Of a DNA stretch of 64,000 nt, positions 1 to 64,000 are shown piece after piece. The translations under genes and the position numbers were made by a program. Under the pieces are notes generated by a model. The model did no database searches. It was not told the origin of the DNA and saw only the letters and a program-made list of their open reading frames with translations. Numbering within the stretch: position 1 is the first letter of the stretch; every line of letters starts with the position of its first letter. The stretch covers positions 124,001 through 188,000 of IMG/VR virus record IMGVR_UViG_3300024308_000018. One strand, given 5' to 3'.

Positions 1-31
1 TAGTGCCCCGTTTCATTGGAGAGCGCTACAC

Positions 32-406
32 ATGATAAGCCTCAACACTTTTATTGCCGCGCTGATGTTGGATGACAGCGAGTCTCGCCCCATCGTTATC
101 CACGAACGCGCATTCTACCGCCTGTCCCAGTACAGCAAGCGGGACTATCCGCCCGAAGAGCTGGCCGAGAAGCTGACCGCTGAGCTGGGCGGCCAATACT
201 GCGTCGTGTACGCGGCGAACGCCATGGGCCCCTCTGAAGATTACCGGTCGTCCGACTTCCTCGTCTTCAGCCCCAACGTTGATCTCAAAGCGTTGGCCGA
301 ATGCCTCGCTACCCTGTGCGACGAACCTTTCTCGTCCTGCGGCAGCGGCGAGTGTCCGGAATATGTAAACGAGTGGATAACGGCCCACACCAAAGGAGAT
401 GCTTGA
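32..406 (+). CDS. hypothetical protein
   Basis: GGAG RBS upstream; stop overlaps the next start (TGATG at 404-408). Confidence 0.7.
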   Translation: MISLNTFIAALMLDDSESRPIVIHERAFYRLSQYSKRDYPPEELAEKLTAELGGQYCVVYAANAMGPSEDYRSSDFLVFSPNVDLKALAECLATLCDEPFSSCGSGECPEYVNEWITAHTKGDA

Positions 407-1662
407 TGCACTGCACGCTATTTGAACCACTTGACCGTGGAGCGATAGGCAGCCACCGCTGGCTGCGACGCCATGAGATCGGACGTATCGGCCAGCCGAA
501 CTATCGGATGTTCGAATACCTCCCACGGATCAGCGTTGGTCAAGCGCGCCGCATTGTCGACAACGTTAGACGTGCCCCCGCGTCTGGCCCATTACGTGAC
601 CAGCTGGCTGAACTGATTCGCCAAGGTCTGGGTGTCCCGCAAGATCTGGATCGTCTGGCTGAGCTGCGCGATCTCGACATTGCACGCGACCCTGAAAAGT
701 TGCAGGCACTCAACGCGTACCTTGACGGTCTCGACGCGTCAATCACAACGATGGAACGTTACATGAGCCCGTGGCCCTTCCTCCCCAGCGCTGACTGGGT
801 GGCAGCGACCATTGGGCACGAAGCATGGCCGTTCTTCCGGCGCGAAAAGCCGAAGGGTCAAAGCGTCAGCGTTCCGGACTACGCGGCGTATGGCATTCTG
901 ATCTACATGCAGGACGGCGTTGAGTCGAAGACGTACACGCTGTGCGACTCGTATGTGCTGAAGCGTAAAAACGGTGTGGTGGCAATCCCCACGTTGTTCG
1001 CGCACCAGCAGTCACCCAACGAGCTACCTGCGGGTGCCGACCGTGCCAAGACCAAGCGAACGTACACGATGCGCTCGCGTATTCGCGGCACCATCGACGT
1101 GACGGGTGTGATGAAGAGCGACCGGAAATATTTTGCACTGTTCGGCCTGTTCTACTTCCACGACCGTCCGGATCAGGCGCAGCTGTTGAACAAGGCATTC
1201 AAGGTGGACGTATATAAGAACCTTGAGTCCGATGTGTTCGGACAGCCTGAGCGTGTCCAGAAACTGAAAGCAGCGTTGGATGAACTGCGCCCGCGTCACA
1301 CGTTGGCCGCTGATTTCGTCGCACGTAACCGTGCCCGTGTCAGCAGCGGTAACCCGTCCGAAAAGTTGCTTGCATCGTTCGCACGTGCCGAAGCAGTGAT
1401 TGAAGAGTTCGACCGAGCCAGTCGGCGTTACCATGACGCCGCTGAGTCTGCGCCACGCAACTCGCCGATCCGTGACCTATCGTTCTACGCGCTTGACGTG
1501 ATGTTGCCTTCAACGTTCAAGCCGGAAGAGATTGAATGGAGACCTATCTTGACGGACAAGTACGCACGCGTCGCTGATAGGCTCTACGGCAACGACAAAA
1601 CTGTAAACAAGTCGCGTACCGTACAATTTTCCCTAACGCCGAAAGGCTCCCGAATCTGGTAA
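406..1662 (+). CDS. hypothetical protein (start reassigned from 301 to 406)
   Basis: AAGGAG RBS and TGATG coupling to the upstream gene; no family recognised. Confidence 0.7.
   Translation: MHCTLFEPLDRGAIGSHRWLRRHEIGRIGQPNYRMFEYLPRISVGQARRIVDNVRRAPASGPLRDQLAELIRQGLGVPQDLDRLAELRDLDIARDPEKLQALNAYLDGLDASITTMERYMSPWPFLPSADWVAATIGHEAWPFFRREKPKGQSVSVPDYAAYGILIYMQDGVESKTYTLCDSYVLKRKNGVVAIPTLFAHQQSPNELPAGADRAKTKRTYTMRSRIRGTIDVTGVMKSDRKYFALFGLFYFHDRPDQAQLLNKAFKVDVYKNLESDVFGQPERVQKLKAALDELRPRHTLAADFVARNRARVSSGNPSEKLLASFARAEAVIEEFDRASRRYHDAAESAPRNSPIRDLSFYALDVMLPSTFKPEEIEWRPILTDKYARVADRLYGNDKTVNKSRTVQFSLTPKGSRIW
1597..1617 (+). promoter_or_regulatory. repeated phage promoter-like box (AAAACTGTAAACAAGTCGCGT)
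   Basis: Matches the AAWCTGTAAAYA-N6-GT consensus; about 70 nt upstream of the 1674 gene. Confidence 0.55.
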
Positions 1663-1673
1663 GGAGATATACC

Positions 1674-4241
1674 ATGTTGATGCTCATTATTGCTAACACT
1701 GAAGGACGCAACGGCGTTGTGGGTGTTCGTCCCATTCAGTTCAACAACGCACGTCAGGCACTCGAAGCTGTAAAGGGTCAGCTCAAGATGCACGTTGCCA
1801 CCATCCATGCCGAAACCCTCAACATTGACGACACCATCCCGTTGGTTGTCGGCTTTGTTGGTCGGGGCAACGCCGCTGAGTCTGTCCTCGCTAATGTGAT
1901 GACGGCTCAAGGGGACAACACTGCCGCGTTCCTCGAACGCTGTGGCGTTATCGGCGCGTATCACGTCCCTGAGACCGACGACGCTGAAATTCTGGCTGGC
2001 TACACCGACGCGGTATTCAACAACCTCGCCACTTACCTGCCGACCGAAGAAGGCGCACCCGGTTCCCGCGAGCCGCTGGCCGTTGACGGTCTGGAATTTC
2101 TGGCGGGCGCACCGCTTAACGTTGTCGTCCATGCTGACGGCGCGCAGCTGGGCCGCCCGTCTCCCCTGCAACAAATCGGCGGCAACTCTTACGCCGAGCA
2201 GGAAGTTGAAACTGAAATCGAAACCCCCGTTGTGGCAGAAGCCCAACCTGTAATCCAATCCAAAATCGAAACCGAGGAAACTGTCATGACCGCAACCCAA
2301 ATGACCAAAGCTGACCTGATGCGTGCCGCTCGCCAGTTGCACGGCGATCTGTCTGTCGCCGTCCCCAACTTCCAGCCCATCGAGATCGCGTTCGGCGACG
2401 CTTCCCGCCTGCGCCGCTTCTGCGGTCTGAAGCTGACCAACATGGATCAGGCTACTCTGGACGAGTTGCAATCCCGCGCCGAAGAAGTTTGCCAGTGCCT
2501 GAAAGAGCTGGCCGCGCTGACTGCCACTCAAGATGACGAGCTGGAAGTCACCGCGCACGTAAGCGCTGGTTCCGACGATGACGACTTCGCTCCGGTTCCG
2601 GATCAGCAACTGGCTGATGATGACGACGAAGAGTTCGACGAAGTTGATACCGAAGTTGAGACCGACATCGAACCCACCGCTGATCTGGTTGCCGATGACG
2701 AGCTGCCTGTCGAAGCCGACACCTCTGCCGACGATCTCGACCTGAACGACATGACCGTGCTGGCCGAGAAGCTGCCCGCCGTGTTCCTGCTGACTCAAGG
2801 TCGTCTGGATGAAGTGGAAGGCGCGATGTCCGCCGTTTCCGAGTTCGCGGTGAACCTCATTACTGAGCAGGGCGGCGACTTCAACGACTTCAACGAATCC
2901 GACGTTGCTGAAGCCGTCGAGTCCGGGGAGCTGGTCAACGTCGTCACTCTGCTGGACGAATCCGACTGGCTGAACGCTGCCTCCTTCGACCTGCTGTACG
3001 AGCTGGACGGCGCACTGACTGATGCGGCGGCCGCTTCCGGTATCGACGTGCAGGGTGAAGTCGACCAGTCCGGTATCGATCTGGATACCGACGACGAAGA
3101 GATGTTGACTGACAACGACAACGACACCGACAACGACTGGGAAGAAGATGACGAAGAAGAAGACGAAGACGCTGAGCCCGAAGCTGATCTGCAAATGCTG
3201 CAAGTCACCATCGTTCCGCGTCTGGTTCTGAACCTCGTCGCCGACTACAACGGTCACGTCTACACCAAGGAGCAACGTCACGCTCTGATGGCGATGCCGA
3301 CCGAAAGCGGTCGTGTCCTGAACCTCGCTTACGGTATCTCCGGCAACGACAGCAACAACGGATCCCAAGGTGCTTACGTCCGTGCCATCGGCCGTACTGC
3401 CAAGGCGCTGGGCCAACTGGCGAACGCAACCGTGCTGCTGCCGTCCAGCTACGCTGACGTGACCGCCGACAAGCTGGCTGCTGCCGTCACTGCCGCCGCC
3501 ACTGGCACCGACATCAACGAGCTGCTGTCCAACGTGCTGGCCGACCTGCAAGGTATCGAGGTCGACGAAGAAGGCAACGTGATGATCGGCTTTGCCGACG
3601 ACGAAGGCGACGAGACCGAGCCGAAGATTGCACTGTCTGACCTGTGCGACTTCGACGTCAAGTACAGCATGATGCGTGAGCACGACTTCGGGCCTGCCAC
3701 CATCGAAGTTACTGCGCTGCTCAACATGCGTATGCCGATCCTTGGGTTCGCCAAGTACCCCGAGAAGATCGCCGCACGTCTGGCCTCGCTGGCTGACAAG
3801 CAGTTCGACCGTCACGGCGTTGACGTGTATCCGGCAATCACCTTCAACGCTGTTGATCGTATCTTCAACCGCACTGAAGAGTTCAGCGACCGCAACATCG
3901 CGTGCCTGCCGGAAGTGATCAGCGCGCTGATCGCACAAGTCAACGTTGAAGAGAGCCCGTGGGCTGGTGCAGTTGTCGCTACCCATCGCGCCGTGGTCGA
4001 AACTGGCGTGTACGGTATCGGCCTGCTGGTTGACGACTCCGAAGTCGAGCAGTACGTCCCGCTGCACGAAGTTGTCGACATCGACGCTTACGCCAGTGTG
4101 GGCAACGATGCCTGTGCCGTCCTGTGCACTCCCATCGGCGAATCCCTGTTCGGCATGGGCGGTGATACCACCATCATGCTGACCCGTGCCAAGGACGACT
4201 CCGAAGAAGAGGACGAGACCGAGCTGGACGACGCCGAGTAA
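1674..4241 (+). CDS. large, very acidic (D/E-rich) protein
   Basis: AAGGAG RBS; strong codon bias; long D/E tracts separating folded-looking segments. Confidence 0.85.
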   Translation: MLMLIIANTEGRNGVVGVRPIQFNNARQALEAVKGQLKMHVATIHAETLNIDDTIPLVVGFVGRGNAAESVLANVMTAQGDNTAAFLERCGVIGAYHVPETDDAEILAGYTDAVFNNLATYLPTEEGAPGSREPLAVDGLEFLAGAPLNVVVHADGAQLGRPSPLQQIGGNSYAEQEVETEIETPVVAEAQPVIQSKIETEETVMTATQMTKADLMRAARQLHGDLSVAVPNFQPIEIAFGDASRLRRFCGLKLTNMDQATLDELQSRAEEVCQCLKELAALTATQDDELEVTAHVSAGSDDDDFAPVPDQQLADDDDEEFDEVDTEVETDIEPTADLVADDELPVEADTSADDLDLNDMTVLAEKLPAVFLLTQGRLDEVEGAMSAVSEFAVNLITEQGGDFNDFNESDVAEAVESGELVNVVTLLDESDWLNAASFDLLYELDGALTDAAAASGIDVQGEVDQSGIDLDTDDEEMLTDNDNDTDNDWEEDDEEEDEDAEPEADLQMLQVTIVPRLVLNLVADYNGHVYTKEQRHALMAMPTESGRVLNLAYGISGNDSNNGSQGAYVRAIGRTAKALGQLANATVLLPSSYADVTADKLAAAVTAAATGTDINELLSNVLADLQGIEVDEEGNVMIGFADDEGDETEPKIALSDLCDFDVKYSMMREHDFGPATIEVTALLNMRMPILGFAKYPEKIAARLASLADKQFDRHGVDVYPAITFNAVDRIFNRTEEFSDRNIACLPEVISALIAQVNVEESPWAGAVVATHRAVVETGVYGIGLLVDDSEVEQYVPLHEVVDIDAYASVGNDACAVLCTPIGESLFGMGGDTTIMLTRAKDDSEEEDETELDDAE

Positions 4242-4281
4242 TTCTGTAAACGATAATTGTAGGGGCCGCAGTTTGGCCCCT
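4240..4281 (+). promoter_or_regulatory. promoter-like box plus hairpin
   Basis: AATTCTGTAAACGATAATTGT immediately followed by AGGGGCC-N7-GGCCCCT, with no U-tract. Confidence 0.65.
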
Positions 4282-4301
4282 TCTACTCCGAGGACAAATC
4301 A

Positions 4302-4856
4302 ATGCAACGTATTTCCCAAGTTGGTGCCATGATGGCAAACTTCGGCGAGCTGCTGACTACTATGTCGCACGCTGTTGAAGACGAAATAAACACCGCGATT
4401 CGCGACGAACAGGCGAGCGCCGCTGAACAGCTGAAGCGCACGGTTGACGACGCCAACGCCAAGATCACGAACCTCAATGCGACGAACGAGTCGCTGTCTA
4501 CGCAACTGCTGCGCAGCAACCAGCAACTCAAGGTTGCAGCCGACAAGCTGGCCGAGCTGGAAACCGAAGTCCTGCCGCTGGCTGCCATCGACGCCGACGA
4601 CGTGTTCGACAAGCTGGAAGAGCTGGACTTGGTTGTCGGCAAGCCTAACGGCGCTGGCGTGAAAGAGTCGCGCGAGCTTATCCAGAAAGTGTGCCGTGAC
4701 CTTGAACCGTTGCGTGCACGTTGCTCCCAAGAAACCCCGGCCCCGAAGCCTGCACCGAAACTTGCAGACGTTGCTGAAGCCGTGGGGAAAGCAAGCGGCG
4801 CTGCGGTCGCTAATGTAGAGGGCAACGCCGAGCCCGAGATGCCCGTCAAAGCGTAA
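4302..4856 (+). CDS. coiled-coil hypothetical protein
   Basis: GAGG RBS; heptad-like central helix. Confidence 0.8.
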   Translation: MQRISQVGAMMANFGELLTTMSHAVEDEINTAIRDEQASAAEQLKRTVDDANAKITNLNATNESLSTQLLRSNQQLKVAADKLAELETEVLPLAAIDADDVFDKLEELDLVVGKPNGAGVKESRELIQKVCRDLEPLRARCSQETPAPKPAPKLADVAEAVGKASGAAVANVEGNAEPEMPVKA

Positions 4857-4963
4857 TGGGCAATCAGCAAGTTTTATCATCATCGTTCGCAAAAGGTTTC
4901 GCGCTGAGCATTCTAATTCTTACGGCGCTGACTTCTGCACTGTCACTGGCTGCCCTAGCCTGA
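4856..4963 (+). CDS. 35-aa hydrophobic (single-TM) peptide, not in the ORF track
   Basis: TAATG coupling to the upstream stop; MGNQQVLSSSFAKGFALSILILTALTSALSLAALA. Confidence 0.5.
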   Translation: MGNQQVLSSSFAKGFALSILILTALTSALSLAALA

Positions 4964-4968
4964 CACCG

Positions 4969-4989
4969 AATTCTGTAAATAGTAATTGT
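4969..4989 (+). promoter_or_regulatory. promoter-like box
   Basis: AATTCTGTAAATAGTAATTGT upstream of the 5023 gene. Confidence 0.65.
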
Positions 4990-5022
4990 TAGTCCAACTC
5001 ACAACCCCGAAAGGAATATCGT

Positions 5023-5562
5023 ATGGCTATCGCCCCTAAGAAGAAGCAAGTTCGTTCTGACCTGATCCCTACCCGTACCAGCCGCCTGCACAACAAGAGC
5101 AGCGTTGCCGTCGGTGCTGCGGTCGCCAAGTTGTTTACCGTGCTGGTCACCTGCCGCAAGCCCGAGCAGTTTGCCGCCGTGCTGCTGAGCGACGATGACA
5201 ACAGCATCATGGTGCGCCGCAAGAAAGGCTACGGCTCTTCCAAGGTTCTGGAAGTGATGATCAGCAAGAGCGACGTTCTGGAAATCACAGGCGCTGGCGT
5301 CGGCCACGAAGCGATCATCCGCGCTGTCGGCCAAGTGCCCGAGCTGAAGCTGCCGCACCAGAAGGTCAAGAACGTTGCAGGCTGGTTGATCTGTACCGAC
5401 GCCGAGACTGGCGAGCAGACCCGCATCAACACCCGCGCCCAAGGCGTTGAAGTTTCTGTCGTCGGTGAAGACGTCAAAGAAGGCTCCGGTAAAGCCGCCC
5501 CGAAGACTGCCAAGAAAACTGGCAACGTCTCCAAGCTGCCGTCCCGCAAGCGCGAAGTGTAA
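5023..5562 (+). CDS. basic hypothetical protein
   Basis: AAGGA RBS; K-rich termini. Confidence 0.8.
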   Translation: MAIAPKKKQVRSDLIPTRTSRLHNKSSVAVGAAVAKLFTVLVTCRKPEQFAAVLLSDDDNSIMVRRKKGYGSSKVLEVMISKSDVLEITGAGVGHEAIIRAVGQVPELKLPHQKVKNVAGWLICTDAETGEQTRINTRAQGVEVSVVGEDVKEGSGKAAPKTAKKTGNVSKLPSRKREV

Positions 5563-5581
5563 GGCTACACTCCGTCCGCAA

Positions 5582-5666
5582 AAATCTGTAAACAATAATT
5601 GTTGGGAGCGCTGAGCACGGTGCTCCAGAATAAAACTGTAAACAACACAAGTAGGCAACACCGCCT
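5582..5666 (+). promoter_or_regulatory. tandem promoter-like boxes, each followed by a hairpin
   Basis: CTGTAAACAATAATTGT (5586) + GGAGCGC/GTGCTCC stem; CTGTAAACAACACAAGT (5636) + AGGC/GCCT stem. Confidence 0.65.
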
Positions 5667-5690
5667 CGTATCTATAAGGGAATTTCAGTC

Positions 5691-6488
5691 ATGGCTAAAG
5701 CTAAAACCGCAACCACCAAAACCTCCGCTAAGTCCAACAAAGCCGCTGCTGCTCCGGTGAACGCCGCAACTACTCTGCTGCATACCCTGTGCCAGTCTCT
5801 GGCTGCTGCCATTAGCGAAGACCCGAAGATCGCCAAGTTGGCTGATTCCTACGGTCTGGGTTTGGTCGGTGAGGTAGCCGACAACGAGGAAGAGGAAGAA
5901 CTCGAAGAAGAAGACGAAGAGTTCGAAGAAGAGGACGAGGAAGAAGAAGCTCCGAAGTCCAAGAAAGCCGCTTCCAAGAAAGCTCCCGCCAAAGGCGGCA
6001 AGAAAAAGAAAGCGCTGACCGCTGACGACATCATCGAAATTCTGGACGGCGACGACGCCGACGCTGCCGAGGCCGCATTCAACGATCTGGAAGACGAAGA
6101 CATGATCCGCGAGATCGCCGTCACCCTGAAGCTGGTCAAGGCCAAGGCCGCTGCCAAGACCGACGCCGACACCCTGACCGAGATGATCGGTGAGCACTTC
6201 GGCATCGGTGAAGAGGAAGAGGACGAAGAAGAAGAAGGCATCGACCCGGACGAGATGTCCGAAGCCGAACTGCTCGAATTCGTTATCGAGCACAAGCTGG
6301 CCACCAAGGTCAAAGCCAAGAAGATGGACGAGGACGAACTTCGCGCCCTCGTTGAAGAATTCCTCGAAGAAGAAGAAGAGGAAGACGAAGACGAGGAAGA
6401 GGAAGAGGAAGACGAAGAAGAGTTCGACGACGAAGAAGAGGAAGAAGAAGACGAAGACGAATTCGACGACGAGTTCGACGAAGAATAA
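5691..6488 (+). CDS. extremely acidic protein with poly-E/D tracts and two Rho-N/HeH-like helical repeats
   Basis: Three long E/D tracts; repeats DMIREIAVTLKL..KTDADTLTEMIGEHF and MSEAELLEFVIEHKL..KMDEDELRALVEEFL. Confidence 0.8.
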   Translation: MAKAKTATTKTSAKSNKAAAAPVNAATTLLHTLCQSLAAAISEDPKIAKLADSYGLGLVGEVADNEEEEELEEEDEEFEEEDEEEEAPKSKKAASKKAPAKGGKKKKALTADDIIEILDGDDADAAEAAFNDLEDEDMIREIAVTLKLVKAKAAAKTDADTLTEMIGEHFGIGEEEEDEEEEGIDPDEMSEAELLEFVIEHKLATKVKAKKMDEDELRALVEEFLEEEEEEDEDEEEEEEDEEEFDDEEEEEEDEDEFDDEFDEE

Positions 6489-6514
6489 TCTTCCTCCGGT
6501 CTGAAAAGTTTTCC

Positions 6515-6556
6515 AATCCGAAAACAGTAATTGATGGGGCGGCAAGTTCCGCCCCA
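6515..6556 (+). promoter_or_regulatory. variant promoter-like box plus hairpin
   Basis: AATCCGAAAACAGTAATTGA followed by an 8-bp TGGGGCGG/CCGCCCCA stem. Confidence 0.5.
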
Positions 6557-6596
6557 ACTTAACCCCCCCAAGCATTTAATTCTCAAGGAGCCTATC

Positions 6597-7115
6597 ATGG
6601 CTAAGACTACCGTTGTTGAAACCGCCCAGCTGTCCGCCCTTCAGAAAACTCTGAAGTCCCTGAAGTCCCAGCACGCCAAGGCCCAGAAGCAGCACGACAG
6701 CTCTGTCGCTGCCCAGACCAAAGCTCAGGAAATTTCCTCCCAGTCGCTGGCTGCGCAGGAACAAAGCATCGCTGAACTGGAAGCCCAGCTGCTGGCCGCC
6801 AAGTCCGGCGAAGCTGCTCCGGCACCTGCTGCCAAGAAAGCTCCGGCCAAAGCCGCAGCCGCCAAGCCTGCCGCTGGCAAGAAAGCTCCGGCCAAAGCCG
6901 AGAAGCCTGCCGCTGGCAAGAAAGCTCCGGCCAAAGCTCCGGCCAAAGCCGAGAAGCCTGCTACCAAGAAAGCCCCGGCCAAACCCGCCAAAGCTGAAAA
7001 GCCTGCTGCCAAGCCTGCTGGCAAGAAAGCTCCGGCCAAAGCTGCAAAAGCCGCTCCGGCCAAGAAAGGTAAAGGCAAGGGCAAAGGCGACGACCTCGAA
7101 TTCGATCTGGGTTAA
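6597..7115 (+). CDS. histone H1-like / AlgP-like DNA-binding protein (coiled coil plus PAKKA repeats)
   Basis: AAGGAG RBS before ATG 6597; N-terminal coiled coil; about 90 aa of K/A/P repeats; acidic tail DDLEFDLG. Confidence 0.85.
   Translation: MAKTTVVETAQLSALQKTLKSLKSQHAKAQKQHDSSVAAQTKAQEISSQSLAAQEQSIAELEAQLLAAKSGEAAPAPAAKKAPAKAAAAKPAAGKKAPAKAEKPAAGKKAPAKAPAKAEKPATKKAPAKPAKAEKPAAKPAGKKAPAKAAKAAPAKKGKGKGKGDDLEFDLG
6864..6937 (+). repeat. 35-bp exact direct repeat (39-nt period) in the H1-like gene
   Basis: AAGCCTGCCGCTGGCAAGAAAGCTCCGGCCAAAGC at 6864 and 6903; near-copy at 7011. Confidence 0.9.
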
Positions 7116-7156
7116 TCACCGCCGCGCAATGCCAGAGGAATAAACATCCTCGGATC

Positions 7157-7182
7157 AGGGGAGCAACGTTGCTCCCCTTTTT
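7157..7182 (+). terminator. intrinsic terminator
   Basis: Perfect palindrome AGGGGAGCAACGTTGCTCCCCT followed by a T-tract. Confidence 0.85.
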
Positions 7183-7216
7183 CTATTCTCTGCCTCACAA
7201 AACGGACTTCGCGAAC

Positions 7217-7747
7217 ATGGCCCTGCACCTTGAACTTCTTCATTCCACGTTGGATGCCGCAATCAACGCCCGGCGCACTCTCGAAACTCTCGATGTATCT
7301 TCTGCAATAAGCGGCGTCGCCAAATCCAACTGCGCACTCGCCAAGAATATCGACAAGCATATCACCGATGGGTCTGCCCATTCTCTGCTTGGTGCTCTCT
7401 TTCTCGTAAGCGATGCGGAAGCCGTAGAAGTGGCGGCTGGTCAGCTCCGCATTAGCGATCTGCCGCAACGCCATGCAGACGTTGCAGTCCATGCGGTGCA
7501 TACCGCCAAGATGCGTAACACATACACTCGCGCTGAAGGTATACGCTGGCTCGCTGAAACCCTGTGCGACATCCCCAGCGTCGACATGTTGCAAGCGTTC
7601 AACAAGGATCAGCTGATCGCACTGCGTGACCTGATCGGGTTTGCCTCAGTCTCTGGTATCGCAGACGATCCGAAAGCCAGCGTGTCCAGCGTGGCTGATT
7701 CCCTCAAGGCGCTGCGCTACCAAGAAGGCGAGCACGACCACGACTGA
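7217..7747 (+). CDS. hypothetical protein
   Basis: ORF downstream of the terminator; ATG 7217 preferred over TTG 7169, which lies inside the terminator. Confidence 0.65.
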   Translation: MALHLELLHSTLDAAINARRTLETLDVSSAISGVAKSNCALAKNIDKHITDGSAHSLLGALFLVSDAEAVEVAAGQLRISDLPQRHADVAVHAVHTAKMRNTYTRAEGIRWLAETLCDIPSVDMLQAFNKDQLIALRDLIGFASVSGIADDPKASVSSVADSLKALRYQEGEHDHD

Positions 7748-7779
7748 CGAAAACCGGACTAGGTTTCTAGCACGTCAGT

Positions 7780-7788
7780 TGGTATAAT
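7780..7788 (+). promoter_or_regulatory. host sigma70-type extended -10 promoter (TGnTATAAT)
   Basis: TGGTATAAT in the intergenic region upstream of the 7821-gyrB-gyrA unit. Confidence 0.6.
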
Positions 7789-7820
7789 AAGTGCATGGGG
7801 ACAATCACGGGTAACTGACA

Positions 7821-8195
7821 ATGAAAGCTGAGATCACGAATGTCTACACGGACTTTGACGCGCTGATGCAACAAGTCAACGCATCGCTGTTCCGACTCTA
7901 CGCTGTGCGATCCACGGACGGCTTGAATACGCCGCTCGGGTTCGTTGTTGTGTACGCCGACCTTAATCAGGCAACTGGCTTCTCGCTGCGCGTGACAATG
8001 TGTCGCGCTATCGGGCAAACCATCGAGCTTGTTTCACAGGCTCCGCTCCCGCTGCTGTCACTGTACGTCGACATCAAGCGGCAGGTTGAGGAATGGGATG
8101 GCACGCTCGCCACCTATCCACTCGCCCCTATTGCAGAAGATGACGCCAGCGACTATTACGGCGAACTCGAAACACCAGAGGATGAACTGACATGA
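7821..8195 (+). CDS. hypothetical protein
   Basis: ATGA overlap with the topoisomerase B gene. Confidence 0.7.
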   Translation: MKAEITNVYTDFDALMQQVNASLFRLYAVRSTDGLNTPLGFVVVYADLNQATGFSLRVTMCRAIGQTIELVSQAPLPLLSLYVDIKRQVEEWDGTLATYPLAPIAEDDASDYYGELETPEDELT

Positions 8196-10228
8196 GCAAA
8201 GCGCCAGTAAAGACGCGCGTCGCCAAAGCCGTGAGCAAGGCCAGTACGCAAGAGGCCAAAGACTTTCAGATCAAGGAAGGCGTCGCGGGCATTCAGGCTA
8301 AGCCGACAATGTACCTTGGCGAACTCGGCCCGCAGATGGCTTACCGCTGCGTCAAGGAAGAAGTGGACAACGCGTTAGATGAAGCGTTGGCCGGACGTAA
8401 CAAGTGGATCGAAGTCTACTACGATTACGACGAGTCGATCACAATCGTGGCGGACAAGGCTGGTGGTATCCCAGTCGAAATGAAAACGCGTGAGAACGGT
8501 GACAAGATTTCGATCCTCACCGCTGCATTCACTATCACGCACGCGGGCGGCAAGTTCGAAGACAGCGCCTACAAAGTTTCGACAGGTACACACGGCGTCG
8601 GTGTCACTGCGGTGAACGCCGTCAGTGAATGGCTGGAAGTGTGGAGTAAGCGCAAGGGCAAAATCTATCACCAGCGCTTTGAGCTGGGCCGACCCGTGAA
8701 ACCGGATCCGGTAGTGGTCGCCAGTCTCCCGAAAAACGTTGCTGCGTTGCTGACGTCGAAGGACTACGGCACTGTGGTAATGAACAAGTTGAATCAGTCC
8801 ATCGTCAGCGAAGACGCGTCGAAGGGCAAGCTGCCGAAAAACTTCCGGCCCGCCAATCCCGAGTACAAGCAACTCGGCAACTGGCTGAAGTCGATCTCGG
8901 ATCTGAACCCCGGCCTGAACATCGTGCTCACTGCGAAGAAGGGCGCGAAGTCGAAGACCGTCAGCTTCCTGAACAAGCTGAGTCACGCGGAATTCCTCAA
9001 GCAACACGTCGCCGACATTCTGGGCGAAGAGGAAGACGCGAAGTTCAAGCCGTTCATCTTGCAGACCGACTACGTGACGGCGCTTCTGCAATGGACAACG
9101 CTGCCCAACGTGCAACTGCGTTCCTCTGCGAACAACTCGCCGACCGCGAACGGTGGTACTCACGTCCGTGGTTTGATCGACGCGCTGGTCGAGGCCGTCA
9201 AGCCTTACGAAAACAGCAAGCACTTAGACAAGAAGAAACGCAAGTACGCGTCTGAGGATCTGCTGTTCGGTCTGGTCGGCTTCTTCGACTGGCGGATGCA
9301 CGGCGCTGCATTCGACTCGCAAGTCAAAGACAAGCTGGTATCCAAAGTCCAGAACGAAGTCAAAGACGCGGTACTGCCTGAGCTGGTCAAACACTTCGCT
9401 GCCAACAAAGCGCTGCCCAAGTTCATCTTGGATCGTGCGGTGCAGGTAGAGACCGGACGTCTCGCAATGTCCAAGTCGTTGTCTGCGATGGCCGACGCCA
9501 AGCGCGCAACCAAGGGCGGGGCACTGCCGCAATGTCTGGATGCAGCAAGCACCAAGGACAACACCCTGCGCGAACTCTTCTTGGTGGAAGGGGACTCGGC
9601 GGGCGGTACTGCGAAGAACGCGCGCAACCCGGTCACGCAAGAAGTGTTCAAGGCGAGCGGTAAACCAGCCAACGCGCTGAACGCTCCGCTGGACAAAGTG
9701 ATCGGTAACCCCGTGGTCGGCAACTTCCTGATCTCGCTCGGCGTTGACTTCAAAGCATTCGATGCCCAAGTGAAAGCACGTGTGCCGAACCCGACATTCC
9801 CAGTGGACAAGCTGCGCGTCCAGCGCATCTACTTCCTCGCGGACGCGGACGTCGACGGCTATCACATCAACAGTCTGTTCCTCGCGATCATCTGGAAGCT
9901 GCTGCCTGACCTGCTCTATCAGGGCCGCGTCTATGTTGTGGACGCTCCGCTGTATAACGTCATGCACAAGAAGAAGCATTACGGTGGTGCCACCAAACAA
10001 GAACTGTTGCAGAACGCGCCATCTACTGTGAAGCCGTCTGACGTTACGCGCGCCAAAGGTTGGGGTGAAGTGTCGCCCGAGATCATGGAAGCCATCGCGT
10101 TCGACCCGTCTATCCGTCGCGTTATTCGCATTCAGCCGTTCGCCAAGCAGGAAAGTTTGGCGTGGTACAATCGAGTGCTCGGGGACGACGCCAGCGCACG
10201 CCGCCAACTGCTCGGCCTGTCCAGCTAA
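8192..10228 (+). CDS. gyrB: type IIA DNA topoisomerase subunit B (GyrB/ParE-like)
   Basis: GHKL motifs EEVDNALDE, HAGGKF, GTHGVGVTAVNA; TOPRIM motifs LVEGDSAGG, DADVDG, KGWGE. Confidence 0.95.
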   Translation: MSKAPVKTRVAKAVSKASTQEAKDFQIKEGVAGIQAKPTMYLGELGPQMAYRCVKEEVDNALDEALAGRNKWIEVYYDYDESITIVADKAGGIPVEMKTRENGDKISILTAAFTITHAGGKFEDSAYKVSTGTHGVGVTAVNAVSEWLEVWSKRKGKIYHQRFELGRPVKPDPVVVASLPKNVAALLTSKDYGTVVMNKLNQSIVSEDASKGKLPKNFRPANPEYKQLGNWLKSISDLNPGLNIVLTAKKGAKSKTVSFLNKLSHAEFLKQHVADILGEEEDAKFKPFILQTDYVTALLQWTTLPNVQLRSSANNSPTANGGTHVRGLIDALVEAVKPYENSKHLDKKKRKYASEDLLFGLVGFFDWRMHGAAFDSQVKDKLVSKVQNEVKDAVLPELVKHFAANKALPKFILDRAVQVETGRLAMSKSLSAMADAKRATKGGALPQCLDAASTKDNTLRELFLVEGDSAGGTAKNARNPVTQEVFKASGKPANALNAPLDKVIGNPVVGNFLISLGVDFKAFDAQVKARVPNPTFPVDKLRVQRIYFLADADVDGYHINSLFLAIIWKLLPDLLYQGRVYVVDAPLYNVMHKKKHYGGATKQELLQNAPSTVKPSDVTRAKGWGEVSPEIMEAIAFDPSIRRVIRIQPFAKQESLAWYNRVLGDDASARRQLLGLSS

Positions 10229-10237
10229 GGAACATGT

Positions 10238-11911
10238 ATGACAACTAAGAGAGTGGTGCGCCGACCCAAGGCCACCAAAGCTGCGAAGTCGACAGCGACC
10301 GAGATAGAATCCGGCACGCTGGTGAAAAAGCGCAAGCCTCTGCGAGCCAAGGCCACGGCAGCAACAGGCGAGCGCGAGGTCGGCACCGAAGCCCAGCTGA
10401 AGATGTCGCTGACTCCGACCGTCGACACGTACATCGAAGACAAGGAACTGCATGAATACACCGACCGCGCACTGTTCGAGTACGGTTCGTATGTCGTGCA
10501 AGACCGTGCGGTTCCCGAACTGCGCGATGGCCTGAAGCCGTCACACCGCGCGATGTTGTGGTCGGCCGTTGAACTTGGCCTGAGCCCCAGCGGTAGCTTT
10601 GCGAAGTCAGCCAAGGTTGTCGGCCATGCAATCGGTTCGTATCACCCGCACGGTGACGTCGCGTGTTATGATGCGGGTGTGTCTATCGCAAACTTCAACC
10701 CGCCTCTGCTGTGGGGCTCCGGTAACTTCGGCTCCCCAGTTGACGCACCCGCCGCGATGCGTTATTCGGAAATGAAGTTGTCACGCTTCAGCCAACTGTT
10801 CATGGCTGACAGCGGATACCTCAAGGCCGTGCCGTATCACCAGAACTTTTCTGAGGATAAGAAGTGGCCCGTCTACATGCCTGCGCTGCTGCCTATGCTG
10901 CTGCTCGCTGGCAACCCGACGATTCCGGCCTACGGTGTACGCTCCGGTAACCCCAGCTTTGAACTTGCTGGCGTTGCCCAGCTGACAATCGCGGCGTTGC
11001 GTGGTCGCAAGATCACAGCCAACGACATGATCAAGCGGCTGGTGGTGCAGCACCCCTACGGCGCTGTATGTGTTGCCGACGACGAGCAATTCGAGACCCT
11101 TATCTCGACCGGACGCGGCTCACTGCCGTTCCATCCGCAGATGATGGCCGACTACAAGCGCAAGCTGATCGTGTTGCAGAGCTACAGCCCACAAGTGTTG
11201 TCGAATGCCGTGTCCGTCGAGAAGACGATTCGTGCAATCGCCGACATGAAGGGCGTGTCGCAAGTGATGTCGTCCGGCGGCAAGAAGAACCCCGACGCGG
11301 GCACCTATGGTTGCGCCATCGCAATCACTGTTGGCCGTGGCGTTGGGGAAGACGAGTTCTACACTCTGGTGCAAGCTATCCGCAAGCGCCTGACCAAGAA
11401 CGAGTCGTACCAGCTCGGCGTCACGATACGCAAGCTGGGGGAGAAGTCGAAGTTCAGCCACTGCGACTTCCCTGCGTTCATCAACAACTGGGCCAAGTAT
11501 CGGATCTCGTTGGAGGTGGACTACCTGAACTACTTCAAGCAGCAAGCGCTCGACGCGCTCCACGTTGTGAACGGTAAACTTGTGGTTGTCGCAACCAAGG
11601 ATTCCCTTGACCGCGCTATTCACATCATCCGCACCGCGAAGGATCCGAAAGCCGCGCTGATGAAAGAGTTCAAGTTGGATGAAGTCCAAGTCGAAGCCAT
11701 CCTGAGCATGCAGCTCCGGTCGCTTGCAAAGTTGGTGCTCGACGAGCTGAAGAATATCAAAGCCAAGCTGGTCGCGGAGATCAAGGACTACGACCGTCGC
11801 CTGAAAGAACCCGGCCAGTCAGCCGCCGTGGACTTGAAGGAGCGACTGAAGAAGTACCTTGCCAAGCCAGACATGACTGTAAGCGGATTGCCTGTCTACA
11901 CGAAGGAATAA
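10238..11911 (+). CDS. gyrA: type IIA DNA topoisomerase subunit A (GyrA/ParC-like), no C-terminal pinwheel
   Basis: RAVPELRDGLKP, YHPHGD and catalytic AAMRY motifs; only 557 aa. Confidence 0.95.
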   Translation: MTTKRVVRRPKATKAAKSTATEIESGTLVKKRKPLRAKATAATGEREVGTEAQLKMSLTPTVDTYIEDKELHEYTDRALFEYGSYVVQDRAVPELRDGLKPSHRAMLWSAVELGLSPSGSFAKSAKVVGHAIGSYHPHGDVACYDAGVSIANFNPPLLWGSGNFGSPVDAPAAMRYSEMKLSRFSQLFMADSGYLKAVPYHQNFSEDKKWPVYMPALLPMLLLAGNPTIPAYGVRSGNPSFELAGVAQLTIAALRGRKITANDMIKRLVVQHPYGAVCVADDEQFETLISTGRGSLPFHPQMMADYKRKLIVLQSYSPQVLSNAVSVEKTIRAIADMKGVSQVMSSGGKKNPDAGTYGCAIAITVGRGVGEDEFYTLVQAIRKRLTKNESYQLGVTIRKLGEKSKFSHCDFPAFINNWAKYRISLEVDYLNYFKQQALDALHVVNGKLVVVATKDSLDRAIHIIRTAKDPKAALMKEFKLDEVQVEAILSMQLRSLAKLVLDELKNIKAKLVAEIKDYDRRLKEPGQSAAVDLKERLKKYLAKPDMTVSGLPVYTKE

Positions 11912-11956
11912 AATCTGTAAACAGTAGTTTGAGAGGGTGGAGTTATTCACCCTCTC
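11911..11956 (+). promoter_or_regulatory. promoter-like box plus 11-bp hairpin
   Basis: AAATCTGTAAACAGTAGTTT then GAGAGGGTGGA-GTTA-TTCACCCTCTC. Confidence 0.6.
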
Positions 11957-12045
11957 CCTTCTCGTCTCGGGATACTAATTTCGTATTCCCCTGACGCCGC
12001 CCACTTGGGCACTACGTGTAACCACGTCCATAAAGGAAAGACCCG

Positions 12046-13470
12046 ATGTCTCTATCGCTGATGCAGAAGAACCTGACTCATGCTCACCAAGTCCTGAGCA
12101 ACGGTCTGGTGTCTCTGCGCACCTCGAACAAACCCAGCCAGATCGCCCTGACAATCAACGGGGCCACTGCTGCGGCCACCGCTGATTTGCGGGCAGCGCC
12201 GAAGCAGTCTGTTGCAGTGATTACCGACCTTGCGGACGCGCGTGCTGTGCTCGACACAGTGAACAAGCGCCTGACCAGCCTCGCCAAAGTTGTGGCTGCT
12301 CGCAAGATTGCATTCGCTGACTATCGCAAAGAATGCAACTCACTCTCCGCCATGTTGGAAGGTGTCGAGTTGCAGCTGACCAACGCGCGCAACCTCATTG
12401 TCAAAGCTGAGACCGTGCGTGATGGAACAGCACCCGCCGAATCGATCACAACACCTGCATTCCTTGCTGCCCTGATCTCGACCGACTCCAAGGTTGAAAT
12501 CAAAGAGCTGACCAAGCGCTGGTTCGCTGGCCTGCCCCGCTCTGAGGCCGACCAGTATGCCCGCCGTCGCGGCCCGCTCGTTGACCAGCTGCTGTCCTAC
12601 ACGGATTCCGCCACGGCTCGCCTCGTACTGGAAACCGTCAGCGGCGCTCTGCTCAACACCGCCGACGACGCGGCCAAGCGCCAAGACACTGAAAGCGTCG
12701 TGCGTGCCACCCAAGCCGTGGAACTCACCCGCAAGCTCGAACGCGAATATGGCCCGAAGCTGAGTGCCCTGAACATCCGCCCCAACGGCATCAAGATGAT
12801 CAGCCTGCCCCTGCGCGTGACGTTCGCCCATCGCAGCATTCGCCCAGACACGCTGGCGAAGAACGGCATGAAGGCCCAGCCCTTCTCCTACGAGAAATTC
12901 AACAACGGGACTTTCATCGTCGAAGACCAATCGCTGATCGTAATGCGCCGCTCTGACGCAGAAGCATTCCATCGCGAATCCCAAAATGAGGCGCGGCGTT
13001 CGAACAGCGACCTCAAGATGCTCAAGAACCTCAAAGCCAGCTTGAAGAAAGTTGACACCGAGATTGCTGAGTTGACTGCCGCCAGTACGCAGCAGAAGAG
13101 CCAACGCGCACGCGTTGCAATCGCTGACCAACTGGCTGACCTGCGCGCTCGTTCCGACGAGTTGCAGAAGTCCATTACTACGGTGCAAGAAGGTGCGGAG
13201 GCAGCCAAGAAGCTGATCTCCAACAAGCACAAGCAAGCAAAGAAATCCTCTGACGAGATGGTGCGCGCGTATGCGGATCACATTCTCGACCTAGCCAACT
13301 CGAAGCTCTCCGTGGAATACGCGAAAGTTTCGGGCAAGCTGCTGCACAAGGTCAAGAACGTCGACTACGTGTATATGTGGGTCGCACCCAAGCACTACGT
13401 CCGAGCACTGCACGCGCTCTCCGGTGGTAACGGGGATCTTGTGACCAGCTGGACGCTCGCTTGGGCGTAA
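12046..13470 (+). CDS. coiled-coil-rich hypothetical protein
   Basis: AAGGA RBS; long helical segments; no family recognised. Confidence 0.8.
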   Translation: MSLSLMQKNLTHAHQVLSNGLVSLRTSNKPSQIALTINGATAAATADLRAAPKQSVAVITDLADARAVLDTVNKRLTSLAKVVAARKIAFADYRKECNSLSAMLEGVELQLTNARNLIVKAETVRDGTAPAESITTPAFLAALISTDSKVEIKELTKRWFAGLPRSEADQYARRRGPLVDQLLSYTDSATARLVLETVSGALLNTADDAAKRQDTESVVRATQAVELTRKLEREYGPKLSALNIRPNGIKMISLPLRVTFAHRSIRPDTLAKNGMKAQPFSYEKFNNGTFIVEDQSLIVMRRSDAEAFHRESQNEARRSNSDLKMLKNLKASLKKVDTEIAELTAASTQQKSQRARVAIADQLADLRARSDELQKSITTVQEGAEAAKKLISNKHKQAKKSSDEMVRAYADHILDLANSKLSVEYAKVSGKLLHKVKNVDYVYMWVAPKHYVRALHALSGGNGDLVTSWTLAWA

Positions 13471-13474
13471 CCAC

Positions 13475-13999
13475 GTGTCTGATCTGAAGGCAGCCGCCAT
13501 TACGAATGGTGCTCATACGCAGTGCTATATCTGTGAGCATTACTTCGCATCGATCCACTGGCACCACACTGTGCCGAGATCGTTGGGCGGCCACGCCGAA
13601 CTTCAGATACCGCTCTGTGGCTCATGCCACACAGCACTGCACGCAAAGGCTAGTGCAGTGTTCGCTATCGTTAGAGGAACGGGCAAGAAGAAGGTAGTCG
13701 GGAGTTACTGGGCCAGAGTATCGGACGAACAAAGAGCCGAGCGATGGTTACGGGTATTAGTTGGCGCTATGCTATTCCCTCCAGTCGAGCGCGAGGATAA
13801 AACGACCGTGCTACCTGCCTTGACCGTAGACCCATATCGTCGATACGTGCTTGAAGTGATCAAGCAGGATGCGAATCTGAAAAGCATATCACAGGCTTTG
13901 CTTTTCTGTATCGACTATACCGCATCGAGTAAAGGACTTAACAATAATGAAAAAGAAAACAAAACAAGGAAATCAGGGAATAACCGTAAGCTGTGGTGA
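13475..13999 (+). CDS. HNH-fold protein
   Basis: CYIC...HWHHTVPRSLGG...IPLCGSCH motif. Confidence 0.8.
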   Translation: MSDLKAAAITNGAHTQCYICEHYFASIHWHHTVPRSLGGHAELQIPLCGSCHTALHAKASAVFAIVRGTGKKKVVGSYWARVSDEQRAERWLRVLVGAMLFPPVEREDKTTVLPALTVDPYRRYVLEVIKQDANLKSISQALLFCIDYTASSKGLNNNEKENKTRKSGNNRKLW

Positions 14000-14834
14000 C
14001 TGCGAGGGATTATCGCGGCGCGCACTGCACCCGGTTGGCGACGACGGGAAGGCTGCCAAGGTCTGCTCCCAAACGGGAACGTTGCCGGAAACCAAGCCCT
14101 GTGCTCGGTTCCGCCCTGACGTGTTTTCTTTGGATACGGACGCGCGTGTTGCTTTGCGTCAGCTGTCCAATCTCATAAAGAAGTTCGATCCACGTGACCT
14201 ACGTATTGTGGCAGCAACCCTGATGAACGAGCACAAGACTCGCAATCACGGGCTGCGCTTTGGACAGCGGATGTTCGTTCGCTATCGCTCCTACGTTGGC
14301 CGTGACTACACCAGCAACTTCATGGCTTGCACCGTGATGGATGCTGGTGATGGCGTAGTGCGCCTGATGTCCAGTGATGGGCAGACGGCACTGACCTTCG
14401 ACCTGCCAGCGTCCGGCACGTTCGATGGCCCTGTGCTGTACGATGCTCCGTCTTTCAGACCTCTACTGAAGAAGATGAAACGGGATAAGAAATTCTTCGA
14501 CCCTCAGAACGAGACCAGTCGTCGCCTTGCTCCTGAAGAGCCAGTGACGTACAAGGTACGCAAGGAAGAACTGGGGGCAGTCATTCTCGATATTGAAGAC
14601 GCGTTGCGATCCAAACCGAAGCGCAAACGTGGAGCACAGGGCGACCGCAATCTGGTTGACCTGCGTGACATGGTAGACAAGTTGGAGCGAGGTGAATTCC
14701 TCGGCCGCGTTGGTGACGAGTTCACTGACGACGATGTTCAAGTGCTTGGCGATTCCGCTTACCGTAAAGGCAAGAAAAAGAAACGCCCCGTCCGCCGCTC
14801 TAGCGGTGAACTCGAACTGTCCTCCCTTGTCTAA
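13947..14834 (+). CDS. Cys-rich (Zn-finger-like) hypothetical protein with C-terminal GELELSSLV
   Basis: CGDC..C..C N-terminus; K/R-rich tail. Confidence 0.75.
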   Translation: MKKKTKQGNQGITVSCGDCEGLSRRALHPVGDDGKAAKVCSQTGTLPETKPCARFRPDVFSLDTDARVALRQLSNLIKKFDPRDLRIVAATLMNEHKTRNHGLRFGQRMFVRYRSYVGRDYTSNFMACTVMDAGDGVVRLMSSDGQTALTFDLPASGTFDGPVLYDAPSFRPLLKKMKRDKKFFDPQNETSRRLAPEEPVTYKVRKEELGAVILDIEDALRSKPKRKRGAQGDRNLVDLRDMVDKLERGEFLGRVGDEFTDDDVQVLGDSAYRKGKKKKRPVRRSSGELELSSLV

Positions 14835-14857
14835 CTTCAATCTTGAGAGCCTACACA

Positions 14858-15973
14858 ATGCGTAACGACCTGCACACTTTGATCGCCGCCAACGAACTCG
14901 ACGTCAACTCTCCGATTTTCGAAGAGGTGATTCTCTACCTACTGCGAGCCTACGGCAACCCGATCAAGGTGTACCATCAACGTTTTGCGAAAGCCTGCTC
15001 GTTCCATAGTGAACTGACTCCGGCGCGTTTCCGTACTGAACTGCACGACACTGAATACGTTGGTGTCGCGCTGAAATTCTTTGCCGGGTACGCGGCCCTC
15101 AAGTACGGCAAGGTGACTAACCGCCACCTTGTCGCGACTGCCCCCAAGTACGGCGTCAGCAAGTGCGACGCCAAGCGCGTGATTGCGATGTTCGGCCAGC
15201 GTCAGTACCTCAATGCGGTTCGCTCCCGCTTGACTGCTGAAGGCTTCACAGCCGAAAGCCTCGACCTCAATGCGTACCGTGATGCACTGCAACTCGGACA
15301 CACTGTTATCGTTGGCCTCACCGACTCCATCGCCAAGCACGTGAACCGCAACCTGCGCTGGGTGGCGAAAGCCCACAACTGCCGGACTGCGGATCTGAAC
15401 ACTGAGATCACGGCGCAAGTGATCTCTGTCTACTACGGCATGCTGCCGACACACAAGAGTGACGACCACGTGCAGAACTATCTGTGCAGCGCCCTGCATA
15501 GCCGCATCAAGAACCTCGCCAACTACCACTCCGCTGAGAAGCGCAAGCGGCAGGTGAAGGTGACTGAGAACGGCGAAGTGCGGTACAGCCTGATTGAGGC
15601 GAGCGAATCGCACCTCAACAAGTTCAGCTCTGGCAGTGACTCCGCTGTGTCTATCGAAGAGATGGGAGGATGCGACGATTCGCTTGAGCTTCACAATTTC
15701 GAATTCACACGCTCGGTCGATTCGCTGTTCAAGATCGCGAAGTGCAAACCCAAACGCTTTGCCCTCTACAGCGTATTGCTCGGTCGGAATGTTCCGGCCT
15801 TCGCAGAGTTCCTGCGACAAAAACGACTGCTCCGCTCTGAAACCAAAACAGTGCGCGAGTGGTTGATTGATAAGCCTGTGGCATATCTGGCTGATGTCCT
15901 CGGTAAATGGCTCGGGGTCTCCCCCGCCCACGTCCAGAAGGGCATGACTGAAATGGCGATGATTCTCCTATGA
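14858..15973 (+). CDS. putative divergent phage RNA polymerase sigma factor
   Basis: Region-2-like IAKHVNRNLRWVAK..ADLNTEI..NYLCSALHSRIKNLANYHSAEKRK; C-terminal HTH-like VLGKWLGVSPAHVQK. Confidence 0.55.
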   Translation: MRNDLHTLIAANELDVNSPIFEEVILYLLRAYGNPIKVYHQRFAKACSFHSELTPARFRTELHDTEYVGVALKFFAGYAALKYGKVTNRHLVATAPKYGVSKCDAKRVIAMFGQRQYLNAVRSRLTAEGFTAESLDLNAYRDALQLGHTVIVGLTDSIAKHVNRNLRWVAKAHNCRTADLNTEITAQVISVYYGMLPTHKSDDHVQNYLCSALHSRIKNLANYHSAEKRKRQVKVTENGEVRYSLIEASESHLNKFSSGSDSAVSIEEMGGCDDSLELHNFEFTRSVDSLFKIAKCKPKRFALYSVLLGRNVPAFAEFLRQKRLLRSETKTVREWLIDKPVAYLADVLGKWLGVSPAHVQKGMTEMAMILL

Positions 15974-16311
15974 TGAATGAAGCAATTATTTTCTCGTTCT
16001 TTCGTAACGCTCAGACGCCTGACTATCGGCGTCTCGTAATCGCAACTGCGATTGCCGAACTGTCCACCTTGCAAGACCCTGTTAGCATGGGCAAGTTGTT
16101 GAACCGTCTTCAGAAGCAACATGCGTTTACGCCTGACGCCTGTGAGGACGCCATTGCCGCATTACGATCCGTAGCTGGGTTCAATGCGCTGACCGTGTGG
16201 AACGCGAGCAAAACCCAACTGATGCGCCTGAAGGCCAGCCCCAAGCTCGATGCTTGGATGCAAGCCAACAGCGTGATCGTTGATGGGGTACGTCAAACGC
16301 TCGCAGCTTAG
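15970..16311 (+). CDS. hypothetical protein (possible winged helix)
   Basis: ATGA overlap with the upstream gene. Confidence 0.65.
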   Translation: MMNEAIIFSFFRNAQTPDYRRLVIATAIAELSTLQDPVSMGKLLNRLQKQHAFTPDACEDAIAALRSVAGFNALTVWNASKTQLMRLKASPKLDAWMQANSVIVDGVRQTLAA

Positions 16312-16319
16312 GTGGATCG

Positions 16320-17801
16320 ATGGAGCTACACTCACTAAACCTTGAGCTGCGCGCGCTGCGCAGCTTAACCGATGTCAAAGTCGACAAGCACTACCGCTTG
16401 TCTCTGCTCGGGCGACTCAATGCCAAACACTTCGGTGTGGATCCGACACGCAATGCCTTTGTGCGTTTGCAGCGTCTGGCCCGAGAAGACGGCGAGCTGC
16501 CTGACTGGGAAGCACTGTGTGAAGACCCCAGACTGAACGAAGAGGCGCGCGAGTTACTGCGTGACGAGGACGGCGTTAAGCCCGTACTGAAGAAGCACTA
16601 CGACAAGTTCGCTAGGGCTATGGGCAAGTACAGCAAACGTCGCGCACTGCTCGCCATCTCTCGGATGATCAACGATGGGCTGAAGGAAAAGGAGAGTGAA
16701 GATTTTGACGAGGAAGATCTACACGCCCGCATAATCGAAGGCATGCAGAACATCGGTCGCGACGCAATCGCCGAAGCCAAGATCTACGGCTTTGGTGCTG
16801 GGCAACGCGGCTCTGGCCTGAAGCTGGCGAAGCAGGTGCTAGATGCTCCGAAAGAAAAGCTGTACCTGACGGGACTGACGGAATACGATCAGCGCAACTT
16901 CGGCCTGCCTACTACAGGCGTCGTGCTGCTGGCGGCCACAACCTCTGGCGGTAAGTCTGCCGTGTCCATGAACATCGGGCACGACATGGCTATGCTCAAC
17001 GGGATTGCCGTCAGCCGGATCACGTTGGAGATGACGGCAGAGCAAGAGACCAAGCGCTATATGTCGGCAATGTCCGGCGTCGAGTTCAACAAGATCAAGA
17101 ACGCGACCCTGACCCGTGCCGAGAAGCGCCGTATCTACAACGCCATGGAGAAGATTGACCGCGACTTGGAGAAAGCTGGCGGTGCGTTCAAGTACACCTC
17201 GCCCCCTCGCGGGATGACTATGGACGACGTGCTGTATATGACGGCAGCCAACAACGACCAAGTTACCATCATCGACTACATCGGCCTGCTCGAAGACATC
17301 GACACCAACAACCAAGCCGCAACCCTCAGTGAGGCTGTGCGTAAAGCCAAGATTCACGCCACTCAAAACCAGCGCCTCTACATCATCCTTGTTCAGCTCG
17401 ATAGTGAGAGCGGTAAAGTCCGTTACTCACGTGGTATGAACGAGCATGCGGACGTGCTGATTACGTGGAGCTACGTGGATGCGGAAGTGCGCGCCACCCA
17501 CGAACTGCCAATGGAAGTTGAGAAAGCGCGTGACGGCGAACTGTTTGGGTTCCTCGTTGCCGAAGACTTTGCGACCATGAGTGCGGGTGCCCGTGCAGCC
17601 AAGGCCCAAGCCAGTCGGGGCGACACGAACCGCGACGACATGCGGCGAGAGCGACCTGAAGCCAAAGACGACGATGCGCCTACCCCCAAGAAGAAAAAGC
17701 GCCCCGCCGGATCTGGTGACCGTGAACGCTTCAGCCGGAAACCCAAAGACAAGCCGAAGGCCCGTGGCTTTGGTGAATTGGAGTTGAGTTCAGTTGTTTA
17801 A
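16320..17801 (+). CDS. dnaB: DnaB-like replicative helicase
   Basis: Walker A AATTSGGKS; ITLEM; IIDYIGLL; ILVQL; EKARDG. Confidence 0.9.
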   Translation: MELHSLNLELRALRSLTDVKVDKHYRLSLLGRLNAKHFGVDPTRNAFVRLQRLAREDGELPDWEALCEDPRLNEEARELLRDEDGVKPVLKKHYDKFARAMGKYSKRRALLAISRMINDGLKEKESEDFDEEDLHARIIEGMQNIGRDAIAEAKIYGFGAGQRGSGLKLAKQVLDAPKEKLYLTGLTEYDQRNFGLPTTGVVLLAATTSGGKSAVSMNIGHDMAMLNGIAVSRITLEMTAEQETKRYMSAMSGVEFNKIKNATLTRAEKRRIYNAMEKIDRDLEKAGGAFKYTSPPRGMTMDDVLYMTAANNDQVTIIDYIGLLEDIDTNNQAATLSEAVRKAKIHATQNQRLYIILVQLDSESGKVRYSRGMNEHADVLITWSYVDAEVRATHELPMEVEKARDGELFGFLVAEDFATMSAGARAAKAQASRGDTNRDDMRRERPEAKDDDAPTPKKKKRPAGSGDRERFSRKPKDKPKARGFGELELSSVV

Positions 17802-18495
17802 GAAACGCATTGCAGAGTCGTGGCCTTCGGGTCACGACTTTCACGTTGACAGGGAATACATGCTCGACTTCTGGCCGCTCGATATTGACGTGGAAGAAGC
17901 CAGTGACCCGCCGCCCGTCAAACATGACCCAGCTCCATATGCTCCACGCAAACCCAACAACGAGATCGACCTGTCGGAAGATGTCGAGTGGTTGGAGCGA
18001 GAGGCCGGATCCACGATCATGGTGACGCGCGAAACCGAGGACGTGCCCGAGAACTTTATCTCCTACACCGAGGTAGAGGAAGAGGAAGCACGCAAGCGGA
18101 TGGACGGGCTCACCTCAGAATTTAGAACCTTGCTCATGGAGCACGGCGGCCACAGCGTGTTAGCTGCTGACCGCGCCGCTTCAGAGTTCGAGGCAATCCT
18201 ACTTGACGTGTTTGGTATAGAGGCAACTGTAGACCGCAACGTCGAAGAAATGTCGTCCCTTGTGCTCGACATGGAGACCCTTGGACTCTTGCTATCCAAA
18301 ACAAAATTCATACCTAGCTCCGTAAAGAGAGCGACAATGCTACGCGCTATCGAGGACGGCTTCGAAACACTGAAGCAGAAGCGCGTATCGAAACAACGAA
18401 AGTTAGTGGCTTCCCTTATGAAAGCGAACGCGAACCTAGTAGCAGGCGCTGAGAACCCGGCCTCGCGAATGGCAGTGATCGGCAAACACACGTAA
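17794..18495 (+). CDS. hypothetical protein upstream of terminase (start uncertain)
   Basis: ORF fills the gap between helicase and terL; small-terminase position only, with no motif support. Confidence 0.65.
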   Translation: MFKKRIAESWPSGHDFHVDREYMLDFWPLDIDVEEASDPPPVKHDPAPYAPRKPNNEIDLSEDVEWLEREAGSTIMVTRETEDVPENFISYTEVEEEEARKRMDGLTSEFRTLLMEHGGHSVLAADRAASEFEAILLDVFGIEATVDRNVEEMSSLVLDMETLGLLLSKTKFIPSSVKRATMLRAIEDGFETLKQKRVSKQRKLVASLMKANANLVAGAENPASRMAVIGKHT

Positions 18496-18504
18496 GGGCA
18501 ATTC

Positions 18505-21500
18505 ATGACACGATCCAAGAAGCCGGATCTGACCGCGCGCCGCCGTTTGGTAGCGCGCCGTTCAGCCGCGACAGATTTCCTGATAGGTCTGGGTGGCGCT
18601 GACGCCGCCACAGACGATGCTGATATGGGCGTAGACATTGGTGATGCGCAAGGCGTCCCCAGTGAGATCGGCACTGCAAAGTCCATCGACATTCGCCAGA
18701 TTATCAAGCAAGCTCAGAAGACTCGTGTCCCCCGCGACTTGAAGTTCGACGACTCTTCTATGCCCGACGCTGCCAACTTCTACCGCTGGTGCACGGGCTC
18801 CGAATTCCTCAACGCCGAGCCATACCTTGAGCAGGTGCTGATCGGTGTACGTCTCTTTGGTGAATACTGCCCCATTTGCAGTGACACCGAGTGGATGAAG
18901 ATTGAAAACCATGAGCCGCAGGAAGGCTTGGCCGGAATGTTGGCTAAGGTGGTGCTGCTCGAACATGGCGTGTGCCCCAAGTGTAAGGGTCGCCGCTCTG
19001 AGTTCTTCCGCACCAACAAGCTCAAGTTCTACAACGAACTCGGGGTGAACGCCGGACAACGTTGTGTGACTGGTGACCAGCTGCTGTCTACTGGTGTCGG
19101 CCTGCGCCGCGTGCGTGACCTGCTGCCAGATGCAGAGTATGGCGAGAACGAAGTTGAAGGTCTGACCGCTGCCCTGACCGAGGGCCCTCTCAAGGTCAAC
19201 AAGATCGTGCGCATTGAAGCAGGTGAACGTCTGGTGTGTGCAACACTAGCCAACGGCACCGAGATCAAAGGCACCGCTACTCACGGCATCGAAGGCTGGG
19301 CCAAGAGCTACCGCCCGCTGCAAGACGCCGCCAAGTCTCCCGTGGTTATCGCCACCAATCACCACATCGGTGAGCCATTCCCAATTCGCGAGTACGCCGA
19401 AGGCATGGTGCGCCAAGGGGCCCTCCCCGAGAACTACAGCGCCAAGGCCATCCGCAACTACGCGATGATGCAGACAATGGCCCACGCCGTTATGGGTACG
19501 CTGCTCGTCCACAACAACGTTCCCTATGTCGAGGGCGGGCCAACACTTGACACCGTGTTCAAGTCGCTGACCGCTGGCTGCTACCGTGACAACAAGATGG
19601 TGCAGCTGCCCGACTACCTGTTGTCGAACGCTGCTCCCCTACTGCACACATTCTTCCGCACCCTCTTCCCTGACGACGAGATCGGCTTGTCCGTGATGGT
19701 CGACTCAGAGGAACTGGCGCGAGAGATTCAGGCCCTTGCCATTGCGTGCGGTTGGCCCTGCATGCGTGACGGTCACAGCCTTTGGCTCGACCAGTTGGCC
19801 TACAACGACTTCAGCGAGCTGCGCGAAACCGTGCTGCGCGTAGAACCCACTTTTTCAGCCGAGCGCTGGGATCGTGGGTCTCTTGCGTCTGCACTCGAAA
19901 ACATTGAGATCGACAGCCCCTTGTACTACCTCAAGCGGCTGGTCGACGGCGATTACGCGGTGTTCAATGCTGCGGTGGCCGACATCGAGCCCGAGGACAC
20001 TTGGACGTTCGAAGTCCCGAGCGGCCAGCGCTACATGATCGACAACATCGTGTGCGAAAACAGCGGCAAGTCCGTGGTGGTAGCAATGCTGTCCACGTAC
20101 ATGACGCACCGCGTGCTCAAGATGCAGAAGCCGACGCGCGTCTACGGTATCGGCGACAACCAGATCCTGCAAGGCACGTTCGTGGCCCTGACTCAGGCTC
20201 AGGCAAAGGACACGTTGTGGGAGCCGTACTTCGGCTACATCGTGGCGAGCCCTTGGTTCCAACGTTACCATGCGTTGATCAAGCGCTACGAATCCCTGTA
20301 CGGTGTCGAGGTGATGAAGATTCGGGACACGTTCGTTCTGTATCGCCATCGCAACCTCATTGTGTTCCCAGCGGGCCCCGACAAGCGTACCCTTCGTGGT
20401 CGAACTCGTATCTTCTACGCGATAGATGAAATCGGTTGGTTCGACAACGATGCGTCCAAGAACAAGATCAAGACAGGCGCTGCCGAAGTCTCGATTGCGT
20501 TGGAACGTTCGTGCCTGACTGTGCGGTCGGCGGAGGGACGGCTGGTCGCCAGTGGCAATGACATGTGCTACACGGCATATGGCTTCAACGTCAGTAGCCC
20601 GTCAGACTTCCGCGACAAGATCTGTGAGATTGTCCGGCAGGCTGAGACCAGTAACAAGATATTGGGTATTCATGCCCCGACGTGGAAGATGAACCCGAAC
20701 GTTACGCGGGAGATGCTGGAAGAAGAATTCCGCAAGAACCCGATAGCGGCGGCCCGAGATTATGGCGCGCAGCCGCCAGTGTCAGCGAACCCATTCATCT
20801 CGCCCGGTACGGTGGACGAGTGTATGCGTGACGTTGGCCGTAACGAGGTGGTCTACAACCAAGCTACCGACCGACGCAGTAATGGGATCTCGGTTGAGCG
20901 GACGGCCTACGGCAAGATCACCAAGATCAAGCAAGTCGACCGCCCCAGTGTGCTGGCGATGGATGCTGGGGAAACCAATAACAGTTTCGCGCTGTCCTGT
21001 ATGTCGCTGGTAAATGGTATCCCCAGCGTTGACCTGCTCGTTGAGATCATGCCGAGCCCCGGCGAACCGCTCAACTACACGTTGATCTTTGACCACATCA
21101 TTGTACCGATGATCAAGGCACGCAACGTTAAGGTGCTGCTCGCCGACCGTTGGAACTCCACGAAACTCCTGCAAGATGCGCTGGCCCTTGGGCTCGTACA
21201 GATTGCCAAGAAGTATTCGCTGAAGTACAACGACATGTGGGACGTCAAGAACCAGATGCAAGGCGGCACGTTCTCTTATCCACGTTCGCAGTTTGTGAAA
21301 TCCGTAATCGAGCTGCTGCACGATCAGGACTTGACCAACTACCCGGCATGCTTCGCCAACAAACCTGTCGAGCACTTCATGTACCAGTGCGTCACGATCC
21401 AAGATAGCCGCAATCAGGTTCTCAAGGGCGTGGGGCTCACCGATGACTTGTGGCGAGCAACAGCGTTGGCGGCCTACGGACTCAACAGTCCGGACTACGC

Positions 21501-21663
21501 ACCGTTTCTTGTAAATAGCCCTAACAGGCACATCGACCGGAACCCACAACGTCTCGGCGTTATTGGCAGTGCCAAAGCCGTCGGTACGGGCAGCGGTGCT
21601 CAGGCGCGCAGCGGAACGATTGGTAATTTCACAGCGGTACTCAGTTCAAGGAGAGCAAAATGA
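18505..21663 (+). CDS. terL: terminase large subunit, intein-containing
   Basis: Walker A reconstituted as AGQR|SGKS; Walker B YAIDEIGW; nuclease LAMDAG and DDLW; adjacent to portal. Confidence 0.9.
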   Translation: MTRSKKPDLTARRRLVARRSAATDFLIGLGGADAATDDADMGVDIGDAQGVPSEIGTAKSIDIRQIIKQAQKTRVPRDLKFDDSSMPDAANFYRWCTGSEFLNAEPYLEQVLIGVRLFGEYCPICSDTEWMKIENHEPQEGLAGMLAKVVLLEHGVCPKCKGRRSEFFRTNKLKFYNELGVNAGQRCVTGDQLLSTGVGLRRVRDLLPDAEYGENEVEGLTAALTEGPLKVNKIVRIEAGERLVCATLANGTEIKGTATHGIEGWAKSYRPLQDAAKSPVVIATNHHIGEPFPIREYAEGMVRQGALPENYSAKAIRNYAMMQTMAHAVMGTLLVHNNVPYVEGGPTLDTVFKSLTAGCYRDNKMVQLPDYLLSNAAPLLHTFFRTLFPDDEIGLSVMVDSEELAREIQALAIACGWPCMRDGHSLWLDQLAYNDFSELRETVLRVEPTFSAERWDRGSLASALENIEIDSPLYYLKRLVDGDYAVFNAAVADIEPEDTWTFEVPSGQRYMIDNIVCENSGKSVVVAMLSTYMTHRVLKMQKPTRVYGIGDNQILQGTFVALTQAQAKDTLWEPYFGYIVASPWFQRYHALIKRYESLYGVEVMKIRDTFVLYRHRNLIVFPAGPDKRTLRGRTRIFYAIDEIGWFDNDASKNKIKTGAAEVSIALERSCLTVRSAEGRLVASGNDMCYTAYGFNVSSPSDFRDKICEIVRQAETSNKILGIHAPTWKMNPNVTREMLEEEFRKNPIAAARDYGAQPPVSANPFISPGTVDECMRDVGRNEVVYNQATDRRSNGISVERTAYGKITKIKQVDRPSVLAMDAGETNNSFALSCMSLVNGIPSVDLLVEIMPSPGEPLNYTLIFDHIIVPMIKARNVKVLLADRWNSTKLLQDALALGLVQIAKKYSLKYNDMWDVKNQMQGGTFSYPRSQFVKSVIELLHDQDLTNYPACFANKPVEHFMYQCVTIQDSRNQVLKGVGLTDDLWRATALAAYGLNSPDYAPFLVNSPNRHIDRNPQRLGVIGSAKAVGTGSGAQARSGTIGNFTAVLSSRRAK
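19063..20061 (+). mobile_element. 333-aa intein with degenerate LAGLIDADG-like region
   Basis: Starts CVTGDQLL; block B GTATH; ends IVCEN followed by extein Ser; removal restores GQRSGKS. Confidence 0.9.
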
Positions 21664-21908
21664 CGAACAAGTTCAACAACCCAGCTGCAAATGTGCTGGC
21701 GGCGCGACAGGCGAAAGCCCAAGGGGTCGACATCGATCCGCGCACTACCGACAGCAACATGTTGTCGCAGTCGGCGCTCCACGTGGAGAGTGTGACCAAC
21801 TGCCCGAAGTGCGGTAATGCAACTACCTCCGCATCGTTGGCTGGCGGAATCCCCGCCCGCTTCTGCCCTGACTGTTCGGTGACAATGCCTGTCCCGATGG
21901 GGGAGTAA
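21660..21908 (+). CDS. small Zn-ribbon protein
   Basis: CPKC...FCPDC; AGGAG RBS. Confidence 0.75.
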   Translation: MTNKFNNPAANVLAARQAKAQGVDIDPRTTDSNMLSQSALHVESVTNCPKCGNATTSASLAGGIPARFCPDCSVTMPVPMGE

Positions 21909-21911
21909 GGC

Positions 21912-23822
21912 ATGGGAATCTCATTCAAGGCACAGAGCGATTTCAGAAATCGCGGCCCTGCGCCTGAATCGGGTGGTAAGCGGCAAGTTGGTGTGGCGTC
22001 TAGCGATGCCGCACTCAACAAGCTGGTGAAGACGATGCGCAACCGTGCGCGGCATGAGCAGTACAGTGAGCGCGTTGCGTCCACTTCTGCCGCTGGTGCT
22101 GGCTCCGGTAGCGCAATCGGCAATACCCAATTCGGCGCAGTGGCACTGGACATCGACGTTGATCCGTTGCTCGAAGGCATGGCCTACGACACGGATGACA
22201 AGTTCCTCTTCAACATCTACCGCGACATCTACAACTTCGATCCCATCGGCGGGTCGTTCGTAGACATGTTCAGCACGCTGCCTTATTCGGACTACACGTT
22301 CGGCGGGGCCAAGGATGCGTTGCTCGAACCGTACTACGAAACAAACGAGCGCCTGAAGATCGGAAGCATGCTTCCGGCAATCACTACCGACCGGATGGTG
22401 ACTGGTGCTCACGTGTCGTCGATGCTGTATAACAAGCAGCAGAAGAAATTCCTCGACCTCATGTGCCACCGTTACGATCACATCGACGTGTATCCCCTGC
22501 CGTTCAACAACCAAGACCCGATCTTGGAGTGGAACGTGCCGGAAGAAACGCGCACCGTGATGCAGCGCGACAACGATCGGATCAAACGCCTGCGCGAGTA
22601 CATCGGCAGTGATCTGTGCGCCAAAATCGACGGCGGCGAGAAGATTGAACTCGACCCGCTCGGCACAATCTGGCTGCCCCGTCGCCCGTACAGTACAGGC
22701 GCAGGCCAATCTGTGTACCGTCGCATCCTGCCCGTGTGGCTGATCGAGAAGAACCTGTACCGTGGCACGCTGATAGAAAGTGGTCGCCGCCAACGTGGTA
22801 TCCTTCACGCTCAACTCGGCGACGGGATGGAGTGGGAGCCCAGCGTTGAGGAACTGCAATACGTGACCGACTTGCTGTTGGCTGCGGATGCGGATCCCAT
22901 TGGTGCGGTAATCGCAACTCGCATGGGCGTGCAGGTGAACGAGTTCCGTCAAGGCGGCGACTTCTGGAAGATCACCGACATCTGGGACACCACCACGCAG
23001 TACAAACTGCGTGCGCTTGGTGCCAGTGAAGCCTTGCTGTCGGGCGACGCTACGTTTGCCAACGGCGAAACCGGAATGATGGCGTTTATGGAGAGCCTTG
23101 CGGCTTCCCGTAATGACCTGACCCGCCGCCTGTTCTACGAGAAGATCTTCCCGCTGGTTGCCGTTATCAACGGGCTGGCCGTGAACCGTAGTGGCAACGT
23201 GGTCAAGAAGTCTGGCATGATGAAGGGAGATGCGATGGACATCATGGAGCGCATGCAAGACGGCTCCAAGTTGTTTATCCCGACCGTGCATTGGACGAAG
23301 AAGCTGCGTCCGGAAAGCGATCAAGGTCAGATGGAAGCGCTGCGTGCGCTGACCGAAATGGGCGTACCTGTTCCGATCCGTGCTATTGCGGCGGCTGGCG
23401 GATACAGTCTGGATCAAATGGTTGGTGACCAAGATGAAAACTTGGCTATGCAGCGTAAGATCTACGACTACCAAAAGCGCAACGCCGAGCTGAAGAAGAA
23501 GTACGGGCCGAAAGAGGAAGGCGAAGAGGGCGGCGGTTCGTTCTCAAGCGCCGATCCGTTCGGTGGTGTACTCGGCGGCCAGCGGCGTCTCTCACTGAAA
23601 GACCGCGACTTCGGCCACCTCAGTGAGATGCACGAATACGGGAAGACGGGCAAGAAGAAATACCTGTTTGACCAACGTGCCGCCAACGACCGAGCCAACA
23701 ACGCGATCTACAAATCTGTAAAGACCATAGACAAGCAGGGAGCTAACCCTCTGCTGTCTAATGCTGCTGTTTCCCGCAAGGCAAGTCCGCGTGAGCAGCG
23801 TGCAATGCTCCGTCTGTATTGA
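21912..23822 (+). CDS. putative portal protein
   Basis: Size and position after terL; portal-like helical pattern (KLRALGASEALLSG...RNDLTRRLFYEKIF). Confidence 0.7.
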   Translation: MGISFKAQSDFRNRGPAPESGGKRQVGVASSDAALNKLVKTMRNRARHEQYSERVASTSAAGAGSGSAIGNTQFGAVALDIDVDPLLEGMAYDTDDKFLFNIYRDIYNFDPIGGSFVDMFSTLPYSDYTFGGAKDALLEPYYETNERLKIGSMLPAITTDRMVTGAHVSSMLYNKQQKKFLDLMCHRYDHIDVYPLPFNNQDPILEWNVPEETRTVMQRDNDRIKRLREYIGSDLCAKIDGGEKIELDPLGTIWLPRRPYSTGAGQSVYRRILPVWLIEKNLYRGTLIESGRRQRGILHAQLGDGMEWEPSVEELQYVTDLLLAADADPIGAVIATRMGVQVNEFRQGGDFWKITDIWDTTTQYKLRALGASEALLSGDATFANGETGMMAFMESLAASRNDLTRRLFYEKIFPLVAVINGLAVNRSGNVVKKSGMMKGDAMDIMERMQDGSKLFIPTVHWTKKLRPESDQGQMEALRALTEMGVPVPIRAIAAAGGYSLDQMVGDQDENLAMQRKIYDYQKRNAELKKKYGPKEEGEEGGGSFSSADPFGGVLGGQRRLSLKDRDFGHLSEMHEYGKTGKKKYLFDQRAANDRANNAIYKSVKTIDKQGANPLLSNAAVSRKASPREQRAMLRLY

Positions 23823-23830
23823 GGGTCGTC

Positions 23831-24457
23831 ATGTTCAAATCATGGTTTAAGAAAGGGGAGCATGACTCCCCACCTTCTCCAACTCTCTCGCTGCTTGCCG
23901 TACTCGCTGACGGGCCGGAAACTCCGGATCCCGAGTGGGAGCAGCTGCGGGGGAGATTCGTGGAAGCGTGCAACTACATCTATCAGGATCGTGGCACTGT
24001 CCATAGCACCTACCACAGCGCGCAACGTAGCATTCACGAATTCGTGGAACGCTACCTGCCGCACTGGTCACTGTCCAGCGACAAGCCTGAACTCGAAACC
24101 GCGTTCGTCTGGGCCATCGCTAAGGTAGTGTCGAGCAATGCGGTTGTGGCTTCCGTGGCGGGAATGCTGATTGACAAGTTCATTGCCAACGGTGCAGTTG
24201 TTGCCGCCCTGCGCACCAAGCTCAACCCTACGGGACTGCGCAAGGTGCTGAACCTTGGGGCATCAAAGTTTAGCGAGATGGAAGCCGCAATCTGCAAGCG
24301 TCAGGGTTTCGACTCTGCCGACGCGTTCGAGTTCCTGAATTTGCAGTTCATGCAACTGCGCCAAGTGAGCTATCTCAGCTGGCACAGCAGCGCCCCCAAG
24401 GAGCTGGCCGACAAGTTCCCCAACGTTGTTGCGTATCGCACTCTGAGAGGTAAGTGA
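23831..24457 (+). CDS. hypothetical protein
   Basis: GAGG RBS before ATG 23831. Confidence 0.7.
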   Translation: MFKSWFKKGEHDSPPSPTLSLLAVLADGPETPDPEWEQLRGRFVEACNYIYQDRGTVHSTYHSAQRSIHEFVERYLPHWSLSSDKPELETAFVWAIAKVVSSNAVVASVAGMLIDKFIANGAVVAALRTKLNPTGLRKVLNLGASKFSEMEAAICKRQGFDSADAFEFLNLQFMQLRQVSYLSWHSSAPKELADKFPNVVAYRTLRGK

Positions 24458-24822
24458 TGATCTCTCTGACGCGCGGCGCACTGGCCGAGTTCTATCAGCA
24501 GGCAGGAAACCACAACGTCTCTTTCGAGGTCGAGGTTCCTGACTCGCACGTGTTCGTCGGTATCCGCCATCCCATGTACGGGCAGTCTGGCGCTGTGCAA
24601 GGCACGCCGTTCATCGCCCTCATTAACCTGATGGCTCCGGATCCCGCCTCCAAGGTTCTCACCAAGATTGCAGACCTGCATTCAGGTGAAGAAGCTGCCG
24701 CGTTTCTCAAAGTCGTATCGGTCGTCGTGACCTCGCGAGAAGCCCGCAGCGCTCAAGAGTGGGCCGAATACCTTCAGGCCCAAATCGGTAGTAACGTCAA
24801 GGTATCTAACTATGCTGGATAA
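24454..24822 (+). CDS. hypothetical protein
   Basis: GTGA overlap; GAGG RBS. Confidence 0.7.
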   Translation: MMISLTRGALAEFYQQAGNHNVSFEVEVPDSHVFVGIRHPMYGQSGAVQGTPFIALINLMAPDPASKVLTKIADLHSGEEAAAFLKVVSVVVTSREARSAQEWAEYLQAQIGSNVKVSNYAG

Positions 24823-25138
24823 GGTCGAAACACAAGAGCTTGTCAATCTGCTGGTCACTACAAAGAACATGGCAGATACACACGTAGTCAAGGCACTGGT
24901 CTCCGATGTTCCCCTCAATATCGGAATCGCAATCTCCGAACTCAAGCAAGTGTTTGGTGACAAGGACATCCTCGTCATTACGGACGAGCTGGCCTACGCC
25001 GCCAACGACATCGCTTCTGCTGGGCCGGGGTACAGTGTCGACGGCCCCTCTCGTTTCTACTGCCAACTGCTGATGACCGACAAGGCAGCACTGGCAAAAG
25101 CAATCAACGCAATTATGGTAATGGAGAAATCTGTATGA
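24812..25138 (+). CDS. hypothetical protein
   Basis: Overlapping, co-directional ORF. Confidence 0.7.
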   Translation: MLDKVETQELVNLLVTTKNMADTHVVKALVSDVPLNIGIAISELKQVFGDKDILVITDELAYAANDIASAGPGYSVDGPSRFYCQLLMTDKAALAKAINAIMVMEKSV

Positions 25139-25503
25139 TCAAGTCGTCCCTACTCGAAGGTGGTCTGCGTCTGTACGAAGGCAAAGGTACTGGCCTGCAC
25201 TTCGTGTTCACTCCGCTGGGTGAAAACGTGCTCGGCGCCTGCGAGAAGCTGCAAACTTACGCGGCTGGTGAAGAGCAGATGGAGCACGCTGTCGGCATGA
25301 TACTCGGTGACGGCACCGCAGAACTCGGCATCGACTACCCGCAGTGTACCGAAGTCGTCAGCAACTGGGTGGAAGAACTCGGTCTCGAATTCGACGCGGC
25401 CCCGATGGACGTAATCGAGATCAAGGTCGGCAAGGAAGCCGTTGTCGTTATCACGGTCGGGGTCAGTGACCCGTCCGAGACGGCGGACTCTGAGTGGAAC
25501 TAA
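25135..25503 (+). CDS. acidic hypothetical protein
   Basis: GGAG RBS; ATGA overlap; followed by a terminator. Confidence 0.75.
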   Translation: MIKSSLLEGGLRLYEGKGTGLHFVFTPLGENVLGACEKLQTYAAGEEQMEHAVGMILGDGTAELGIDYPQCTEVVSNWVEELGLEFDAAPMDVIEIKVGKEAVVVITVGVSDPSETADSEWN

Positions 25504-25516
25504 TCCGACCGGATTT

Positions 25517-25540
25517 AAGGGGGCCTTCGGGCCCTCTTTT
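25517..25540 (+). terminator. intrinsic terminator
   Basis: AAGGGGGCC-TTCG-GGCCCTCTTTT. Confidence 0.8.
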
Positions 25541-25668
25541 CGTTTCCAGACACGTCACTTGCTGTCTGAACCTGCTCGCGTCTAACTCCGCCGTGTACTG
25601 CGCAATGTACGTAATCAACAACATTGCACGCGAAGAGCGGGAGACGCTGTACGCACAGTTGCCGCCTG

Positions 25669-25688
25669 AATCTGTAAATAGTCTACGT
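25669..25688 (+). promoter_or_regulatory. promoter-like box
   Basis: AATCTGTAAATAGTCTACGT about 40 nt upstream of 25715, just after a terminator. Confidence 0.6.
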
Positions 25689-25714
25689 CGGGCAGTAAAG
25701 CAAATCGAGGGCGT

Positions 25715-26155
25715 ATGAAATTCTTGACCTGTAAGTTGTCGAAGCACCGTGGTGTTTACGACATGGTGTTCTGCGACGCGGGTTCGGAGAAAGATTGCTT
25801 GCGGTTGCTTGCACCCGACGGCGTGATTGTGATCTTCGATCACGTACCGGATGGGGCGTGGGTCTATAAGTCGAATCTCTATCTCCGGCTCTATAAGCTC
25901 ATGAACCCAATGTTCGATGTTCCGACCTCAGTGGTGTCAATGCTTAGCCCAAAGATGCTGCCGAAGTTTGATCATCCATTAGTCTACGATGGACAGTCGT
26001 GCCTCTACCAGTTGCACTGGATGCACGAATTCGAATGCCTGCGCACTCTCGTAGTCGGGTCGCGGGTGAATATGATGGCCGACGCGTTGCGCGCACAGGA
26101 AGGCGCAGCATGGTACGGCGATTATTCTGTCCACTTCATACGGGATGCTTCATGA
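25715..26155 (+). CDS. hypothetical protein
   Basis: GAGG RBS; ATGA overlap with the exonuclease gene. Confidence 0.7.
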   Translation: MKFLTCKLSKHRGVYDMVFCDAGSEKDCLRLLAPDGVIVIFDHVPDGAWVYKSNLYLRLYKLMNPMFDVPTSVVSMLSPKMLPKFDHPLVYDGQSCLYQLHWMHEFECLRTLVVGSRVNMMADALRAQEGAAWYGDYSVHFIRDAS

Positions 26156-27120
26156 AAAATGTAGTCTACCACATCCACGCCATTGACCTGAGCAACTGGC
26201 TGCACCGCGCTTACCACGTAGTGCGTCCGGAAGACATGATGGTCAACGGTAAACCAACTGGGGCCGTGAAGGTTTTCATCAACATGGTGGAATCCCTGCT
26301 CGGCAAAATCCGCGATACGAAAAAGAAGGGAGAGAAGCACCACCTCGTATTCGCCGTCGACTGCTCACGCGTTAAGAGCTGGCGCTACCTGATGGTCAAG
26401 CCGTGGGCTGAAGAGCGTGCCCGTGACCTCGGGGTGCCGCCGACGGAGCTTTACTACAAGGGCAAGCGCACCACGGATCAGGAGAAGCGTGATGCTCTCC
26501 GCTTCCAAACCAAACTGCTGTTGGAGATGCTTGAGACGTCCGGCTTTCCGTGCATCGGTGATAGCGACGCGGAAGCTGACGACATACTCGGCACCATTGC
26601 CCGCAACTTCAGCAAGAGACCTAACGTTGTCGTGCACCTCCACACACGCGACAAGGATGCGGCCCAGCTGCTGATATTCCCCAACACCGAAATCGTACAC
26701 CCTGCAATCGGTCAGTCCCCTGAGCGCATACTCCGCAGCTCGCAAGATTGCATTGACGTGTACGGTGTTCCGCCCGAGCGTATCGTTGATTACCTCGCCA
26801 TGTGTGGCGATGCTGTCGACAACGTTCCCGGCATTCCCGGCGTTGGTGATAAGACCGCAATCAAACTGCTTTCCAAGTACGGCTCGTTCTCGCAGGTTGT
26901 CGAGAATCCGGAAGCTGTGAAATCGGTGAAGGCATTGCGTGAAGGCAACCTGCCAATGAGCCCAGACATGCTGGTCGATCTGATCAAGCTGGACTGTCGC
27001 ATCAAGTCGGTGCCGAAGAAAGCAAGCGCGTTCGCACGTGCGAAACTCACGGAAGAGCGGATCGCAGCAATGACTAAGCTGCGCCGTAAATACAAATTCA
27101 ACTCACTGTTCGGGGCATAA
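26152..27120 (+). CDS. 5'-3' exonuclease / flap endonuclease (Pol I N-terminal domain / T4 RNase H family)
   Basis: IDLSNWLHRAYH, YYKGKR, EADDILG, TRDKD, GDAVDNVPGIPGVGDKTA. Confidence 0.95.
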   Translation: MKNVVYHIHAIDLSNWLHRAYHVVRPEDMMVNGKPTGAVKVFINMVESLLGKIRDTKKKGEKHHLVFAVDCSRVKSWRYLMVKPWAEERARDLGVPPTELYYKGKRTTDQEKRDALRFQTKLLLEMLETSGFPCIGDSDAEADDILGTIARNFSKRPNVVVHLHTRDKDAAQLLIFPNTEIVHPAIGQSPERILRSSQDCIDVYGVPPERIVDYLAMCGDAVDNVPGIPGVGDKTAIKLLSKYGSFSQVVENPEAVKSVKALREGNLPMSPDMLVDLIKLDCRIKSVPKKASAFARAKLTEERIAAMTKLRRKYKFNSLFGA

Positions 27121-27124
27121 TATC

Positions 27125-27988
27125 ATGGTAGACATGAACAAACTTCAAGAGCTGGTAACCAACGGCGTGGGCAGCAAGGTCGCAGTCAAGGCACCCAAGT
27201 TGCCGCGCGAAGTCACTGCCGCTACCTCTGCCGTCAAGCGCGGTATGGGCGAAATCCAGAAGGTGGCTGACAACGTGTTCATCTGCGTTGGTGGGATTGC
27301 GGGCACCGCAGTTCGCGCTGGCCTGATCGACGTTGCTGGTGTCGAGTGCATGCCACGCGTTAAGTGGGGCACTACTCCGAGTTCCAAGTTCATCGGACAG
27401 GACTTCCCCAGCGCCAAGGACAGCTACCTGAAGCTGACGGCACTGATGAAGAAGCACGCCGAAGACCAGAAGCAAGACTACGTGTCGATGGTGACTGGTA
27501 TGTCGTTGCTCGCTCCCTTGAAGGTTGGGGCTGACCGGACTGATGCGCCGATGGTCGCCTACATGTTTGCCGACTATGGCCCGCACGGGGATAGCCGTGA
27601 CTTCAGTACCTCGAAGGGTAATCCGGTTCCGCGTCCGCGCTTCCACCGCAACGTGTTCGACTCATGCTTCCGTGCCCTCGCCAATCAGGTGAAGACCCAG
27701 CCGAAGTACCAGCAGCTGGGCCGCCCTGCTCGCGTCGGGATCCCGCGCCTCTATGGTGCAATCGGTGGTGTGCAGTTCATGCAGCTGGTTGAACTCGTTA
27801 CCTCTGCCGCCGAAGCGTATCCTGAGATCGAGTTCTACCTGTTCGCCTCCAAGAAGCCGGACGACGCGCTGATCTGCCCGACTGACATTCACCGCCAGCC
27901 GAAGAAGCGCCGCACTGGTGGCAAGCCCAACAACCGCCGTGCGCGCCCTGTTGCCCGTGGTGCGGTCGGGGTGTCCGATGGTAAATAA
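27125..27988 (+). CDS. divergent macrodomain protein (Poa1p/DarG-like)
   Basis: VEC..KWG..FIGQDFP and RVGIPRLYGAIGGVQF..VELV..IEFYLF resemble macrodomain motifs. Confidence 0.55.
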   Translation: MVDMNKLQELVTNGVGSKVAVKAPKLPREVTAATSAVKRGMGEIQKVADNVFICVGGIAGTAVRAGLIDVAGVECMPRVKWGTTPSSKFIGQDFPSAKDSYLKLTALMKKHAEDQKQDYVSMVTGMSLLAPLKVGADRTDAPMVAYMFADYGPHGDSRDFSTSKGNPVPRPRFHRNVFDSCFRALANQVKTQPKYQQLGRPARVGIPRLYGAIGGVQFMQLVELVTSAAEAYPEIEFYLFASKKPDDALICPTDIHRQPKKRRTGGKPNNRRARPVARGAVGVSDGK

Positions 27989-28568
27989 CCCGTTCGTCGG
28001 GGGCCGCTGCTCATTGCAGTCCGTCCTCGATTTCTGCTCCGCTCACCAAGTCGGTGAAATCAAACGACTCTGTGCAGAGGTAGCCGCCGCATCGTCAACC
28101 CGAACCCTGACACGCAACGTCAGACTGGCTATCGCAATCCTGAGCAGGATGAAGGCCGCTAATTTACCAGTGCCCTCCACTTACTGCCTCACGCGCCGCC
28201 CCAAGGATGGCTACGTGCTACACGCGTTCACTTTCTACACGAAGGGAAGCACGTCGTACACGGCACTGGCTGATAAGACAGGCATCATCATTGTGCGCGA
28301 CTTCCACAGTACACACCCGATGGTAATGCGCTGCCTACACAACCAGAAGCAGCACATGCTGGTGAGCGATCAAATTCCCGACGCCGACGAGCTGAAGGAA
28401 CTTGACGAGAGCATTGTGCCTTGGTTCAACCAGTTCATGTTCGCGTTGCGTACACATATCAGAAGCGAAGTGCCGAAGATTGTGTACTCCATCGCAGGAG
28501 ATGTAAGAGGGGATGGCTATGCGAAACGAAGTAGTGAAGAGATACACAGTCACTGCGGCCCAGTGTAA
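27978..28568 (+). CDS. hypothetical protein
   Basis: ATG 27978 overlaps the upstream stop. Confidence 0.6.
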   Translation: MVNNPFVGGRCSLQSVLDFCSAHQVGEIKRLCAEVAAASSTRTLTRNVRLAIAILSRMKAANLPVPSTYCLTRRPKDGYVLHAFTFYTKGSTSYTALADKTGIIIVRDFHSTHPMVMRCLHNQKQHMLVSDQIPDADELKELDESIVPWFNQFMFALRTHIRSEVPKIVYSIAGDVRGDGYAKRSSEEIHSHCGPV

Positions 28569-28830
28569 TAACGTGCCCGTCGCGTTGGGTGAGTTTGAAT
28601 ACGAAGAAGGATCTACGTTGAGCATTCCGGTAGCTGCTATCGACTGGACTAAGACCAGTCAGGTGTTGCAGGTGGAAACAACCGACGGCCCCCTCACGTT
28701 CACTCTCACGTGTGCCCCAATACCTAAAGCCCTGCGCGATGTCGTCAGCACGGTGCGGGTAGCGGTGCTGAAGACCGATGCTGCGTGCCCGTCTCTGTTC
28801 AGGAGTTCAGGGAATGCTGAAGACCAATGA
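28513..28830 (+). CDS. hypothetical protein
   Basis: GAGG RBS; overlapping chain of genes. Confidence 0.6.
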   Translation: MAMRNEVVKRYTVTAAQCNNVPVALGEFEYEEGSTLSIPVAAIDWTKTSQVLQVETTDGPLTFTLTCAPIPKALRDVVSTVRVAVLKTDAACPSLFRSSGNAEDQ

Positions 28831-29488
28831 AGTAGAAACCAAGCTAAAGAAATGGTGCCAGTACGTTCATCAAACAATCCGGCCTATGCCTGAGAACTTG
28901 ATTGACCGTTGCCTGTCGCTGACTTACTCGCACATCACGAGCTCGCCCGATAGACCGCTCAACGTGTTCGACGGCTTCAGCCTTAACGAAGTCGGGGAGA
29001 CAATGTTTGGTCGCGCCATGACGCTGCGTGCACGCTTCGGACTTGCTAACTACAATGCAGTGGAAATCGGGATGCTACTCGACGTTCACTTCCTTATCGT
29101 GCTTGCTTTTGTCGAGCGCTACGGGATGGACTGGGGCATCAAGATGGACGTCAAGCTGCTGAAGAGAATGCGGGATAAACACACTCTCTTCCATTACGTG
29201 CACGACGAAATGTGGCATACTCCGGAGACCTTTCACCACGTGTATGCTACTCCGGTGAAGCAAGTTGTGAAGTGCCTGCAAGACGGGAAAGTTCCCGACT
29301 GCCACCGGACGTCAGACGTTGCACGGATGAAGTATTTCAAGCAGCAGGCTGAAGAGCTTGGTGTTGTTCGTGACGGCTTCGGCCCCGCAAGCAATTATCT
29401 ACGCATGCCCCTGTATCGAGAACTGCACATCACGCGCACCGATCCTCGCAAGCGACCCACTCCGGTTGCACGCAAGGAGACCGCGTGA
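28814..29488 (+). CDS. hypothetical protein
   Basis: AGGAG RBS before ATG 28814. Confidence 0.7.
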   Translation: MLKTNEVETKLKKWCQYVHQTIRPMPENLIDRCLSLTYSHITSSPDRPLNVFDGFSLNEVGETMFGRAMTLRARFGLANYNAVEIGMLLDVHFLIVLAFVERYGMDWGIKMDVKLLKRMRDKHTLFHYVHDEMWHTPETFHHVYATPVKQVVKCLQDGKVPDCHRTSDVARMKYFKQQAEELGVVRDGFGPASNYLRMPLYRELHITRTDPRKRPTPVARKETA

Positions 29489-29519
29489 ACGCGATAATTT
29501 GTGTCTAGGCACAAACCAT

Positions 29520-29549
29520 AGGGGCCCCAGTGGCCCCTCTTTTCGTTTT
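29520..29549 (+). terminator. intrinsic terminator
   Basis: AGGGGCC-CCAGT-GGCCCCT then CTTTTCGTTTT. Confidence 0.7.
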
Positions 29550-29560
29550 GGAGCAAAATC

Positions 29561-29851
29561 ATGGGCAAACCAGTCATTCGCTTAGGCGTCGATAAGTCCA
29601 AGGGCCACGGCTGCTTCCCGCCGACGCAACCTGTCTCCGCATCATCCAACGTTAAGGCCAACGGCATTCGCGTTGTCAGAATGGGCGACAAGTATTCACC
29701 GCATCGTTGCAAGAAAGTCGTGCACGGTTCACGCATCGCGCAATCCCCGTCTACAGTCAAAGTGAATGGTCGGCCCGTACACAGATCAGGTGACCAGATC
29801 AGCTGTGGGGATTCAGCGGGCAAGGGATCCAAGAACGTGAGGGCAGGATAA
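29561..29851 (+). CDS. PAAR-family baseplate spike tip protein
   Basis: PVIRLGVD..GHGCFPP..NVKANG..RMGD..PH..VNGRPVHRSGD..SCG. Confidence 0.92.
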   Translation: MGKPVIRLGVDKSKGHGCFPPTQPVSASSNVKANGIRVVRMGDKYSPHRCKKVVHGSRIAQSPSTVKVNGRPVHRSGDQISCGDSAGKGSKNVRAG

Positions 29852-30288
29852 TGGCAGCTCTATCAGACGTCAGCTTGGACTACGGGCAGCAGGCAGCGGA
29901 CACCGTTACCGATGTTGACTCCGCAGTCCAGAAGCTGATTGTTGTTCTCAGTGTGCCGCGCGGTGCACGCAAGCGCTACGAAGACTTCGGCAGTACCACC
30001 TACACCCAATTGTTCGAGCCGTTCGATGACATCACCGCAGGCTGGATTGGCGTGGGCATCCAAGAAGCCATCGAGAATCCAGCCAACGAGATACGCGACC
30101 TGTTCACCGACTTGCGTATCTCAGTCACGCGCGGCCCGCAGACCTACTTCTGCGCGTTAGACTTCCGCGTCATTCTCCCGAGCGGCGAGAAGAGCGCGAT
30201 GATCAACTACAAATTCCAACTTCAACCGCAGGGCAATGCCCTCAGTCTTCCGCGTCGCGTGGCCGGATTAAGGAGCAACAATGGCTAA
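29851..30288 (+). CDS. baseplate wedge protein, T4 gp25-like
   Basis: VLSVPRGAR..YEDFGS..LFEPFD motif; position after PAAR. Confidence 0.8.
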   Translation: MAALSDVSLDYGQQAADTVTDVDSAVQKLIVVLSVPRGARKRYEDFGSTTYTQLFEPFDDITAGWIGVGIQEAIENPANEIRDLFTDLRISVTRGPQTYFCALDFRVILPSGEKSAMINYKFQLQPQGNALSLPRRVAGLRSNNG

Positions 30289-31735
30289 CCTAACGCAGCT
30301 GACAACCCACCGTCAGATCGTCGATTACATCTTGGCGAAGGCCAGCGAAAGCACCCAGTGGAGCGACAAGCAAGCGGCTTCCATGCTGGTGCTGTTAGCG
30401 GACGTGCTCGGTGACATCGGCGAAGCCAACTCCGCAGCAATCAACATTGCAGCGCGGGAAGCATTCATCCAGTTGTCGCGCCGCCAGTCCAGCACCTACG
30501 CTGGTGCTCGCTTCCTCGGCATTCCCATCAAGCGCAAGTCGCCCGCTGTTACCACGGCGCGTTTCACCAACGGTACGTCTGACGCAATCAGTTACGACCG
30601 TGGAACGCCGCTGACGGTCGGCGGGCGTAGTGCGTTCCTCACCCAAACTCTCAGCCTGCAAGCGGGCCAAACTGGCGACGCCACTGTTGAGATCGGTGAA
30701 GTCCGTGTCGAGAGCTTCACGCTGACCGAACGTTACGAGCTGCTGACCGTGCCGTTGTCCGCCACCAACTTCACCATCTCGTCTTACGAAGTGTGGACGG
30801 AAGACGCACAGGGTGCTGTCTATCCCTACACCGTGATCGACCGCGCATTGACTCGCGCTGAAGTCGGTGACCGCGTGGTGACTGACGTGACCAACGAAGA
30901 TGGATCGGTAACCCTGCTGTTCGGTGGCCGATACTTCGGCTACGCTCCGGACAAAGACCACAAGCTGTTCGTGCGCTACCACGTAAGCGGCGGCCTCAGT
31001 GACAACAATGACAGCGTTGGGCTGCTGACTGAAGTCGTGGAGAACACCAACGTCGCGGGCCGCACTCTTGAGCCTCTGCTCGGTGCCGACGATGAATTGC
31101 CGTTCGAGTTCTACAAGCAGTTCGGCCCCATCCTGCATCTTAGCGAAGGTCGCCTGTCTCGCCCGGACGAATGGCGCGCTGCAATCTTGGCATTCCCCGG
31201 TGTGGCGGACTGCGCAATTCTGAGCCAGCGTGACGTTGCACCCAGCGACCCGACTTGGCAGCTGATGCTGCGGGTCTGCGTGCTGGCGGAATCAGGCTCA
31301 ACGTTCGGTGGCGTGAACCCCAACCCGACCTCCGCTGCGTGGGAGCGACTGCTGGCAATGCTCGCCAAGTACAAGCCGTTCCACACTGTGCAGACGTGGA
31401 ACCCAACGCGCATTCTGGTGCCAGTAGTCGTCGAGGTCGCGGTGCACGAATGGTACACTGGTGACCTGCGCGACGTTGAACTCCGCTCTATGCGCAAGAT
31501 CAACGAGCTGTTCAAACCGCGTGCCGGAATCTTGGGCCGCATGCTGGCAATCGACGACCTGAGCGACTGCTGCCGTATCGAGGGCAAGCAGCGTCTGGAT
31601 TACGTGGATTACGTGCGCGTGTTGTCCCCCGAAGAAGACCTGACACCGGGATCGAAACTCGAATACATCGGACTGCGTAGCGTGCGCGTGACCGTAGTCT
31701 ACAGCAAACGAGGTGACTCTAATGCTTTCATCTGA
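30281..31735 (+). CDS. baseplate wedge protein (gpJ / T4 gp6-like)
   Basis: AREAFIQLSR..GIPIKRKSPA; LLFGGRYFGYAP..VRYHVSGG; GADDEL. Confidence 0.85.
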   Translation: MANLTQLTTHRQIVDYILAKASESTQWSDKQAASMLVLLADVLGDIGEANSAAINIAAREAFIQLSRRQSSTYAGARFLGIPIKRKSPAVTTARFTNGTSDAISYDRGTPLTVGGRSAFLTQTLSLQAGQTGDATVEIGEVRVESFTLTERYELLTVPLSATNFTISSYEVWTEDAQGAVYPYTVIDRALTRAEVGDRVVTDVTNEDGSVTLLFGGRYFGYAPDKDHKLFVRYHVSGGLSDNNDSVGLLTEVVENTNVAGRTLEPLLGADDELPFEFYKQFGPILHLSEGRLSRPDEWRAAILAFPGVADCAILSQRDVAPSDPTWQLMLRVCVLAESGSTFGGVNPNPTSAAWERLLAMLAKYKPFHTVQTWNPTRILVPVVVEVAVHEWYTGDLRDVELRSMRKINELFKPRAGILGRMLAIDDLSDCCRIEGKQRLDYVDYVRVLSPEEDLTPGSKLEYIGLRSVRVTVVYSKRGDSNAFI

Positions 31736-34700
31736 TCTGCCGTCGTTGGATGTCCTTGAGGAAAACCCGGCGTGGGTGGAACTCATTGACATACTGCGAT
31801 CCACTAACGACACGTTGATCCTTCCGCAGATTGAAGCCCTGATGGCGGTGCGCAAAGTTGCCGACTCCGACGAGTACGCGGTGGCCGAAGCCAGCCTCCG
31901 GATGATTGGCATCAACATCAGCAGCGGGATCATGCGTAAGCAGGCCCTGCGTCTCGCTGCCGCGTTCGATACAGTCAACCAATATCGCCAAGTCATGGAC
32001 ACCGCGAACTGGGATAAGTTCGCAGCGTTCTTGATCGATGATCTGTTCAACGTCACTCGTCTCTGGACTTCAGACTACCGCAGCTTCTACGCTGCGCCGC
32101 AAGGCCGGACGATTGGCGAAGGCGGCAAGTGGTATCCGACCACCCACATGGAGCTGGAAGTCGGGGCCTCTGCTGAGAATGCCGGATTCGAACTCACCAT
32201 TAGCCACAGCATGGTTCCAGAGATCATCGAGCTATTGGTTTCCGGCAACTGGATGAACGAAGACGACGCGCGCGAGTGGGCCACCAACCACGTCGGCCTG
32301 CAACTGAACAACGAGACGCTGCACAAGTCCTACGTGCGGGCCTACCTGTTCGGCAAGCGCATCACCGAATTCTTCTACCAGTGGGCACCCATCGAAGACG
32401 TGCTCGAATCCATCATCATTACCACACAAGCCAGCGCCAAGCTCATGTTCGGTGCCCGCTTGATTCACGAACCGTTCCGCTACAACAGCGCAGGCGGCAA
32501 GGCCATCGACTTGGGAGCCAGTGGCTTTGAGTACGGTGGCCCCGTGATTCGTGCTGGTGCCCGCTTCACCTTCAGCTACGTGACTCGCTACCAAGACGGC
32601 ACGACTTCCGTCCATCAGGCTTATTGCGTGTCACCAGAGATCGAGTCCGCCGACATCGGCTGGTGCATGTTCAAGGTGCCTGAGTTCAAGAAAGCGATCC
32701 GCGTCGAACTCCGCTACCGCGATCAGTCGAAGTTCGTGGAGCTGCAACTGGAGTCCAACATCAACGTTGTGGATCCCGTGACGCTTTCGATTCGTGCGCA
32801 GAACCCATCCTACGGCGGACGTCGTGTTCCCTTCACGGCTTATGCCCAATACGCGGGAACCTCAACCGTGGACATCACGGAGGAAAGCGGCTTCCTCAAA
32901 TGGGAAACCGACTTCGGTGTGTTCGAGGGCGCGACCTTGGTGCTGCCTAATGTGCTGGCCGACGGCGTTGCCAACGTTCGCTGCACTTACATCGGTGTAG
33001 ACCGTGAGCTGGTCGCCACATTCCAGCTGAAGGTACTGCGCAACGTGGCAGAGCGCTACGCGGTGGAACTCGAATTCATCACGCCGCTGAGTGTGCCGCA
33101 GGGCCAGAACTTCACGGTGCTGACTCGTGCCAAGTTCAACGACGACACGGTGGAAGAGGTGCAGGCCGTCTTGTATTCCAGCACCAACAAGCTGGACATA
33201 CAGGACAACACTGTCGTGACTTCCGTGCAGAGTACCGACTACATCGCAACCCTGATCGCCGAGTACCAGACGCCGGGCGGCCCACGCCTGACCAAGCGCA
33301 ACACGGTACGCGTCATTGCTCGCCGTTGGGGAGTCGTGGCTACTAGAATCCGGGTGCCTGATCGCATCGTAGAGCGCGCAACCTTCATTCCGGAAGCTCA
33401 ACTCTACATCGTGGATCTCGATGCGCCGCCCGCCGAGATAGAAGCGGGCAATCCCCTGTACGTTCGCGGCTGGCGTGCTGCCCACAACTGCCGTTGGTAC
33501 GGGGTAACAGGCGCTGACTACGGTGCACTGAATCCCCATCCGGTAACCGGAGAGTTCACGGCACCTGTTGTTGCCGCCGACACCAAGTGCGGCATTGGGT
33601 TCACCGCGCAGTACAACACGGCGACCGTCTCTGGCTTCAAGTCAGTGGTTGTCTACGACGAGCTGTTGCAGTTGCAGACGCTTGATGTGCTGATGAACAC
33701 GTTCATCGCCAGCCAGACCCAGAACTCGCTGCGCTCCATCGGGGAATGGAACTCTGGTGCCCAGACCGAACTCAACGCTCAGTACGAAGTAACGTTCATT
33801 CCTAGCGAGTCGAGCATTGCGCAAGTGAAGGCCGACATCATTGCGGAAATCGAACGTCGCTTGGCTGCCGGAGAGGACGCGTCGGATCTGAATCCCAACA
33901 ACCCAGATTACTCGCAGTACGTGGAACTCGGTTTCCGTGACAGCACAGTCGAAGGCTACGACTCGGTGAAGGACGTGAAGTTCTTGCGCCAGCTGCTGGT
34001 GTTCCGTGGTACGCTGCATGGCCGCGCCCTGCTCACCGCCAAGTACGAGCACAATGGCAAGGTGCTGGTGAACGAGACAACGATTTCGCTGTCGCCGCTC
34101 CGCAACCGCGTGGTTGCCCTGCACATGGAGGCCCCGCAGGTTGTCGGCGAGCGCAGCCGGACTTTCGTGCGTGCGAAAGTCCAGTACGACACCGGAGACC
34201 GTGCTTACATCGGCGCAATCTGGGAGGCCGACTGGTATGAGGATGACCAGTACACCGACCTCATTACGTTCAGCGCTAGGGATTGGCCGGGTCTGGAGCT
34301 GGTCACCGTGTTGGAGAACCGCGAGCCCAAAGACTTCGACGACTTCCTGACCATGCAGGCTTCCCGTCTCCCAGTGTTTGCCGACGTGCGCTCAATGGAA
34401 GACCTCAAGTTGCTTGTGGCGGCTGGTGCTATCATGCAGATCGACACGGTAACGGAGCTGAAGCTGGCGCGCCTGACCGCTCGTTACTTCAACGTGAAGA
34501 CCCACCTCGACATCACGGTAACCCCGGCGGTGCCGACGCCGATCAACACGATTACCAACTCCTACATCATCGGCCCCACCGAAGTGAACGCCGACCAGCT
34601 CTACGCGTCTTACGCTCTGGTGAACACCTACGCGATGACAGGCGACTTGGTGCTGTTGGATGGTTCGGAGATTGACGGGCAGCCGTATGAGTTTGAGATG

Positions 34701-36242
34701 GAGGTGTCGAGTGACTGGGTAATCATCAGCAACGAAGAACTTCAGCCTGACGGATCGTATCTGCCTGCTGCGTCAGCGTTGGTATCCATCGACGGGGACG
34801 GCTACATGCGCCCAATGCGTAACGTTGATGGACGCGTGCTGGTGCGTGCGGTGTTCAATGACAACTTCAACAAGTTCAGCCGTGACCTGATGGTGTTCAT
34901 CCGTCGCGCCAACACATACCTGAAGAGTCTCGACATCCTCGGGCAATCCGAAGTAAGCGATTCTCCTTCCGGTAACCCGACCGTCGAGTACGTCGATGGC
35001 TTGTGGTACGTGCCGTATAACCTGCGCCTCGTTACCGCAGACGACGCCGAAGGCATTCTGATTCCGGCAACCGATGCTCTGTGGTCGCTGGTCGGCCCCG
35101 TCAGTATGTCAGGTGTATCGCTCGGTGAAAGCAACGGCCACCTGTATGTGACGAAGCAACTGAGTGACGCGCAGATCACGATCAGCGCCAAGCTGTCGTA
35201 TCCGAAACCTGACGGCACGATGGAGACAATCGTGGGAATGATGACGATCATGGTGCGGGCGTCGCGCAGTATTATCAGCGCGTACATCGACTTCACCGAT
35301 TCCAACATCGCCCCCGATACCGACATCCAGATGGTCATGCACTGGGAGCGGCGCAATCAGGACAAGGGCAGCTCGCTCAGTCCAGTGATCGGCGTTGGCT
35401 ACCAGTGGGCGCTGCGCACTCCCATCGGTGAAGGCATCACGTTGTCTAGCGATGGTATCCTGCGATTCCGGCCGAGCAACGTTGCACAGGATGCAGTCGT
35501 GGAATGTACGCTCACCGAAGATCGCACCAAGATCGTGGAAGCTATTCGCGTGACATGTCCCGGTGTCGGCTACCCAACGAGCGTTGTAATCGAGGGCTTT
35601 AAGCGCGTGCGCGACGACAGCTCGATCCAGTTGAAGGGCATTGTGAAGCGTGCTGCTCGTCCCGAGACTGACGAGACTGCGAACTGCTTCTGGACGTTGC
35701 GTAACGCCAACGGCGACGAGGTGAACTACGCGGGAATCACAATCAATCCACGTAGCGGCATGCTGACCTCAACACAGCTTGCACAGGACGCCAAGGTCTA
35801 CGTGCACTGCTTGTTCCTTGAAGGCAAAATCCGACTGGAAGCAACGCACGTTGTCGACGTTATCAGCAGCATTCCGTATTACGGGGAAGCAGCGTTCGGC
35901 GTCAACACGTTGGTGGAAGTGCTGGCGCTTGGTCGCCGACTCAACGCGCAGGGTGGCGGGAGCTTCATCATCGACGCGCGCGCCGATCAGTACGGCTACT
36001 TCTGTTGCCGTGAGGATGCGGGAGCCGCCGAGTTGATTCCCACAGCGTTGCCGAATGGTGTACTCAACACTGGTTACGAAGGTTGGGATGGTGCAAGCTG
36101 GACACTCAGTGACTTCAGCGGCCGTGGCCCCATCTACATCGAGATCGTGTACGAGAACATCACCGAACGTCTCGCTCTGTACCGCACAAATAAACGTGCT
36201 GCGATGCTCGCAAAGTTCACCGTCAAGTATCTCAAACCCTAA
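31722..36242 (+). CDS. large baseplate/tail protein with Ig-like repeats
   Basis: GAGGTG RBS; wedge-like N-terminus followed by many beta-rich Ig-like repeats. Confidence 0.75.
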   Translation: MLSSDLPSLDVLEENPAWVELIDILRSTNDTLILPQIEALMAVRKVADSDEYAVAEASLRMIGINISSGIMRKQALRLAAAFDTVNQYRQVMDTANWDKFAAFLIDDLFNVTRLWTSDYRSFYAAPQGRTIGEGGKWYPTTHMELEVGASAENAGFELTISHSMVPEIIELLVSGNWMNEDDAREWATNHVGLQLNNETLHKSYVRAYLFGKRITEFFYQWAPIEDVLESIIITTQASAKLMFGARLIHEPFRYNSAGGKAIDLGASGFEYGGPVIRAGARFTFSYVTRYQDGTTSVHQAYCVSPEIESADIGWCMFKVPEFKKAIRVELRYRDQSKFVELQLESNINVVDPVTLSIRAQNPSYGGRRVPFTAYAQYAGTSTVDITEESGFLKWETDFGVFEGATLVLPNVLADGVANVRCTYIGVDRELVATFQLKVLRNVAERYAVELEFITPLSVPQGQNFTVLTRAKFNDDTVEEVQAVLYSSTNKLDIQDNTVVTSVQSTDYIATLIAEYQTPGGPRLTKRNTVRVIARRWGVVATRIRVPDRIVERATFIPEAQLYIVDLDAPPAEIEAGNPLYVRGWRAAHNCRWYGVTGADYGALNPHPVTGEFTAPVVAADTKCGIGFTAQYNTATVSGFKSVVVYDELLQLQTLDVLMNTFIASQTQNSLRSIGEWNSGAQTELNAQYEVTFIPSESSIAQVKADIIAEIERRLAAGEDASDLNPNNPDYSQYVELGFRDSTVEGYDSVKDVKFLRQLLVFRGTLHGRALLTAKYEHNGKVLVNETTISLSPLRNRVVALHMEAPQVVGERSRTFVRAKVQYDTGDRAYIGAIWEADWYEDDQYTDLITFSARDWPGLELVTVLENREPKDFDDFLTMQASRLPVFADVRSMEDLKLLVAAGAIMQIDTVTELKLARLTARYFNVKTHLDITVTPAVPTPINTITNSYIIGPTEVNADQLYASYALVNTYAMTGDLVLLDGSEIDGQPYEFEMEVSSDWVIISNEELQPDGSYLPAASALVSIDGDGYMRPMRNVDGRVLVRAVFNDNFNKFSRDLMVFIRRANTYLKSLDILGQSEVSDSPSGNPTVEYVDGLWYVPYNLRLVTADDAEGILIPATDALWSLVGPVSMSGVSLGESNGHLYVTKQLSDAQITISAKLSYPKPDGTMETIVGMMTIMVRASRSIISAYIDFTDSNIAPDTDIQMVMHWERRNQDKGSSLSPVIGVGYQWALRTPIGEGITLSSDGILRFRPSNVAQDAVVECTLTEDRTKIVEAIRVTCPGVGYPTSVVIEGFKRVRDDSSIQLKGIVKRAARPETDETANCFWTLRNANGDEVNYAGITINPRSGMLTSTQLAQDAKVYVHCLFLEGKIRLEATHVVDVISSIPYYGEAAFGVNTLVEVLALGRRLNAQGGGSFIIDARADQYGYFCCREDAGAAELIPTALPNGVLNTGYEGWDGASWTLSDFSGRGPIYIEIVYENITERLALYRTNKRAAMLAKFTVKYLKP

Positions 36243-36270
36243 TTTAGGGTAGATACCCGAGGAAACATCC

Positions 36271-38613
36271 ATGTATGTAGAAACTCTACGATTGACCCCG
36301 CAAGGGATGCAGGCTTTCACGTCTGCTAAAGATGGTGGGCTGTACTTGCGGCCCACCCGCTGTTCCTTTGGCGACTACAAGGGAAGTGAGCCGACCGCAG
36401 TGCCCGAGACCCTGATCGGTAACAAGGTTGCGGAAGTGACGGGCATTCGTTTCCTTGAAGTGCTCGGAGGCAATCTTGTGCGCTTCACGTTCGACATTCC
36501 GACCAACGTTCCCGACCAAGGCGAAGCCCTTATCGGTGAAGTGCTGGTCAGTCTGGAAGACGGCATTCCGTTCGCTCACGTTGTGCTCGCCGAGCCCATC
36601 CACAAGTTCAGGGGGAACGCACACCGTGTAAGCCTCCTGCTCTACATGGTAGGTGAGCACGACATTGGCCGCGTGTTCAACGTCAGCATGGGGGAGCACG
36701 TTACGCTTCCTCAAGTCACGTCAGTCAACTGGCTGCCGCCGATTGAAAGTGGCATGACTGCGGCCTCCGTGATCGTCGCCGACCTGTTCACTACTGCTGA
36801 CGGTGGCAAGGTTCCCGGCATGGCATTCCGCGCTGGCATCGGCGGTAACGCGTGGTCGTTCGCTGGTCATGATCGCGTGTGGAGTGATCCGGCAGGCACG
36901 CGCTTCATCTCCCCCACGCAAATCAACGCTGAAGGAATCGAGGGCCTGAAGGTCACCGACAGCATTATCGTCAGCGTGGTCAGTGGTGGCGGCGCTGGCT
37001 ATTGCCGCTCAGCTGAATTCGACGGCAAGCTCTTGCAGCTTAATACCGATGTCCCCGAAATCCCGCTGTTCACGGCAACGTCGGTGATCGCAGTGTGGGT
37101 CGCTGGAACTGCGCACAGCTCTGGCGGTGGGATTCCGTTGCCTGACAACACCGACGACGTGCCGCCCGACTGGGTGCTCACGCCCGGCGAACCCGGCAAG
37201 CCTCCGGTGTGGTCGCCGCCCCCGAGCGCTGGCTCTAATCCGGCGCAGGGTGTGGTGCTGTACTCGCCGCCTTCCAAGTTGGTGAGCAAATCGCTGGTGA
37301 CTACCGCGACACCTAGTTCGATGGTGTACGAAATGCTGGAAGCCGTGGAGACCAGTGCCGACGTCATGCTGGTCGTTGGGGGCGCAACGCAGCCGCGTAC
37401 CGCATTCGACGTCAGCGAAGGTGATCAGCTGATTCTCAGTGAAGCGCCCGACACCAACATGGATCTCAACGCGCGGGCTTTCGTGCGTGAACCTACCACG
37501 GGCCATGAGCTGGAAATCACCGTGCTGACTGTGACAGGCGATGGTGGTTCCCCGGAGATTGATCTTGGTGCAGGCATCACCGACGTTGAGCAAGTCATTG
37601 CTGTCGTGAGTCGCTTGCAGAACCCTGTGACGGCCTACACGATTACTGACGGCAAGCTGCGCTTCACTGAAAACATTCCGGCAGGTGTTCAGGCCGATCT
37701 CTACTGCATGCGCCACAATGCCCGCATCGGGGCCAGCACCAAGATCATTCCCCACCAATTCCAGATCGACTTGGAGACCTCAAGTTTCCAACTCACGGTT
37801 GCGCCCGTGGCGAAGTCCCACGTTATCGTGATCGACACTGGTACGGTGGTGATGCAATCGGAGTTCCAGCTGATCGGTGACCACATCGTGATGAATACTC
37901 CGCTGCCTGCGCACAGCAATCGCTTCATCGAGATTTTGGTGTTCCAGAATCAGGTGAACAGCGGCAGCCCTGACCGCAGCCTCGAAGGCGTATTCACTCA
38001 CGCGTACTTGACTCCTAGCGGGATTCAGATTGAACGTCACGGTCGTCCGCCTCTCAAAGTCCCGTGCCCGCGTCCTATCTTCACTGGGCGCGACGGTATT
38101 GAAGTTGACGACACGCAATACCCGCTCGTCCGTTTGAGCTACGCGCCTGACCAAGATCCTGCGGCCAAGAAGCGCACGCAGATCATTGCAGGCCAACGCA
38201 GCGCTAAGGACTCCGAAGAGATTGTCTTCACGCAGAAGATTCAAATCCCCGAAGACGTGTCGATGATGATCAACGCTGAGTTCAGTGCAAGTCTCGGGCC
38301 GGGTTTCTCCAGCGAACTTCACCGCGAAGCCATTGAGTGCGTCGTTGCCATCGTGGAGATTGGAGATAAGACCCCAGAGTATGGCTCCAATGCACGCGGT
38401 ACTGGGCGCGCTGGTTTCTCTGCGCACGGTGCGTCAGACGATCAGGCCGTGGTCTACGCCGACCGTCACCTGACGTACTCTGCTGACATCGTTGCGAGCA
38501 ACTATAAGGCACGTGCCGTTGAAGTCGTTGCCAAGATGCGCGTTACTGGCGCCAAGGTTTCGGCATACGGCAGCAACCTCAACGTGCAAGTGAACATCAT
38601 GATGGCGAGGTAA
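36271..38613 (+). CDS. tail fibre / baseplate attachment protein
   Basis: N-terminal LTPQG..FGD..IGEV..DG..FA tail-fibre anchor pattern; three internal beta repeats. Confidence 0.7.
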   Translation: MYVETLRLTPQGMQAFTSAKDGGLYLRPTRCSFGDYKGSEPTAVPETLIGNKVAEVTGIRFLEVLGGNLVRFTFDIPTNVPDQGEALIGEVLVSLEDGIPFAHVVLAEPIHKFRGNAHRVSLLLYMVGEHDIGRVFNVSMGEHVTLPQVTSVNWLPPIESGMTAASVIVADLFTTADGGKVPGMAFRAGIGGNAWSFAGHDRVWSDPAGTRFISPTQINAEGIEGLKVTDSIIVSVVSGGGAGYCRSAEFDGKLLQLNTDVPEIPLFTATSVIAVWVAGTAHSSGGGIPLPDNTDDVPPDWVLTPGEPGKPPVWSPPPSAGSNPAQGVVLYSPPSKLVSKSLVTTATPSSMVYEMLEAVETSADVMLVVGGATQPRTAFDVSEGDQLILSEAPDTNMDLNARAFVREPTTGHELEITVLTVTGDGGSPEIDLGAGITDVEQVIAVVSRLQNPVTAYTITDGKLRFTENIPAGVQADLYCMRHNARIGASTKIIPHQFQIDLETSSFQLTVAPVAKSHVIVIDTGTVVMQSEFQLIGDHIVMNTPLPAHSNRFIEILVFQNQVNSGSPDRSLEGVFTHAYLTPSGIQIERHGRPPLKVPCPRPIFTGRDGIEVDDTQYPLVRLSYAPDQDPAAKKRTQIIAGQRSAKDSEEIVFTQKIQIPEDVSMMINAEFSASLGPGFSSELHREAIECVVAIVEIGDKTPEYGSNARGTGRAGFSAHGASDDQAVVYADRHLTYSADIVASNYKARAVEVVAKMRVTGAKVSAYGSNLNVQVNIMMAR

Positions 38614-38615
38614 CC

Positions 38616-39560
38616 ATGCCAAGCACTGATCAGGTAATAGCGATTGGTGGCACAGATGGCGACAAAGTTGTTGTTGGGCCCGACGGAGTATTGGAGACAA
38701 CGCCTGCTCCGTCGGCGTCTGACCTAGTTGTGGTGCACGCAGTGTATGACAACGAAGCGGGAATCCTGACATTGGTTCGCAAAAACGGCGACACCGAAGA
38801 GATCTCAGGATTCCCAACAGCTGCGCAAGTACAGCCTGCCAAGCGTGGCCGCAAAGGTCGACGAGGTTTGGCTGGGCGTGATGGTCGCGATGGTGCTACC
38901 GGAAACACGGGCCCCGATGGGTGCGACGGCATCAAAGGCGCAGTGGGGGCCGATGGCGATACGGGGGAGGACGGTGAAGATGGGCCGGACGGCGCACAAG
39001 GTCTGATGGGGCGTCGCGGTATTTCCGGAATCGAGGGGTACGAGGGCGAAGAAGGGGAAGATGGTGACGAAGGCGTGGTAGGCCCACCGGGCCCGTCGTG
39101 CATTGTTGGCAAACGCGGGCCAGCGGGCCCTGCGCCGCGAGGCACTGTCGTCTATGGGCCGAACTTGCCAACGGATCCCGCCGTGTTTCTCTGGCTGCTG
39201 CCTCTCGACGGTTTCGATCGGCCGGAAGTTCCGAAGTGGAGCGACGTCACTGTGGTCGTCAAAGATCGCTCGGTGCAGGCGCAACGTTTCCAGCAGACCA
39301 ACATGTTCTCCGCGCTATTCGACGTGGAAGCAACCGCAGTGGGTGGAAGTGGCGTGTACGAGTTCACGTGGATTGTGCCGGAAGTGCAGGGCGTCAAGTT
39401 CAAGCCTTCTGGTTTACGTCTCACGGTCGACTACTCACGCCGTGCACCGAACTCAAGTTACCCCGGAGAAATCTTTACCGTGAAACTTGTGGTGCGTGAC
39501 GTTGCCCGACCCGGCAAGCCATCATTCTTCGACACTGCCGAAGTAAGGATAAAGGTGTAA
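38616..39560 (+). CDS. collagen-like fibre protein 1
   Basis: Gly-X-Y run; C-terminal Ig-like domain. Confidence 0.85.
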   Translation: MPSTDQVIAIGGTDGDKVVVGPDGVLETTPAPSASDLVVVHAVYDNEAGILTLVRKNGDTEEISGFPTAAQVQPAKRGRKGRRGLAGRDGRDGATGNTGPDGCDGIKGAVGADGDTGEDGEDGPDGAQGLMGRRGISGIEGYEGEEGEDGDEGVVGPPGPSCIVGKRGPAGPAPRGTVVYGPNLPTDPAVFLWLLPLDGFDRPEVPKWSDVTVVVKDRSVQAQRFQQTNMFSALFDVEATAVGGSGVYEFTWIVPEVQGVKFKPSGLRLTVDYSRRAPNSSYPGEIFTVKLVVRDVARPGKPSFFDTAEVRIKV

Positions 39561-39561
39561 C

Positions 39562-40188
39562 ATGCTATCTCGTTTGAACATGAGCATGATCACTGCACCC
39601 GCAGCCGCCGCAGGTAAGCAGGTGAAGGTGGAGGATCAGCGCCTCTCAACAGGTGATGTGCAATCAACTCAGCCCCAGAACATTAAGTCCGGCCGATTCG
39701 ATCCGATCCTCGGCGTCCTCACGCTTGAGTATTACGACGGCACGATAACTACGGTCACGGGTTTCCCCAGCGAGAACAACTTGCCGCAAGGTCTACAGGG
39801 CGAACCCGGCGATCCGGGCCGTGACGGACGTGATGGGCGTGACGGTGCGCAGGGGCCCGATGGGCAAGCAGGGTGCGAGGGCCCCGAGGGTGAACGTGGT
39901 GCAACAGGTGCACCGGGCAAAGATGGGCGACCCGGAAGACCCGGCCCCGTTGGCATGCCCGGCCCTGACGGCAATCCGGGGCCGCGTGGACGTGAAGGCC
40001 CACGTGGTAAGCGTGGCCCAACGGGCCCTACTGGGCCGACTGGTGTTACGGGCCCTACTGGGCCGACTGGTAACCCCGGCCCTCCCGGTGTCGTGAACAT
40101 CGTGGTGTCTGCAACCGACCCCGGCAACGTTGCGGCAGGAACAATTTGGGTTAACCCCAACGTGGATCAACCGCCCGTGTGGATTTAA
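39562..40188 (+). CDS. collagen-like fibre protein 2
   Basis: Gly-X-Y run; 24-bp exact duplication at 40021/40048. Confidence 0.85.
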   Translation: MLSRLNMSMITAPAAAAGKQVKVEDQRLSTGDVQSTQPQNIKSGRFDPILGVLTLEYYDGTITTVTGFPSENNLPQGLQGEPGDPGRDGRDGRDGAQGPDGQAGCEGPEGERGATGAPGKDGRPGRPGPVGMPGPDGNPGPRGREGPRGKRGPTGPTGPTGVTGPTGPTGNPGPPGVVNIVVSATDPGNVAAGTIWVNPNVDQPPVWI

Positions 40189-40198
40189 GGAGTACGTG

Positions 40199-40702
40199 AT
40201 GCAAAAGGTTAACGTCGAACAAATCGGCACTAACGCAGAAGGCTCGCTGGCGGCCGTCGATGGTGGCGTGGTGGTAACGCCAGCAGCAGAAGGCGCAGTA
40301 ACGGAACCCAGCGGAAAGTTTGATGCCGTGTCAGGCCAACTCACGATCAGTCTCCCCAACATGGGGACTTTTGTCATTTCGGGCCTTCCAAAAACCAGCG
40401 ACATGGGCTCAGGCCCCGCAGGTGCTGACGGCTCTCGCGGTCGTGACGGTATTGCTGGTTTGAACCCGCGCGATGGTCAACGCGGCCCCGATGGCTGCAT
40501 CGGTGCTGACGGGCAAGAAGGCATGCCGGGTAAGGATGGCCCGCGCGGACGTGAAGGTGATCCGGGCGGCCCCGGCCCAGAAGGCAAGCAAGGTGAACCC
40601 GGCCAAGACGGTCGCTTTGCTGTCTACATGCAGAGCACCGATCCCGGCCCCGTTGGTGCTGGGTCTGTCTGGATTCGCCCGCGAGCTAAAGCAACGCGTT
40701 AA
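40199..40702 (+). CDS. collagen-like fibre protein 3
   Basis: AAGGAG RBS; Gly-X-Y run. Confidence 0.85.
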   Translation: MQKVNVEQIGTNAEGSLAAVDGGVVVTPAAEGAVTEPSGKFDAVSGQLTISLPNMGTFVISGLPKTSDMGSGPAGADGSRGRDGIAGLNPRDGQRGPDGCIGADGQEGMPGKDGPRGREGDPGGPGPEGKQGEPGQDGRFAVYMQSTDPGPVGAGSVWIRPRAKATR

Positions 40703-40711
40703 GGAGATACG

Positions 40712-43324
40712 ATGGGTGACTCACTCGTAAGATCCCGTATGCGTATCCGCAACATCCTGAACAATGGCTGGGATGATCTTGCGGACTGCGAAGTGTTTGT
40801 TCGTGACCCCGATAACTTGGACTGGATACGCCTCGTCCCCGGCGACTTCAGTATCAGGAATCAGACGAACAGCGGATGGATCGACATTGACAACGAAGCA
40901 GAGCCGGACATCGACGACCCGTGCGCACGCATGACGATGCCGGGTTCGTGCAACGGTGGAATCGAAGATAAGGAAATGGGATCCGGTGACGGCTTTGGTT
41001 CGGGCGGCGCAGTGTGGGAGCAAGTTGCGGGTTATCCTGCTGGCTACGACATGCCTGACGCGGGCCTCGCTGGTTTCGGCGTGGAGCCCGTCGACATGTG
41101 GCCGACTGGATTTGCGTTGCGTCGCACTGGTGCCGAAATGGTGGAGAGCTATGACAACGCTCCGGTGGCTGCCCACAACGGTGACGCTTCCTACGCGAAC
41201 CCAGCGCCCGCATGGACTTCCGTGTTCGGGCGCGGTGCGGCAATCACTGAGTTCTGCTACATGCTAGGGCAGACGCCCGGCTACGTGGATCTCACGTGGG
41301 TGTGCTGGGAACAGTTCGGGATGTCGGTCGACGTCTACTATCTGGGAATACGTCGTGGCACTAGCTGCGGTAAGAAAACCGGACGCGGACGCCTGCGCTT
41401 CTACTACGACCCAGCAGAAGGTAACGGCGAAGAGCGGATCATGGTTCGCGTGCGATGCAATGAAGCCGGACGTTGGGCGCTGCATTGCCGAGCACCAAGC
41501 GAGTTGCTTGCCTCAGAAGTCAACAACCTGCGGCCCGACTACTACAAGCCGTATGCGATCACCAGCATGCCGGACGTGTTGTCGCCGCACTATCTGGGCA
41601 CTCCGATTTTCCCCGCGCCCTGTCACGCTGCGGTGTACGTGAAGCCCGAGCGTCTGTCGATGCGCGGCCACTTCGAATACTACCACCACGTTGGGGAACT
41701 CGCGGGCTGGATGTATCTGGACTTCAAGTCGTGGAACAACAAGGATTTCGTTGAGGTGTACCACTATGGTCGCCGTATTGCCACGACACTGGATCCAGAA
41801 AGCGGACGCGGTTACCTGAAGTTCTACTTCGACCCGACGCAGAACCAGTGTCAGGATATTGTGGTGCGTGTTGTTAGTGAAGATTTCGCAGAGGTGCAGC
41901 CAGATGGCAGCAAGCCAGATGCGACTTCCGTTTACTACGGCCTGTGGTGTCCGGAAACGCGCGGTGCCCGAGAGTTCCGCCACCCCTGCGGTGCTTACGA
42001 GGTAACGAGCGCGGGCCACCCGACCACTGAAGACAACTTCGACTTGCAGAACAAGTTCAAGGACGACGTGTGCGGCATCCTGATCAACTGCCAAGCTGGC
42101 AACCAGAAAGCGAAGTTCGAAGTGTTCGACGTCAACGACAACCTGTTGGATACTCAGATCGTGGAAGCCGGACAGACGGGCAACCTCGAATACTGGGCAC
42201 CGATAGGCGACAGAGACGTTCGTTATCCTCGCGTTCACGTTACGTCTGGCATCGGCTGTAGCTGGCGCTACTTCGTGCACTGCGCCATCCAGAAACCTGA
42301 CGTCGAAGTTCCGTCAACTATCATCCCGTTCACTTGCGTTGAGACCCCGAAGGCCGATGACCTGCCGGGCGGGAACGGCGCGTGGCGTCTGGTGGTCGAT
42401 AACGTGTGGGCCGACTGGATCAGCTATCCGTGGCGCGAAGACTGCGAATACTACATCGTGGGAACGAACCATGACGACATCATGGTGCGCAACATTGTTC
42501 CGTATGCACCGATTGCGATGTCGATTGGAACAACGGAAGAGATGTTCTACGATGGTGGTGACAACGCTCCGCGTGTTCGTATGGGCCGTGGCAATCGCGC
42601 AGACCCTAACACTGGGTTCATCGCGTGGATGGGGATTCGGCAGGTGTACGAGCGGGAAATCATTATTTCCCCGGACACTGAGGGAACGGAGTTCGATAAC
42701 AGCTGGCGCATTGTAGCGAATGGCAGTGGCGCAATCCTCGGCAGCGTTGCGTGGGAACATGGCTATGAATATTTCATATTCTCGTCCGATGACCACGGAG
42801 CCCAAGAGATTTCGCAGACGCACTTCTTCATGCCGCAGCCAGATCGTTTCCCCAAGTGGCCGACAGATGATGCGCGCTGGTGTATCACAACGTCTAACTC
42901 CAACGACTTCAGTTTTTGGAAGGACAAGACGATGCGTGCTTCTCGCGCGTGGGACACCAACTACAAGACCATGATGGTAATCCGCCGTCCGATCTTCGAA
43001 TCGCAAGGCGACCTCGATTATTTGGGCTGGCGCGAAGACCTCTACGACCCGTGGGCAGAAGGTCACGCTGGACGTGCGTTCCCTTGGGTGGCCGGACGCG
43101 AATATGCGCTCTGGAACATTGCGAAGGACTACCGCACTGATCAGCACTCGATCTGTTCGCACAACCACATCGTCGGTCTGGGCAAAAACGGTATTGCGTC
43201 GTTCGGTTACGGCAACACCAAACTCAAGTACCCAGTAGGGAACGGGATTGAATGTTGGTACGATGACTGGTCGTGCTTCTACCTGATGTCGCGTCCGTTC
43301 GTAGTGGAAGGGCTCGATGTTTAA
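40712..43324 (+). CDS. Cys/Trp-rich repeat-containing fibre-associated protein
   Basis: AAGGAG RBS; internal repeats (GRGRLRFYYDP / GRGYLKFYFDP). Confidence 0.75.
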   Translation: MGDSLVRSRMRIRNILNNGWDDLADCEVFVRDPDNLDWIRLVPGDFSIRNQTNSGWIDIDNEAEPDIDDPCARMTMPGSCNGGIEDKEMGSGDGFGSGGAVWEQVAGYPAGYDMPDAGLAGFGVEPVDMWPTGFALRRTGAEMVESYDNAPVAAHNGDASYANPAPAWTSVFGRGAAITEFCYMLGQTPGYVDLTWVCWEQFGMSVDVYYLGIRRGTSCGKKTGRGRLRFYYDPAEGNGEERIMVRVRCNEAGRWALHCRAPSELLASEVNNLRPDYYKPYAITSMPDVLSPHYLGTPIFPAPCHAAVYVKPERLSMRGHFEYYHHVGELAGWMYLDFKSWNNKDFVEVYHYGRRIATTLDPESGRGYLKFYFDPTQNQCQDIVVRVVSEDFAEVQPDGSKPDATSVYYGLWCPETRGAREFRHPCGAYEVTSAGHPTTEDNFDLQNKFKDDVCGILINCQAGNQKAKFEVFDVNDNLLDTQIVEAGQTGNLEYWAPIGDRDVRYPRVHVTSGIGCSWRYFVHCAIQKPDVEVPSTIIPFTCVETPKADDLPGGNGAWRLVVDNVWADWISYPWREDCEYYIVGTNHDDIMVRNIVPYAPIAMSIGTTEEMFYDGGDNAPRVRMGRGNRADPNTGFIAWMGIRQVYEREIIISPDTEGTEFDNSWRIVANGSGAILGSVAWEHGYEYFIFSSDDHGAQEISQTHFFMPQPDRFPKWPTDDARWCITTSNSNDFSFWKDKTMRASRAWDTNYKTMMVIRRPIFESQGDLDYLGWREDLYDPWAEGHAGRAFPWVAGREYALWNIAKDYRTDQHSICSHNHIVGLGKNGIASFGYGNTKLKYPVGNGIECWYDDWSCFYLMSRPFVVEGLDV

Positions 43325-43325
43325 C

Positions 43326-43348
43326 GAGGGGGCTTCGGCCCCTTCTTT
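43326..43348 (+). terminator. intrinsic terminator
   Basis: GAGGGGGC-TTCG-GCCCCTTCTTT. Confidence 0.7.
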
Positions 43349-43359
43349 GGAGAATTTGG

Positions 43360-46300
43360 ATGTCAAACCTCTGCACGTTTACCAGACCACTTGCGTGCGC
43401 TTGGTCTGGGAACCATAACCCGTTAGCGGGCAAGGCATCGTTGATGGCGGACACACAACCAGCCACCAACATGTGGACAGCGTTCGCGATCCGTAACGAG
43501 CAGACTGCTGGCTACTGCTTCGGCTACGGATCAGCATTCATGAATGGATACTTCGATTCCAAAGACCGTCCGGTAGGCAACGGAATTTTTGGCGACTTCA
43601 GCAAACCCGAGTACCTGACACAAGGTGCTATGGTGCAGCTGAAGATTGCACTATCGTTGGCGGCACGCGTCGAGCGCGGATCCATGACGCTTGTCCTTAA
43701 CGACTCGCCTGATTGGGCGAACCATCTCACCAACATGGACGGCAACGCCAAATCCTACGGGCAGCTCATGAAGTATTTGAGCGCCACGGAGCCGATGGCA
43801 ATGCTGACCATGAACGAACTTCAAAACGGCGCACTCAACTACGACGGCACCGTTGCATTCTTCGAGAAGTTCAAGCGCATCATCATTCTGCTTAGCGGTT
43901 CCCCAAACTGGCTAGTAGGTGACGCGCTGTGTAAAAACCTGTCCGACGCAATCGGACGCGGAGCCCCAGTCGTCTGCGTGCACGCCGATGGGTACAGTTG
44001 GAATTCCAATCACACGTTCAACCGCATTTTTGGTGTGGTTGGAATGCAAGTGGCAGGTGCCAACTACACCCACCTTTACGCGGAAGCCATCACTGACTAC
44101 AAGAACATCTATGGCGATGACTTGTCATGGAAGTCGATCACGTCACTGTACGGCGGGCGTCGCATGTTCATCTCTGGGGCTGCGGCGTACAGCCACTCGC
44201 GCTCCATGCCTACGGCGGGGCTCGACGGCTTCCCCGGCACGTGGGCTCAAGGTGTTTGTGTTGACGTGCCGTTTACCGACAGCATCTACATTCCGAACAT
44301 CGTGGTGTTCCGGCCGAACTGTTGTTACAACGAAGGCGACGTGTACTCCATGGAGTTCGACGTTCCGGCCACCGTGGTAAAGCCCACCGACTTCAAGACG
44401 GATCTGGCGAACGGGATTCTACACTTCGACTGGTGGCACGAACTTCAGACCGCCGAGCACGCACCGGAAGTCCTTCACGTTCGGGCACGCGGGTGGCATG
44501 TGGGCGGTGGCATGACGTACACCACTAATGCCATCCGTTACCGTGGAAGCAAGTGGGATGCACAGCGCAGCTACAACGTCATGGTGTTCAGCCGTGCGAC
44601 TGGCGATGTGCTGGACTACCGCTCATTCGACGTGTACGGCAACGCGGCGAAAGCCGCAGAGTGTGCGGCTTTCCTCAATGCGCAGGACGCCAGCCGCATC
44701 GTGTTGGTGGTGACCAGCGACGAGCCGACCCGTAACTTGACTGCCGAGTTGCAGAGTGCGCTGATTCGCATTGGTGCGGGGGCCGCAACGCTACGCAAAA
44801 TGAAAGTGCGTAGTGCCTACATGCTGCTCGGTATTCCCGGCGTGCCCGTGGGGATCGAGCGGTACAAGGGGGCCATGGATGAAGACCCGAACGCCGTAGT
44901 GGATGCAGCGTTTGACTTCCGCCCCGACGGTGCCCGCCCCATCGAGCCGCGCATGTCGGACACCACAGGCAAAGTGATTGTCGCAACGTTGCAGGGTATT
45001 GCGGAGCGTGCGTTGTTCCAAGCCAACTGGGATTCGTACCAAAACCAGAAGGCCATCGGCAATCCGGCGGTCGCAGCATTCAACGCCCGCTGGGTGAAGA
45101 ACGCGCTGAACTGGATTCGACGCGGAACCACGATGGAAGTTCTGTTCGTGCCGACCAAGATGGCGACCACTGGCGACTGGAATCCGATGAACACGGATCC
45201 CAACGGCTGCTCGTCCATCATGGACTACATCAGGGCTGCTGGATTCAACGTGTCGGTGCTCGACCACACCAAGATCAGCAAACCCGTCGCCAGTGCCTAC
45301 GGCAAGTACGACGTCGTGGTGTTCTGGGCAGCAGGTGGTGGCTCCGATGATCCGGCGCGCATGCAGATTCTGATGCCTGTGCTGCAAACCGTGGTCAAGG
45401 GCGGCGCTGGGCTGTTCGCGATTTCTGATACCGCGCACCCGACGATGAATGCGCTGGCTGACATGTACTCGGTGCAAACGAACTTCGTTGCGGGCATCCA
45501 ACCGGATTCCTTCAACGTGGAGCGTGCGCGTGCCCAACATGGTGACCACGTGATATTCGAGGGCCTGCAAGGCTCGTTCGCCAATGACAGCGCAGCTGGC
45601 GGTTTCCTCACCCAGACCCGTTTGCTTTGGCCGTACTGTGTGGACGGTGAGGCGTTGGAAGTTGTGCAGCTAAAGGAGAACGGACGTATCGCGCGTTTCC
45701 GCTACACCAAGATCCTCGACGGCATGGATAACCGCAAAGTCTTTACCCTCGACGCATGGACGAAGCTCACTGACCTGCGCTTTAAGAAGATCGACATGAG
45801 TGACACCGACAAGTGGCCGCTCACAATCGAGATGCCGTGCGCATTGGTCGATGACGTTCCGCAGTACCGCATCGACGACGTGGAAGTCGAGGAAGGTAAC
45901 AGCGGCCACACTCAAGCAGTGTTCACCGTGTCACTTGCGTGGCCCCTGCGCGGGCGTCCCGCTATCATCAGCTGGAAAGTTGTTGATGGTACAGCAACCA
46001 CGGCGATCAGCAGCAACGCGGAGAAGATGCCGAAGTCGCTTCTGATTGACGAGCATGGGAACTGGCACTCGGTTTACATTGAGTATGATCTGGTGCGCAT
46101 TGCTGCTGATGGCGCGTTCCCCAAGTTCTACAACGGGACAATGCTGTCTGGTTCGTGGCAGCGCCGCTACTTCAAGAACATACTGGACTGGATGCAACGG
46201 GGTCGCGCGAAACGCCGTGTGCTGTTCCTTGGCGACCAAGCGGACGTCAACGTGAACTACGCGACGCTAGGCGCTAAGGGTGTCGACTTCGGTGACGCAG

Positions 46301-47382
46301 TGCCAGCCACTATCCGCGAAGCAGGGTACACAGTGGACTCCATGGTGTGGCAGAACTTCTACGGCGGCAAGCCCTCCGTTGATAACTTCCTTGTCTATGA
46401 CTCCATCGTGTTTATCAGCTCTACGACTGGAGCCAGCACTGCGATTCCGCCGCAGTTCTCCAAGAACATGGAGGCCGCTGTCCGCAAGGGCATGGGGCTG
46501 TTCGCAATTACTGACCACGATGTGTTCACGAAATCGTTCACCAGCATCATGAACCGTTTCGGTGTCCGCATCTACAATGACCCGACTGAAGCAAGCATGG
46601 TGTACCTCGACCAGTGCCGAGCAGCGCTTGAAAACAAAGCGCTGCTCGAAGGCATTACGATTCCGGTATTCCAAGCGCCCGGTTCGATCTCGGCGTTCAT
46701 TGTCGACCCAGCTGTTATGGCACCGCCTGATCTCGACCCGCCGTTCAGTGGGGAGTTGATCTTCTCTCAGAACGAGATTCAGAAGCAGATTGCCATCAAC
46801 GTAATAGGCGAGCTGTTGCCTGAAGATGACGAGTTCTTCTACGTCGACTTGTTCAATCAGAGTCGCGGGGACATCATTAAGGGCCGTGGCGTTGGCACCA
46901 TCATCAACGACGATGGCGATCTGTTCAACACCAGACAGCTCGACAAGATTGTTTCGTGGAGTGGTTACATTGCGGGTGGGGATTGGCCCACTGTACCAGA
47001 CGTCAGCCTGTTCCTGATTCCTGTTCCCGCGAAGTACGGGCACACCGAAGAGGGCGGCACCGTCTGGATTTCTACAGACAGGGTGGACGTTGTTCAAGCT
47101 GACCGCAGTGGGTGGAACGCTACGTACAAGTTTACCGTGGGACGTCAGACGGCGTGCACCATTCGCATTGTCGACGATGACTCAAGCAACACCAAGATCT
47201 ACAACTCCGCAGGCGGTCTTGTGTTCGAGTGGGGCTCGGGTGGTGGTGGGTCGTCCATGCAGCAACCGTTGTTGCTCCAAGCAGATGAATACACCGTTGT
47301 CTGCTGGGTACACAACGATGCGAACGGCAATGACTATTGGAGCAACCCCGGCTACTTGGGCGTCTCAATAAGGAGAGCATGA
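43360..47382 (+). CDS. multidomain adhesin-like protein (ILEI/GG-lectin, split Calx-beta, three GATase-like folds)
   Basis: ILEI: YNVMVFSR..RSFDVY..IVLVVTSDEP..RSAYMLLG; Calx-beta halves VEEGNSG..FTVSL..DGTA and GELIF..EDDEFFYVDL..GTIINDD. Confidence 0.75.
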   Translation: MSNLCTFTRPLACAWSGNHNPLAGKASLMADTQPATNMWTAFAIRNEQTAGYCFGYGSAFMNGYFDSKDRPVGNGIFGDFSKPEYLTQGAMVQLKIALSLAARVERGSMTLVLNDSPDWANHLTNMDGNAKSYGQLMKYLSATEPMAMLTMNELQNGALNYDGTVAFFEKFKRIIILLSGSPNWLVGDALCKNLSDAIGRGAPVVCVHADGYSWNSNHTFNRIFGVVGMQVAGANYTHLYAEAITDYKNIYGDDLSWKSITSLYGGRRMFISGAAAYSHSRSMPTAGLDGFPGTWAQGVCVDVPFTDSIYIPNIVVFRPNCCYNEGDVYSMEFDVPATVVKPTDFKTDLANGILHFDWWHELQTAEHAPEVLHVRARGWHVGGGMTYTTNAIRYRGSKWDAQRSYNVMVFSRATGDVLDYRSFDVYGNAAKAAECAAFLNAQDASRIVLVVTSDEPTRNLTAELQSALIRIGAGAATLRKMKVRSAYMLLGIPGVPVGIERYKGAMDEDPNAVVDAAFDFRPDGARPIEPRMSDTTGKVIVATLQGIAERALFQANWDSYQNQKAIGNPAVAAFNARWVKNALNWIRRGTTMEVLFVPTKMATTGDWNPMNTDPNGCSSIMDYIRAAGFNVSVLDHTKISKPVASAYGKYDVVVFWAAGGGSDDPARMQILMPVLQTVVKGGAGLFAISDTAHPTMNALADMYSVQTNFVAGIQPDSFNVERARAQHGDHVIFEGLQGSFANDSAAGGFLTQTRLLWPYCVDGEALEVVQLKENGRIARFRYTKILDGMDNRKVFTLDAWTKLTDLRFKKIDMSDTDKWPLTIEMPCALVDDVPQYRIDDVEVEEGNSGHTQAVFTVSLAWPLRGRPAIISWKVVDGTATTAISSNAEKMPKSLLIDEHGNWHSVYIEYDLVRIAADGAFPKFYNGTMLSGSWQRRYFKNILDWMQRGRAKRRVLFLGDQADVNVNYATLGAKGVDFGDAVPATIREAGYTVDSMVWQNFYGGKPSVDNFLVYDSIVFISSTTGASTAIPPQFSKNMEAAVRKGMGLFAITDHDVFTKSFTSIMNRFGVRIYNDPTEASMVYLDQCRAALENKALLEGITIPVFQAPGSISAFIVDPAVMAPPDLDPPFSGELIFSQNEIQKQIAINVIGELLPEDDEFFYVDLFNQSRGDIIKGRGVGTIINDDGDLFNTRQLDKIVSWSGYIAGGDWPTVPDVSLFLIPVPAKYGHTEEGGTVWISTDRVDVVQADRSGWNATYKFTVGRQTACTIRIVDDDSSNTKIYNSAGGLVFEWGSGGGGSSMQQPLLLQADEYTVVCWVHNDANGNDYWSNPGYLGVSIRRA

Positions 47383-47606
47383 TGGCAGCGTATGGAGTTT
47401 TAGCAATCCGCGACCCTGCGACAGGCAACTGGTACGATAATTTACGTGAACGTGGTTATCGTGTGCGATATTTGGATCCCGCGCTGGGATCCTTTCGCTG
47501 GGTTCTCATGACCGTGAACAACACGCGAATCAGAAATCCCGAGCATAACCCAGCTGTGCACCAACCAAACGATCCGGTGTATCCGAAATGGACAACTCCG
47601 GTCTAA
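47379..47606 (+). CDS. small fibre-associated protein resembling the N-terminus of 40712
   Basis: AAGGAG RBS; IRDP..W / RIRNP pattern. Confidence 0.65.
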   Translation: MMAAYGVLAIRDPATGNWYDNLRERGYRVRYLDPALGSFRWVLMTVNNTRIRNPEHNPAVHQPNDPVYPKWTTPV

Positions 47607-47617
47607 GGAAATAGACG

Positions 47618-48442
47618 ATGGTAATGCAGAAGATTAACACCTCCATGATCGACGCTTCCGCTGCGGAAGAAGGCTCGCGCCTTGAAGTCGCTGGCGGTGG
47701 CACTGCGGACTTCGTACCTCCCGGTGCTAGTGACCCGTTATTTGAAGGCGATGCCGCTTACAACTATGACCCTGAAACCGGAACGTTGACTGTCTCGTAC
47801 CCAGACGGACGCCAGCAATCGGTGAAAGGATTCGTGCGGACGAGTGACCTTCAACAAGCAATGCGTGGTGCGCCGGGGCTTCCGGGTGCGCCGGGCACGC
47901 CGGGGAAAGACGGACGCGCAGGGCGAGACGGAGAGCAGGGCTGTCAGGGGCGAAAGGGTGACCGTGGGCGGATGGGCCCAACTGGTGGGACGGGCCCTCG
48001 CGGCTCGACTGGTAACACTGGCCCCACTGGTGATACTGGCCCCACTGGCCCCGATGGCCCTCCCGGCAAGGACGCGGTGAAAGCAGATTATACCGTCGTG
48101 CAGTACGTGGATCCCGATACCGAGATCCCATACGAGCAAGCATACTCCGGCTACGATCATGATGTGATGACTGGTCGCATTACGAACGGCGGGCGAGTGA
48201 TTGCGCGTGCACTGCGCGATACTATAAACGTGACGTTCCAAAAGCCGTTTCAGAACCACGTACTGTCCGTGACCATTACGTTCATGGACATGACTACGAA
48301 TCAAGCCAAGACGTTCAAGTTGTATAACCACGCGCGCAAAGATGGCACGTTTGAAAACAGCATGCTTGGTGGGTTCGTGATCAAGTGCTCGGGGGTGAAC
48401 ACGGCGGACTGGGATTTCTTCTACACCGCAATAGGGGATTAA
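47618..48442 (+). CDS. collagen-like fibre protein 4
   Basis: Gly-X-Y run; C-terminal beta-sandwich typical of fibre tips. Confidence 0.85.
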   Translation: MVMQKINTSMIDASAAEEGSRLEVAGGGTADFVPPGASDPLFEGDAAYNYDPETGTLTVSYPDGRQQSVKGFVRTSDLQQAMRGAPGLPGAPGTPGKDGRAGRDGEQGCQGRKGDRGRMGPTGGTGPRGSTGNTGPTGDTGPTGPDGPPGKDAVKADYTVVQYVDPDTEIPYEQAYSGYDHDVMTGRITNGGRVIARALRDTINVTFQKPFQNHVLSVTITFMDMTTNQAKTFKLYNHARKDGTFENSMLGGFVIKCSGVNTADWDFFYTAIGD

Positions 48443-48443
48443 A

Positions 48444-49223
48444 ATGTCGAGCGTTCAGGGATTTGCCGCTTCCTTGTATAACCTCGCACTAGAGAGTGGG
48501 CTGCAAAACGGCCCACTTGTCTATCAGGTTCGTGCAGGGACGGATAAGTACGTCGTGGTTTCCAATGTGGAGCCCACGGAGTTGGTACTGCCGCTGAATA
48601 TCCTTTGGGTGCATCTGGAAAACGGTACGCCTACGCTGCTGCGTCGCGTATCGAAAGAAGCTGGCTCCGGCACGCTTCACACATGGGCACCCGAAACCAA
48701 CTACGATGCAATCTTCACCACGGAAAATGTTTGGGCACCCGAAGACCAAGTTGTGCGCTCCGCTAATTTAGTGGAAGGTGGGCAGCTAACTGGCCCATTG
48801 TATCCTGTGGCGAAAGACGTCTACGAAGAAACTGAAGTGCCTCCGGTTAGCTGGGTGCGGAAGTTCGTAAACGGCGTTCGCAACTCTCTGATGTCCATGT
48901 ACCAGAACATGAACAACCGAGTGCTGTACGATGACCAGCGGATTCGTGCTCTTACGTTGCGGACGGAAGAGACGGTTGCGCGGGTACAAACGCTGGAAGG
49001 CAGCGCCTCCAACAACCAACATCTGCACTCGCAAGAGATGGAATCAGGCGTCTGGGTTGTCGACCACGGATTTGGCCCCGACATGATCGTGACCATTTTT
49101 GTGACTGACAGTAATGGGGATAATATATGGCCCGACAGAGTGCAAAGAGAGGGCGATACGCACGTAGTGTATTTCTCGCTTGCGCTATCTGGCTATGCGT
49201 TGGCAATTGGAATGAAGCCGTAG
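48444..49223 (+). CDS. virion fibre-associated protein
   Basis: C-terminal WVVDHGFG..V.D..G domain shared with 51530, 53293 and 53911. Confidence 0.7.
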   Translation: MSSVQGFAASLYNLALESGLQNGPLVYQVRAGTDKYVVVSNVEPTELVLPLNILWVHLENGTPTLLRRVSKEAGSGTLHTWAPETNYDAIFTTENVWAPEDQVVRSANLVEGGQLTGPLYPVAKDVYEETEVPPVSWVRKFVNGVRNSLMSMYQNMNNRVLYDDQRIRALTLRTEETVARVQTLEGSASNNQHLHSQEMESGVWVVDHGFGPDMIVTIFVTDSNGDNIWPDRVQREGDTHVVYFSLALSGYALAIGMKP

Positions 49224-50026
49224 CTGGCCCGCGCACCATTCTCGTAATCCGCAGTGAGTCGGTTTCACCTTACAGCGGCACGCAGTATGGTGCGCAATTG
49301 CTTGGCAGCGGCTACACTCACGTGATTACCCTGTACCTGCCGAGTGCAGCGAACGGCAACACGTGGATCAGTGACCAATATGAAGCGCGTATTCTGGAAG
49401 CGGTAAAAAGGTGGCAACCAGAATTGGTAGTGTCTGCCGAAATCGACTTGGACAATTTCCCGACCTTGCGCACTGCCCTCGGCCCCAAACTTCGCACCGT
49501 GAAGCCTTTGGGGGTATTGGACGTAGCGCGTTCGTCGTTCGAGCGACTGCATAAGTTCCTCGTTACTACGGGGATCAGCGACCGCAAGTTCTATCTCCTG
49601 TACCGACCGGAGTATGGGCCGCTGTATGATGACGTCGCTCGCGAATCAGGGTTCAAGTCACTGGAGCCCATCGCGGTCTCCACGCTCGGCGAACTGAAGT
49701 CCGCGCTCGCCAGTATTCCACGCGACGACAACGTTGCAATCATCAATGCTTTGACGCACGTAGAGGACATAGAGTTCAACTACGCGCTGCTCGGCCCGAA
49801 GGTAGCGAGTATCATTCGTCGCACGGGCTTGCTCGACCTGAGTGTGATTGACAGTGCCCCCGGTGCTGTGAGCGTGCGACATAGTGCCGCACAGATCAAC
49901 TTTGAGGCGAGTACCATCACAGCAGGTAACGTTGTTCTGTGTGTGGATCCAAAGCGTCTGCGCGCCCTTGGTCTCAAAGAGGTCTACGTTGTAGGGTTCG
50001 CTGACATAGATTCCATCACTCAATAA
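49127..50026 (+). CDS. exported periplasmic solute-binding-like protein (ABC_sub_bind type)
   Basis: Signal peptide ending AVA-G; RTILVIRS..TLYL..EAVKRWQPELVV, VSTLGELKSAL, VDPKRLRALGL. Confidence 0.55.
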   Translation: MARQSAKRGRYARSVFLACAIWLCVGNWNEAVAGPRTILVIRSESVSPYSGTQYGAQLLGSGYTHVITLYLPSAANGNTWISDQYEARILEAVKRWQPELVVSAEIDLDNFPTLRTALGPKLRTVKPLGVLDVARSSFERLHKFLVTTGISDRKFYLLYRPEYGPLYDDVARESGFKSLEPIAVSTLGELKSALASIPRDDNVAIINALTHVEDIEFNYALLGPKVASIIRRTGLLDLSVIDSAPGAVSVRHSAAQINFEASTITAGNVVLCVDPKRLRALGLKEVYVVGFADIDSITQ

Positions 50027-50040
50027 TTTGAAGGCACACA

Positions 50041-50331
50041 ATGGACGATAAAATCGTGGCCCTCGTCAGACGCGCATTGATTGTTGCCGCAATAGTCCTG
50101 CTCGGTTCTGTCGTGTGGACGGGTTCTCGTAGCCGTGAGCCCTCACCATCTTCAGCTGACGAGCAGGTGTTTTGCGCGTCGGCCATCTGTTTCTACGATT
50201 CGGTTAGAGGCAAGGAATGCCTCGACTTCCAACCTACAGTCAGCAAGCTCATTCCAGTACCGGACGTTCGCGGCGATAGCGTTCGGCTGGTAATCGAAGC
50301 GACTGGGAAAGAATGCAAGGAACGAAGATGA
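50041..50331 (+). CDS. small N-anchored membrane protein with four Cys
   Basis: TM ALIVAAIVLLGSVVW; four Cys in the soluble domain. Confidence 0.7.
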   Translation: MDDKIVALVRRALIVAAIVLLGSVVWTGSRSREPSPSSADEQVFCASAICFYDSVRGKECLDFQPTVSKLIPVPDVRGDSVRLVIEATGKECKERR

Positions 50332-50777
50332 TGGACTTCATTCAAACCCTGCTTAACGGAAACTTCGCTACCGTAATCTCGGTCTTGATCTCAGCCGCGC
50401 TTATCGCGTTTACGTGGTACATTGCGTTGCCTGCGATCACGGAAAGAAACCAACTGCGAGAGCAGCTGAAGGAAAACCACTCACCTGAGCGCGTGGAAAA
50501 TCTGGTTGAGCGCATGTCCGAGGAACTAGCTTCGGTCACGCAGCAAATGACGGAGTTGAGTCGAGTTCTTGCAGAGATGCAAACTCACGCTACCGTTACC
50601 TCGCGTGCTGAAGGAACGGCACAGGCCGAGTTGTATACGCTGCTGGATGAAATACGCCAGCAGATGCACAACCTTGCCACCCGCTTCGTCAGCTTAACCA
50701 ACACCGTTAACGCAATGGGTGGACAACGCCAAGTGCCGCGTTCACCTGACGGCCTTAACGTTCGAGGACTCAGATAG
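50328..50777 (+). CDS. single-TM coiled-coil membrane protein (holin-like architecture)
   Basis: TM FATVISVLISAALIAFTWYIAL followed by about 100 aa of heptads. Confidence 0.7.
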   Translation: MMDFIQTLLNGNFATVISVLISAALIAFTWYIALPAITERNQLREQLKENHSPERVENLVERMSEELASVTQQMTELSRVLAEMQTHATVTSRAEGTAQAELYTLLDEIRQQMHNLATRFVSLTNTVNAMGGQRQVPRSPDGLNVRGLR

Positions 50778-51517
50778 TGAGTAAATATCTCCGAAACAAC
50801 ATAGGCTTTCGCCGCAGCAGTGCAGCGCAGTATGCTGGATTCTATAGCGCTAAGTCCTATATGCTCGGGGAGATTCTTGATGGGCCCAAATCCAACATCT
50901 TCTCCCCAACGGCCCGCGAGATACTGCTTCAGTATTTCTCGGCAATGGAGCTTCTTCTCCGTGACATCGAAGTTGCTTTCATCGCGTGTAGCGATGGGGT
51001 GGTCTCTGATGTCGCGGTCTCGAAGTGTAAGGTGTCGGCTCGGGAATTCAGTTCGAGCCTGCACCAAATCATTAAAGATAACCCGCAAGACTTCGACCCA
51101 GTGTTTGCTGAGCCGTGGGCTGCGGTGGTCGCTGAATCTGCTACGCCGTTGCTGGATGCCGCGCGTGACCTTCTCGAAGGTGACATCGAATCCGCGTTCT
51201 GCATGGCAGTTGGCTTCTGCACGTCGTACCTCAATCACATCATGTTCATCTTGCATGAGCTGGTGTGCTTGCTAAATGGCGCGGCACCAATCCTGTACCT
51301 GAGTGACATTGACATTCGGATTCAGGCCCGAAAATCTTACAGCTTGTCCCGCGCCCGCTTGAACGTGTACCGCACATTCAACCTGCTGAAGGATGACGCT
51401 GAGATCAAAGTTCTATGCGAGTTCGATGACGCAAAGGTGCGTGACGACGAGCGTAGTTTGGTGGCGTACAGAGCACTCCTTGATTCTGTATCCACCTACT
51501 CACTGAAACTGTCTTAA
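50777..51517 (+). CDS. helical hypothetical protein
   Basis: TAGTG coupling with the upstream gene; GAGG RBS. Confidence 0.7.
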   Translation: MSKYLRNNIGFRRSSAAQYAGFYSAKSYMLGEILDGPKSNIFSPTAREILLQYFSAMELLLRDIEVAFIACSDGVVSDVAVSKCKVSAREFSSSLHQIIKDNPQDFDPVFAEPWAAVVAESATPLLDAARDLLEGDIESAFCMAVGFCTSYLNHIMFILHELVCLLNGAAPILYLSDIDIRIQARKSYSLSRARLNVYRTFNLLKDDAEIKVLCEFDDAKVRDDERSLVAYRALLDSVSTYSLKLS

Positions 51518-51529
51518 CGGAGAGACAAC

Positions 51530-53224
51530 ATGAACGTAGCTGGTAATCTGAAACTGCTGGGCCAAGGCCAAATCAAGAACTTCCTGCCTGAAGTTCTGGC
51601 CGTCGACCCGTCCGGTGTCGAGCTGTTTGAAGGTCGCGGCTGGTGGAACTCTACCTCCAAGTCTCTGAAGTTCTACAACGGCACCGAAGTGATCACTCTG
51701 GCCGTCGGTGGCGACCTGAGCGACTACATCCGCGCCGACGGCACCGTTGCCATGACTGGCGATCTGCTGCTGTCCAGCACTGACCAATCCGGTTCCGACG
51801 CCAAGGCCGCCATCTCCAAAGGCTACGCCGAGACCCTGCTGCAAGCCAAGCAAAACACCGTAACTGGTGCTGCCTCCACCATCGTTGCTGCCGACCTGAC
51901 CGCCAACAAAGCGGTGATCTCCGATGCACAAGGTAAAGTCGTGGCCGCTGCGGCGACCGCTGCTGAAATCGAACATCTGGCTGGCGTCACTGCTCCGATC
52001 CAAACTCAGATCGACGGCAAGCAAGCTGCGCTGGGCTTCACCCCGCTGAACAAGGCTGGTGACAACCTCGACGGCGACATCAACGCCAACGGTCACAAGA
52101 TCTCTGGTCTGGGTGCTCCGGCTGCTCCGACTGATGCCGCTCGTCAGATCGACATCGACAACGCGCTGTCCGGCCTGAACTGGCAAGAAGACGTGAAGGG
52201 TGTGCAGGCTGATGCCACTCTGGATCCGGGTACTCCGGTGAAAGGTGATCGCTACATCATCACCGACTCCGCTGCTCTGCACGCTGGCTTCGGCACCATC
52301 GCTGGTGTTGGTAACGGCGACATCGTTGAGCACGACGGCACCGAGTTCGTTGTTGTGTTCGACGTGAGTGCTGAAGGCGAGAAAGCCAACGGTACTCTGG
52401 TGTGGGACAACGGCACCACTACCTACAAACGCTTCCTGTCCGGCGCATGGGGTTCCTTCGGCGGCCTGAGCGACATCAACGCTGGTACTGGTCTGGAGCA
52501 GATCGGCAACACCATCAACGTCAAGATGGGTGCTGGTATCGTTGAGCTGCCGGAAGATGGCGTCGGTATCGACCTGCGCGCTGAATCCGGTCTGGCTCTG
52601 CTGGATGCTGGTGGTGCTGAATCCACCGCAGCCGATGCCAAGCTGACCGTCAAGCTGGACGGCAACTCCCTGACCAAGGGCGCCAACGGTCTGAAGATCG
52701 CTGCCGCTGGTGTTGGCGCCGCTGAACTGGCTGCCGCTGCTCTGGGTAACGGTCTGGTTGGTGGTGAAGGTTCCGTCGTTACCGTGAAAGCCAAGGCCGC
52801 TGGTGGCGTTGTTGTTGACGCCGAGGGCGTGTCCGTGGACAACGCGGTGCTGGAACTGACCTTCCTGAAAGAGACTGGCGACACTGCCGCCGACCTGAAG
52901 GTTACCGCTGTCCCCGCTGCCGACACCGACGTCGTGCGCCTGCTGGAACTGAACGCCGCCAAGGCCGAAGCTACCGCTGCCGCCGAGACCGTGAACACTC
53001 GCCTGACCAACAGCGAGTACGTTTACAACGGTCTGGCCAACGTGCAAGCTACCCACACCATCACCCACGGCCTCAACAACGCGTACCCGCAAGTTGAAGT
53101 CATGGACGCCGACGGCGCTACCGTAATGGTAGACTCCATCGTGCGTGTAGACGCCAACACCGTAAGCGTAAGCGTTCTGCCTGCTTCCGGTATCCGTGTC
53201 GTAGTTCGCGGCAACAAGAACTGA
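51530..53224 (+). CDS. abundant fibre/whisker structural protein
   Basis: GGAG RBS; extreme codon bias; TDAA stalk motif; G/A-rich beta repeats; followed by a terminator. Confidence 0.8.
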   Translation: MNVAGNLKLLGQGQIKNFLPEVLAVDPSGVELFEGRGWWNSTSKSLKFYNGTEVITLAVGGDLSDYIRADGTVAMTGDLLLSSTDQSGSDAKAAISKGYAETLLQAKQNTVTGAASTIVAADLTANKAVISDAQGKVVAAAATAAEIEHLAGVTAPIQTQIDGKQAALGFTPLNKAGDNLDGDINANGHKISGLGAPAAPTDAARQIDIDNALSGLNWQEDVKGVQADATLDPGTPVKGDRYIITDSAALHAGFGTIAGVGNGDIVEHDGTEFVVVFDVSAEGEKANGTLVWDNGTTTYKRFLSGAWGSFGGLSDINAGTGLEQIGNTINVKMGAGIVELPEDGVGIDLRAESGLALLDAGGAESTAADAKLTVKLDGNSLTKGANGLKIAAAGVGAAELAAAALGNGLVGGEGSVVTVKAKAAGGVVVDAEGVSVDNAVLELTFLKETGDTAADLKVTAVPAADTDVVRLLELNAAKAEATAAAETVNTRLTNSEYVYNGLANVQATHTITHGLNNAYPQVEVMDADGATVMVDSIVRVDANTVSVSVLPASGIRVVVRGNKN

Positions 53225-53241
53225 TAGTTGACACGTCATGG

Positions 53242-53266
53242 AGGGGAGCGCAATGCTCCCCTTTTT
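53242..53266 (+). terminator. intrinsic terminator
   Basis: AGGGGAGC-GCAAT-GCTCCCCTTTTT. Confidence 0.85.
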
Positions 53267-53292
53267 AGTTTTCATTCTGCGGAGAAACGCAC

Positions 53293-53901
53293 ATGAAATG
53301 TCTAGGTAACGTTAACATGCTGGGGAACAAGATCCAGAGCATGTCCCTCGAAAACAAGAATGAGTATCCGGCCACCCCGACTATCGGATCTCTGGAACTC
53401 ATTCAGAAGCGCCTGATGCTGTGCATCGACGTTGGCACGGACGCACAAAATCCGCTGCCGATGTGGGTTCCGCAGTCCAGCGAAGTGCAGATGTTCCGCT
53501 TCAACCAGCCGACCAACTCCACCACGTGGCTGGTAGAACATGGCCTGAACAACTCCACTCCTGTGTTCCAGATTTACGACGCGAACGGCCACATCTTCAC
53601 GCCGGACGAAGTTGTGATCGTGGATCCCGACACCATCTCCATCTCGCTGAACACTCCGATGATGGGCAGCGTTACCGTCCTGTCCGGCACCATGTATGGC
53701 TCGCCTGCGCTGTCCCCTGTAGTGACCCAGAAGTTCACCGCTGCCACCACGTGGACGCTGGCGCACAACTTGGGTCGCATTCCCACTGTTCGCATCTACG
53801 TGAACGGCGCAGAAGTGCAGGCTCCGGTAACTGTCGACGCGAACAACGTCAGCGTGGACTTCGGCACCAACTCAGTAGCTGGTACTCTGCTGCTGTTCTA
53901 A
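53293..53901 (+). CDS. fibre-associated protein, paralog of the 51530 termini
   Basis: N-terminus similar to 51530; two W-x3-H-x-L domains. Confidence 0.75.
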   Translation: MKCLGNVNMLGNKIQSMSLENKNEYPATPTIGSLELIQKRLMLCIDVGTDAQNPLPMWVPQSSEVQMFRFNQPTNSTTWLVEHGLNNSTPVFQIYDANGHIFTPDEVVIVDPDTISISLNTPMMGSVTVLSGTMYGSPALSPVVTQKFTAATTWTLAHNLGRIPTVRIYVNGAEVQAPVTVDANNVSVDFGTNSVAGTLLLF

Positions 53902-53910
53902 GGAGGCGCT

Positions 53911-54141
53911 ATGTCTTTTTCAATTCCGCGTGAGAAGACCCACCACCAAACGGTTCCAGCCGCCGAGTGGGACATCTATCACGGTTTCGGTCGCGAGCCT
54001 GCGGTCGACGTATACATCCAGCTGACTGGATGGGCAACGCCGCGCAAAGCCCTGCCGGAAGAAGTGAAGATCGTGTCTGCTAACGAAGTGAAGATCACGT
54101 TCGCGGGAATCCCAACTGCTGGTACTGCGGTACTGCGCTAA
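53911..54141 (+). CDS. small single-domain fibre-associated protein
   Basis: AGGAGG RBS; WDIYHGFGREPAVDV domain. Confidence 0.75.
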   Translation: MSFSIPREKTHHQTVPAAEWDIYHGFGREPAVDVYIQLTGWATPRKALPEEVKIVSANEVKITFAGIPTAGTAVLR

Positions 54142-54186
54142 TCAAAGTGTGGGGGCACGTCCCCCACCTTCTAAGGGACATGTACC

Positions 54187-54648
54187 ATGATGCTCAACGT
54201 AATAAATTTTGCTGCCCCGCTGTTCACGTACTCGGAAATCGCTACGGCGCACGCCGGACAGAACCCAGCGAACGGAATGTTCGACGGGTCGCTCGGCAAC
54301 GTGACGTCTTCAGGTTCCGCATACGGGGCGGTAACACTCAACGCCAAATACGCTGGCTGGAAAGTTGTAGGTTTGCGTTACATCCGCCAGAACCACAACA
54401 ACAGTGTGAAGGCCGACGCAGTTAAAGACGCGCGGATCGAGGTGTTGGGTGAGGATAACGTGTGGCGCGTTCACGCAACAGTGCGCTTCCCATACGGGGA
54501 ATACAACTCGCTTATCAAGTTGGAGAACAACCCAATTGCTCCGATTCCAGTAAACAGCAAGCGTCAGTTCCGAATTGGCTCCATCAATACGTGGGGCGGA
54601 AGCACTGCCACTCACTGGTGCGAGTTCCAATTGGTTGTCGGCTACTAA
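54187..54648 (+). CDS. discoidin (F5/8 type C)-like protein
   Basis: PANGMFDG..VKDARIEV..W..RQFRI..TWGG..EFQL. Confidence 0.65.
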   Translation: MMLNVINFAAPLFTYSEIATAHAGQNPANGMFDGSLGNVTSSGSAYGAVTLNAKYAGWKVVGLRYIRQNHNNSVKADAVKDARIEVLGEDNVWRVHATVRFPYGEYNSLIKLENNPIAPIPVNSKRQFRIGSINTWGGSTATHWCEFQLVVGY

Positions 54649-54657
54649 GGAGAGTCC

Positions 54658-55248
54658 ATGATCATCTATGACCCTGCTCATGCTGCTCCCCTAGATGTCA
54701 GCCACAAGCTGACGGCACCACCAACGCAGCGCGTAGTGACTAACTCTGCGATTCCCGAGTCTGGTTTTCAACTCAACTGGATCAACGCGGATGGTGCGCC
54801 CGGCGCAGAAGGTCAGCTGTTCAACGTGCTCGGTGTCGATAAGATCCAGAGCCTGAAGGGTAGGCCGAACCTGTCGCTGTTCTTTGCGCCGCTCAACTTC
54901 AGCCGCCTGATTCACCCCGGCGAAAAGAAAGCGCTTCGTGTTTGGTGCGGTGGCGCAGGCGATGCAAGCGATAACGCGTTCATCCTGCGCCGCTTCATCT
55001 CCGAGAGTAACCGACCGCAGCTCAAATACGGCGATGCCGTTGACGCGTGGGGCTGGCAGTGGATGTACTTCGACTATGCTGCCAACGGTTACCTGAGATG
55101 GTGGGCGCAATACGGCGGCGACAGCTATGCAGGTTACCCCGGCGGGCCAGTCACGTTCGATTGTGCGACACGTCGAGCCTACCAACAATTCCAACTGGAC
55201 TTGGGCCGCGATGGAACGGCACCACCCGCTGGTTGGGTCTGGGTGTAA
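54658..55248 (+). CDS. SPRY/ConA-like virion protein
   Basis: AAGGAG RBS; C-terminal LDLGRDGTAPPAGWVWV shared with the 58985-60554 paralogs. Confidence 0.65.
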   Translation: MIIYDPAHAAPLDVSHKLTAPPTQRVVTNSAIPESGFQLNWINADGAPGAEGQLFNVLGVDKIQSLKGRPNLSLFFAPLNFSRLIHPGEKKALRVWCGGAGDASDNAFILRRFISESNRPQLKYGDAVDAWGWQWMYFDYAANGYLRWWAQYGGDSYAGYPGGPVTFDCATRRAYQQFQLDLGRDGTAPPAGWVWV

Positions 55249-55257
55249 GGAGAGACA

Positions 55258-55983
55258 ATGCCTATTCTGAGTGGAACACCAATAGCGTGGAGCAAGGCGT
55301 TCGACGTTGAGCGCAGTGTGGATCTTTTCCTCGGCTGTGCAGCAACCAGCGTTGCCGAGATGCTGAAGATTTCCCACAAGTGCGTCGGCACCACGAAGGC
55401 ACCGGAGGATGCGACGACCCAACTGTGCTCCATCAAGTTTGGGAACATCAAGGCCATGCAGCAGATGCCCAATGGGTTCAGCGCAACGCAGAACACTGTG
55501 AGCGGCTACAACAACGGCGTCATTGACTCGATGCCTATTGCCATGCTGTTCAGTGGTGGGCTGATGCGAGGCCACAAGTCAATGACGTTGAATCTGACGT
55601 ACACTGGCGGTCTCGCACTCACTACCTTGACGCCGAACCTGATGCCGGATCCTGACTCGGGTACGTACCCGAGCGGTGCAACTTATAAGGTTGTTGCCGA
55701 TGGTGCTACCGTGGCTGAAGCCAGCTTCGTCCCGTCCGCCACTCCACTCAACATTGCGGTGAACAAGACGGTAACGAACTTGGCTATCACGATCAGTATC
55801 GAGGACGGTGGCTGCCTGATGTGTAACTGGCTGCCGAACTCTGCGGTGTTGCAGAATGCGCCGTTCCCCTCTTTCGGCGTACTGCTGGATCCATGGGGTG
55901 GCAACTCCATCACACTGCCCGGTCTCACCATTGCCTACGGGGTATCGATCACTACGCTGCTCGTTACGCCAAACTTCGTGTGA
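55258..55983 (+). CDS. putative virion protein
   Basis: AAGGAG RBS; beta-rich. Confidence 0.7.
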   Translation: MPILSGTPIAWSKAFDVERSVDLFLGCAATSVAEMLKISHKCVGTTKAPEDATTQLCSIKFGNIKAMQQMPNGFSATQNTVSGYNNGVIDSMPIAMLFSGGLMRGHKSMTLNLTYTGGLALTTLTPNLMPDPDSGTYPSGATYKVVADGATVAEASFVPSATPLNIAVNKTVTNLAITISIEDGGCLMCNWLPNSAVLQNAPFPSFGVLLDPWGGNSITLPGLTIAYGVSITTLLVTPNFV

Positions 55984-55989
55984 GGACAT

Positions 55990-56634
55990 ATGATCGCAGA
56001 TTACATGTTCAATAAGTTCACGGTTCCCGCAGGCTACCGACTGTGTGTCGTGCTCTCTTCGGGGCCGATGTCGTCAGGTGCGCTAGGGAACTTGACGGGG
56101 AAGACGCTTGCAGACATACGTGCACTGGGATCCACACTGGCGACTGCCGTTCCCAATGCTGACGTCGGTGCGTTTGGCTTTCGCATCGAGCGTAGTCAGA
56201 CGTCGGCCTACGGACAGAAATATGTGCCAGCGTTTTCGGTTCCTAGCCAGTGCGTGTACTCGCCAGTCAAAAGCGGCACCGTCACTTACGTGATTCTCGT
56301 ACTGCTCGATGGCAGCACTGCGGCGGCCAAGGTCGTGCGTTGTTATCAATGCAGTGCCGGACTGACTGGCGCGGAAGCCAATCTGTCACGCGTTACCGTC
56401 AGTGCCGAGGACAAAGCGTTCACCGCCAAGCTGGAACTGACTGGGATCCCCGGCCAGCAGATTGGGGCCCAAGAGAAAACTCTGCGTGCTGCTGCCGTCC
56501 CGATCCCGATTATGCTTCCTCGGTCGAGCGAAGATACGCTGCGGGTCAATCCCCAATCGCTGTCTAACATAGCTACCAGCGAACAGGTGACTAAGACCGT
56601 TACCGCGAGCGCAATATCAGTAGGGAACTTGTGA
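55990..56634 (+). CDS. putative virion protein (paralog family with 56839 and 57861)
   Basis: GAGG RBS; SGTVTYVIL..SAG..AEANL pattern. Confidence 0.7.
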   Translation: MIADYMFNKFTVPAGYRLCVVLSSGPMSSGALGNLTGKTLADIRALGSTLATAVPNADVGAFGFRIERSQTSAYGQKYVPAFSVPSQCVYSPVKSGTVTYVILVLLDGSTAAAKVVRCYQCSAGLTGAEANLSRVTVSAEDKAFTAKLELTGIPGQQIGAQEKTLRAAAVPIPIMLPRSSEDTLRVNPQSLSNIATSEQVTKTVTASAISVGNL

Positions 56635-56834
56635 TGCTATTAAACATAATGGTATGGATGCCTACGGTTAGAGATACCAGCCGCATACTTAGGCCCTCCG
56701 CAAAAGCACTGCCAATACTTCTATCAACCAAGATAGAGAGATCCTTGCACGGTGCGCCATCTGCTATACAAGCAGTACGCATCTCGCAATCTACCAGCGG
56801 CCAGCTACGCCCGTCCGCATCCACTGTGAGGTAA
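56631..56834 (+). CDS. small protein resembling the C-terminus of 55990
   Basis: GTGA overlap; RILRPSAKALPILL vs KTLRAAAVPIPIML. Confidence 0.5.
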   Translation: MMLLNIMVWMPTVRDTSRILRPSAKALPILLSTKIERSLHGAPSAIQAVRISQSTSGQLRPSASTVR

Positions 56835-56838
56835 TGTT

Positions 56839-57847
56839 ATGGAGCTTATGAAAGAGACCAGCTTGATACAGTCACTTGTCAACCAAGTGTTTATGATCTT
56901 GTTCATGGGAGGTACTCCGCCATCGAATGCGGCGGAGTTGAACGCTGCTGTGCGTATGTCAGATTTCACCGATATGTGGAACAAGAGCCTTGGCTGCGCG
57001 TATGCTGGGGCGTCAAAGAACGCGCCCGCTGGCAGCAGTGCAGAGTACACAATGCTGCTTAGTCCAAGGGCAGGGTGCGGCCAGCTAAAGGGTGCGGCCA
57101 ATCGTCTTGACGGTCTGTCTTTTGTAGGCACTGGTTACGCGGTAACTCCGGACACCATAGCCCTCGAAACAGCGGCGGGCGTTCCGATTACAGACTCCGG
57201 ATGGCTTGGGCTATTCGCAGCGAACGTGCTATGTCGCGTTCCAAAGGGGGATGGCTTTGGCGCTGCCTCACTTAGCCCGCGCCAAATCACGGAATTTACA
57301 CCAGTCGGTTATTTGGTTGTAGGATTTAACACACCCAAGACCATAACCGGGATCCAGTGCGAGCGTAATCCAGTAGGGTCAGCTTCCGCCTATGCGGTGG
57401 ACTACTGGGACGGGTCTGGGTGGGTAGAGTGCGTGGCTACCAGAAGTTCCGCTCGGGGTTGGGTTGCCATTGCATCTCAGCCAGTCACTACCAAGATGCG
57501 AATCCGTGTTAGCGCTGGTGCTCTCCCAGCAGGATCCGAGATCACAGATAGTTTCGTATTCGGTGCGGTAGAAGCACCGGAAGTCCGTGCAGTCCCTGCG
57601 ATTACTTGGGCCCCTAGTGGTGCCTATATGTAGTCGTCCGTCGGCGCCCGGTGCTGCCTCACCATATCTCGCACTTATAACCGAGGGAAGCATCAAGCGC
57701 GGAGGCAGCGTGCCGCTGTATGCGCTGACTGCGGCTGGCCCCGGAGGTAATGCCGAGCTGATTTTGACAAAGGCTTCTGGGCTTCAATCCAACGACACTC
57801 CGCAAATAACTGGTGTCTATATCCAGCCCGGCAACCTAATAGAGTAA
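56839..57847 (+). pseudogene. virion protein with discoidin-like insert, split by an apparent 1-nt frameshift at 57608-57614
   Basis: Deleting one C from GGGCCCC fuses 56839..57633 and 57587..57847 into a 335-aa ORF reading ITWA-LVVP, matching the paralog's PTWGILYF..VG..NAD pattern. Confidence 0.6.
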
Positions 57848-57860
57848 AAGGACACGAACC

Positions 57861-58358
57861 ATGATTGTATCAAGTGCAATGCTGCTGGCTGAGCTGGTAA
57901 GCAACCGAACTCAGAACCCTACATGGGCCATGATTCTGGCCTCTGGCAATCGCCCTACTCCGACTCAGCTCAGGAGTCTTATTTACGGAGGGTATGGATT
58001 TTACGTATCGGATGGGACTTTCAGCAATCTGGTAACTGCGGTTGGTGGCAAGCAAGTCATTCGCTTCGTCAGCCTTAACCCTGTAACTACTGAACTCACT
58101 CCGCAGAAACTGACCTTCAAACTGAGTGAGGTTGTCGCTAAGGGCTCCAGCCTGCAAAACGATCCTCCCACTTGGGGGATCCTGTATTTCGACATGCGCT
58201 CAACAGGTGCTGCCGACTTCCAAGGATGGCGCGCAGTCTACTTCACGGTCGGCGACGAGAACAGCAACGCTGACATGAAGATTCAGGGAGGCTTCATTCC
58301 GAAGGATAGTGAGTGGAAACCCAACGACATCACAATCAACTTCGCCGGACTGGCGTAA
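57861..58358 (+). CDS. putative virion protein
   Basis: AAGGA RBS; ILASGNRP..TWGIL..TVGDENSNADM. Confidence 0.75.
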   Translation: MIVSSAMLLAELVSNRTQNPTWAMILASGNRPTPTQLRSLIYGGYGFYVSDGTFSNLVTAVGGKQVIRFVSLNPVTTELTPQKLTFKLSEVVAKGSSLQNDPPTWGILYFDMRSTGAADFQGWRAVYFTVGDENSNADMKIQGGFIPKDSEWKPNDITINFAGLA

Positions 58359-58374
58359 CTAAGAGGACGTACAG

Positions 58375-58926
58375 ATGAAAGCATTCGGTATCACTCTGCC
58401 TGAAGGCAGCAAGATCGAAACTGCACCGCTCGACAACAGCAAGCGCGGCACCGCATTCCCCTCCAATCCCCAGCATCTCGACATCTTCGAGATCATCGCA
58501 GGCGGCGCTACCCCAGTAGGCATCTATGCCTACAACCAACGCACCACTCAGTGGGTGCTCAAGGAAACCGTGTCGTACCCCTACGACGTAGGCATGTCTA
58601 TCGCGGGCAAGCCCGAAGCTAACAAGACCGTGGCAATGGCCATCCTCGTTCGCCCCACGATCCTGCCGAAAGATTTTGTCGGCAGCAGAGCAGCGTGCGA
58701 CGTTCCGGCCACTGGTGCCGTGGCGTTCCCGATCAAGTTGAACGGCGTTCAGATCGGCTCAATCAACTTCGCGGCAGGCGCAGCGGTCGGCACCTTCAGC
58801 TACTCCCCGACCGCAAGCCTGCTGGTCGGTGCTGGTGACAAGTTGACTATCAGCTCTCCGGTAACTGCGGACGCAACTCTGTCCTACGTAGCGGCAACCC
58901 TGATGGGCAGCCAGCTTTCCGCGTAA
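58375..58926 (+). CDS. fibre-associated virion protein
   Basis: GAGGA RBS; AFPSNP neck motif; C-terminal beta-sandwich; followed by a terminator. Confidence 0.75.
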   Translation: MKAFGITLPEGSKIETAPLDNSKRGTAFPSNPQHLDIFEIIAGGATPVGIYAYNQRTTQWVLKETVSYPYDVGMSIAGKPEANKTVAMAILVRPTILPKDFVGSRAACDVPATGAVAFPIKLNGVQIGSINFAAGAAVGTFSYSPTASLLVGAGDKLTISSPVTADATLSYVAATLMGSQLSA

Positions 58927-58941
58927 AGGCATCATGTAGAT

Positions 58942-58963
58942 GGGGGCTTAGTGCCCCCTTTTT
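58942..58963 (+). terminator. intrinsic terminator
   Basis: GGGGGC-TTAGT-GCCCCCTTTTT. Confidence 0.8.
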
Positions 58964-58984
58964 CAGATCTGCTCTGGGGGATCT

Positions 58985-59482
58985 ATGCTTCTATCAGTTC
59001 AAAGTTACCAAGCGCCTCGCGTGCTGTCGACCATTGACGTCAATACAATTCAGGCAAACTTCAAGCTCGCTACTCCTGACCAGTATGCGCTGGATAAGGG
59101 TGGCACATTGCTGCGTAAAGTTGGCGGGGCGGCAGGCGATAGTCGTTCCTGTGAGGTGTTGGGTAAGCCGCGCCCCGGCAAGTTCTTCATGCGCGTCAAA
59201 TTCAACGGCCCTAGCTACTCAGTTATCACGATCTCCAATGGCCTCGTCAGTCCGAACAACCAAGTTGCTTGGACAACGGGCTCGCTTGCCGCCAACGTGT
59301 GGCATGCAATCCGTATTGAGCACGTATCGGGCGACACCTACAAGTTTACGGTGAACAGTACCGTTCTTTATCAAGGCACAGCGAAGAACTTGACGTTCTA
59401 TGGGCACAGCGCCGTTACGGAAATGGAATTCGACCTCGGCCAGTTGGGCACCGCTCTCCCCGCTGGGTTTGACTGGTATTGA
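58985..59482 (+). CDS. SPRY/ConA-like paralog 1
   Basis: GKPRPGKFFMRVKF..WHAIRIE..FDLGQLG. Confidence 0.7.
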   Translation: MLLSVQSYQAPRVLSTIDVNTIQANFKLATPDQYALDKGGTLLRKVGGAAGDSRSCEVLGKPRPGKFFMRVKFNGPSYSVITISNGLVSPNNQVAWTTGSLAANVWHAIRIEHVSGDTYKFTVNSTVLYQGTAKNLTFYGHSAVTEMEFDLGQLGTALPAGFDWY

Positions 59483-59508
59483 TTCCACGTTCCGTCATAG
59501 GAGGATTT

Positions 59509-59994
59509 ATGTTTTTGAACGTCCCATCAATGGGGGCCACTCAAGCACCCATCGGCTATGCGGTCGACCGCTCTTGGATCGTGAAGGGCACTGGCGGTAA
59601 CCGCCCCGCTGCCGTGGAGGGTTACGACTTCACGCTCACCGAAAACGATACGAAGCTCGTTGCCAAGATCAACCAGTATCTGGGGTTCCGCGTGCTGCCA
59701 TCGCGGGTAGCCAAAGGCCGCAACCTTTACTTCCGCGTCTACTTCCCTTACAACATCCAGATTGCAGTATGGGGAGCAGGCAACGCGTTCTCACGTTGGT
59801 ACTCTCCCGGCTGGCACACGGTTCAGTGCGAGTACATGCTGAATGGCACTTGCCGTTACACCATTGATGGTGGCGTGGTCTACACTGGCGCTATCATCGG
59901 GGCCCCAGATTTCTACGGAGTTGGTGTCGGCACCATCCTGTTCGACATCGGTAACCGTGGAGGCACGCTGCCTGCAAACTATGAGTGGTGGTAA
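59509..59994 (+). CDS. SPRY/ConA-like paralog 2
   Basis: AGGAGG RBS; YFRVYF..WHTVQCE..FDIGNRG. Confidence 0.7.
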   Translation: MFLNVPSMGATQAPIGYAVDRSWIVKGTGGNRPAAVEGYDFTLTENDTKLVAKINQYLGFRVLPSRVAKGRNLYFRVYFPYNIQIAVWGAGNAFSRWYSPGWHTVQCEYMLNGTCRYTIDGGVVYTGAIIGAPDFYGVGVGTILFDIGNRGGTLPANYEWW

Positions 59995-59996
59995 TC

Positions 59997-60554
59997 ATGA
60001 TCTTAGTCCCCGCGCACGTCACACCAGTGAACATGATCCACGAAGTAGAGGCCCCTGAAATGCTGCTTACCGTTCAGAATGCTCGGATGCCGGATTACTC
60101 AGTGCTTGATCCAACTACCATAATGCGTAACTGGATCAACGAAGGGCCGACTGCAAAATCGCGCATCGGGGACTTCGGTAGATCGATCACCAACTTGGAG
60201 AAGACCACAACTCTCATGTGCTGCGCGGTAGGCAAGCCCCGCCTCGGCAAGTACATGATGCGTGTAAAGTTCACTGGGTCGGGAACGTACTACTGCGCGG
60301 TCGTTGCCCTTAGTTCGTACTCACTGGCGGGGCGCATTGCGTATACCGACTACCTAGCGTTGAACACGTGGCATACGGTCAAAGTGGAAATGGGTGCTGA
60401 CGGCTTGTGCAAAGTATACGTCAACAGTACGCTGACCTGCTCAAGCAAGCTAGTTAAGGATGTCGGGCTCTACGTGTTCAATAATATCGACAAGGTTGAG
60501 ATAGATGCTGGACAGTTAGGAAGTCCGTTGCTGGATGGGTATGAGTGGCTGTAA
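59997..60554 (+). CDS. SPRY/ConA-like paralog 3
   Basis: GKPRLGKYMMRVKF..WHTVKVE..IDAGQLG. Confidence 0.7.
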   Translation: MILVPAHVTPVNMIHEVEAPEMLLTVQNARMPDYSVLDPTTIMRNWINEGPTAKSRIGDFGRSITNLEKTTTLMCCAVGKPRLGKYMMRVKFTGSGTYYCAVVALSSYSLAGRIAYTDYLALNTWHTVKVEMGADGLCKVYVNSTLTCSSKLVKDVGLYVFNNIDKVEIDAGQLGSPLLDGYEWL

Positions 60555-60597
60555 CCGCCCACGGTAATTTAGGGTGTCCACCAATAGGAGATAGGGA

Positions 60598-60849
60598 ATG
60601 CAAGTAGCGAAACGTCATCAAACTTCTGGGATGCGCGCGGTGTGTGCCCAGATCATGCAGAGCGTGTCGGAAGACCAGCAGCAATCTCCAAAGCAGCTGG
60701 CCTACGACAAGTTGTTCCGTGACAAGTGCGCGGAGAACAAGGTGAATCACCCGTTCGAACTCGGCGAACCTAACGCGATCAAAAAGTTCTTCTCTGAGCT
60801 TCAGATAGCGTGGGCTGAGTACAAAGACAAGCACGATATGGTTGACTAA
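60598..60849 (+). CDS. small hypothetical protein
   Basis: AGGAG RBS; preceded by a TAATTT box. Confidence 0.7.
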   Translation: MQVAKRHQTSGMRAVCAQIMQSVSEDQQQSPKQLAYDKLFRDKCAENKVNHPFELGEPNAIKKFFSELQIAWAEYKDKHDMVD

Positions 60850-60906
60850 GGCCCGTGCTCCCTGCCGTGACCAGTGCACGGCAGTTCTAACATCATTAGG
60901 AGACCT

Positions 60907-61230
60907 ATGAAATTCTCGGAACTTTTTGCATCGTTCACTGTGGAGCAAAGCATTTACATTCTCTACTGGATTGCTGGCATCGCAACGCATTGGGGAATGA
61001 AACTGCAACGCGAAGGTGTAACGGCCAAGCAATACTGGGCAAGCAAACCCCTCAACAGTATTGCCAGTATCCTCGTCAGCTTCGCGGTAGTGCTGAACTC
61101 GCTCTTGACGGGCGACAACGAATTCATGACTTACTTCGGCGCGGGTTTCGTAGCCGAGGCATTCATCAATCGTTACGTGGCTACCCAAGGAGGTGACCCA
61201 AATGTTGGAAAAGCTGAAAGCGTGCGGTAG
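60907..61230 (+). CDS. putative holin
   Basis: AGGAG RBS; 107 aa with 2-3 TM segments; upstream of spanin-like genes. Confidence 0.6.
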   Translation: MKFSELFASFTVEQSIYILYWIAGIATHWGMKLQREGVTAKQYWASKPLNSIASILVSFAVVLNSLLTGDNEFMTYFGAGFVAEAFINRYVATQGGDPNVGKAESVR

Positions 61231-61480
61231 CTGGCTGCTGGGGTTGCTCGCGCTGCTGGCTGCCGTCCTGTTCGGAGCGAACATGCTTCGTGGGAGAAAG
61301 CAGTCAGAAGCAGGCGACGCAAGCGCGCCCGCAGGCAAGGCCCCCATGGTGGAGGCGCAAGCCAAGGAGACGGACACGGTAAACATCAAGGTTGAGGAAA
61401 TCAACGAGGTGAAGCCGCCCGCCAAGACTCCCAAGGATAAAAACATGGAGGCCATGCTTGAAGACTATGACCGGCTTTAG
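61202..61480 (+). CDS. putative i-spanin-like inner-membrane protein
   Basis: GGAGG RBS; N-terminal TM WLLGLLALLAAVLFG; overlaps the lipoprotein gene. Confidence 0.55.
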   Translation: MLEKLKACGSWLLGLLALLAAVLFGANMLRGRKQSEAGDASAPAGKAPMVEAQAKETDTVNIKVEEINEVKPPAKTPKDKNMEAMLEDYDRL

Positions 61481-61958
61481 TGCGCGCGTTATCCTGTTCT
61501 GCGTAGTGCTGCTTTGCGCGGTGGCACTCAGTGCATGTAGCACTGTTCCGCAGGCAGGCCCCGAGCCCCGCACCAGTATCGAGCAGATCCCCGACATGAA
61601 GCAGGTGCAGGTTCCAAAGTTGGAGCCAGCGGCAAAGCCGAGGTTGGTGGTGCGTGAGATTGAAGGTGTGAAGGTGCCAACTCTCGGTAACGAGGGCATG
61701 GCGCAGCTGATAGACCTATACAAGCACGATGGGTATGCGACGAGCACCGCGAACTCTGCGGTGGAAGTTGCGAACGCCGCAATTGCGGAACGTAACCGAC
61801 TGCTTGCATTGGCTAAGGCGGAAGAGGCGGAGGGGAATCGACTACGTGCTGAGTTACACGTCGAGAAGGAGGCGAGAAAGGACGAGCGAATGTGGGGCAA
61901 CGTTGAACTCAACGCGACGCGTGCCCTGTTGCTGCTGTCCATTCTGGCCGGAATGTAG
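61467..61958 (+). CDS. lipoprotein, spanin-like
   Basis: Lipobox LSAC; Pro-rich linker; coiled coil; hydrophobic C-terminus. Confidence 0.65.
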   Translation: MTGFSARVILFCVVLLCAVALSACSTVPQAGPEPRTSIEQIPDMKQVQVPKLEPAAKPRLVVREIEGVKVPTLGNEGMAQLIDLYKHDGYATSTANSAVEVANAAIAERNRLLALAKAEEAEGNRLRAELHVEKEARKDERMWGNVELNATRALLLLSILAGM

Positions 61959-61995
61959 AAGAGGGGAGATCCAAGCTACTGGATCTCCCCTCTTT
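61959..61995. terminator. bidirectional terminator between convergent units
   Basis: 15-bp stem AAGAGGGGAGATCCA / TGGATCTCCCCTCTT. Confidence 0.85.
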
Positions 61996-61999
61996 GCAT

Positions 62000-62575
62000 T
62001 TAATCGTAATACGCGATCATGCGGATGCCGTCTTCGGCGTAGGTGGCATGGTTCCACATATCGGTGTCCGGCACGTTGGCGGCAGCGGCGGCCGCAGAGA
62101 GCAGCAGACCGTACACACCATCTTGGCCTTCGCTTGCCATGGTCTCGACGTCGAACACGCGGGCACCGCTCTGCGCGTCTGACGCTACCTCGGTGAAATC
62201 CGCGTGGTCGCAGGCACTGATCACCTTGTCGCCGACCAGCACAACGAACGACGCCTCCTTCGGAACTCTAGTTCCCTGCACCAACAGCTCGTACTGCTCA
62301 ACGTAGAATGGCGACAGAGTTTTCACCGCGTCCGGTTTGCGGTCGAACATGAACTCGCCGTCGCCTGCAACTTCCAGATCCGGATACAGGTAGACTTGGG
62401 CGCTGGCCGCAAGTGACAGCTTCGTGGTGTCCAGCCCAGCGAACGGCGCGCTGTCCTCAGTCTCACCCGATACGCGGGCCCACGTGTTGATAGCACTCAA
62501 CACGCTTTGCGACGTGCTCAGGTAGGGCACTTCTTCGTGACGCATCACGTAGACTTTTGCAACTACAGATTCCAT
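62000..62575 (-). CDS. hypothetical protein (paralog of 62586)
   Basis: Shares VYV.R, LYP..V.G, PDAV..SPF..E..EL and SF.V..G motifs with its neighbour. Confidence 0.75.
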   Translation of the reverse strand: MESVVAKVYVMRHEEVPYLSTSQSVLSAINTWARVSGETEDSAPFAGLDTTKLSLAASAQVYLYPDLEVAGDGEFMFDRKPDAVKTLSPFYVEQYELLVQGTRVPKEASFVVLVGDKVISACDHADFTEVASDAQSGARVFDVETMASEGQDGVYGLLLSAAAAAANVPDTDMWNHATYAEDGIRMIAYYD

Positions 62576-62585
62576 GGCAGTTACC

Positions 62586-63158
62586 TTACAGTGGATCGCT
62601 CATGCGATTCAGGTTTACGATCATAGCGATGTTGTCTTCGGCACTAACGTGGACTTCCGCGCTATCGAATCCAGTATCCGGCAGGTTGGCCGCTGCATTG
62701 ATTACCGAACGATACAGGCCGACAAAGCCGTCACAGTCGTCAGCAATCTCTTCGACCTCGAAGAAGTCCCAGCCGCCCCACGTGTGCTCAATCGCGTAGT
62801 CGAGATCATGCTTGCCGTACTGCTCCATGGTCTGCGGCCCGAGGAACACAGCGAACGAGCATTCGGTCGGAACTACTTCGGCACTCACACTAAGTTCGTG
62901 CAGCTCCAAAGAGAATGGTGACGGCGACTGTACGGCGTCCGGCCCGCGCTCTTCGAACCAGAAGCCCTCGACTTTCTGCTCTGGATACAGGTTGACGGGC
63001 ACGGAGGTTCCGGAGTGCATGCTGACATAGCGCACGTCCTTGAAGTCGGTGCTCTTATCGGCCCACTCCTTGAACGCCTTGATTACCGCGTCCTGTGCTT
63101 CGCTGGTGCTGACAGTGTTGTCGCGCACGACATAGACTTGCATGTCTTTCATTTTCAT
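62586..63158 (-). CDS. hypothetical protein (paralog of 62000)
   Basis: Same shared motifs as 62000. Confidence 0.75.
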   Translation of the reverse strand: MKMKDMQVYVVRDNTVSTSEAQDAVIKAFKEWADKSTDFKDVRYVSMHSGTSVPVNLYPEQKVEGFWFEERGPDAVQSPSPFSLELHELSVSAEVVPTECSFAVFLGPQTMEQYGKHDLDYAIEHTWGGWDFFEVEEIADDCDGFVGLYRSVINAAANLPDTGFDSAEVHVSAEDNIAMIVNLNRMSDPL

Positions 63159-63167
63159 AGAGTGCCT

Positions 63168-63671
63168 TCAGTAGATTGAAGTTATGTACTCGGCTGCACC
63201 GCGCAGCGACGAGTGACGGGGACGCAACGTCAACACGGAATACGTCGGGTGGTCAACGCGGTTTTCAACATTCCAGCCGTGCACGCCGATAGGGAACTTG
63301 ACGTGGGGCTCAGGCACTTGCATTGGAATGATTGAGAGGTAAAGGACGTTGACGAACGGCATGGCCTGCTTATAGATTTCGGCCCCGCCGATCACAATCG
63401 GCTGATTGCGTGCAATAGACAACGCCTCTTCAATGCTACTGACGCAATCAACGCCACGGATCCGACGATTGGTCAGCACAATGTTGTGACGTCCGGGCAG
63501 AGGCTTCTTCGGCAGCGAATCCCACGTCCTGCGCCCCATAATGATCGAGCGATTAGCGGTAATTCCCGAGAACCACGCCAGATCTTCCGGAACGTGCCAC
63601 GGCAACGTGCCATCCATCAAACCTATCGCCAAGTTATTGGACACGGCGGCGATCATATCGAGCTTCTGCAT
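63168..63671 (-). CDS. folA: dihydrofolate reductase
   Basis: IAAV..IG..LPWHVPEDL, IMGRRTWDSLP..PLPGRHNIVLT, VIGGAEIY. Confidence 0.97.
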   Translation of the reverse strand: MQKLDMIAAVSNNLAIGLMDGTLPWHVPEDLAWFSGITANRSIIMGRRTWDSLPKKPLPGRHNIVLTNRRIRGVDCVSSIEEALSIARNQPIVIGGAEIYKQAMPFVNVLYLSIIPMQVPEPHVKFPIGVHGWNVENRVDHPTYSVLTLRPRHSSLRGAAEYITSIY

Positions 63672-63836
63672 CTAAATCACCCCGTTACCCATGAAGTCCA
63701 TGAGATCTTCGTAGTCGGAGATCGCAGCAGCCAGTTCCTCTATGCGTGCGTTGCTTTCGTCGTCCGTGTTGTCCAGTATGGCTTCGAGTTCAGCCAGCGC
63801 TGCTTGGTACGCGTCGTCGGTTTCAATCTTTTGCAT
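63672..63836 (-). CDS. 54-aa protein resembling the N-terminal domain of HigA antitoxin (not in the ORF track)
   Basis: GGGAG RBS; MQKIETDDAYQAALAELEAILDNTDDESNARIEELAAAISDYEDLMDFMGNGVI; stop abuts the DHFR ATG. Confidence 0.7.
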   Translation of the reverse strand: MQKIETDDAYQAALAELEAILDNTDDESNARIEELAAAISDYEDLMDFMGNGVI

Positions 63837-63999
63837 CTATAACTCCCTTGATGGTATTGACGCGGTGAATCGCAAGACCCTCATTGCGGGCTTTCACCAT
63901 CGTGTCCCAGAAGTTACCGCGCAGCGGGCACGCAATGGTCACGATGTCGCCGTTATCAGCACAGAAGATTTCGGCATTCCGTAGGCAGTCACCGTGGTG
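63823..63999 (-). CDS. partial CDS (3' end), possibly SLOG-like
   Basis: Open from the window edge: HHGDCLRNAEIF..IACP..W.T..AR..G; stop overlaps the next start. Confidence 0.5.
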   Translation of the reverse strand, partial: HHGDCLRNAEIFCADNGDIVTIACPLRGNFWDTMVKARNEGLAIHRVNTIKGVIDAKD

Positions 64000-64000
64000 G

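What the first reader, a model, noticed from the sequence alone, without database searches (positions are those of the whole stretch)
1597..25688. Repeated CTGTAAA promoter box with a fixed-distance 5' hairpin: a candidate phage regulon
Seen: CTGTAAA preceded by an A/T-rich run lies just upstream of gene starts at 1601, 4244, 4973, 5586, 5636, 11915 and 25672, with a CCGAAAA variant at 6518 and another copy at 23716 near the end of the portal gene. In six copies positions +9/+10 after the box are GT (consensus AAWCTGTAAAYA-N6-GT). In five copies a GC stem-loop starts 10-13 nt after the box (4261, 5605, 5653, 6535, 11931). These stems differ in sequence and lack the U-tract seen in this window's real terminators. 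Knowledge: TGTAAAYA resembles the T4 gp55 late -10 element TATAAATA, and 5'-terminal stems protect mRNA from RppH/RNase E. Inference: a single-box phage promoter that starts transcription at a stabilising hairpin and drives the most highly expressed non-structural genes.
Basis: partly seen in the sequence, partly recalled or inferred. Interest (0 to 1): 0.78.

Follow-up and report, generated by a model that had tools for sequence, protein, structure and literature searches.

The report
Jumbo-phage promoter box, some with hairpins
The repeated CTGTAAA box is real and is most likely the promoter signal that a whole family of giant phages places before its DNA-replication and other non-structural genes.

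Summary
All nine CTGTAAA copies lie on the gene strand, and AWWCTGTAAAYA occurs 6 times against 0.01 expected.

The window is part of a ~230 kb jumbo phage related to Erwinia phage Yoloswag, Pseudomonas phages Lu11 and PaBG, and others. The same box (aaWWCTGTAAAYA) is the most enriched 7-mer upstream of genes in Yoloswag. It is always co-oriented with the gene and sits a median 47 nt before the start codon. It is conserved at orthologous sites in phages of 34-57% GC.

It lies inside short divergent intergenic regions and directly after canonical terminators. A pyrimidine/purine pair 15 nt from the box start fits a transcription start. It therefore behaves as a -10-type promoter, probably read by host RNA polymerase with a phage-encoded factor. 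The window's own genome encodes the clade's sigma homologue.

The genes served are mostly replication and nucleotide-metabolism genes, not late structural genes. Lu11's GenBank record already labels this sequence "putative middle/late promoter", so the box is not new.

The hairpin is real at four sites. It is conserved with compensatory changes and begins 0-3 nt after the predicted start. It is not a general feature of the box (3 of 37 and 6 of 68 copies in relatives), and its stabilising role is untested.

The parts
1598..1609 (+). Box copy AAACTGTAAACA inside the 3' end of ORF 301-1662, 73 nt before the ATG of the 855-aa acidic protein gene (1674). Predicted start G1616. No hairpin.
   Evidence: Conserved in L022, L025 and L026, though it lies in coding sequence. 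No stable fold.
4240..4260 (+). Site A: extended box AATTCTGTAAACGATAATTGT directly after the stop codon of the 855-aa gene. Predicted start G4259. Precedes the 184-aa gene (ATG 4302).
   Evidence: Orthologous boxes in L014, L025, L026 and L022.
4261..4281 (+). Hairpin A (8 bp, dG -14.6), beginning 2 nt after the predicted start. No T-run.
   Evidence: In relatives the stem differs (GGGGCC / GGGGCCAG / GGGGCTGG / GGGGCGGTAAC) but starts at box+18 in all except L014, whose MFE fold adds outer pairs from box+9.
4969..4989 (+). Site B: extended box AATTCTGTAAATAGTAATTGT, 50 nt before the 179-aa gene (ATG 5023). Predicted start G4988. No hairpin in any relative.
   Evidence: The Yoloswag orthologue gp321 (28% aa identity) is preceded by TCTGTAAATTGTAATTG.
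5582..5602 (+). Site C1: first of two tandem boxes (AAATCTGTAAACAATAATTGT) before the 265-aa acidic protein gene (ATG 5691). Predicted start G5601.
   Evidence: The tandem arrangement is also present in Yoloswag. L025 has three tandem units.
5605..5626 (+). Hairpin C1 (dG -16.7, z -4.1).
   Evidence: Covariation in 6 sequences: 97.9% of cells paired, 3 pairs changed on both sides, 5 G-U cells.
5632..5666 (+). Site C2: second tandem box (TAAAACTGTAAACA), predicted start G5651, followed by a weak 4-bp stem at 5653-5666 (AGGC/GCCT) whose sequence is conserved.
6518..6556 (+). Site D: degenerate box CCGAAAA, then CAGTAATTGA, then a hairpin at 6535-6556 (dG -16.5), before the lysine/alanine/proline-rich protein gene (ATG about 6597).
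   Evidence: In relatives the CTGTAAA half is not conserved (CTGAAAA, CAGAATA..ACTGTAATTG), whereas TAATT(G/C) and the hairpin are.
7157..7186 (+). Canonical intrinsic terminator (stem plus TTTTTCTATTC) that closes the box-driven gene cluster 4302-7115.
   Evidence: the only + strand hit in 1-20 kb. Conserved in L015, and a similar one in L022.
11911..11956 (+). Site E: box AAATCTGTAAACA directly after the topoisomerase II subunit gene, then a hairpin at 11931-11956 (dG -19.1, z -4.3). Precedes the 474-aa gene (ATG 12046). A CTAATTT box lies at 11975.
   Evidence: L022 has the same stem with a different loop. Yoloswag has a box but no hairpin at the orthologous place.
23712..23760 (+). Box AAATCTGTAAAGA inside the 3' end of the portal gene, 103 nt before ORF 23819, followed by a stem-loop at 23728-23760 (dG -15.9).
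   Evidence: Yoloswag has a box at a similar place after its portal gene (7731). Function here is uncertain because it is coding sequence.
25519..25545 (+). Canonical terminator (GGGGGCCTTCGGGCCCTC plus TTTTCGTTT) upstream of the 25672 box.
   Evidence: Read. The order terminator, box, gene matches 6 of 37 Yoloswag boxes.
25668..25680 (+). Box GAATCTGTAAATA, 43 nt before ATG 25715. Predicted start G25687. No hairpin.
1768..1774 (+). CTGTAAA inside the 855-aa gene without the A/T flank. Probably a chance or coding copy, not part of the regulon.
   Evidence: 9.7 bits.

Best explanation
The box aaWWCTGTAAAYA is the core, -10-type element of a promoter class specific to this family of RNA-polymerase-less jumbo phages (Lu11, PaBG, Y3, Yoloswag, AD1 and many uncultured relatives).

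Proposed geometry. If transcription starts at the purine 15 nt after the C of the box, then TAAAYA occupies -12 to -7, CTG occupies -15 to -13, and an A-tract occupies -19 to -16. There is no -35 element.

Who reads it (inferred). Host core RNA polymerase is directed to it by a phage-encoded specificity factor. The clade's sigma-70-family protein, which the window's own genome encodes, is the obvious candidate. A second factor is not excluded.

What it drives. Mainly replication, recombination, nucleotide-metabolism and other non-structural genes, that is, a 'middle' class. In this window it drives the cluster of abundant acidic and basic small proteins at 1674-7115, and the genes at 12046 and 25715.

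Strong copies. The strongest copies in the window add an A/T-rich TAATT just before the start G.

Hairpins. At four sites (4244, 5586, 6518, 11915) the transcript would begin 0-3 nt before a conserved G+C-rich RNA hairpin. This most likely acts as a 5'-terminal stabiliser of those few very highly expressed mRNAs.

Shown: motif, enrichment, orientation, conservation, position, RNA-level hairpin conservation. Inferred: the start site, the factor, the timing and the hairpin's function.
For: Enrichment and orientation:
- In the window, AWWCTGTAAAYA occurs 6 times against 0.01 expected, all on the gene strand.
- In the complete Yoloswag genome, CTGTAAA is the top 7-mer enriched upstream of ORFs: 33 of 73 copies in 4.5% of the sequence, p = 4e-25.
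- TCTGTAAA is 31 of 31 co-oriented with the gene blocks.
- Box to ATG is a median 47 nt, interquartile range 40-64.

Positions that need a promoter:
- A lone minus-strand primase gene has the box in its 69-nt divergent intergenic region. Lu11 thyA is the same.
- 6 of 37 Yoloswag boxes, and window box 25672, follow a canonical terminator.
- DNA polymerase I keeps the box in 18 of 18 Erwinia-clade loci.

Deep conservation:
- In 62 sigma-gene loci of 31-57% GC, CTGTAAA occurs 135 times on the gene strand and 8 on the other.
- There is a box at the sigma stop, upstream of the ssb-like gene, in most of them. This includes the window's own contig (L052).
- The orthologue of the window's 179-aa gene (28% identity) keeps TCTGTAAAT.GTAATTG.

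Start signature:
- In 88 independent sites, position 14 is a pyrimidine in 72% and position 15 a purine in 81%.
- In Yoloswag position 15 is a purine in 29 of 37 sites, with C only once.
- In the window it is G in 7 of 9.

Factor:
- The clade encodes a sigma-70-family protein (PMC7412058; weak Pfam Sigma70_r2 match).
- The homologue in the window's contig is 43% identical, E = 8e-90.
- Reviews say such sigmas 'likely' direct host polymerase to phage promoters (PMC7598289, PMC13282480).

Hairpins:
- The first pair falls at box+17/18 at sites A, C1, D and E in most relatives of the window's clade, with different stem sequences.
- There are 3 compensatory pairs and 5 G-U cells, which pair only in + strand RNA.
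- No T-run.

Prior annotation: the Lu11 authors independently annotated CTGTAAATA 16-mers as 'putative middle/late promoter'.
Against: - No measured 5' end exists. The metatranscriptome contigs are shallow and may include DNA. They run across the box at 4244 (4199-4340 and 4162-4454) and at 4973, and so show no start there.
- Nothing links the sigma to this box rather than to the second box class (CTAATTT). In 25 of 62 loci the sigma gene is itself preceded by CTGTAAA. That fits a cascade in which another factor reads this box.
- At 6518 the CTGTAAA half decays in relatives while TAATTG and the hairpin persist. That element therefore has a function of its own.
- Hairpins are no more frequent after boxes than in control upstream regions.
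- The fixed box-to-hairpin spacing could reflect duplication of one cassette rather than constraint. L025 has three tandem units.
Confidence: 0.6

Rival explanations
1. The box is an RNA-level signal: a cleavage site for a phage or host endoribonuclease that cuts polycistronic transcripts between genes. Where a hairpin is present, it protects the new 5' end.
For: - The box is A/U-rich, single-stranded and co-oriented with the genes, and often sits just after a stop codon.
- Contigs from RNA libraries run through it.
- At 6518, TAATTG plus the hairpin is conserved without the CTGTAAA half.
Against: - Boxes sit in short divergent intergenic regions where no upstream sense transcript is expected: Yoloswag primase and Lu11 thyA.
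- Boxes sit just downstream of strong terminators.
- The Y/R pair at a fixed distance and the tight distance to the ATG are promoter features.
- There is no Rfam match and no conserved RNA fold around the box itself.
Confidence: 0.1
2. The box is the binding site of a phage DNA-binding regulator (activator or repressor) placed next to otherwise ordinary host sigma-70 promoters. It is not the -10 element itself.
For: - The conserved block at the strongest sites is long, about 25 nt: GAATTCTGTAAATAGTAATTGTTAG.
- The nearby topoisomerase operon uses an extended -10 (TGGTATAAT at 7780), conserved in L022 and Yoloswag. Host-type promoters therefore do exist in this genome.
Against: - No second conserved element such as a TATAAT lies at a fixed distance from the box (logos).
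- Two-hexamer sigma-70 matches are absent from 1-20 kb, 0 against 5.5 expected.
- The box is strictly asymmetric and its orientation is tied to the gene.
- The core shrinks to TGTAAATA in distant relatives, the size of a -10 region.
Confidence: 0.1
3. The box is a promoter, but the hairpins have nothing to do with it. They would be 3'-end structures (weak or factor-dependent terminators, or 3' stabilisers) of the upstream gene, or barriers to read-through.
For: - All four strong hairpins follow a gene end within about 45 nt.
- Hairpins are not enriched after boxes in general.
- A similar T-less hairpin stands without any box at 54150.
- Three are followed by a short TTCT.
Against: - There is no T-run, and none is selected for in relatives.
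- The A/U-rich box lies between the stop codon and the hairpin, a poor design for protecting a 3' end.
- The stem begins at box+17/18 at four different sites in most relatives, although stem sequences change.
- In tandem arrays each box has its own hairpin.
Confidence: 0.2

Closest known systems
'Putative middle/late promoter' features in the GenBank record of Pseudomonas phage Lu11 (JQ768459; Adriaenssens et al. 2012, paper not readable here)
   Same: Same core sequence: CTGTAAATATAAATAA at 147952-147967 and CTGTAAATATGTGATA upstream of thyA. Same phage clade (portal 40% identical). Same position upstream of genes.
   Different: That annotation is a prediction without experiments. The record shows 16-mers only. 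Here the box is shown to be family-wide, with a start-site signature, an A-tract and a TAATT discriminator in strong copies. A hairpin-bearing subclass is described.
Phage T4 late promoters (TATAAATA at -10, read by gp55 with gp33 and the gp45 clamp) (own knowledge)
   Same: A single -10-type box with no -35 element. The sequence differs by one base (TGTAAATA against TATAAATA). It is phage-specific and read by host core polymerase with a phage factor.
   Different: The genes served are mainly replication and nucleotide-metabolism genes, not structural ones. The structural genes carry CTAATTT instead. The clade's sigma is a 340-aa sigma-70-family protein, not a gp55-sized one. No gp33/gp45 coupling was examined.
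Extended -10 (TGnTATAAT) promoters of bacterial sigma-70 (own knowledge)
   Same: A -35-independent architecture with a conserved TG just upstream of the hexamer and T-12/A-11 retained.
   Different: TG lies one position closer to the hexamer (-14/-13). The hexamer TAAAYA lacks T-7. A true TGGTATAAT exists separately at 7780.
5'-terminal stem-loop mRNA stabilisers (E. coli ompA leader, T7 gene 10 leader) (own knowledge)
   Same: A G+C-rich hairpin with at most about 3 unpaired nucleotides at the predicted 5' end. It is found on the most codon-adapted genes.
   Different: The 5' end is predicted, not mapped, and no half-life data exist.
Lambda nut sites (boxA plus boxB hairpin) (own knowledge)
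   Same: A conserved linear box followed at a fixed distance by a hairpin, on the transcribed strand.
   Different: In nut sites the hairpin sequence and loop are conserved because a protein reads them. Here stems and loops vary freely, and most boxes have no hairpin.

Membership tests
Lu11-type CTGTAAATA 'middle/late' promoter of the Lu11/PaBG/Yoloswag jumbo-phage clade | Core sequence CTGTAAA(T/C)A with an A/T-rich 5' flank | tested here: met
   The Lu11 annotated features read CTGTAAATA....
Lu11-type CTGTAAATA 'middle/late' promoter of the Lu11/PaBG/Yoloswag jumbo-phage clade | The genome belongs to the clade (shared portal, terminase, topoisomerase II, synteny) | tested here: met
   Portal 46-55% identical to Erwinia/Dickeya phages and PaBG, 40% to Lu11. 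Topoisomerase II about 49% identical. Gene order matches Yoloswag.
Lu11-type CTGTAAATA 'middle/late' promoter of the Lu11/PaBG/Yoloswag jumbo-phage clade | Co-oriented with the downstream gene and a few tens of nt upstream of it, genome-wide | tested here: met
   Window: 9 of 9 on the + strand and 43-131 nt to the ATG. Yoloswag: 31 of 31 co-oriented and median 47 nt. 62 loci: 135 against 8.
Lu11-type CTGTAAATA 'middle/late' promoter of the Lu11/PaBG/Yoloswag jumbo-phage clade | The genome encodes the clade's sigma-70-family factor | tested here: met
   L052 on the window's own contig, 43% identity over residues 6-344, E = 8e-90.
Lu11-type CTGTAAATA 'middle/late' promoter of the Lu11/PaBG/Yoloswag jumbo-phage clade | Transcription initiates downstream of the box, at middle or late times | not testable with these tools
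   Only shallow metatranscriptome contigs were available. No infection time course exists for any clade member in the searched literature.
T4-type late promoter | Exact TATAAATA box | tested here: not met
   G instead of A at the second position in every copy.
T4-type late promoter | Drives late (virion structural) genes | tested here: not met
   No box occurs in the window's 26-62 kb structural block. In Yoloswag the boxes precede DNA polymerase, clamp loader, primase, SSB, ThyA and sigma.
T4-type late promoter | Recognised by a gp55-like factor with gp33 and the sliding clamp | not tested
   Only a sigma-70-family homologue was identified.
Intrinsic (rho-independent) terminator | G+C-rich stem-loop followed by a T-run | tested here: not met
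   None of the box-associated hairpins passes the scan, whereas 7157-7186 does. Tails read TTCTAC, AGAATA, AACTTA and CCTTCT.
5'-terminal mRNA stabiliser hairpin | Stable stem-loop conserved as an RNA structure on the sense strand | tested here: met
   dG -14.6 to -19.1. Position conserved with different stems. 3 compensatory pairs and 5 G-U cells.
5'-terminal mRNA stabiliser hairpin | Stem begins within about 0-4 nt of the real 5' end and prolongs mRNA half-life | not testable with these tools
   The 5' end is only predicted from the Y/R signature at box+14/+15.
Lambda-type nut site | Hairpin sequence and loop conserved for protein recognition | tested here: not met
   Stems and loops differ between sites and between orthologues.

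The most novel reading that the evidence does not exclude
The box, TAATT-G and hairpin together form a portable high-expression cassette: a clade-specific promoter fused to a 5'-terminal stabiliser. It would duplicate in tandem, with two units in the window and Yoloswag and three in L025, to tune the output of a few very abundant acidic and histone-like proteins. It would sit within a three-tier promoter code for a whole jumbo-phage family: an extended -10 host-type class, then CTGTAAAYA, then CTAATTT. The persistence of TAATTG plus hairpin without the box at 6518 would then mean that the hairpin module is also read on its own, for example by an RNA-binding or processing factor.
Probability: 0.2. 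Interest if true: 0.55.

Novelty: new member of a known kind. Interest (0 to 1): 0.4.

Why it matters
Jumbo phages without their own RNA polymerase are thought to reprogram host polymerase with their own sigma factors. For this large clade, which infects Erwinia, Dickeya, Pseudomonas, Yersinia and many uncultured hosts, no promoter has been tested.

A sharply defined box that is conserved across the family, with a predicted start site, gives a direct handle for several things:
- in vitro transcription with the phage sigma;
- annotation of temporal gene classes in metagenomic jumbo phages;
- compact phage-specific expression parts.

The hairpin-bearing copies offer a natural test case for 5' stabilisers in phage mRNAs. 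The gain is in scope and precision, not in kind.

Tried and rejected
- RNA evidence. Four metatranscriptome runs were laid on 1500-7400. Only shallow contigs were kept, some from relatives at 90-95% identity. They cross the boxes and give no ends. One contig starts at 4199 behind an adapter remnant, upstream of the box. This is not decisive, and only one read-laying run was allowed.
- A scan of viral contigs for the 20-nt extended motif found only the window's own contig with several copies. The other ten hits were single chance matches.
- Near-identity DNA search against phages found nothing useful. tblastn of the 855-aa protein had no hit.
- lux/cep-box similarity was suggested by a literature hit on CTGTAAA. 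It was rejected because there is no CTG-N10-CAG dyad.
- TAATTG as an independent second promoter box was rejected for the window. Its four + strand copies all follow the box, and its four - strand copies are scattered in coding sequence.
- TGnTATAAT as a general early class is not enriched in Yoloswag, with 8 copies of which half are mis-oriented.
- Hairpin as a general promoter feature was rejected.
- Rfam and tRNA scans found nothing.
- The Lu11 paper (PMC3372202) is not held, so only its GenBank features could be read.
- A single-protein search with Yoloswag DNA polymerase reached only the Erwinia clade, not the window's genome.

Full report
**What the window is.** The window has 57% G+C, and nearly all genes are on the + strand up to 62 kb.
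- It encodes topoisomerase II subunits, a DnaB-like helicase, a 1052-aa large terminase, a portal, baseplate and tail proteins.
- The portal and topoisomerase are about 50% identical to those of Erwinia jumbo phages (Yoloswag, Y3, the pEa_SNUABM series), Dickeya AD1/JA29 and Yersinia fHe-Yen9-02. They are more distant from Pseudomonas PaBG and Lu11.
- The window is positions 124001-188000 of a 229,746-bp viral contig, IMGVR_UViG_3300024308_000018.
- Near-identical DNA occurs in subsurface, wastewater, food and bird metagenomes.

**Checking the observation.**
- CTGTAAA occurs nine times, always on the + strand.
- Eight copies have an A-W-W flank. The ninth (1768) lies inside a gene without the flank and is probably chance.
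- AWWCTGTAAAYA occurs six times against 0.01 expected.
- 'GT' at +9/+10 holds in six copies.
- Strong stem-loops begin 10-11 nt after the box at 4261, 5605, 6535 and 11931. The one at 5653 has only 4 bp. An unlisted one follows 23716.
- None has a T-run, unlike the true terminators at 7157, 25519, about 29520, 53240 and 58940.

**The same box in relatives.** Close relatives of the window phage were found through the 179-aa protein (L014, L015, L022-L027; 64-92% protein identity). They keep the box at each orthologous place: before the 855-aa gene and at sites A, B, C1, C2 and E.

Yoloswag proteins are only 28-50% identical, yet Yoloswag has the box at the syntenic intergenic sites.
- Its tandem pair has a hairpin between the two boxes.
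- The orthologue of the 179-aa gene is preceded by TCTGTAAATTGTAATTG, against the window's TCTGTAAATAGTAATTG.

I fetched the whole Yoloswag genome.
- An unbiased count shows CTGTAAA as the most enriched 7-mer in the 90 nt upstream of ORFs: 33 of 73 copies in 4.5% of the sequence, p = 4e-25.
- TCTGTAAA is co-oriented with the gene blocks in 31 of 31 cases.
- The distance to the start codon has a median of 47 nt.

Sixty-two loci around the clade's sigma gene, from phages of 31-57% G+C, carry 135 copies on the gene strand and 8 on the other.
- One copy is conserved at the sigma stop codon, just upstream of the ssb-like gene. It sits sometimes inside and sometimes after the coding sequence, so it is not a coding constraint.
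- The core that survives in the most distant members is TGTAAATA. The PaBG subclade has CTGT(T/C)AATA.

**Promoter or something else.** Three arrangements argue for initiation rather than RNA processing.
- In Yoloswag the primase gene is a lone minus-strand gene among plus-strand genes. Its 69-nt divergent intergenic region holds the box in the minus orientation, 54 nt before the ATG and 17 nt from the start codon of the divergent gene.
- In Lu11 the box upstream of thyA also lies in a 94-nt divergent region.
- Six of 37 Yoloswag boxes lie 4-62 nt after a canonical hairpin-plus-T-run terminator. DNA polymerase I keeps this order in 18 of 18 Erwinia-clade loci. In the window, box 25672 follows the terminator at 25519-25545.

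**Start-site signature.** The logos show no second conserved element, but they do show a start-site signature.
- In 88 independent sites, the position 14 nt after the C is a pyrimidine in 72%. Position 15 is a purine in 81%.
- In Yoloswag the purine frequency at position 15 is 29 of 37, with C only once.
- With that start, TAAAYA is at -12 to -7 and CTG at -15 to -13, preceded by an A-tract. This is a -10-only promoter.
- The strongest window copies add TAATT at -5 to -1, and weaker T/A preferences are seen there family-wide.

**Which factor.** The clade has no RNA polymerase of its own but encodes a sigma-70-family protein (PaBG paper PMC7412058).
- Yoloswag gp237 gives a weak Sigma70_r2 match.
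- Its homologue lies on the window's own contig about 42 kb upstream of the window (L052). There is a box 62 nt before the ORF that precedes it, and another after its stop codon.
- Reviews state that such sigmas 'likely' direct host polymerase to phage promoters.
- Whether this sigma reads CTGTAAAYA or the second box class is open.

**Gene class.** In Yoloswag the box precedes DNA polymerase I, clamp loader, primase, SSB, the sigma gene, ThyA, a ParB-like gene, Dam and many small genes. It is rare in the structural block. Structural genes such as the tail sheath carry CTAATTT 28-50 nt before the ATG instead (16 of 23 copies upstream of ORFs, p = 5e-17). The analogy with T4 late promoters therefore holds for sequence and architecture but not for the genes served.

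**The hairpins.** In the window's clade the stems at sites A, C1, D and E start at box+17/18 in most relatives, while their sequences change. Site A, for example, reads GGGGCC, GGGGCCAG, GGGGCTGG and GGGGCGGTAAC in different relatives.
- For C1, six sequences give 97.9% paired cells, three pairs changed on both sides and five G-U cells. These would be A-C mismatches on the other strand, so the structure acts in + strand RNA.
- With the predicted start, only 0-3 nt precede the stem. That is the geometry of known 5' stabilisers.

Four facts limit this reading.
- The hairpin is not a general companion of the box: 3 of 37 in Yoloswag against 11% in controls, and 6 of 68 in other relatives.
- At site D the CTGTAAA half is not conserved in relatives, while TAATT(G/C) and the hairpin are.
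- L025 has three tandem box-hairpin units. The constant spacing may therefore partly reflect duplication of one cassette.
- All hairpin sites follow a gene end, which keeps a 3'-end function possible.

**Prior knowledge and novelty.** Literature searches found no paper describing the motif. However, the Lu11 GenBank record carries 'putative middle/late promoter' features whose sequence is CTGTAAATA plus 7 nt. The Y3 record has none. The box is therefore a new member of a predicted but never tested promoter class. New here are its family-wide conservation, the start-site signature, the separation from a second box class, and the conserved hairpin subclass.

**Verdict.** The promoter-regulon reading is well supported by comparative evidence, at about 0.8 for 'promoter' alone. 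The coupled 5' stabiliser hairpin is plausible for four sites but unproven and not general. Interest is moderate.

Noticed in passing
window 11976, 21624, 28160, 29495, 36240, 47438, 48764, 50024, 60565 (all + strand); Yoloswag genome-wide: A second box class, (G/C)TAATTT. In Yoloswag, CTAATTT is the second most enriched upstream 7-mer (16 of 23, p = 5e-17) and lies 28-50 nt before structural-gene starts such as the tail sheath. In the window TAATTT is 9 of 9 on the gene strand, and three copies lie 32-37 nt before an ATG (21660, 36271, 60598). It is a candidate late promoter. The total count in the window is not above chance (9 against 8.8).
   Followed up: partly
window 7780-7788; L022 about 12893; Yoloswag L016 about 11878: A perfect extended -10 (TGGTATAAT; TGCTATAAT in Yoloswag) is conserved 41 nt before the small gene that heads the topoisomerase II operon. 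It is probably a host sigma-70 promoter. Two-hexamer sigma-70 matches are otherwise absent from 1-20 kb, 0 against 5.5 +/- 2.4 expected.
   Followed up: partly
window 1674-4241, 5691-6488, 6597-7115: The box-driven genes encode unusual proteins with no Pfam match. One is 855 aa and acidic (pI 4.1, 20% D+E). One is 265 aa with 38% D+E in long runs plus a lysine-rich segment. One is about 172 aa with 60% A+K+P in AKKPA-type repeats, resembling histone H1 or AlgP. They are among the most codon-adapted genes in the window.
   Followed up: no
L025 7243-7390: One relative has three tandem box-plus-hairpin units before the acidic-protein gene, where the window has two. The unit therefore duplicates.
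   Followed up: partly
window 4856-4963: A 35-aa ORF with a hydrophobic C-terminal half (…ILILTALTSALSLAALA). Its start overlaps the stop of the 184-aa gene and it ends 10 nt before box B. It may be a small membrane peptide.
   Followed up: no
window 13475-13999: An ORF with an HNH-endonuclease match (phrog_8048, E = 7.5e-5) lies between the 474-aa gene and the third topoisomerase-like gene. It has low coding score and may be a homing-endonuclease insertion.
   Followed up: no
window 18505-21663: The large terminase is 1052 aa, against 937 aa in Yoloswag, and matches its PHROG profile in two stretches. It may carry an insertion. Inteins are annotated elsewhere in Yoloswag.
   Followed up: no
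window 54150-54170: A G+C-rich hairpin (GTGGGGGCACGTCCCCCAC) without a T-run and without any box, between two + strand genes and followed by CTTCTAAGG. T-less hairpins therefore also occur on their own.
   Followed up: no
sigma loci L057, L058, L061, L071 (PaBG subclade): At the conserved site after the sigma gene these phages have CTGTTAATA or CTGTCAATA instead of CTGTAAATA. Other distant members have GTGTAAATA or TTGTAAATA. The invariant core is TGTAAATA-like and one subclade has shifted it.
   Followed up: no

What the first reader, a model, noticed from the sequence alone, without database searches (positions are those of the whole stretch)
1674..7115. Co-regulated acidic and basic disordered proteins next to the topoisomerase: possible phage chromatin/condensate module
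Seen: an 855-aa D/E-rich protein, a basic 179-aa protein, a 265-aa protein with poly-E tracts and two Rho-N/HeH-like repeats, and an H1/AlgP-like protein (coiled coil plus PAKKA repeats). Each has its own CTGTAAA box and strong codon bias, and the cluster lies just upstream of gyrB/gyrA. Knowledge: in eukaryotes H1 tails are chaperoned by polyacidic proteins (prothymosin-alpha, nucleoplasmin), and such opposite-charge pairs coacervate. Inference: a linker-histone/acidic-chaperone pair that compacts or shields phage DNA or builds a shell-less replication compartment. Alternatively the acidic proteins are DNA mimics acting against host defences.
Basis: partly seen in the sequence, partly recalled or inferred. 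Interest (0 to 1): 0.72.

Follow-up and report, generated by a model that had tools for sequence, protein, structure and literature searches.

The report
Conserved acidic/basic protein module in jumbo phages
A group of jumbo phages keeps a block of very acidic and very basic, apparently highly expressed genes under a control signal found nowhere else in the genome and switched on with the DNA-replication genes; it may coat or organise phage DNA, but only sequence-level evidence exists.

Summary
The genes are real and the block is conserved. Order and charge sign of A (453 aa, basic), B (855 aa, net -131), C (184 aa), D (179 aa, pI 10), E (265 aa, 38% D/E) and F (172 aa, Lys/Ala/Pro repeats) recur in Erwinia phages Yoloswag, Y3 and Alexandra, Dickeya phage JA11, Pseudomonas phage PaBG (without C) and several metagenomic contigs.

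- B has four predicted folded domains joined by acidic linkers.
- D is a folded beta protein.
- F has no exact CTGTAAA box.
- The topoisomerase link is only positional: a terminator and a different promoter type lie between, and PaBG lacks the adjacency.

New findings:
- CTGTAAA also precedes the SSB, DNA polymerase, primase, dUTPase and dCMP deaminase genes.
- The fuller element CTGTAAA-N2-3-TAATTG occurs three times in 229.7 kb, before C, D and E. F has a degenerate copy.
- B, D, E and F are in the lowest 1-6% for effective number of codons.
- Every F orthologue ends in an acidic-Phe peptide.
- The module's PaBG orthologues are absent from its published virion proteome.

No known family or fold matched. 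A replication-phase polycation/polyanion DNA-organising role is the best reading. DNA binding, E-F pairing and condensates remain untested.

The parts
301..1662 (+). Gene A: 453-aa basic protein (net +22), the conserved upstream neighbour of the module. It matches phrog_37619 (unknown function).
   Evidence: It is 30% identical to Yoloswag gp318. Orthologues occupy the same position in all relatives, including PaBG_128.
1601..1607 (+). CTGTAAA box 66 nt upstream of the B start codon, inside the 3' end of gene A.
   Evidence: A box is conserved at the same position in L011, L016 and L010.
1674..4241 (+). Gene B: 855-aa protein, net charge -131. It has four predicted folded domains (1-160, 208-285, 355-470, 506-842) joined by disordered polyacidic linkers (162-207, 286-353, 472-505).
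   Evidence: There is no Pfam or PHROG hit and no significant fold match. Eleven proteins (including the query's own cluster) were found in metagenomes. PaBG_127 appears to keep only the C-terminal domain, judged by eye from the shared F-x-x-GGD motif; blastp gave no B hit in PaBG.
4244..4259 (+). Bipartite box CTGTAAA-CGA-TAATTG upstream of C. It is followed by a GC hairpin at 4262-4280.
4302..4856 (+). Gene C: 184-aa acidic helical protein (heptad a/d hydrophobic fraction 0.61). It diverges fast and is absent from PaBG.
4973..4988 (+). Bipartite box CTGTAAA-TAG-TAATTG upstream of D.
   Evidence: The box is conserved upstream of D orthologues in L011, L016, L010, Yoloswag and Y3, with a TGTGTAAA variant in L014.
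5023..5562 (+). Gene D: 179-aa basic protein. It has a conserved N-terminal peptide (PTRxxRLHNKS), an all-beta domain (38-148) and a Lys-rich tail. It matches phrog_22271.
   Evidence: The fold matches only uncharacterised proteins of phages Alexandra and PaBG and two unnamed entries. There are 44 cluster representatives among 1.84 billion proteins. Only noise-level likeness (Z no higher than 5.1) to small beta-barrels was found.
5586..5642 (+). Two boxes upstream of E: the bipartite CTGTAAA-CAA-TAATTG (5586-5601), a hairpin (about 5605-5626), and a second CTGTAAA (5636-5642).
   Evidence: (hairpin z-score -2.6). Doubled boxes also occur upstream of E in L011, L016 and Yoloswag.
5691..6488 (+). 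Gene E: 265-aa hyperacidic protein. In order it has a short basic N-terminus, a conserved helix (about 24-62), a poly-E tract, a Lys-rich patch, two helix/Lys-linker/helix motifs (about 128-172 and 186-230), and a poly-E tail ending EFDDEFDEE.
   Evidence: It matches phrog_30618. Its ESM Atlas model has pLDDT 0.51 and its nearest named clusters are SAP, Rho_N and HeH. The internal repeat score is reached by 67 of 2000 shuffles.
6518..6555 (+). Degenerate box CCGAAAA-CAG-TAATTG (6518-6533) and a GC hairpin (6536-5555 read as 6536-6555) without a T-run, between E and F. E and F may be co-transcribed.
   Evidence: The four intergenic + strand TAATTG copies in the whole genome are those upstream of C, D, E and F.
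6597..7115 (+). Gene F: 172-aa protein. It has a polar N-terminal helix (about 1-72), Lys/Ala/Pro repeats (about 73-163; DNA periods of 39 and 51) and the C-terminal peptide DDLEFDLG.
   Evidence: There is no Pfam hit. Atlas look-alikes are Hc2 and AlgP_helical clusters at scores below 0.9. An acidic-Phe C-terminus is present in all orthologues.
7157..7178 (+). Intrinsic terminator (9-bp GC stem followed by TTTTT) that closes the module after F.
   Evidence: z-score -3.0.

Best explanation
The region is the core of a lineage-specific, replication-phase gene module of the PaBG / Y3 / Yoloswag group of jumbo myophages. The module encodes proteins that are probably abundant and non-virion, with extreme and opposite charge.

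Proposed roles:
- F is an H1/AlgP-like polycation: a helical N-terminus, Lys/Ala/Pro repeats and a conserved acidic-Phe C-terminal peptide.
- D is a basic protein with a folded beta domain and a Lys-rich tail.
- E is a disordered polyanion with short helical motifs.
- B is a large multi-domain protein whose domains are strung on polyacidic linkers.

Proposed mechanism: F, and perhaps D, bind and compact or coat DNA non-specifically. The polyacidic tracts of E and B act as a counter-charge. They could keep the polycations soluble, compete with DNA and so tune binding, and give multivalent interactions through their acidic-Phe motifs.

Shown here: the genes, their composition, folded versus disordered parts (as predictions), co-conservation, a shared and module-specific upstream motif, motif sharing with replication genes, and strong codon bias.

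Inferred only: that the motif is a promoter; timing of expression; abundance; DNA binding; E/B-F/D interaction; any condensate or compartment.
For: 1. Co-conservation. Order A-B-(C)-D-E-F and the sign of each protein's charge hold in the window, in IMG/VR contig L010, in metagenome contigs L011-L016, and in Yoloswag, Y3, Alexandra, JA11 and PaBG.
2. Co-regulation. CTGTAAA-N2-3-TAATTG occurs only three times in 229,746 bp, upstream of C, D and E. All four intergenic + strand TAATTG copies are upstream of C, D, E and F. The box is conserved upstream of D and E in relatives whose proteins are only 25-60% identical.
3. Regulon. CTGTAAA also lies 20-80 nt upstream of the genes for SSB, DNA polymerase (1045 aa and 207 aa), primase, dUTPase and dCMP deaminase. 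No structural gene was among the 20 downstream ORFs scanned. A sigma-70 region-2-like ORF sits next to the SSB gene, as in PaBG (PMC7412058).
4. Expression proxy. ENC of B, D, E and F is in the lowest 1-6% of genes.
5. Not major virion components. The 14 proteins of the PaBG virion proteome do not include gp124-128 (PMC7412058).
6. F has the composition of bacterial H1-like DNA binders. Its C-terminal acidic-Phe peptide is conserved while the repeats drift.
7. The theme recurs in replication-linked genes of the same genome. The SSB has alternating Lys/Ser and poly-D/E blocks. Two genes just upstream of the window carry Lys/Pro repeats, poly-E tracts and an EGEFDLE C-terminus.
Against: - No protein of the module matches any Pfam family, solved structure or known fold, so every functional statement rests on composition and context.
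- The F+D+E complex prediction gave no answer: score 0.00, and the tool says not to use it either way.
- That CTGTAAA is a promoter is itself an inference. About half of the intergenic copies are followed directly by a GC hairpin, which could mean another role.
- ENC is less reliable for low-complexity proteins.
- Metatranscriptome contigs cover the region only patchily at depth 2-10 and may be DNA carry-over.
- The PaBG proteome covered only Coomassie-visible bands.
- Lys/Ala/Pro tails also bind other polyanions such as polyphosphate, as reported for AlgP (PMC9239181), or RNA.
Confidence: 0.4

Rival explanations
1. Host take-over or anti-defence. The polyacidic proteins E and B act as DNA or polyanion mimics that soak up host DNA-binding proteins such as H-NS/MvaT-like silencers, HU, restriction enzymes or RNA polymerase. 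F and D bind host DNA or another host polyanion (RNA, polyphosphate).
For: E and B are the most acidic proteins in the genome. Phage DNA mimics such as T7 Ocr are acidic and can also target RNA polymerase (PMC7064336, listed). AlgP-type tails associate with polyphosphate granules (PMC9239181, listed). The orphan, fast-evolving sequences fit host-interaction genes.
Against: Known DNA mimics are compact folded proteins with a rigid array of carboxylates. E is predicted to be mostly disordered (Atlas pLDDT 0.51) and there is no Ocr or ArdA Pfam hit. The module is conserved across phages of Erwinia, Dickeya, Pseudomonas and unknown hosts, which argues against a host-specific target. It shares its motif with replication genes, not with the TGGTATAAT-type host-like promoter seen nearby.
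Confidence: 0.2
2. Virion-associated internal or assembly proteins. In this reading, acidic coiled-coil scaffold-like proteins (B, C) and basic proteins (D, F) are packaged with the DNA as counter-ions or ejected into the host.
For: Large phages package charged internal proteins and use acidic scaffolds (general knowledge of T4). C has a very weak match to Phage_scaffold, PF06810 (E = 0.054, far below the cut-off). High codon bias also marks structural genes.
Against: The PaBG orthologues are not among the 14 identified virion proteins. The motif is shared with replication and nucleotide-metabolism genes, and none of the 20 ORFs checked downstream of it is structural. The gene neighbours are topoisomerase, sigma-like factor, SSB and RecA, not head or tail genes.
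Confidence: 0.07
3. There is no joint function. The genes are neighbouring orphan genes with low-complexity tracts that expand easily by replication slippage. Their shared promoter class simply reflects their position in a middle-gene block.
For: The charged tracts are DNA tandem repeats (GAA/GAC with periods of 6-39; periods of 39 and 51 in F) whose length varies between relatives. Other charged low-complexity proteins are scattered through the genome. C is lost in PaBG, and B is reduced there to one domain.
Against: Adjacency and charge sign of D, E and F persist over divergence down to about 25-30% identity. The TAATTG half-site is under-represented genome-wide: 6 and 11 copies on the two strands, against about 31 per strand expected from composition (my own calculation). 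Yet it marks exactly C, D, E and F. Short conserved features, namely the N-terminal peptide of D and the C-terminal peptide of F, indicate selection.
Confidence: 0.18

Closest known systems
Eukaryotic linker histone H1 with prothymosin-alpha or nucleoplasmin-type acidic chaperones (from general knowledge; not searched here)
   Same: A Lys/Ala/Pro-rich polycationic tail (F) is encoded next to a disordered polyglutamate-rich protein (E). Opposite charges of this size would be expected to associate.
   Different: F has no winged-helix globular domain and E has no nucleoplasmin core (no Pfam hits). There is no sequence homology. No interaction has been shown. The setting is a phage replication regulon.
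Bacterial H1-like proteins: Pseudomonas AlgP and Chlamydia Hc1/Hc2
   Same: An N-terminal helical part is followed by KPAA/PAKKA-type repeats. Atlas feature look-alikes of F include Hc2 (0.80) and AlgP_helical (0.69) clusters. Repeat number varies between relatives, as reported for Hc2 (PMC2848022, listed).
   Different: F scores below the 0.9 lead threshold and has no Pfam match at E <= 0.1. F carries a conserved acidic-Phe C-terminal peptide and an adjacent hyperacidic partner gene. AlgP is linked to polyphosphate granule spacing (PMC9239181).
Acidic C-terminal tails of single-strand DNA-binding proteins: E. coli SSB, T7 gp2.5, T4 gp32 (from general knowledge)
   Same: Short acidic peptides with an aromatic residue lie at the C-terminus of F (DDLEFDLG), E (EFDDEFDEE), the 461-aa upstream protein (EGEFDLE) and a 112-aa protein (DEEFE). 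In SSBs, such tails dock onto partner proteins or fold back on the protein's own DNA-binding surface.
   Different: The Phe is not the last residue. No partner has been identified. These proteins are not OB-fold SSBs. This phage's own SSB ends in a basic peptide.
Phage-driven condensates: SPO1 Gp27 (PMC13401047)
   Same: A phage-encoded protein with a modular, multivalent architecture concentrates nucleic-acid machinery during the middle phase of infection.
   Different: Gp27 is a transcription factor and its phase separation was shown experimentally. Here nothing has been shown, there is no homology, and the charge-pair architecture differs.
Phage DNA-mimic proteins such as T7 Ocr (PMC7064336)
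   Same: Strongly acidic phage proteins.
   Different: Ocr is a compact folded dimer that imitates bent B-DNA. E is predicted to be disordered, and B is a four-domain protein with acidic linkers. There is no family match.

Membership tests
Linker histone H1/H5 (Pfam PF00538) | Winged-helix globular domain | tested here: not met
   The Pfam scan of F found no family at E <= 0.1, and the scan of its N-terminal 75 residues found none of relevance at E <= 5. The N-terminus is a polar helix.
Linker histone H1/H5 (Pfam PF00538) | Lys/Ala/Pro-rich basic tail | tested here: met
   F residues from about 73 to 163 consist of PAKKA/AKPA-type repeats. Overall F is 30% Ala, 9% Pro and 21% K+R, with net charge +22.
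AlgP-type bacterial H1-like proteins (PF27285 AlgP_helical plus KPAA repeats) | AlgP N-terminal helical domain | tested here: inconclusive
   There was no Pfam hit, but I could not confirm that this recent model is in the copy scanned. The Atlas feature look-alike scores 0.69, which is a lead only. The word-based homology search with residues 1-80 found nothing.
Chlamydial Hc2 (PF07382) | Match to the Hc2 repeat model | tested here: not met
   There was no Pfam hit at E <= 0.1. The Atlas look-alike cluster scores 0.80, a level that shuffled proteins reach a third of the time.
HeH / SAP / Rho_N / LEM helix-extension-helix motifs (E repeats) | Match to a SAP, Rho_N, HeH or Ish1 model, or the two-helix fold | tested here: inconclusive
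   The window protein gave no hit at E <= 5. The L011 orthologue hits Ish1 at E = 0.016, below the cut-off. The nearest named Atlas clusters are SAP, Rho_N and HeH at 0.62-0.72. BLASTP finds no similarity between the two repeats, but an ungapped 37-residue alignment is reached by only 67 of 2000 shuffles.
DNA-mimic proteins (Ocr, ArdA type) | Compact fold displaying carboxylates with the spacing of DNA phosphates | tested here: not met
   E and B gave no Pfam hit. The Atlas model of E has pTM 0.26 and pLDDT 0.51. The acidic tracts of B are the parts below pLDDT 50.
Acidic histone chaperones (prothymosin-alpha or nucleoplasmin type) | Direct binding to the basic partner | not testable with these tools
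   The complex prediction of F+D+E returned 'no answer' and the tool states it is not evidence either way. Fuzzy electrostatic complexes cannot be predicted this way.
Phage scaffold or internal head proteins | Presence in proheads or virions and late expression | tested here: not met
   The PaBG virion proteome of 14 bands lacks gp124-128 (PMC7412058), though its sensitivity is limited. The upstream motif is shared with replication genes. The Phage_scaffold hit for C has E = 0.054 and 13.9 bits against a cut-off of 35.
SSB-type acidic C-terminal docking tails | Conserved acidic peptide with an aromatic residue at the extreme C-terminus | tested here: met
   The C-termini of F orthologues read DDLEFDLG, EIKFDLN, ALDFKL, DEDFDFEVA, EDFDFDME, GFEFELDD and DFEDFDDLD. 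No binding partner is known. No clamp gene was found with TIGR00663 or PF02768.

The most novel reading that the evidence does not exclude
E and F act together with B, D, the charge-blocked tail of the phage SSB and the two Lys/Pro-plus-poly-E proteins just upstream of the window. Together they form a complex-coacervate 'replication factory' around phage DNA. This would be a shell-less, charge-driven counterpart of the protein-shelled nucleus of chimalliviruses, assembled on cue by a dedicated promoter variant. The acidic-Phe peptides would serve as the multivalent stickers.
Probability: 0.12. Interest if true: 0.85.

Novelty: new variant of a known kind. Interest (0 to 1): 0.55.

Why it matters
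If the proteins do what their composition suggests, this would be a conserved phage-encoded pair of an H1-like polycation and a polyglutamate partner. I found no description of such a pair in three literature searches.

It would give a bacterial-virus model for charge-driven DNA organisation that can be tested directly, because cultured relatives exist: PaBG on P. aeruginosa PAO1, Y3, Yoloswag and Alexandra on Erwinia amylovora, and JA11 on Dickeya solani.

It also bears on how jumbo phages that have not been reported to build a protein-shelled nucleus organise replication, at a time when phase separation in phage development has only just been shown (SPO1 Gp27, PMC13401047).

Independently of function, the bipartite CTGTAAA-N2-3-TAATTG element is a clean candidate promoter or operator for this phage group.

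Tried and rejected
- **Family scans.** Pfam and PHROG scans of whole proteins and of single predicted domains gave only function-unknown PHROGs.
- **PDB sequence searches** for A, D and F found nothing meaningful.
- **Homology searches.** tblastn of B against 50,697 phage records found no match. The word-based homology search with F residues 1-80 found nothing.
- **D in the viral library.** Foldseek matched only uncharacterised phage proteins.
- **Complex prediction of F+D+E** returned no answer.
- **Clamp-binding idea for the F tail.** I could not find a clamp gene with TIGR00663 or PF02768. The 412-aa ORF next to the polymerase gene has no PDB sequence match. I dropped this idea as untestable.
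- **Metatranscriptome contigs.** They cover the region patchily at depth 2-10, with a spurious peak on a GAA repeat. The tool warns that DNA may be present, so this is not usable as expression evidence.
- **Is B a paralogue of the other giant acidic protein (765 aa)?** No blastp match.
- **Sigma-70 consensus promoter scan** found none in 1400-8300.
- **Do hairpins follow CTGTAAA more than they precede genes in general?** No difference in mean folding energy.

Full report
**Where the window lies**

The window is bases 124,001-188,000 of a 229,746-bp IMG/VR virus record rated 100% complete. GC content is 56.6%. Near-identical DNA occurs in subsurface and wastewater metagenomes. The nearest named relatives are the jumbo myophages Erwinia Yoloswag, Y3 and Alexandra, Dickeya JA11/AD1 and Pseudomonas PaBG. 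This is the 'Lupandier group' of PMC7412058.

**Check of the observation**

The region holds six + strand genes, not four:

| Gene | Coordinates | Length | Character |
|---|---|---|---|
| A | 301-1662 | 453 aa | net +22 |
| B | 1674-4241 | 855 aa | net -131 |
| C | 4302-4856 | 184 aa | acidic, helical |
| D | 5023-5562 | 179 aa | pI 9.97 |
| E | 5691-6488 | 265 aa | 38% D/E |
| F | 6597-7115 | 172 aa | Lys/Ala/Pro repeats |

- Among 219 ORFs of at least 100 aa, B has the most negative net charge, E the highest D/E fraction, and F ranks fifth in K+R fraction.
- Codon bias is real. ENC values are 36.3, 32.7, 31.0 and 35.3 for B, D, E and F, against a median of 45.9, which is the lowest 1-6%. ENC is less reliable for low-complexity proteins, but D is not low-complexity.
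- Long antisense ORFs across B and E (827 and 296 aa) are shadows of the GAA/GAC repeats.

- B is not simply disordered. AlphaFold2 on a 14-sequence alignment gives four folded domains (1-160, 208-285, 355-470, 506-842; mostly pLDDT 70-90). Three acidic linkers fall below pLDDT 50. All four folded domains are conserved in orthologues.
- D has an all-beta domain at residues 38-148, block-mean pLDDT about 83-92. It sits between a conserved N-terminal peptide and a Lys-rich tail.
- The N-terminal helix of F is only weakly coiled-coil-like.
- The two 'HeH-like' motifs of E have weak support.
  - Pfam gave no hit for the window protein. An orthologue hits Ish1 at E = 0.016.
  - The nearest named Atlas clusters are SAP, Rho_N and HeH at 0.62-0.72.
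  - The internal-repeat alignment score is reached by 67 of 2000 shuffles, and BLASTP finds nothing.

**Regulation**

CTGTAAA occurs 39 times in the genome, against about 18 expected from composition (my own calculation). Nineteen copies are intergenic although only 6.4% of the genome is intergenic. Strand follows gene direction, and 24 copies have a same-strand start codon within 140 nt.

Downstream genes include the following:
- SSB
- the 1045-aa DNA polymerase and a 207-aa polymerase-family protein
- primase
- dUTPase
- dCMP deaminase
- two acetyltransferases
- a peptidase

No structural gene appeared among the 20 ORFs checked. A sigma-70 region-2-like ORF lies beside the SSB gene, as in PaBG (PMC7412058). 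A phage-directed promoter class is therefore plausible but not shown.

The fuller element CTGTAAA-N2-3-TAATTG occurs only three times in the genome, upstream of C, D and E. TAATTG itself is rare, with 6 and 11 copies on the two strands.

The bipartite box is conserved upstream of D and E in L011, L016, L010, Yoloswag and Y3.

The module ends at an intrinsic terminator at 7157-7178. The next unit (H and the topoisomerase genes) is preceded by TGGTATAAT at 7780-7788. This host-like extended -10 is conserved in L011 and L010.

**Conservation**

The order A-B-C-D-E-F, then two small ORFs, then topoisomerase II, recurs in metagenome contigs L011-L016, in IMG/VR contig L010, and in Yoloswag, Y3, JA11 and Alexandra. 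Charge signs are unchanged: B is -116 to -190, D +12 to +16, E -66 to -100 and F +22 to +31.

PaBG keeps the following:
- A (gp128).
- What looks like a one-domain B (gp127). It shares the F-x-x-GGD motif, which I judged by eye; blastp gave no hit.
- D (gp126).
- E (gp125, net -93).
- F (gp124, net +31).

PaBG lacks C. Its module lies about 13 kb from the topoisomerase genes, near the sigma-like factor, SSB and RecA genes. The topoisomerase adjacency is therefore not a conserved feature.

The D family is small and phage-restricted, with 44 cluster representatives among 1.84 billion proteins.

Every F orthologue ends in an acidic-Phe peptide, while its repeats drift. Similar tails end E, a 461-aa protein just upstream of the window, and a 112-aa protein elsewhere in the genome that also has a CTGTAAA box upstream.

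**What it is not**

No Pfam family, PDB sequence or known fold matches any module protein. F is therefore an H1/AlgP/Hc2 look-alike by composition only. E is not a structured DNA mimic. The PaBG orthologues are not among the 14 identified virion proteins.

**Mechanism**

The best-supported reading (confidence 0.4) is a replication-phase, non-virion polycation/polyanion set acting on DNA.
- F, and perhaps D, would act as non-specific DNA binders.
- E and the linkers of B would act as counter-charge.
- The acidic-Phe peptides would act as docking or auto-inhibitory elements. The analogy is with SSB-type tails, from general knowledge.

All biochemical steps are inferred. The F+D+E complex prediction gave no answer and RNA evidence was unusable. 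The rival readings are host take-over or polyanion mimicry (0.2), no joint function (0.18) and virion or internal proteins (0.07).

**Novelty**

Three literature searches found H1-like bacterial proteins, DNA mimics and one recent phage phase-separation case (SPO1 Gp27, PMC13401047). None described this module. I rate it a new variant of a known kind, of moderate interest. It is directly testable in cultured relatives.

Noticed in passing
G000:C1:120916-123533 (just upstream of the window start): Two more + strand genes share the theme. One is a 365-aa protein with a C-terminal AKKP/KPEAK repeat tail. The other is a 461-aa protein with KPxxKP repeats, an HeH-like segment, poly-E tracts and the C-terminus EGEFDLE, the same motif as in F. 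Both have very low ENC (34.9 and 33.4). PaBG_131 resembles the 461-aa protein. The module probably extends beyond the finding and the window.
   Followed up: partly
G000:C1:82137-83396: The SSB-like gene (phrog_15004) has a C-terminal tail of about 170 aa made of alternating Lys/Ser-rich and poly-D/E blocks with repeated SRFDDDEDE units. This is a blocky polyampholyte on a core replication protein. A sigma-70 region-2-like ORF lies just upstream (81601-81747; E = 2.5e-4, below the Pfam cut-off).
   Followed up: partly
G000:C1:216266-218563 (- strand): A second giant acidic protein (765 aa, net -123) carries several CxxC pairs in its N-terminal half. It is not a B paralogue by blastp.
   Followed up: partly
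window 7780-7788: TGGTATAAT, a host-like extended -10, lies upstream of ORF H and the topoisomerase genes. It is the only + strand TGnTATAAT in the genome and is conserved in L011 and L010. The topoisomerase unit may therefore belong to a different temporal class from the charged module.
   Followed up: partly
window 4262-4280, 5605-5626, 6536-6555, 11930-11955; also G000 20299, 54908, 85842, 190754, 193509: About half of the intergenic CTGTAAA boxes are followed within a few bases by a strong GC hairpin. The order is stop codon, box, hairpin, ribosome-binding site. I did not resolve whether the hairpin is the previous gene's terminator or a 5' stabilising stem of the new transcript.
   Followed up: partly
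window 7169-7747: The listed TTG start of ORF G (7169) lies inside the terminator stem after F. An ATG at 7217 is a more likely start.
   Followed up: no
window 1584-4067 (-) and 5685-6575 (-): Long antisense ORFs of 827 and 296 aa lie opposite B and E. They are artefacts of GAA/GAC-rich repeats and misled a simple longest-ORF gene call.
   Followed up: yes
window 13475-13999: A 174-aa ORF with an HNH-like motif (HWHHTVPRSLGG ... CGSCH) is conserved in Yoloswag gp331.
   Followed up: no
window 1500-7300: Near-identical DNA is present in wastewater, subsurface, food and bird metagenomes. Fragments also occur in wastewater and leaf-litter metatranscriptome assemblies at low depth. The phage or close relatives appear to be environmentally widespread.
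   Followed up: partly
G000:C1:80186-81067 and 85902-86396: Two GNAT-type acetyltransferase genes (phrog_3810) carry the same CTGTAAA box as the Lys-rich proteins. Whether they act on those proteins is unknown.
   Followed up: no

What the first reader, a model, noticed from the sequence alone, without database searches (positions are those of the whole stretch)
14805..17801. Two unrelated proteins end in the same peptide, GELELSS(L/V)V: a shared C-terminal docking motif
Seen: the Zn-finger protein (14805-14834) ends ..KKKKRPVRRSS-GELELSSLV and the DnaB helicase (17772-17801) ends ..KPKDKPKARGF-GELELSSVV, both after disordered K/R-rich linkers. The codons differ at most synonymous positions (CTC GAA CTG TCC TCC vs TTG GAG TTG AGT TCA), so the similarity appears to be maintained at protein level. 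The H1-like protein ends similarly (KGKGKG-DDLEFDLG). Knowledge: T4 gp43, gp55 and gp33 share a C-terminal sliding-clamp-binding peptide that couples late transcription to replication. Inference: both proteins dock on a common hub (clamp, SSB, primase, protease or compartment scaffold). Since they flank the sigma-like gene, this could be an undescribed replication-transcription coupling system.
Basis: partly seen in the sequence, partly recalled or inferred. Interest (0 to 1): 0.76.

Follow-up and report, generated by a model that had tools for sequence, protein, structure and literature searches.

The report
Shared C-terminal docking peptide, jumbo phage
In a 230-kb jumbo phage, the replicative helicase and an unrelated zinc-ribbon protein (plus, in looser form, a histone-H1-like protein) end in the same short peptide, which related phages also keep; it is very likely a docking tag for one shared partner, perhaps the phage's own sliding clamp, but that partner has not been identified.

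Summary
The Zn-ribbon protein (13947-14834) ends GELELSSLV and the DnaB-like helicase (16320-17801) ends GELELSSVV. That is 8 of 9 residues; the next best of 28,920 protein pairs in this genome has 6, and 300 shuffles never exceeded 6. Six of the eight shared residues use different codons.

Orthologues of both proteins keep a core of hydrophobic-Glu-hydrophobic-[G/S]-[S/D]-hydrophobic behind variable Lys/Arg-rich linkers. The H1-like protein keeps a related tail with hydrophobic residues at alternate positions, out to Erwinia phage Y3.

The window lies in a complete PaBG/Y3-like jumbo phage. I found its own, highly diverged beta sliding clamp (DnaN fold, Foldseek E 2e-20), a clamp loader and a family A polymerase.

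My best reading is a short linear docking motif for a common phage-encoded partner. The clamp is the leading candidate, because the spacing resembles the hexapeptide clamp-binding motif QLxLxL. This is not shown: the one complex prediction gave no answer, and the flap endonuclease and a repair helicase carry different, more canonical clamp-type tails.

The motif is ancient in the Zn-ribbon family and appears only in one sub-lineage of helicases, so the helicase probably converged on it.

Replication-transcription coupling remains speculation. The sigma-like protein has no such tail, although the Zn-ribbon/sigma-like gene pair is always adjacent.

The parts
13947..14834 (+). Zn-ribbon / SH3-like-barrel protein (295 aa). 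Function unknown; labelled 'DNA topoisomerase' in PHROGs and RefSeq without support.
   Evidence: ORF. No Pfam hit. phrog_17701 E 3e-48. 183 representative homologues. Four near-invariant Cys: C16, C19, C40, C52. AlphaFold2 pLDDT 81. Only weak Tudor/MBT/SH3-like barrel matches, Z under 5. Related folds in PaBG and BcepSauron.
14706..14804 (+). Lys/Arg-rich disordered linker of the Zn-ribbon protein (about residues 254-286).
   Evidence: pLDDT under 50-65. These alignment columns are gap-rich and variable in length.
14805..14831 (+). C-terminal motif GELELSSLV.
   Evidence: The Glu of the hydrophobic-E-hydrophobic core is at least 90% conserved in 14 orthologues. Orthologue tails: GELE[LI]GSLV, GIELSSMID, TSIE[LI], GEIELGSINY.., REIEI[TA][SN]I, and Y3 GIVELGDLDD.
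14843..15973 (+). Sigma-like protein (376 aa). It always lies directly downstream of the Zn-ribbon gene and has no docking tail.
   Evidence: No Pfam hit. phrog_19229, unknown function. ESM Atlas feature hits of 0.95 to viral clusters with Sigma70_r2/r4, which is a lead only. Adjacent in 10/10 loci. C-terminus ...MTEMAMILL is conserved as M..[MI]A..LL and looks like the end of a helix.
15970..16311 (+). Small conserved protein (113 aa) between the sigma-like gene and the helicase; overlaps the upstream stop codon.
   Evidence: phrog_27753 E 3e-5. Conserved position.
16320..17801 (+). DnaB-like replicative helicase (493 aa).
   Evidence: PF03796 DnaB_C E 1.6e-18. 44-46% identity to helicases of Y3/JA29-like phages. 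36 homologues.
17580..17771 (+). Charged, low-complexity linker of the helicase (residues 421-484).
   Evidence: Not aligned by tblastn to relatives, whose alignments end at residue 420. Composition. Not modelled.
17772..17798 (+). C-terminal motif GELELSSVV, preceded by a conserved RGF.
   Evidence: Relatives: GFGE[LM]ELS[ST][VI]V, GFKEIEIGSSIL, GFGS[FY]E[ILV]G.GSIVT, SSFE.E[VI]GSYV. Absent in L021 (GGGFGGKKERTIV), in Y3-like phages (KRKSYAVS) and in L012 (DDDDSIPFVVD).
6594..7115 (+). H1-like protein: N-terminal coiled coil, A/K/P repeats, C-terminal tail.
   Evidence: No Pfam or PHROG hit. Orthologues in Y3 (gp324), L004, L006/L019, L011, L020 and L021.
7089..7112 (+). Related tail DDLEFDLG (hydrophobic residues at alternate positions).
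   Evidence: Orthologues: KEIKFDL[ND], GALDFKL, DDLQLS[ML], SLDDVAL, and Y3 EDFDFDME.
25999..27120 (+). 5'-3' exonuclease (flap endonuclease), used as a comparator. It carries a different, canonical clamp-type tail, FNSLFGA (27097-27117).
   Evidence: PF02739 E 7e-22 and PF01367 E 3e-19. Tail KYKFNSLFGA here, KYQFNSLFGA in L020, KKQLGLKKLLHV in Y3.

Best explanation
The C-terminal peptides are a short linear docking motif. The core is hydrophobic-Glu-hydrophobic-[Gly/Ser]-[Ser/Asp]-hydrophobic, held on a flexible Lys/Arg-rich linker.

The motif is ancient in the Zn-ribbon protein family. It has been acquired convergently by the DnaB-like helicase in this sub-lineage, and it occurs in a looser form (hydrophobic residues at alternate positions) in the H1-like DNA-binding protein. 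All three proteins would therefore be tethered to, or compete for, the same groove on one phage-encoded partner.

The most likely partner is the phage's own, highly diverged beta sliding clamp at G000:C1:34101-35291(-). A phage gamma-like clamp loader at C1:64093-65289(-) would load it. The motif would lie in the clamp's hydrophobic cleft in the manner of hexapeptide clamp-binding motifs (QLxLxL).

Shown: the motif, its conservation, and the existence of the clamp and loader. Inferred: the docking function. Inferred on weak grounds: that the clamp is the partner.
For: - The motif is far beyond chance and is not a DNA repeat.
- Orthologues of both proteins keep the core while the linkers vary freely in length and sequence.
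- Across 150 representatives of the Zn-ribbon family, the hydrophobic-[ED]-hydrophobic-[GSTN] pattern occurs in the last 14 residues in 24%, against 2.8% of 495 background phage proteins (odds ratio 10.8, p 2e-14). Median K/R count in the linker is 7 against 3.
- Partial co-variation within genomes: ELEL/ELEL here and in L010, EIEI/EIEI in L011, ELSS/ELST in L019.
- Several orthologues carry extra residues after the motif (..GSINYSNKD..GDLDD..GTMIQEDDQ). This fits a groove-binding peptide and does not fit a signal that needs a free carboxyl end.
- Clamp: the 397-aa ORF two genes downstream of the polymerase gives an AlphaFold2 model with pLDDT 86.9. Its top 50 PDB matches are all DnaN clamps, E 2e-20, TM about 0.7.
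- Clamp loader: PF13177 E 9e-37.
- The PaBG paper reports a phage beta clamp and gamma subunit as hallmarks of this phage group (PMC7412058).
- The H1-like tails (D-L-E-F-D-L, A-L-D-F-K-L, D-L-Q-L-S-M, E-I-K-F-D-L, F-D-F-D-M) have the 2-4-6 hydrophobic spacing of QLxLxL. L-[ED]-L matches the L-[SD]-L of QL[SD]LF (consensus as quoted in PMC12867686).
- Y3's flap endonuclease tail Q-L-G-L-K-K-L-L has the same spacing as L-E-L-S-S-[LV]-V.
Against: - No binding evidence. The one complex prediction (clamp dimer, flap endonuclease tail, helicase tail) scored 0.02 and the tool says it counts neither for nor against.
- The motif lacks the leading Gln and the terminal Phe/Leu pair of canonical clamp-binding motifs.
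- In the same genome, the classical clamp clients carry a different and more conserved tail type. The flap endonuclease has FNSLFGA, identical in a relative whose helicase is only about 53% identical (L020). The UvsW-like helicase has NSILSRSF, versus SNLG[LM]RRF or [KR][SN]LFG in relatives. The ELEL-type tails may therefore address another site or another protein.
- Replicative helicases are not known clamp clients (own knowledge).
- In Y3-like and L012-like phages the helicase tail differs from the Zn-ribbon tail.
Confidence: 0.4

Rival explanations
1. The tails dock on a different replisome component rather than the clamp. Candidates are the family A polymerase (as in T7, where the helicase-primase and the ssDNA-binding protein both use C-terminal tails to hold the polymerase), the short DnaG-type primase that lacks a helicase-binding domain, the gp32-like ssDNA-binding protein, or the clamp loader.
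For: - The phage has a 1045-aa family A polymerase.
- Its primase is only 347 aa, with a Zn ribbon and Toprim only.
- It has a gp32-like SSB candidate with four KSRFDDDEDE repeats.
- In the helicase, a conserved Arg/Ser-Gly-Phe precedes the motif and resembles those SSB repeats.
- The canonical clamp-type tails of the flap endonuclease and the UvsW-like helicase form a separate class.
- In the L012 lineage the helicase ends DDDDSIPFVVD, like the bacterial SSB tip.
Against: The linkers here are basic and the tip is aliphatic, unlike the acidic, Phe-terminated T7 tails and the SSB tip (own knowledge). Nothing points to one specific partner, and no interaction was tested.
Confidence: 0.3
2. The motif belongs to the Zn-ribbon/sigma-like module. 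The Zn-ribbon protein acts with the adjacent sigma-like factor on host RNA polymerase, and its tail ties that complex to a DNA-tracking partner. Alternatively its SH3/Tudor-like barrel captures such tails, including the helicase's. Either way the helicase's mimicry would create competition or a hand-over between replication and late transcription or packaging.
For: - The Zn-ribbon and sigma-like genes are adjacent in 10/10 loci, down to 26-33% identity, within a conserved, overlapping gene string that runs on to the helicase and the large terminase.
- The motif is ancient in the Zn-ribbon family but lineage-specific in the helicase.
- The central barrel resembles peptide- or RNAP-binding Tudor/SH3 domains only weakly, Z 3.5-4.9.
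- Precedents exist for clamp-coupled late transcription in T4 and Mu (PMC12867686).
Against: - The sigma-like assignment rests on language-model similarity only, with no Pfam hit.
- The sigma-like protein has no tail.
- The AlphaFold2 monomer model does not dock the tail onto the protein's own barrel, where pLDDT is under 50.
- The structural matches are in the range expected by chance (note).
Confidence: 0.12
3. The tail is a cargo-targeting peptide of the encapsulin type. It would bind the inner face of the HK97-fold capsid shell, or another phage compartment, so that DNA-binding proteins are packaged and co-injected.
For: Close relatives read S-G-E-L-E-I-G-S-L-V (P0038). This matches 6 of 10 positions of the encapsulin consensus targeting peptide D-G-S-L-G-I-G-S-L-K-G, including the widely conserved GSL (PMC7925596). 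The helicase and Zn-ribbon genes sit next to the terminase and portal genes.
Against: - No virion proteomics places these proteins in particles. Only 14 abundant PaBG virion proteins were identified, and Y3 annotates none of the three as structural.
- Packaging a hexameric replicative helicase has no precedent (own knowledge).
- The basic residue that follows GSL in encapsulin peptides is absent.
- Y3-like helicases lack the motif.
- Hydrophobic-x-hydrophobic-G-S-hydrophobic is a generic groove-binding pattern.
Confidence: 0.05
4. The tail is a C-terminal degradation tag or PDZ-type ligand ([ST]-x-V-COOH) that times the removal of these proteins.
For: SSLV and SSVV fit the class I PDZ pattern S-x-V-COOH. 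Many helicase relatives end S-[YIV]-V.
Against: Many orthologues extend past the motif or end in acidic residues (..GSINYSNKD..SSMID..GDLDD..SIVT), so a free carboxyl end after the motif is not conserved. No PDZ protein or dedicated protease was identified.
Confidence: 0.04

Closest known systems
T4 sliding-clamp (gp45) binding peptides at the C-termini of gp43 polymerase, gp33 and gp55
   Same: Unrelated phage proteins share a short hydrophobic/acidic C-terminal peptide on a flexible tail. The phage encodes its own clamp and loader. A sigma-like factor sits in the same gene neighbourhood. (T4 summary in PMC12867686; peptide details from own knowledge.)
   Different: The clamp here is a DnaN-type dimer fold, not gp45. 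The carriers are a helicase, a Zn-ribbon protein and an H1-like protein. The polymerase and the sigma-like protein do not carry the motif. Binding is untested.
Bacterial beta-clamp-binding motif QL[SD]LF / QLxLxL, including phage Mu MuC/Mor (QPDLF, Qx[DE][LM]F)
   Same: Leu-[acidic]-Leu core, hydrophobic residues at alternate positions, location in disordered termini, and use by phage regulators (PMC12867686).
   Different: No leading Gln and no terminal Phe. There is an extra residue before the third hydrophobic position in the Zn-ribbon and helicase tails. The same genome has better matches to this motif on the flap endonuclease and the UvsW-like helicase.
T7 gp4 helicase-primase and gp2.5 SSB C-terminal tails docking on gp5 polymerase (own knowledge)
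   Same: A replicative helicase and a second DNA-binding protein end in similar tails, in a phage with a family A polymerase.
   Different: T7 tails are acidic and end in Phe. Here the linkers are basic and the tip is aliphatic with one conserved Glu.
Encapsulin cargo-targeting peptides (consensus DGSLGIGSLKG; PMC7925596)
   Same: C-terminal hydrophobic-x-hydrophobic-G-S-L on a flexible linker. Relatives read GELEIGSLV.
   Different: There is no shell-adjacent cargo operon, no trailing basic residue and no evidence of encapsidation.
Bacterial SSB C-terminal tip (DDDIPF; own knowledge)
   Same: A hub-binding peptide at the end of a disordered tail. One related lineage's helicase ends DDDDSIPFVVD.
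   Different: The motif studied here has no Pro-Phe and follows a basic rather than an acidic tail.

Membership tests
Beta-clamp-binding motif (QL[SD]LF / QLxLxL) | Gln at position 1 | tested here: not met
   Position 1 is Glu, Gly, Asp or Ser in all tails.
Beta-clamp-binding motif (QL[SD]LF / QLxLxL) | Hydrophobic residues at positions 2, 4 and 5 or 6 | tested here: inconclusive
   The H1-like tails fit 2-4-6 (L-E-F-D-L, L-D-F-K-L, L-Q-L-S-M). The Zn-ribbon and helicase tails fit 2 and 4, but the third hydrophobic residue is at position 7 (L-E-L-S-S-V).
Beta-clamp-binding motif (QL[SD]LF / QLxLxL) | A beta clamp is available in the system | tested here: met
   Phage-encoded DnaN-fold protein and clamp loader.
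Beta-clamp-binding motif (QL[SD]LF / QLxLxL) | Physical binding in the cleft between clamp domains II and III | tested here: inconclusive
   Complex prediction gave 'no answer', score 0.02, with peptides outside the calibration range.
T7-type acidic C-terminal tails (gp4, gp2.5) | Acidic tail ending in an aromatic residue | tested here: not met
   The linkers are Lys/Arg-rich and the termini are Val or Leu.
SSB C-terminal tip | Asp-rich run followed by [IL]-P-F at the extreme C-terminus | tested here: not met
   Absent in this genome's three tails. Present only in the L012-lineage helicase.
Encapsulin targeting peptide | Hydrophobic-x-hydrophobic-G-S-L followed by a basic residue near the C-terminus | tested here: inconclusive
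   L-E-I-G-S-L-V in P0038 matches the hydrophobic and GSL positions. This genome has S-S instead of G-S, and no basic residue follows.
Encapsulin targeting peptide | The cargo is found inside the HK97-fold shell | not testable with these tools
   No virion proteome with enough depth was found.
PDZ ligand / C-terminal degron | The motif must be at the free carboxyl terminus | tested here: not met
   Orthologues carry 2-9 extra residues after the motif.
DnaB-family replicative helicase (the carrier protein) | RecA-type DnaB C-terminal domain | tested here: met
   PF03796 E 1.6e-18, residues 184-364.
DNA topoisomerase (database label of the Zn-ribbon protein) | Toprim, GyrA or topoisomerase catalytic domains | tested here: not met
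   No Pfam hit. The fold searches find no topoisomerase. The true topoisomerase II subunits are at 8192-10228 and 10238-11911.

The most novel reading that the evidence does not exclude
The tail is an encapsulin-like cargo-loading peptide. This jumbo-phage lineage would use the same hydrophobic-x-hydrophobic-G-S-hydrophobic C-terminal signal as encapsulins to load an H1-like DNA-coating protein, a Zn-ribbon factor and even its helicase into the HK97-fold capsid, for co-injection with the genome.

A less exotic but still new alternative, at about 0.12, is a T4-like clamp-coupled late-transcription system in which the Zn-ribbon protein plays the gp33 role beside the sigma-like factor.
Probability: 0.05. 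Interest if true: 0.85.

Novelty: new variant of a known kind. Interest (0 to 1): 0.55.

Why it matters
Shared C-terminal peptides are how the T4 and T7 replisomes, bacterial SSB and sliding clamps organise many clients around one hub. Finding such a peptide in the barely studied PaBG/Y3-like jumbo phages gives a direct experimental handle, because a 9-residue bait can be used to find the organising hub of their replication, transcription and packaging gene cluster.

It also assigns a first testable property to a widespread Zn-ribbon protein family that databases mislabel as topoisomerase. The helicase's apparent convergence on another protein's docking motif suggests competition or hand-over at one site.

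The work also exposes a phage beta clamp that standard profile models miss.

Tried and rejected
- **Complex prediction.** Complex prediction with the clamp dimer, the flap endonuclease tail and the helicase tail returned 'no answer' (score 0.02, controls not run, peptides under 30 aa outside calibration). I do not use it as evidence.
- **Clamp by profile models.** PF00712 and TIGR00663 found no clamp in the genome, and Pfam, PHROGs and PDB sequence searches of the 397-aa ORF were empty. Only the fold search identified it.
- **Canonical SSB.** PF00436 found none.
- **Topoisomerase II tail.** I considered the large subunit's C-terminus RRQLLGLSS as a third clamp-type tail and rejected it, because it lies inside the GyrB C-terminal domain PF00986.
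- **Polymerase tail.** I considered the 'IKISS' stretch in Y3-like polymerases as the same motif and rejected it. Across 25 relatives it is part of a conserved amphipathic basic segment, KKIKISKSMLKSALKGIAKK, which is probably a helix and is absent in this genome.
- **KKKKRP hexapeptide.** It occurs in both linkers here but is not conserved in relatives, so I treat it as composition, not motif.
- **DNA duplication or gene conversion.** Rejected on codon usage and the lack of upstream nucleotide similarity.
- **PDZ ligand or degron.** Rejected because orthologues extend past the motif.
- **Fold of the Zn-ribbon protein.** Searches in PDB, BFVD, VIA-wide, AFDB clusters and the ESM Atlas gave only uncharacterised phage relatives and weak SH3/Tudor-like barrel matches.
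- **Locus searches that failed.** The search for related loci with the broad Zn-ribbon alignment failed. The narrow alignment found only 2 loci, and the single polymerase protein found none.
- **Virion proteomics.** I found no data deep enough to test the capsid idea.
- **Nucleotide search.** megablast of the region against the phage collection found nothing.

Full report
**What is in the sequence**

The window is bases 124,001-188,000 of a single 229,746-bp contig. The genome resource classes it as a complete virus record; GC content is 56.6%.

- ORF 13947-14834(+) encodes a 295-aa protein with an N-terminal four-Cys zinc ribbon. It ends ...KKKKRPVRRSSGELELSSLV.
- ORF 16320-17801(+) encodes a 493-aa DnaB-type helicase (PF03796, E 1.6e-18). 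It ends ...KPKDKPKARGFGELELSSVV.
- The H1-like ORF has its real start at the ATG at 6594 and runs to 7115. It has a coiled-coil head and A/K/P repeats, and ends ...KGKGKGDDLEFDLG.

**Is it more than chance?**

Yes.

- Of 28,920 pairs among 241 likely proteins of the whole genome, this pair shares 8 of the last 9 residues. The next best pair shares 6, and 300 composition-preserving shuffles never exceeded 6.
- Only these two ORFs and the H1-like ORF, out of 4,236 stop-to-stop ORFs, carry [GDE][ED]L[ED][LFIVM] in the last 14 residues.
- Six of the eight identical residues use different codons. The 90 nt upstream are only 43% identical. The likeness is therefore held at the protein level and is not a DNA repeat or a recent conversion.
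- The tail of the Zn-ribbon protein is predicted disordered, with pLDDT under 50. The helicase linker is a charged, low-complexity stretch that does not align to relatives.

**Which phage this is**

Protein searches place the genome with Erwinia phage Y3, Dickeya phages JA13/JA29/AD1, a Yersinia phage and Pseudomonas phages. This is the 'Lupandier' group of the PaBG paper. Identity is 44-52% for the helicase and the polymerase (PMC7412058).

The gene order p474-(HNH)-Zn-ribbon-sigma-like-p113-DnaB-p233-large terminase is kept in all 10 loci that reach far enough. This includes relatives with only 26-33% identity.

**Conservation of the tails**

Zn-ribbon orthologues end as follows:
- GELE[LI]GSLV
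- GIELSSMID
- TSIE[LI]
- GEIELGSINYSNKD
- STIELGTMIQEDDQ
- REIEI[TA][SN]I
- GIVELGDLDD (in Y3)

In a 14-sequence alignment the Glu is at least 90% conserved, while the linker columns are mostly gaps.

Among 150 representatives of the family (183 hits at 50% clustering), almost all have a basic linker followed by a short stretch of alternating hydrophobic residues. I see three flavours..IELGDL..I.I.W and ..F.VRG. The hydrophobic-[ED]-hydrophobic-[GSTN] pattern occurs in the last 14 residues in 24% of them, against 2.8% of 495 background phage proteins (p 2e-14). Relatedness inflates this p-value.

The helicase keeps the motif only in relatives at 52% identity or more: GFGE[LM]ELS[ST][VI]V, GFKEIEIGSSIL, GFGS[FY]E[ILV]G.GSIVT, SSFE.E[VI]GSYV. 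One member of that group (L021) has GGGFGGKKERTIV. Y3-like helicases end KKKKRK-SYAVS or similar, and the L012 lineage ends DDDDSIPFVVD.

The H1-like tail is kept as KEIKFDL[ND], GALDFKL, DDLQLS[ML], SLDDVAL and, in Y3, EDFDFDME.

Within genomes there is partial co-variation:
- ELEL/ELEL here and in L010
- EIEI/EIEI in L011
- ELSSMI/ELSTIV in L019

I conclude three things. The motif is ancient in the Zn-ribbon family. The helicase of this sub-lineage has converged on it. The H1-like protein carries a related, looser version.

**Looking for the hub**

Profile models found no clamp (PF00712, TIGR00663) and no OB-fold SSB. They did find a 1045-aa family A polymerase with an N-terminal extension and a gamma-like clamp loader (PF13177, E 9e-37).

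The PaBG paper describes a diverged beta subunit two genes from the polymerase. Following that, I modelled the 397-aa ORF at C1:34101-35291(-). The model has pLDDT 86.9 and pTM 0.83. The top 50 PDB matches listed are DnaN sliding clamps, at E 2e-20, TM about 0.7 and 10-15% identity. The phage therefore encodes its own beta clamp.

Other possible partners are:
- a 347-aa DnaG-type primase with only a Zn ribbon and Toprim;
- a gp32-like SSB candidate with four KSRFDDDEDE repeats;
- a RecA/UvsX-like protein.

**The single direct test**

I ran the clamp dimer with the flap endonuclease tail and the helicase tail through complex prediction. It scored 0.02, and the tool states this is no evidence either way because peptides under 30 residues are outside its calibration. 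No further structure or complex jobs were available.

**Indirect arguments for the clamp**

- The H1-like tails have the 2-4-6 hydrophobic spacing of hexapeptide clamp-binding motifs.
- L-[ED]-L mirrors the L-[SD]-L of QL[SD]LF (consensus quoted in PMC12867686).
- Y3's flap endonuclease ends Q-L-G-L-K-K-L-L, the same spacing as L-E-L-S-S-[LV]-V.
- The motif tolerates residues after it, as groove-binding peptides do.

**Indirect arguments against the clamp**

- The leading Gln and the terminal aromatic residue are missing.
- The two classical clamp clients in this genome carry a different, tighter tail class. The flap endonuclease has KY[KQ]FNSLFGA, unchanged in a relative whose helicase is about 53% identical (L020). 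The UvsW-like repair helicase has NSILSRSF here, SNLG[LM]RRF in Y3-like phages and [KR][SN]LFG in JA-like phages.
- Two tail classes suggest two sites, or two partners.

I therefore rate 'shared docking motif' at about 0.8, and 'the partner is the clamp' at roughly 0.35-0.4.

**What the Zn-ribbon protein is**

It is not a topoisomerase, despite the PHROG and RefSeq label. It has no Pfam domain, and the real topoisomerase II subunits lie upstream.

The model shows a zinc ribbon, a helical segment and an SH3/Tudor/MBT-like barrel. All PDB matches have Z under 5, and the only clear relatives are uncharacterised phage proteins, including ones in PaBG and BcepSauron.

Its invariable adjacency to the sigma-like gene suggests a role with that protein. 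The sigma-like assignment itself rests on ESM Atlas features near Sigma70_r2/r4 clusters, with no Pfam hit.

**The coupling idea**

T4 (gp33/gp55/gp45) and now Mu (MuC) tie late transcription to the clamp (PMC12867686). A similar arrangement here is conceivable. But the sigma-like protein lacks the tail, and nothing links the Zn-ribbon protein to RNA polymerase beyond gene order and a weak fold resemblance. I keep this as a minority reading.

**A further resemblance**

Close relatives read SGELEIGSLV. This matches 6 of 10 positions of the encapsulin consensus targeting peptide DGSLGIGSLKG, whose GSL is widely conserved (PMC7925596), and encapsulin shells share the HK97 fold with phage capsids.

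I could find no virion proteomics that would place these proteins in particles, and the pattern is a generic groove-binding one. I list this as the most novel reading that is not excluded, at about 5%.

**Verdict**

This is a real, conserved and apparently undescribed short linear motif in a poorly studied jumbo-phage clade. It is analogous to the tail-mediated hubs of the T4 and T7 replisomes and of bacterial clamps and SSB. Its partner is unresolved. It is a new variant of a known kind, moderately interesting and readily testable.

Noticed in passing
outside the window: G000:C1:34101-35291 (-) (= L008:6102-7292): Phage-encoded beta sliding clamp, so diverged that PF00712, TIGR00663, PHROGs and PDB sequence searches all miss it. 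It is recognised only by fold (Foldseek E 2e-20 to DnaN clamps).
   Followed up: yes
outside the window: G000:C1:82128-83396 (+) (= L050:7128-8396): gp32-like ssDNA-binding protein candidate (Cys/His cluster, no Pfam hit). Its C-terminal third holds four tandem modules, K-S-K-K-S-R-F-D-D-D-E-D-E..., which look like a multiplied SSB-tip-like motif.
   Followed up: partly
window 25999-27120 and outside the window G000:C1:31466-33106 (-): The flap endonuclease (..KYKFNSLFGA) and the UvsW-like repair helicase (..QANSILSRSF) carry a second class of conserved C-terminal tails that is closer to canonical clamp-binding motifs. Y3 has ..KQLGLKKLLHV and ..SNLGLRRF.
   Followed up: partly
window 5691-6488 and outside the window G000:C1:122094-123533: Extremely acidic proteins with HeH/SAP-like 'MDEDELRALV' motifs sit beside the H1-like basic protein. 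The acidic/basic gene pair is conserved in Y3 (gp323/gp324) and in L004, L006, L011 and L021. The second protein ends ..GEFDLE, like the H1-like ..LEFDLG.
   Followed up: no
window 13475-13999: An HNH endonuclease ORF overlaps the start of the Zn-ribbon gene. It is present in L005, L006/L019, L010, L011 and L021 but absent in L004 and L020, so it is probably a mobile insertion.
   Followed up: partly
window 18505-21663: The large terminase is 1052 aa. Relatives range from 943 to 1520 aa, and several carry intein / LAGLIDADG domains (L004, L012, L019). This copy has no Pfam hit at all.
   Followed up: no
outside the window: G000:C1:75723-76766 (-) (= L050:723-1766): The DnaG-type primase is only 347 aa (Zn ribbon plus Toprim). 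It seems to lack the C-terminal helicase-binding domain, so how the primase couples to the helicase is open.
   Followed up: no
L012:2793-4286 (metagenomic relative): In a distant lineage with the same gene order, the DnaB helicase ends DDDDSIPFVVD, close to the bacterial SSB tip DDDIPF. The neighbouring Zn-ribbon protein ends EEITINWG.
   Followed up: no
L022-L047 (polymerase loci of Y3/AD1-like phages): The family A polymerases of Y3-like phages end in a conserved amphipathic basic segment, KKIKISKSMLKSALKGIAKK. This genome's polymerase ends EPKKKRRLKRKAA instead.
   Followed up: no
window 14831-18505: The genes from the Zn-ribbon gene to the terminase are tightly packed. Start and stop codons overlap at 15970/15973 and 17794/17801, and the other gaps are under 10 nt. 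This suggests one translationally coupled operon joining a sigma-like factor, the helicase and the packaging genes.
   Followed up: no
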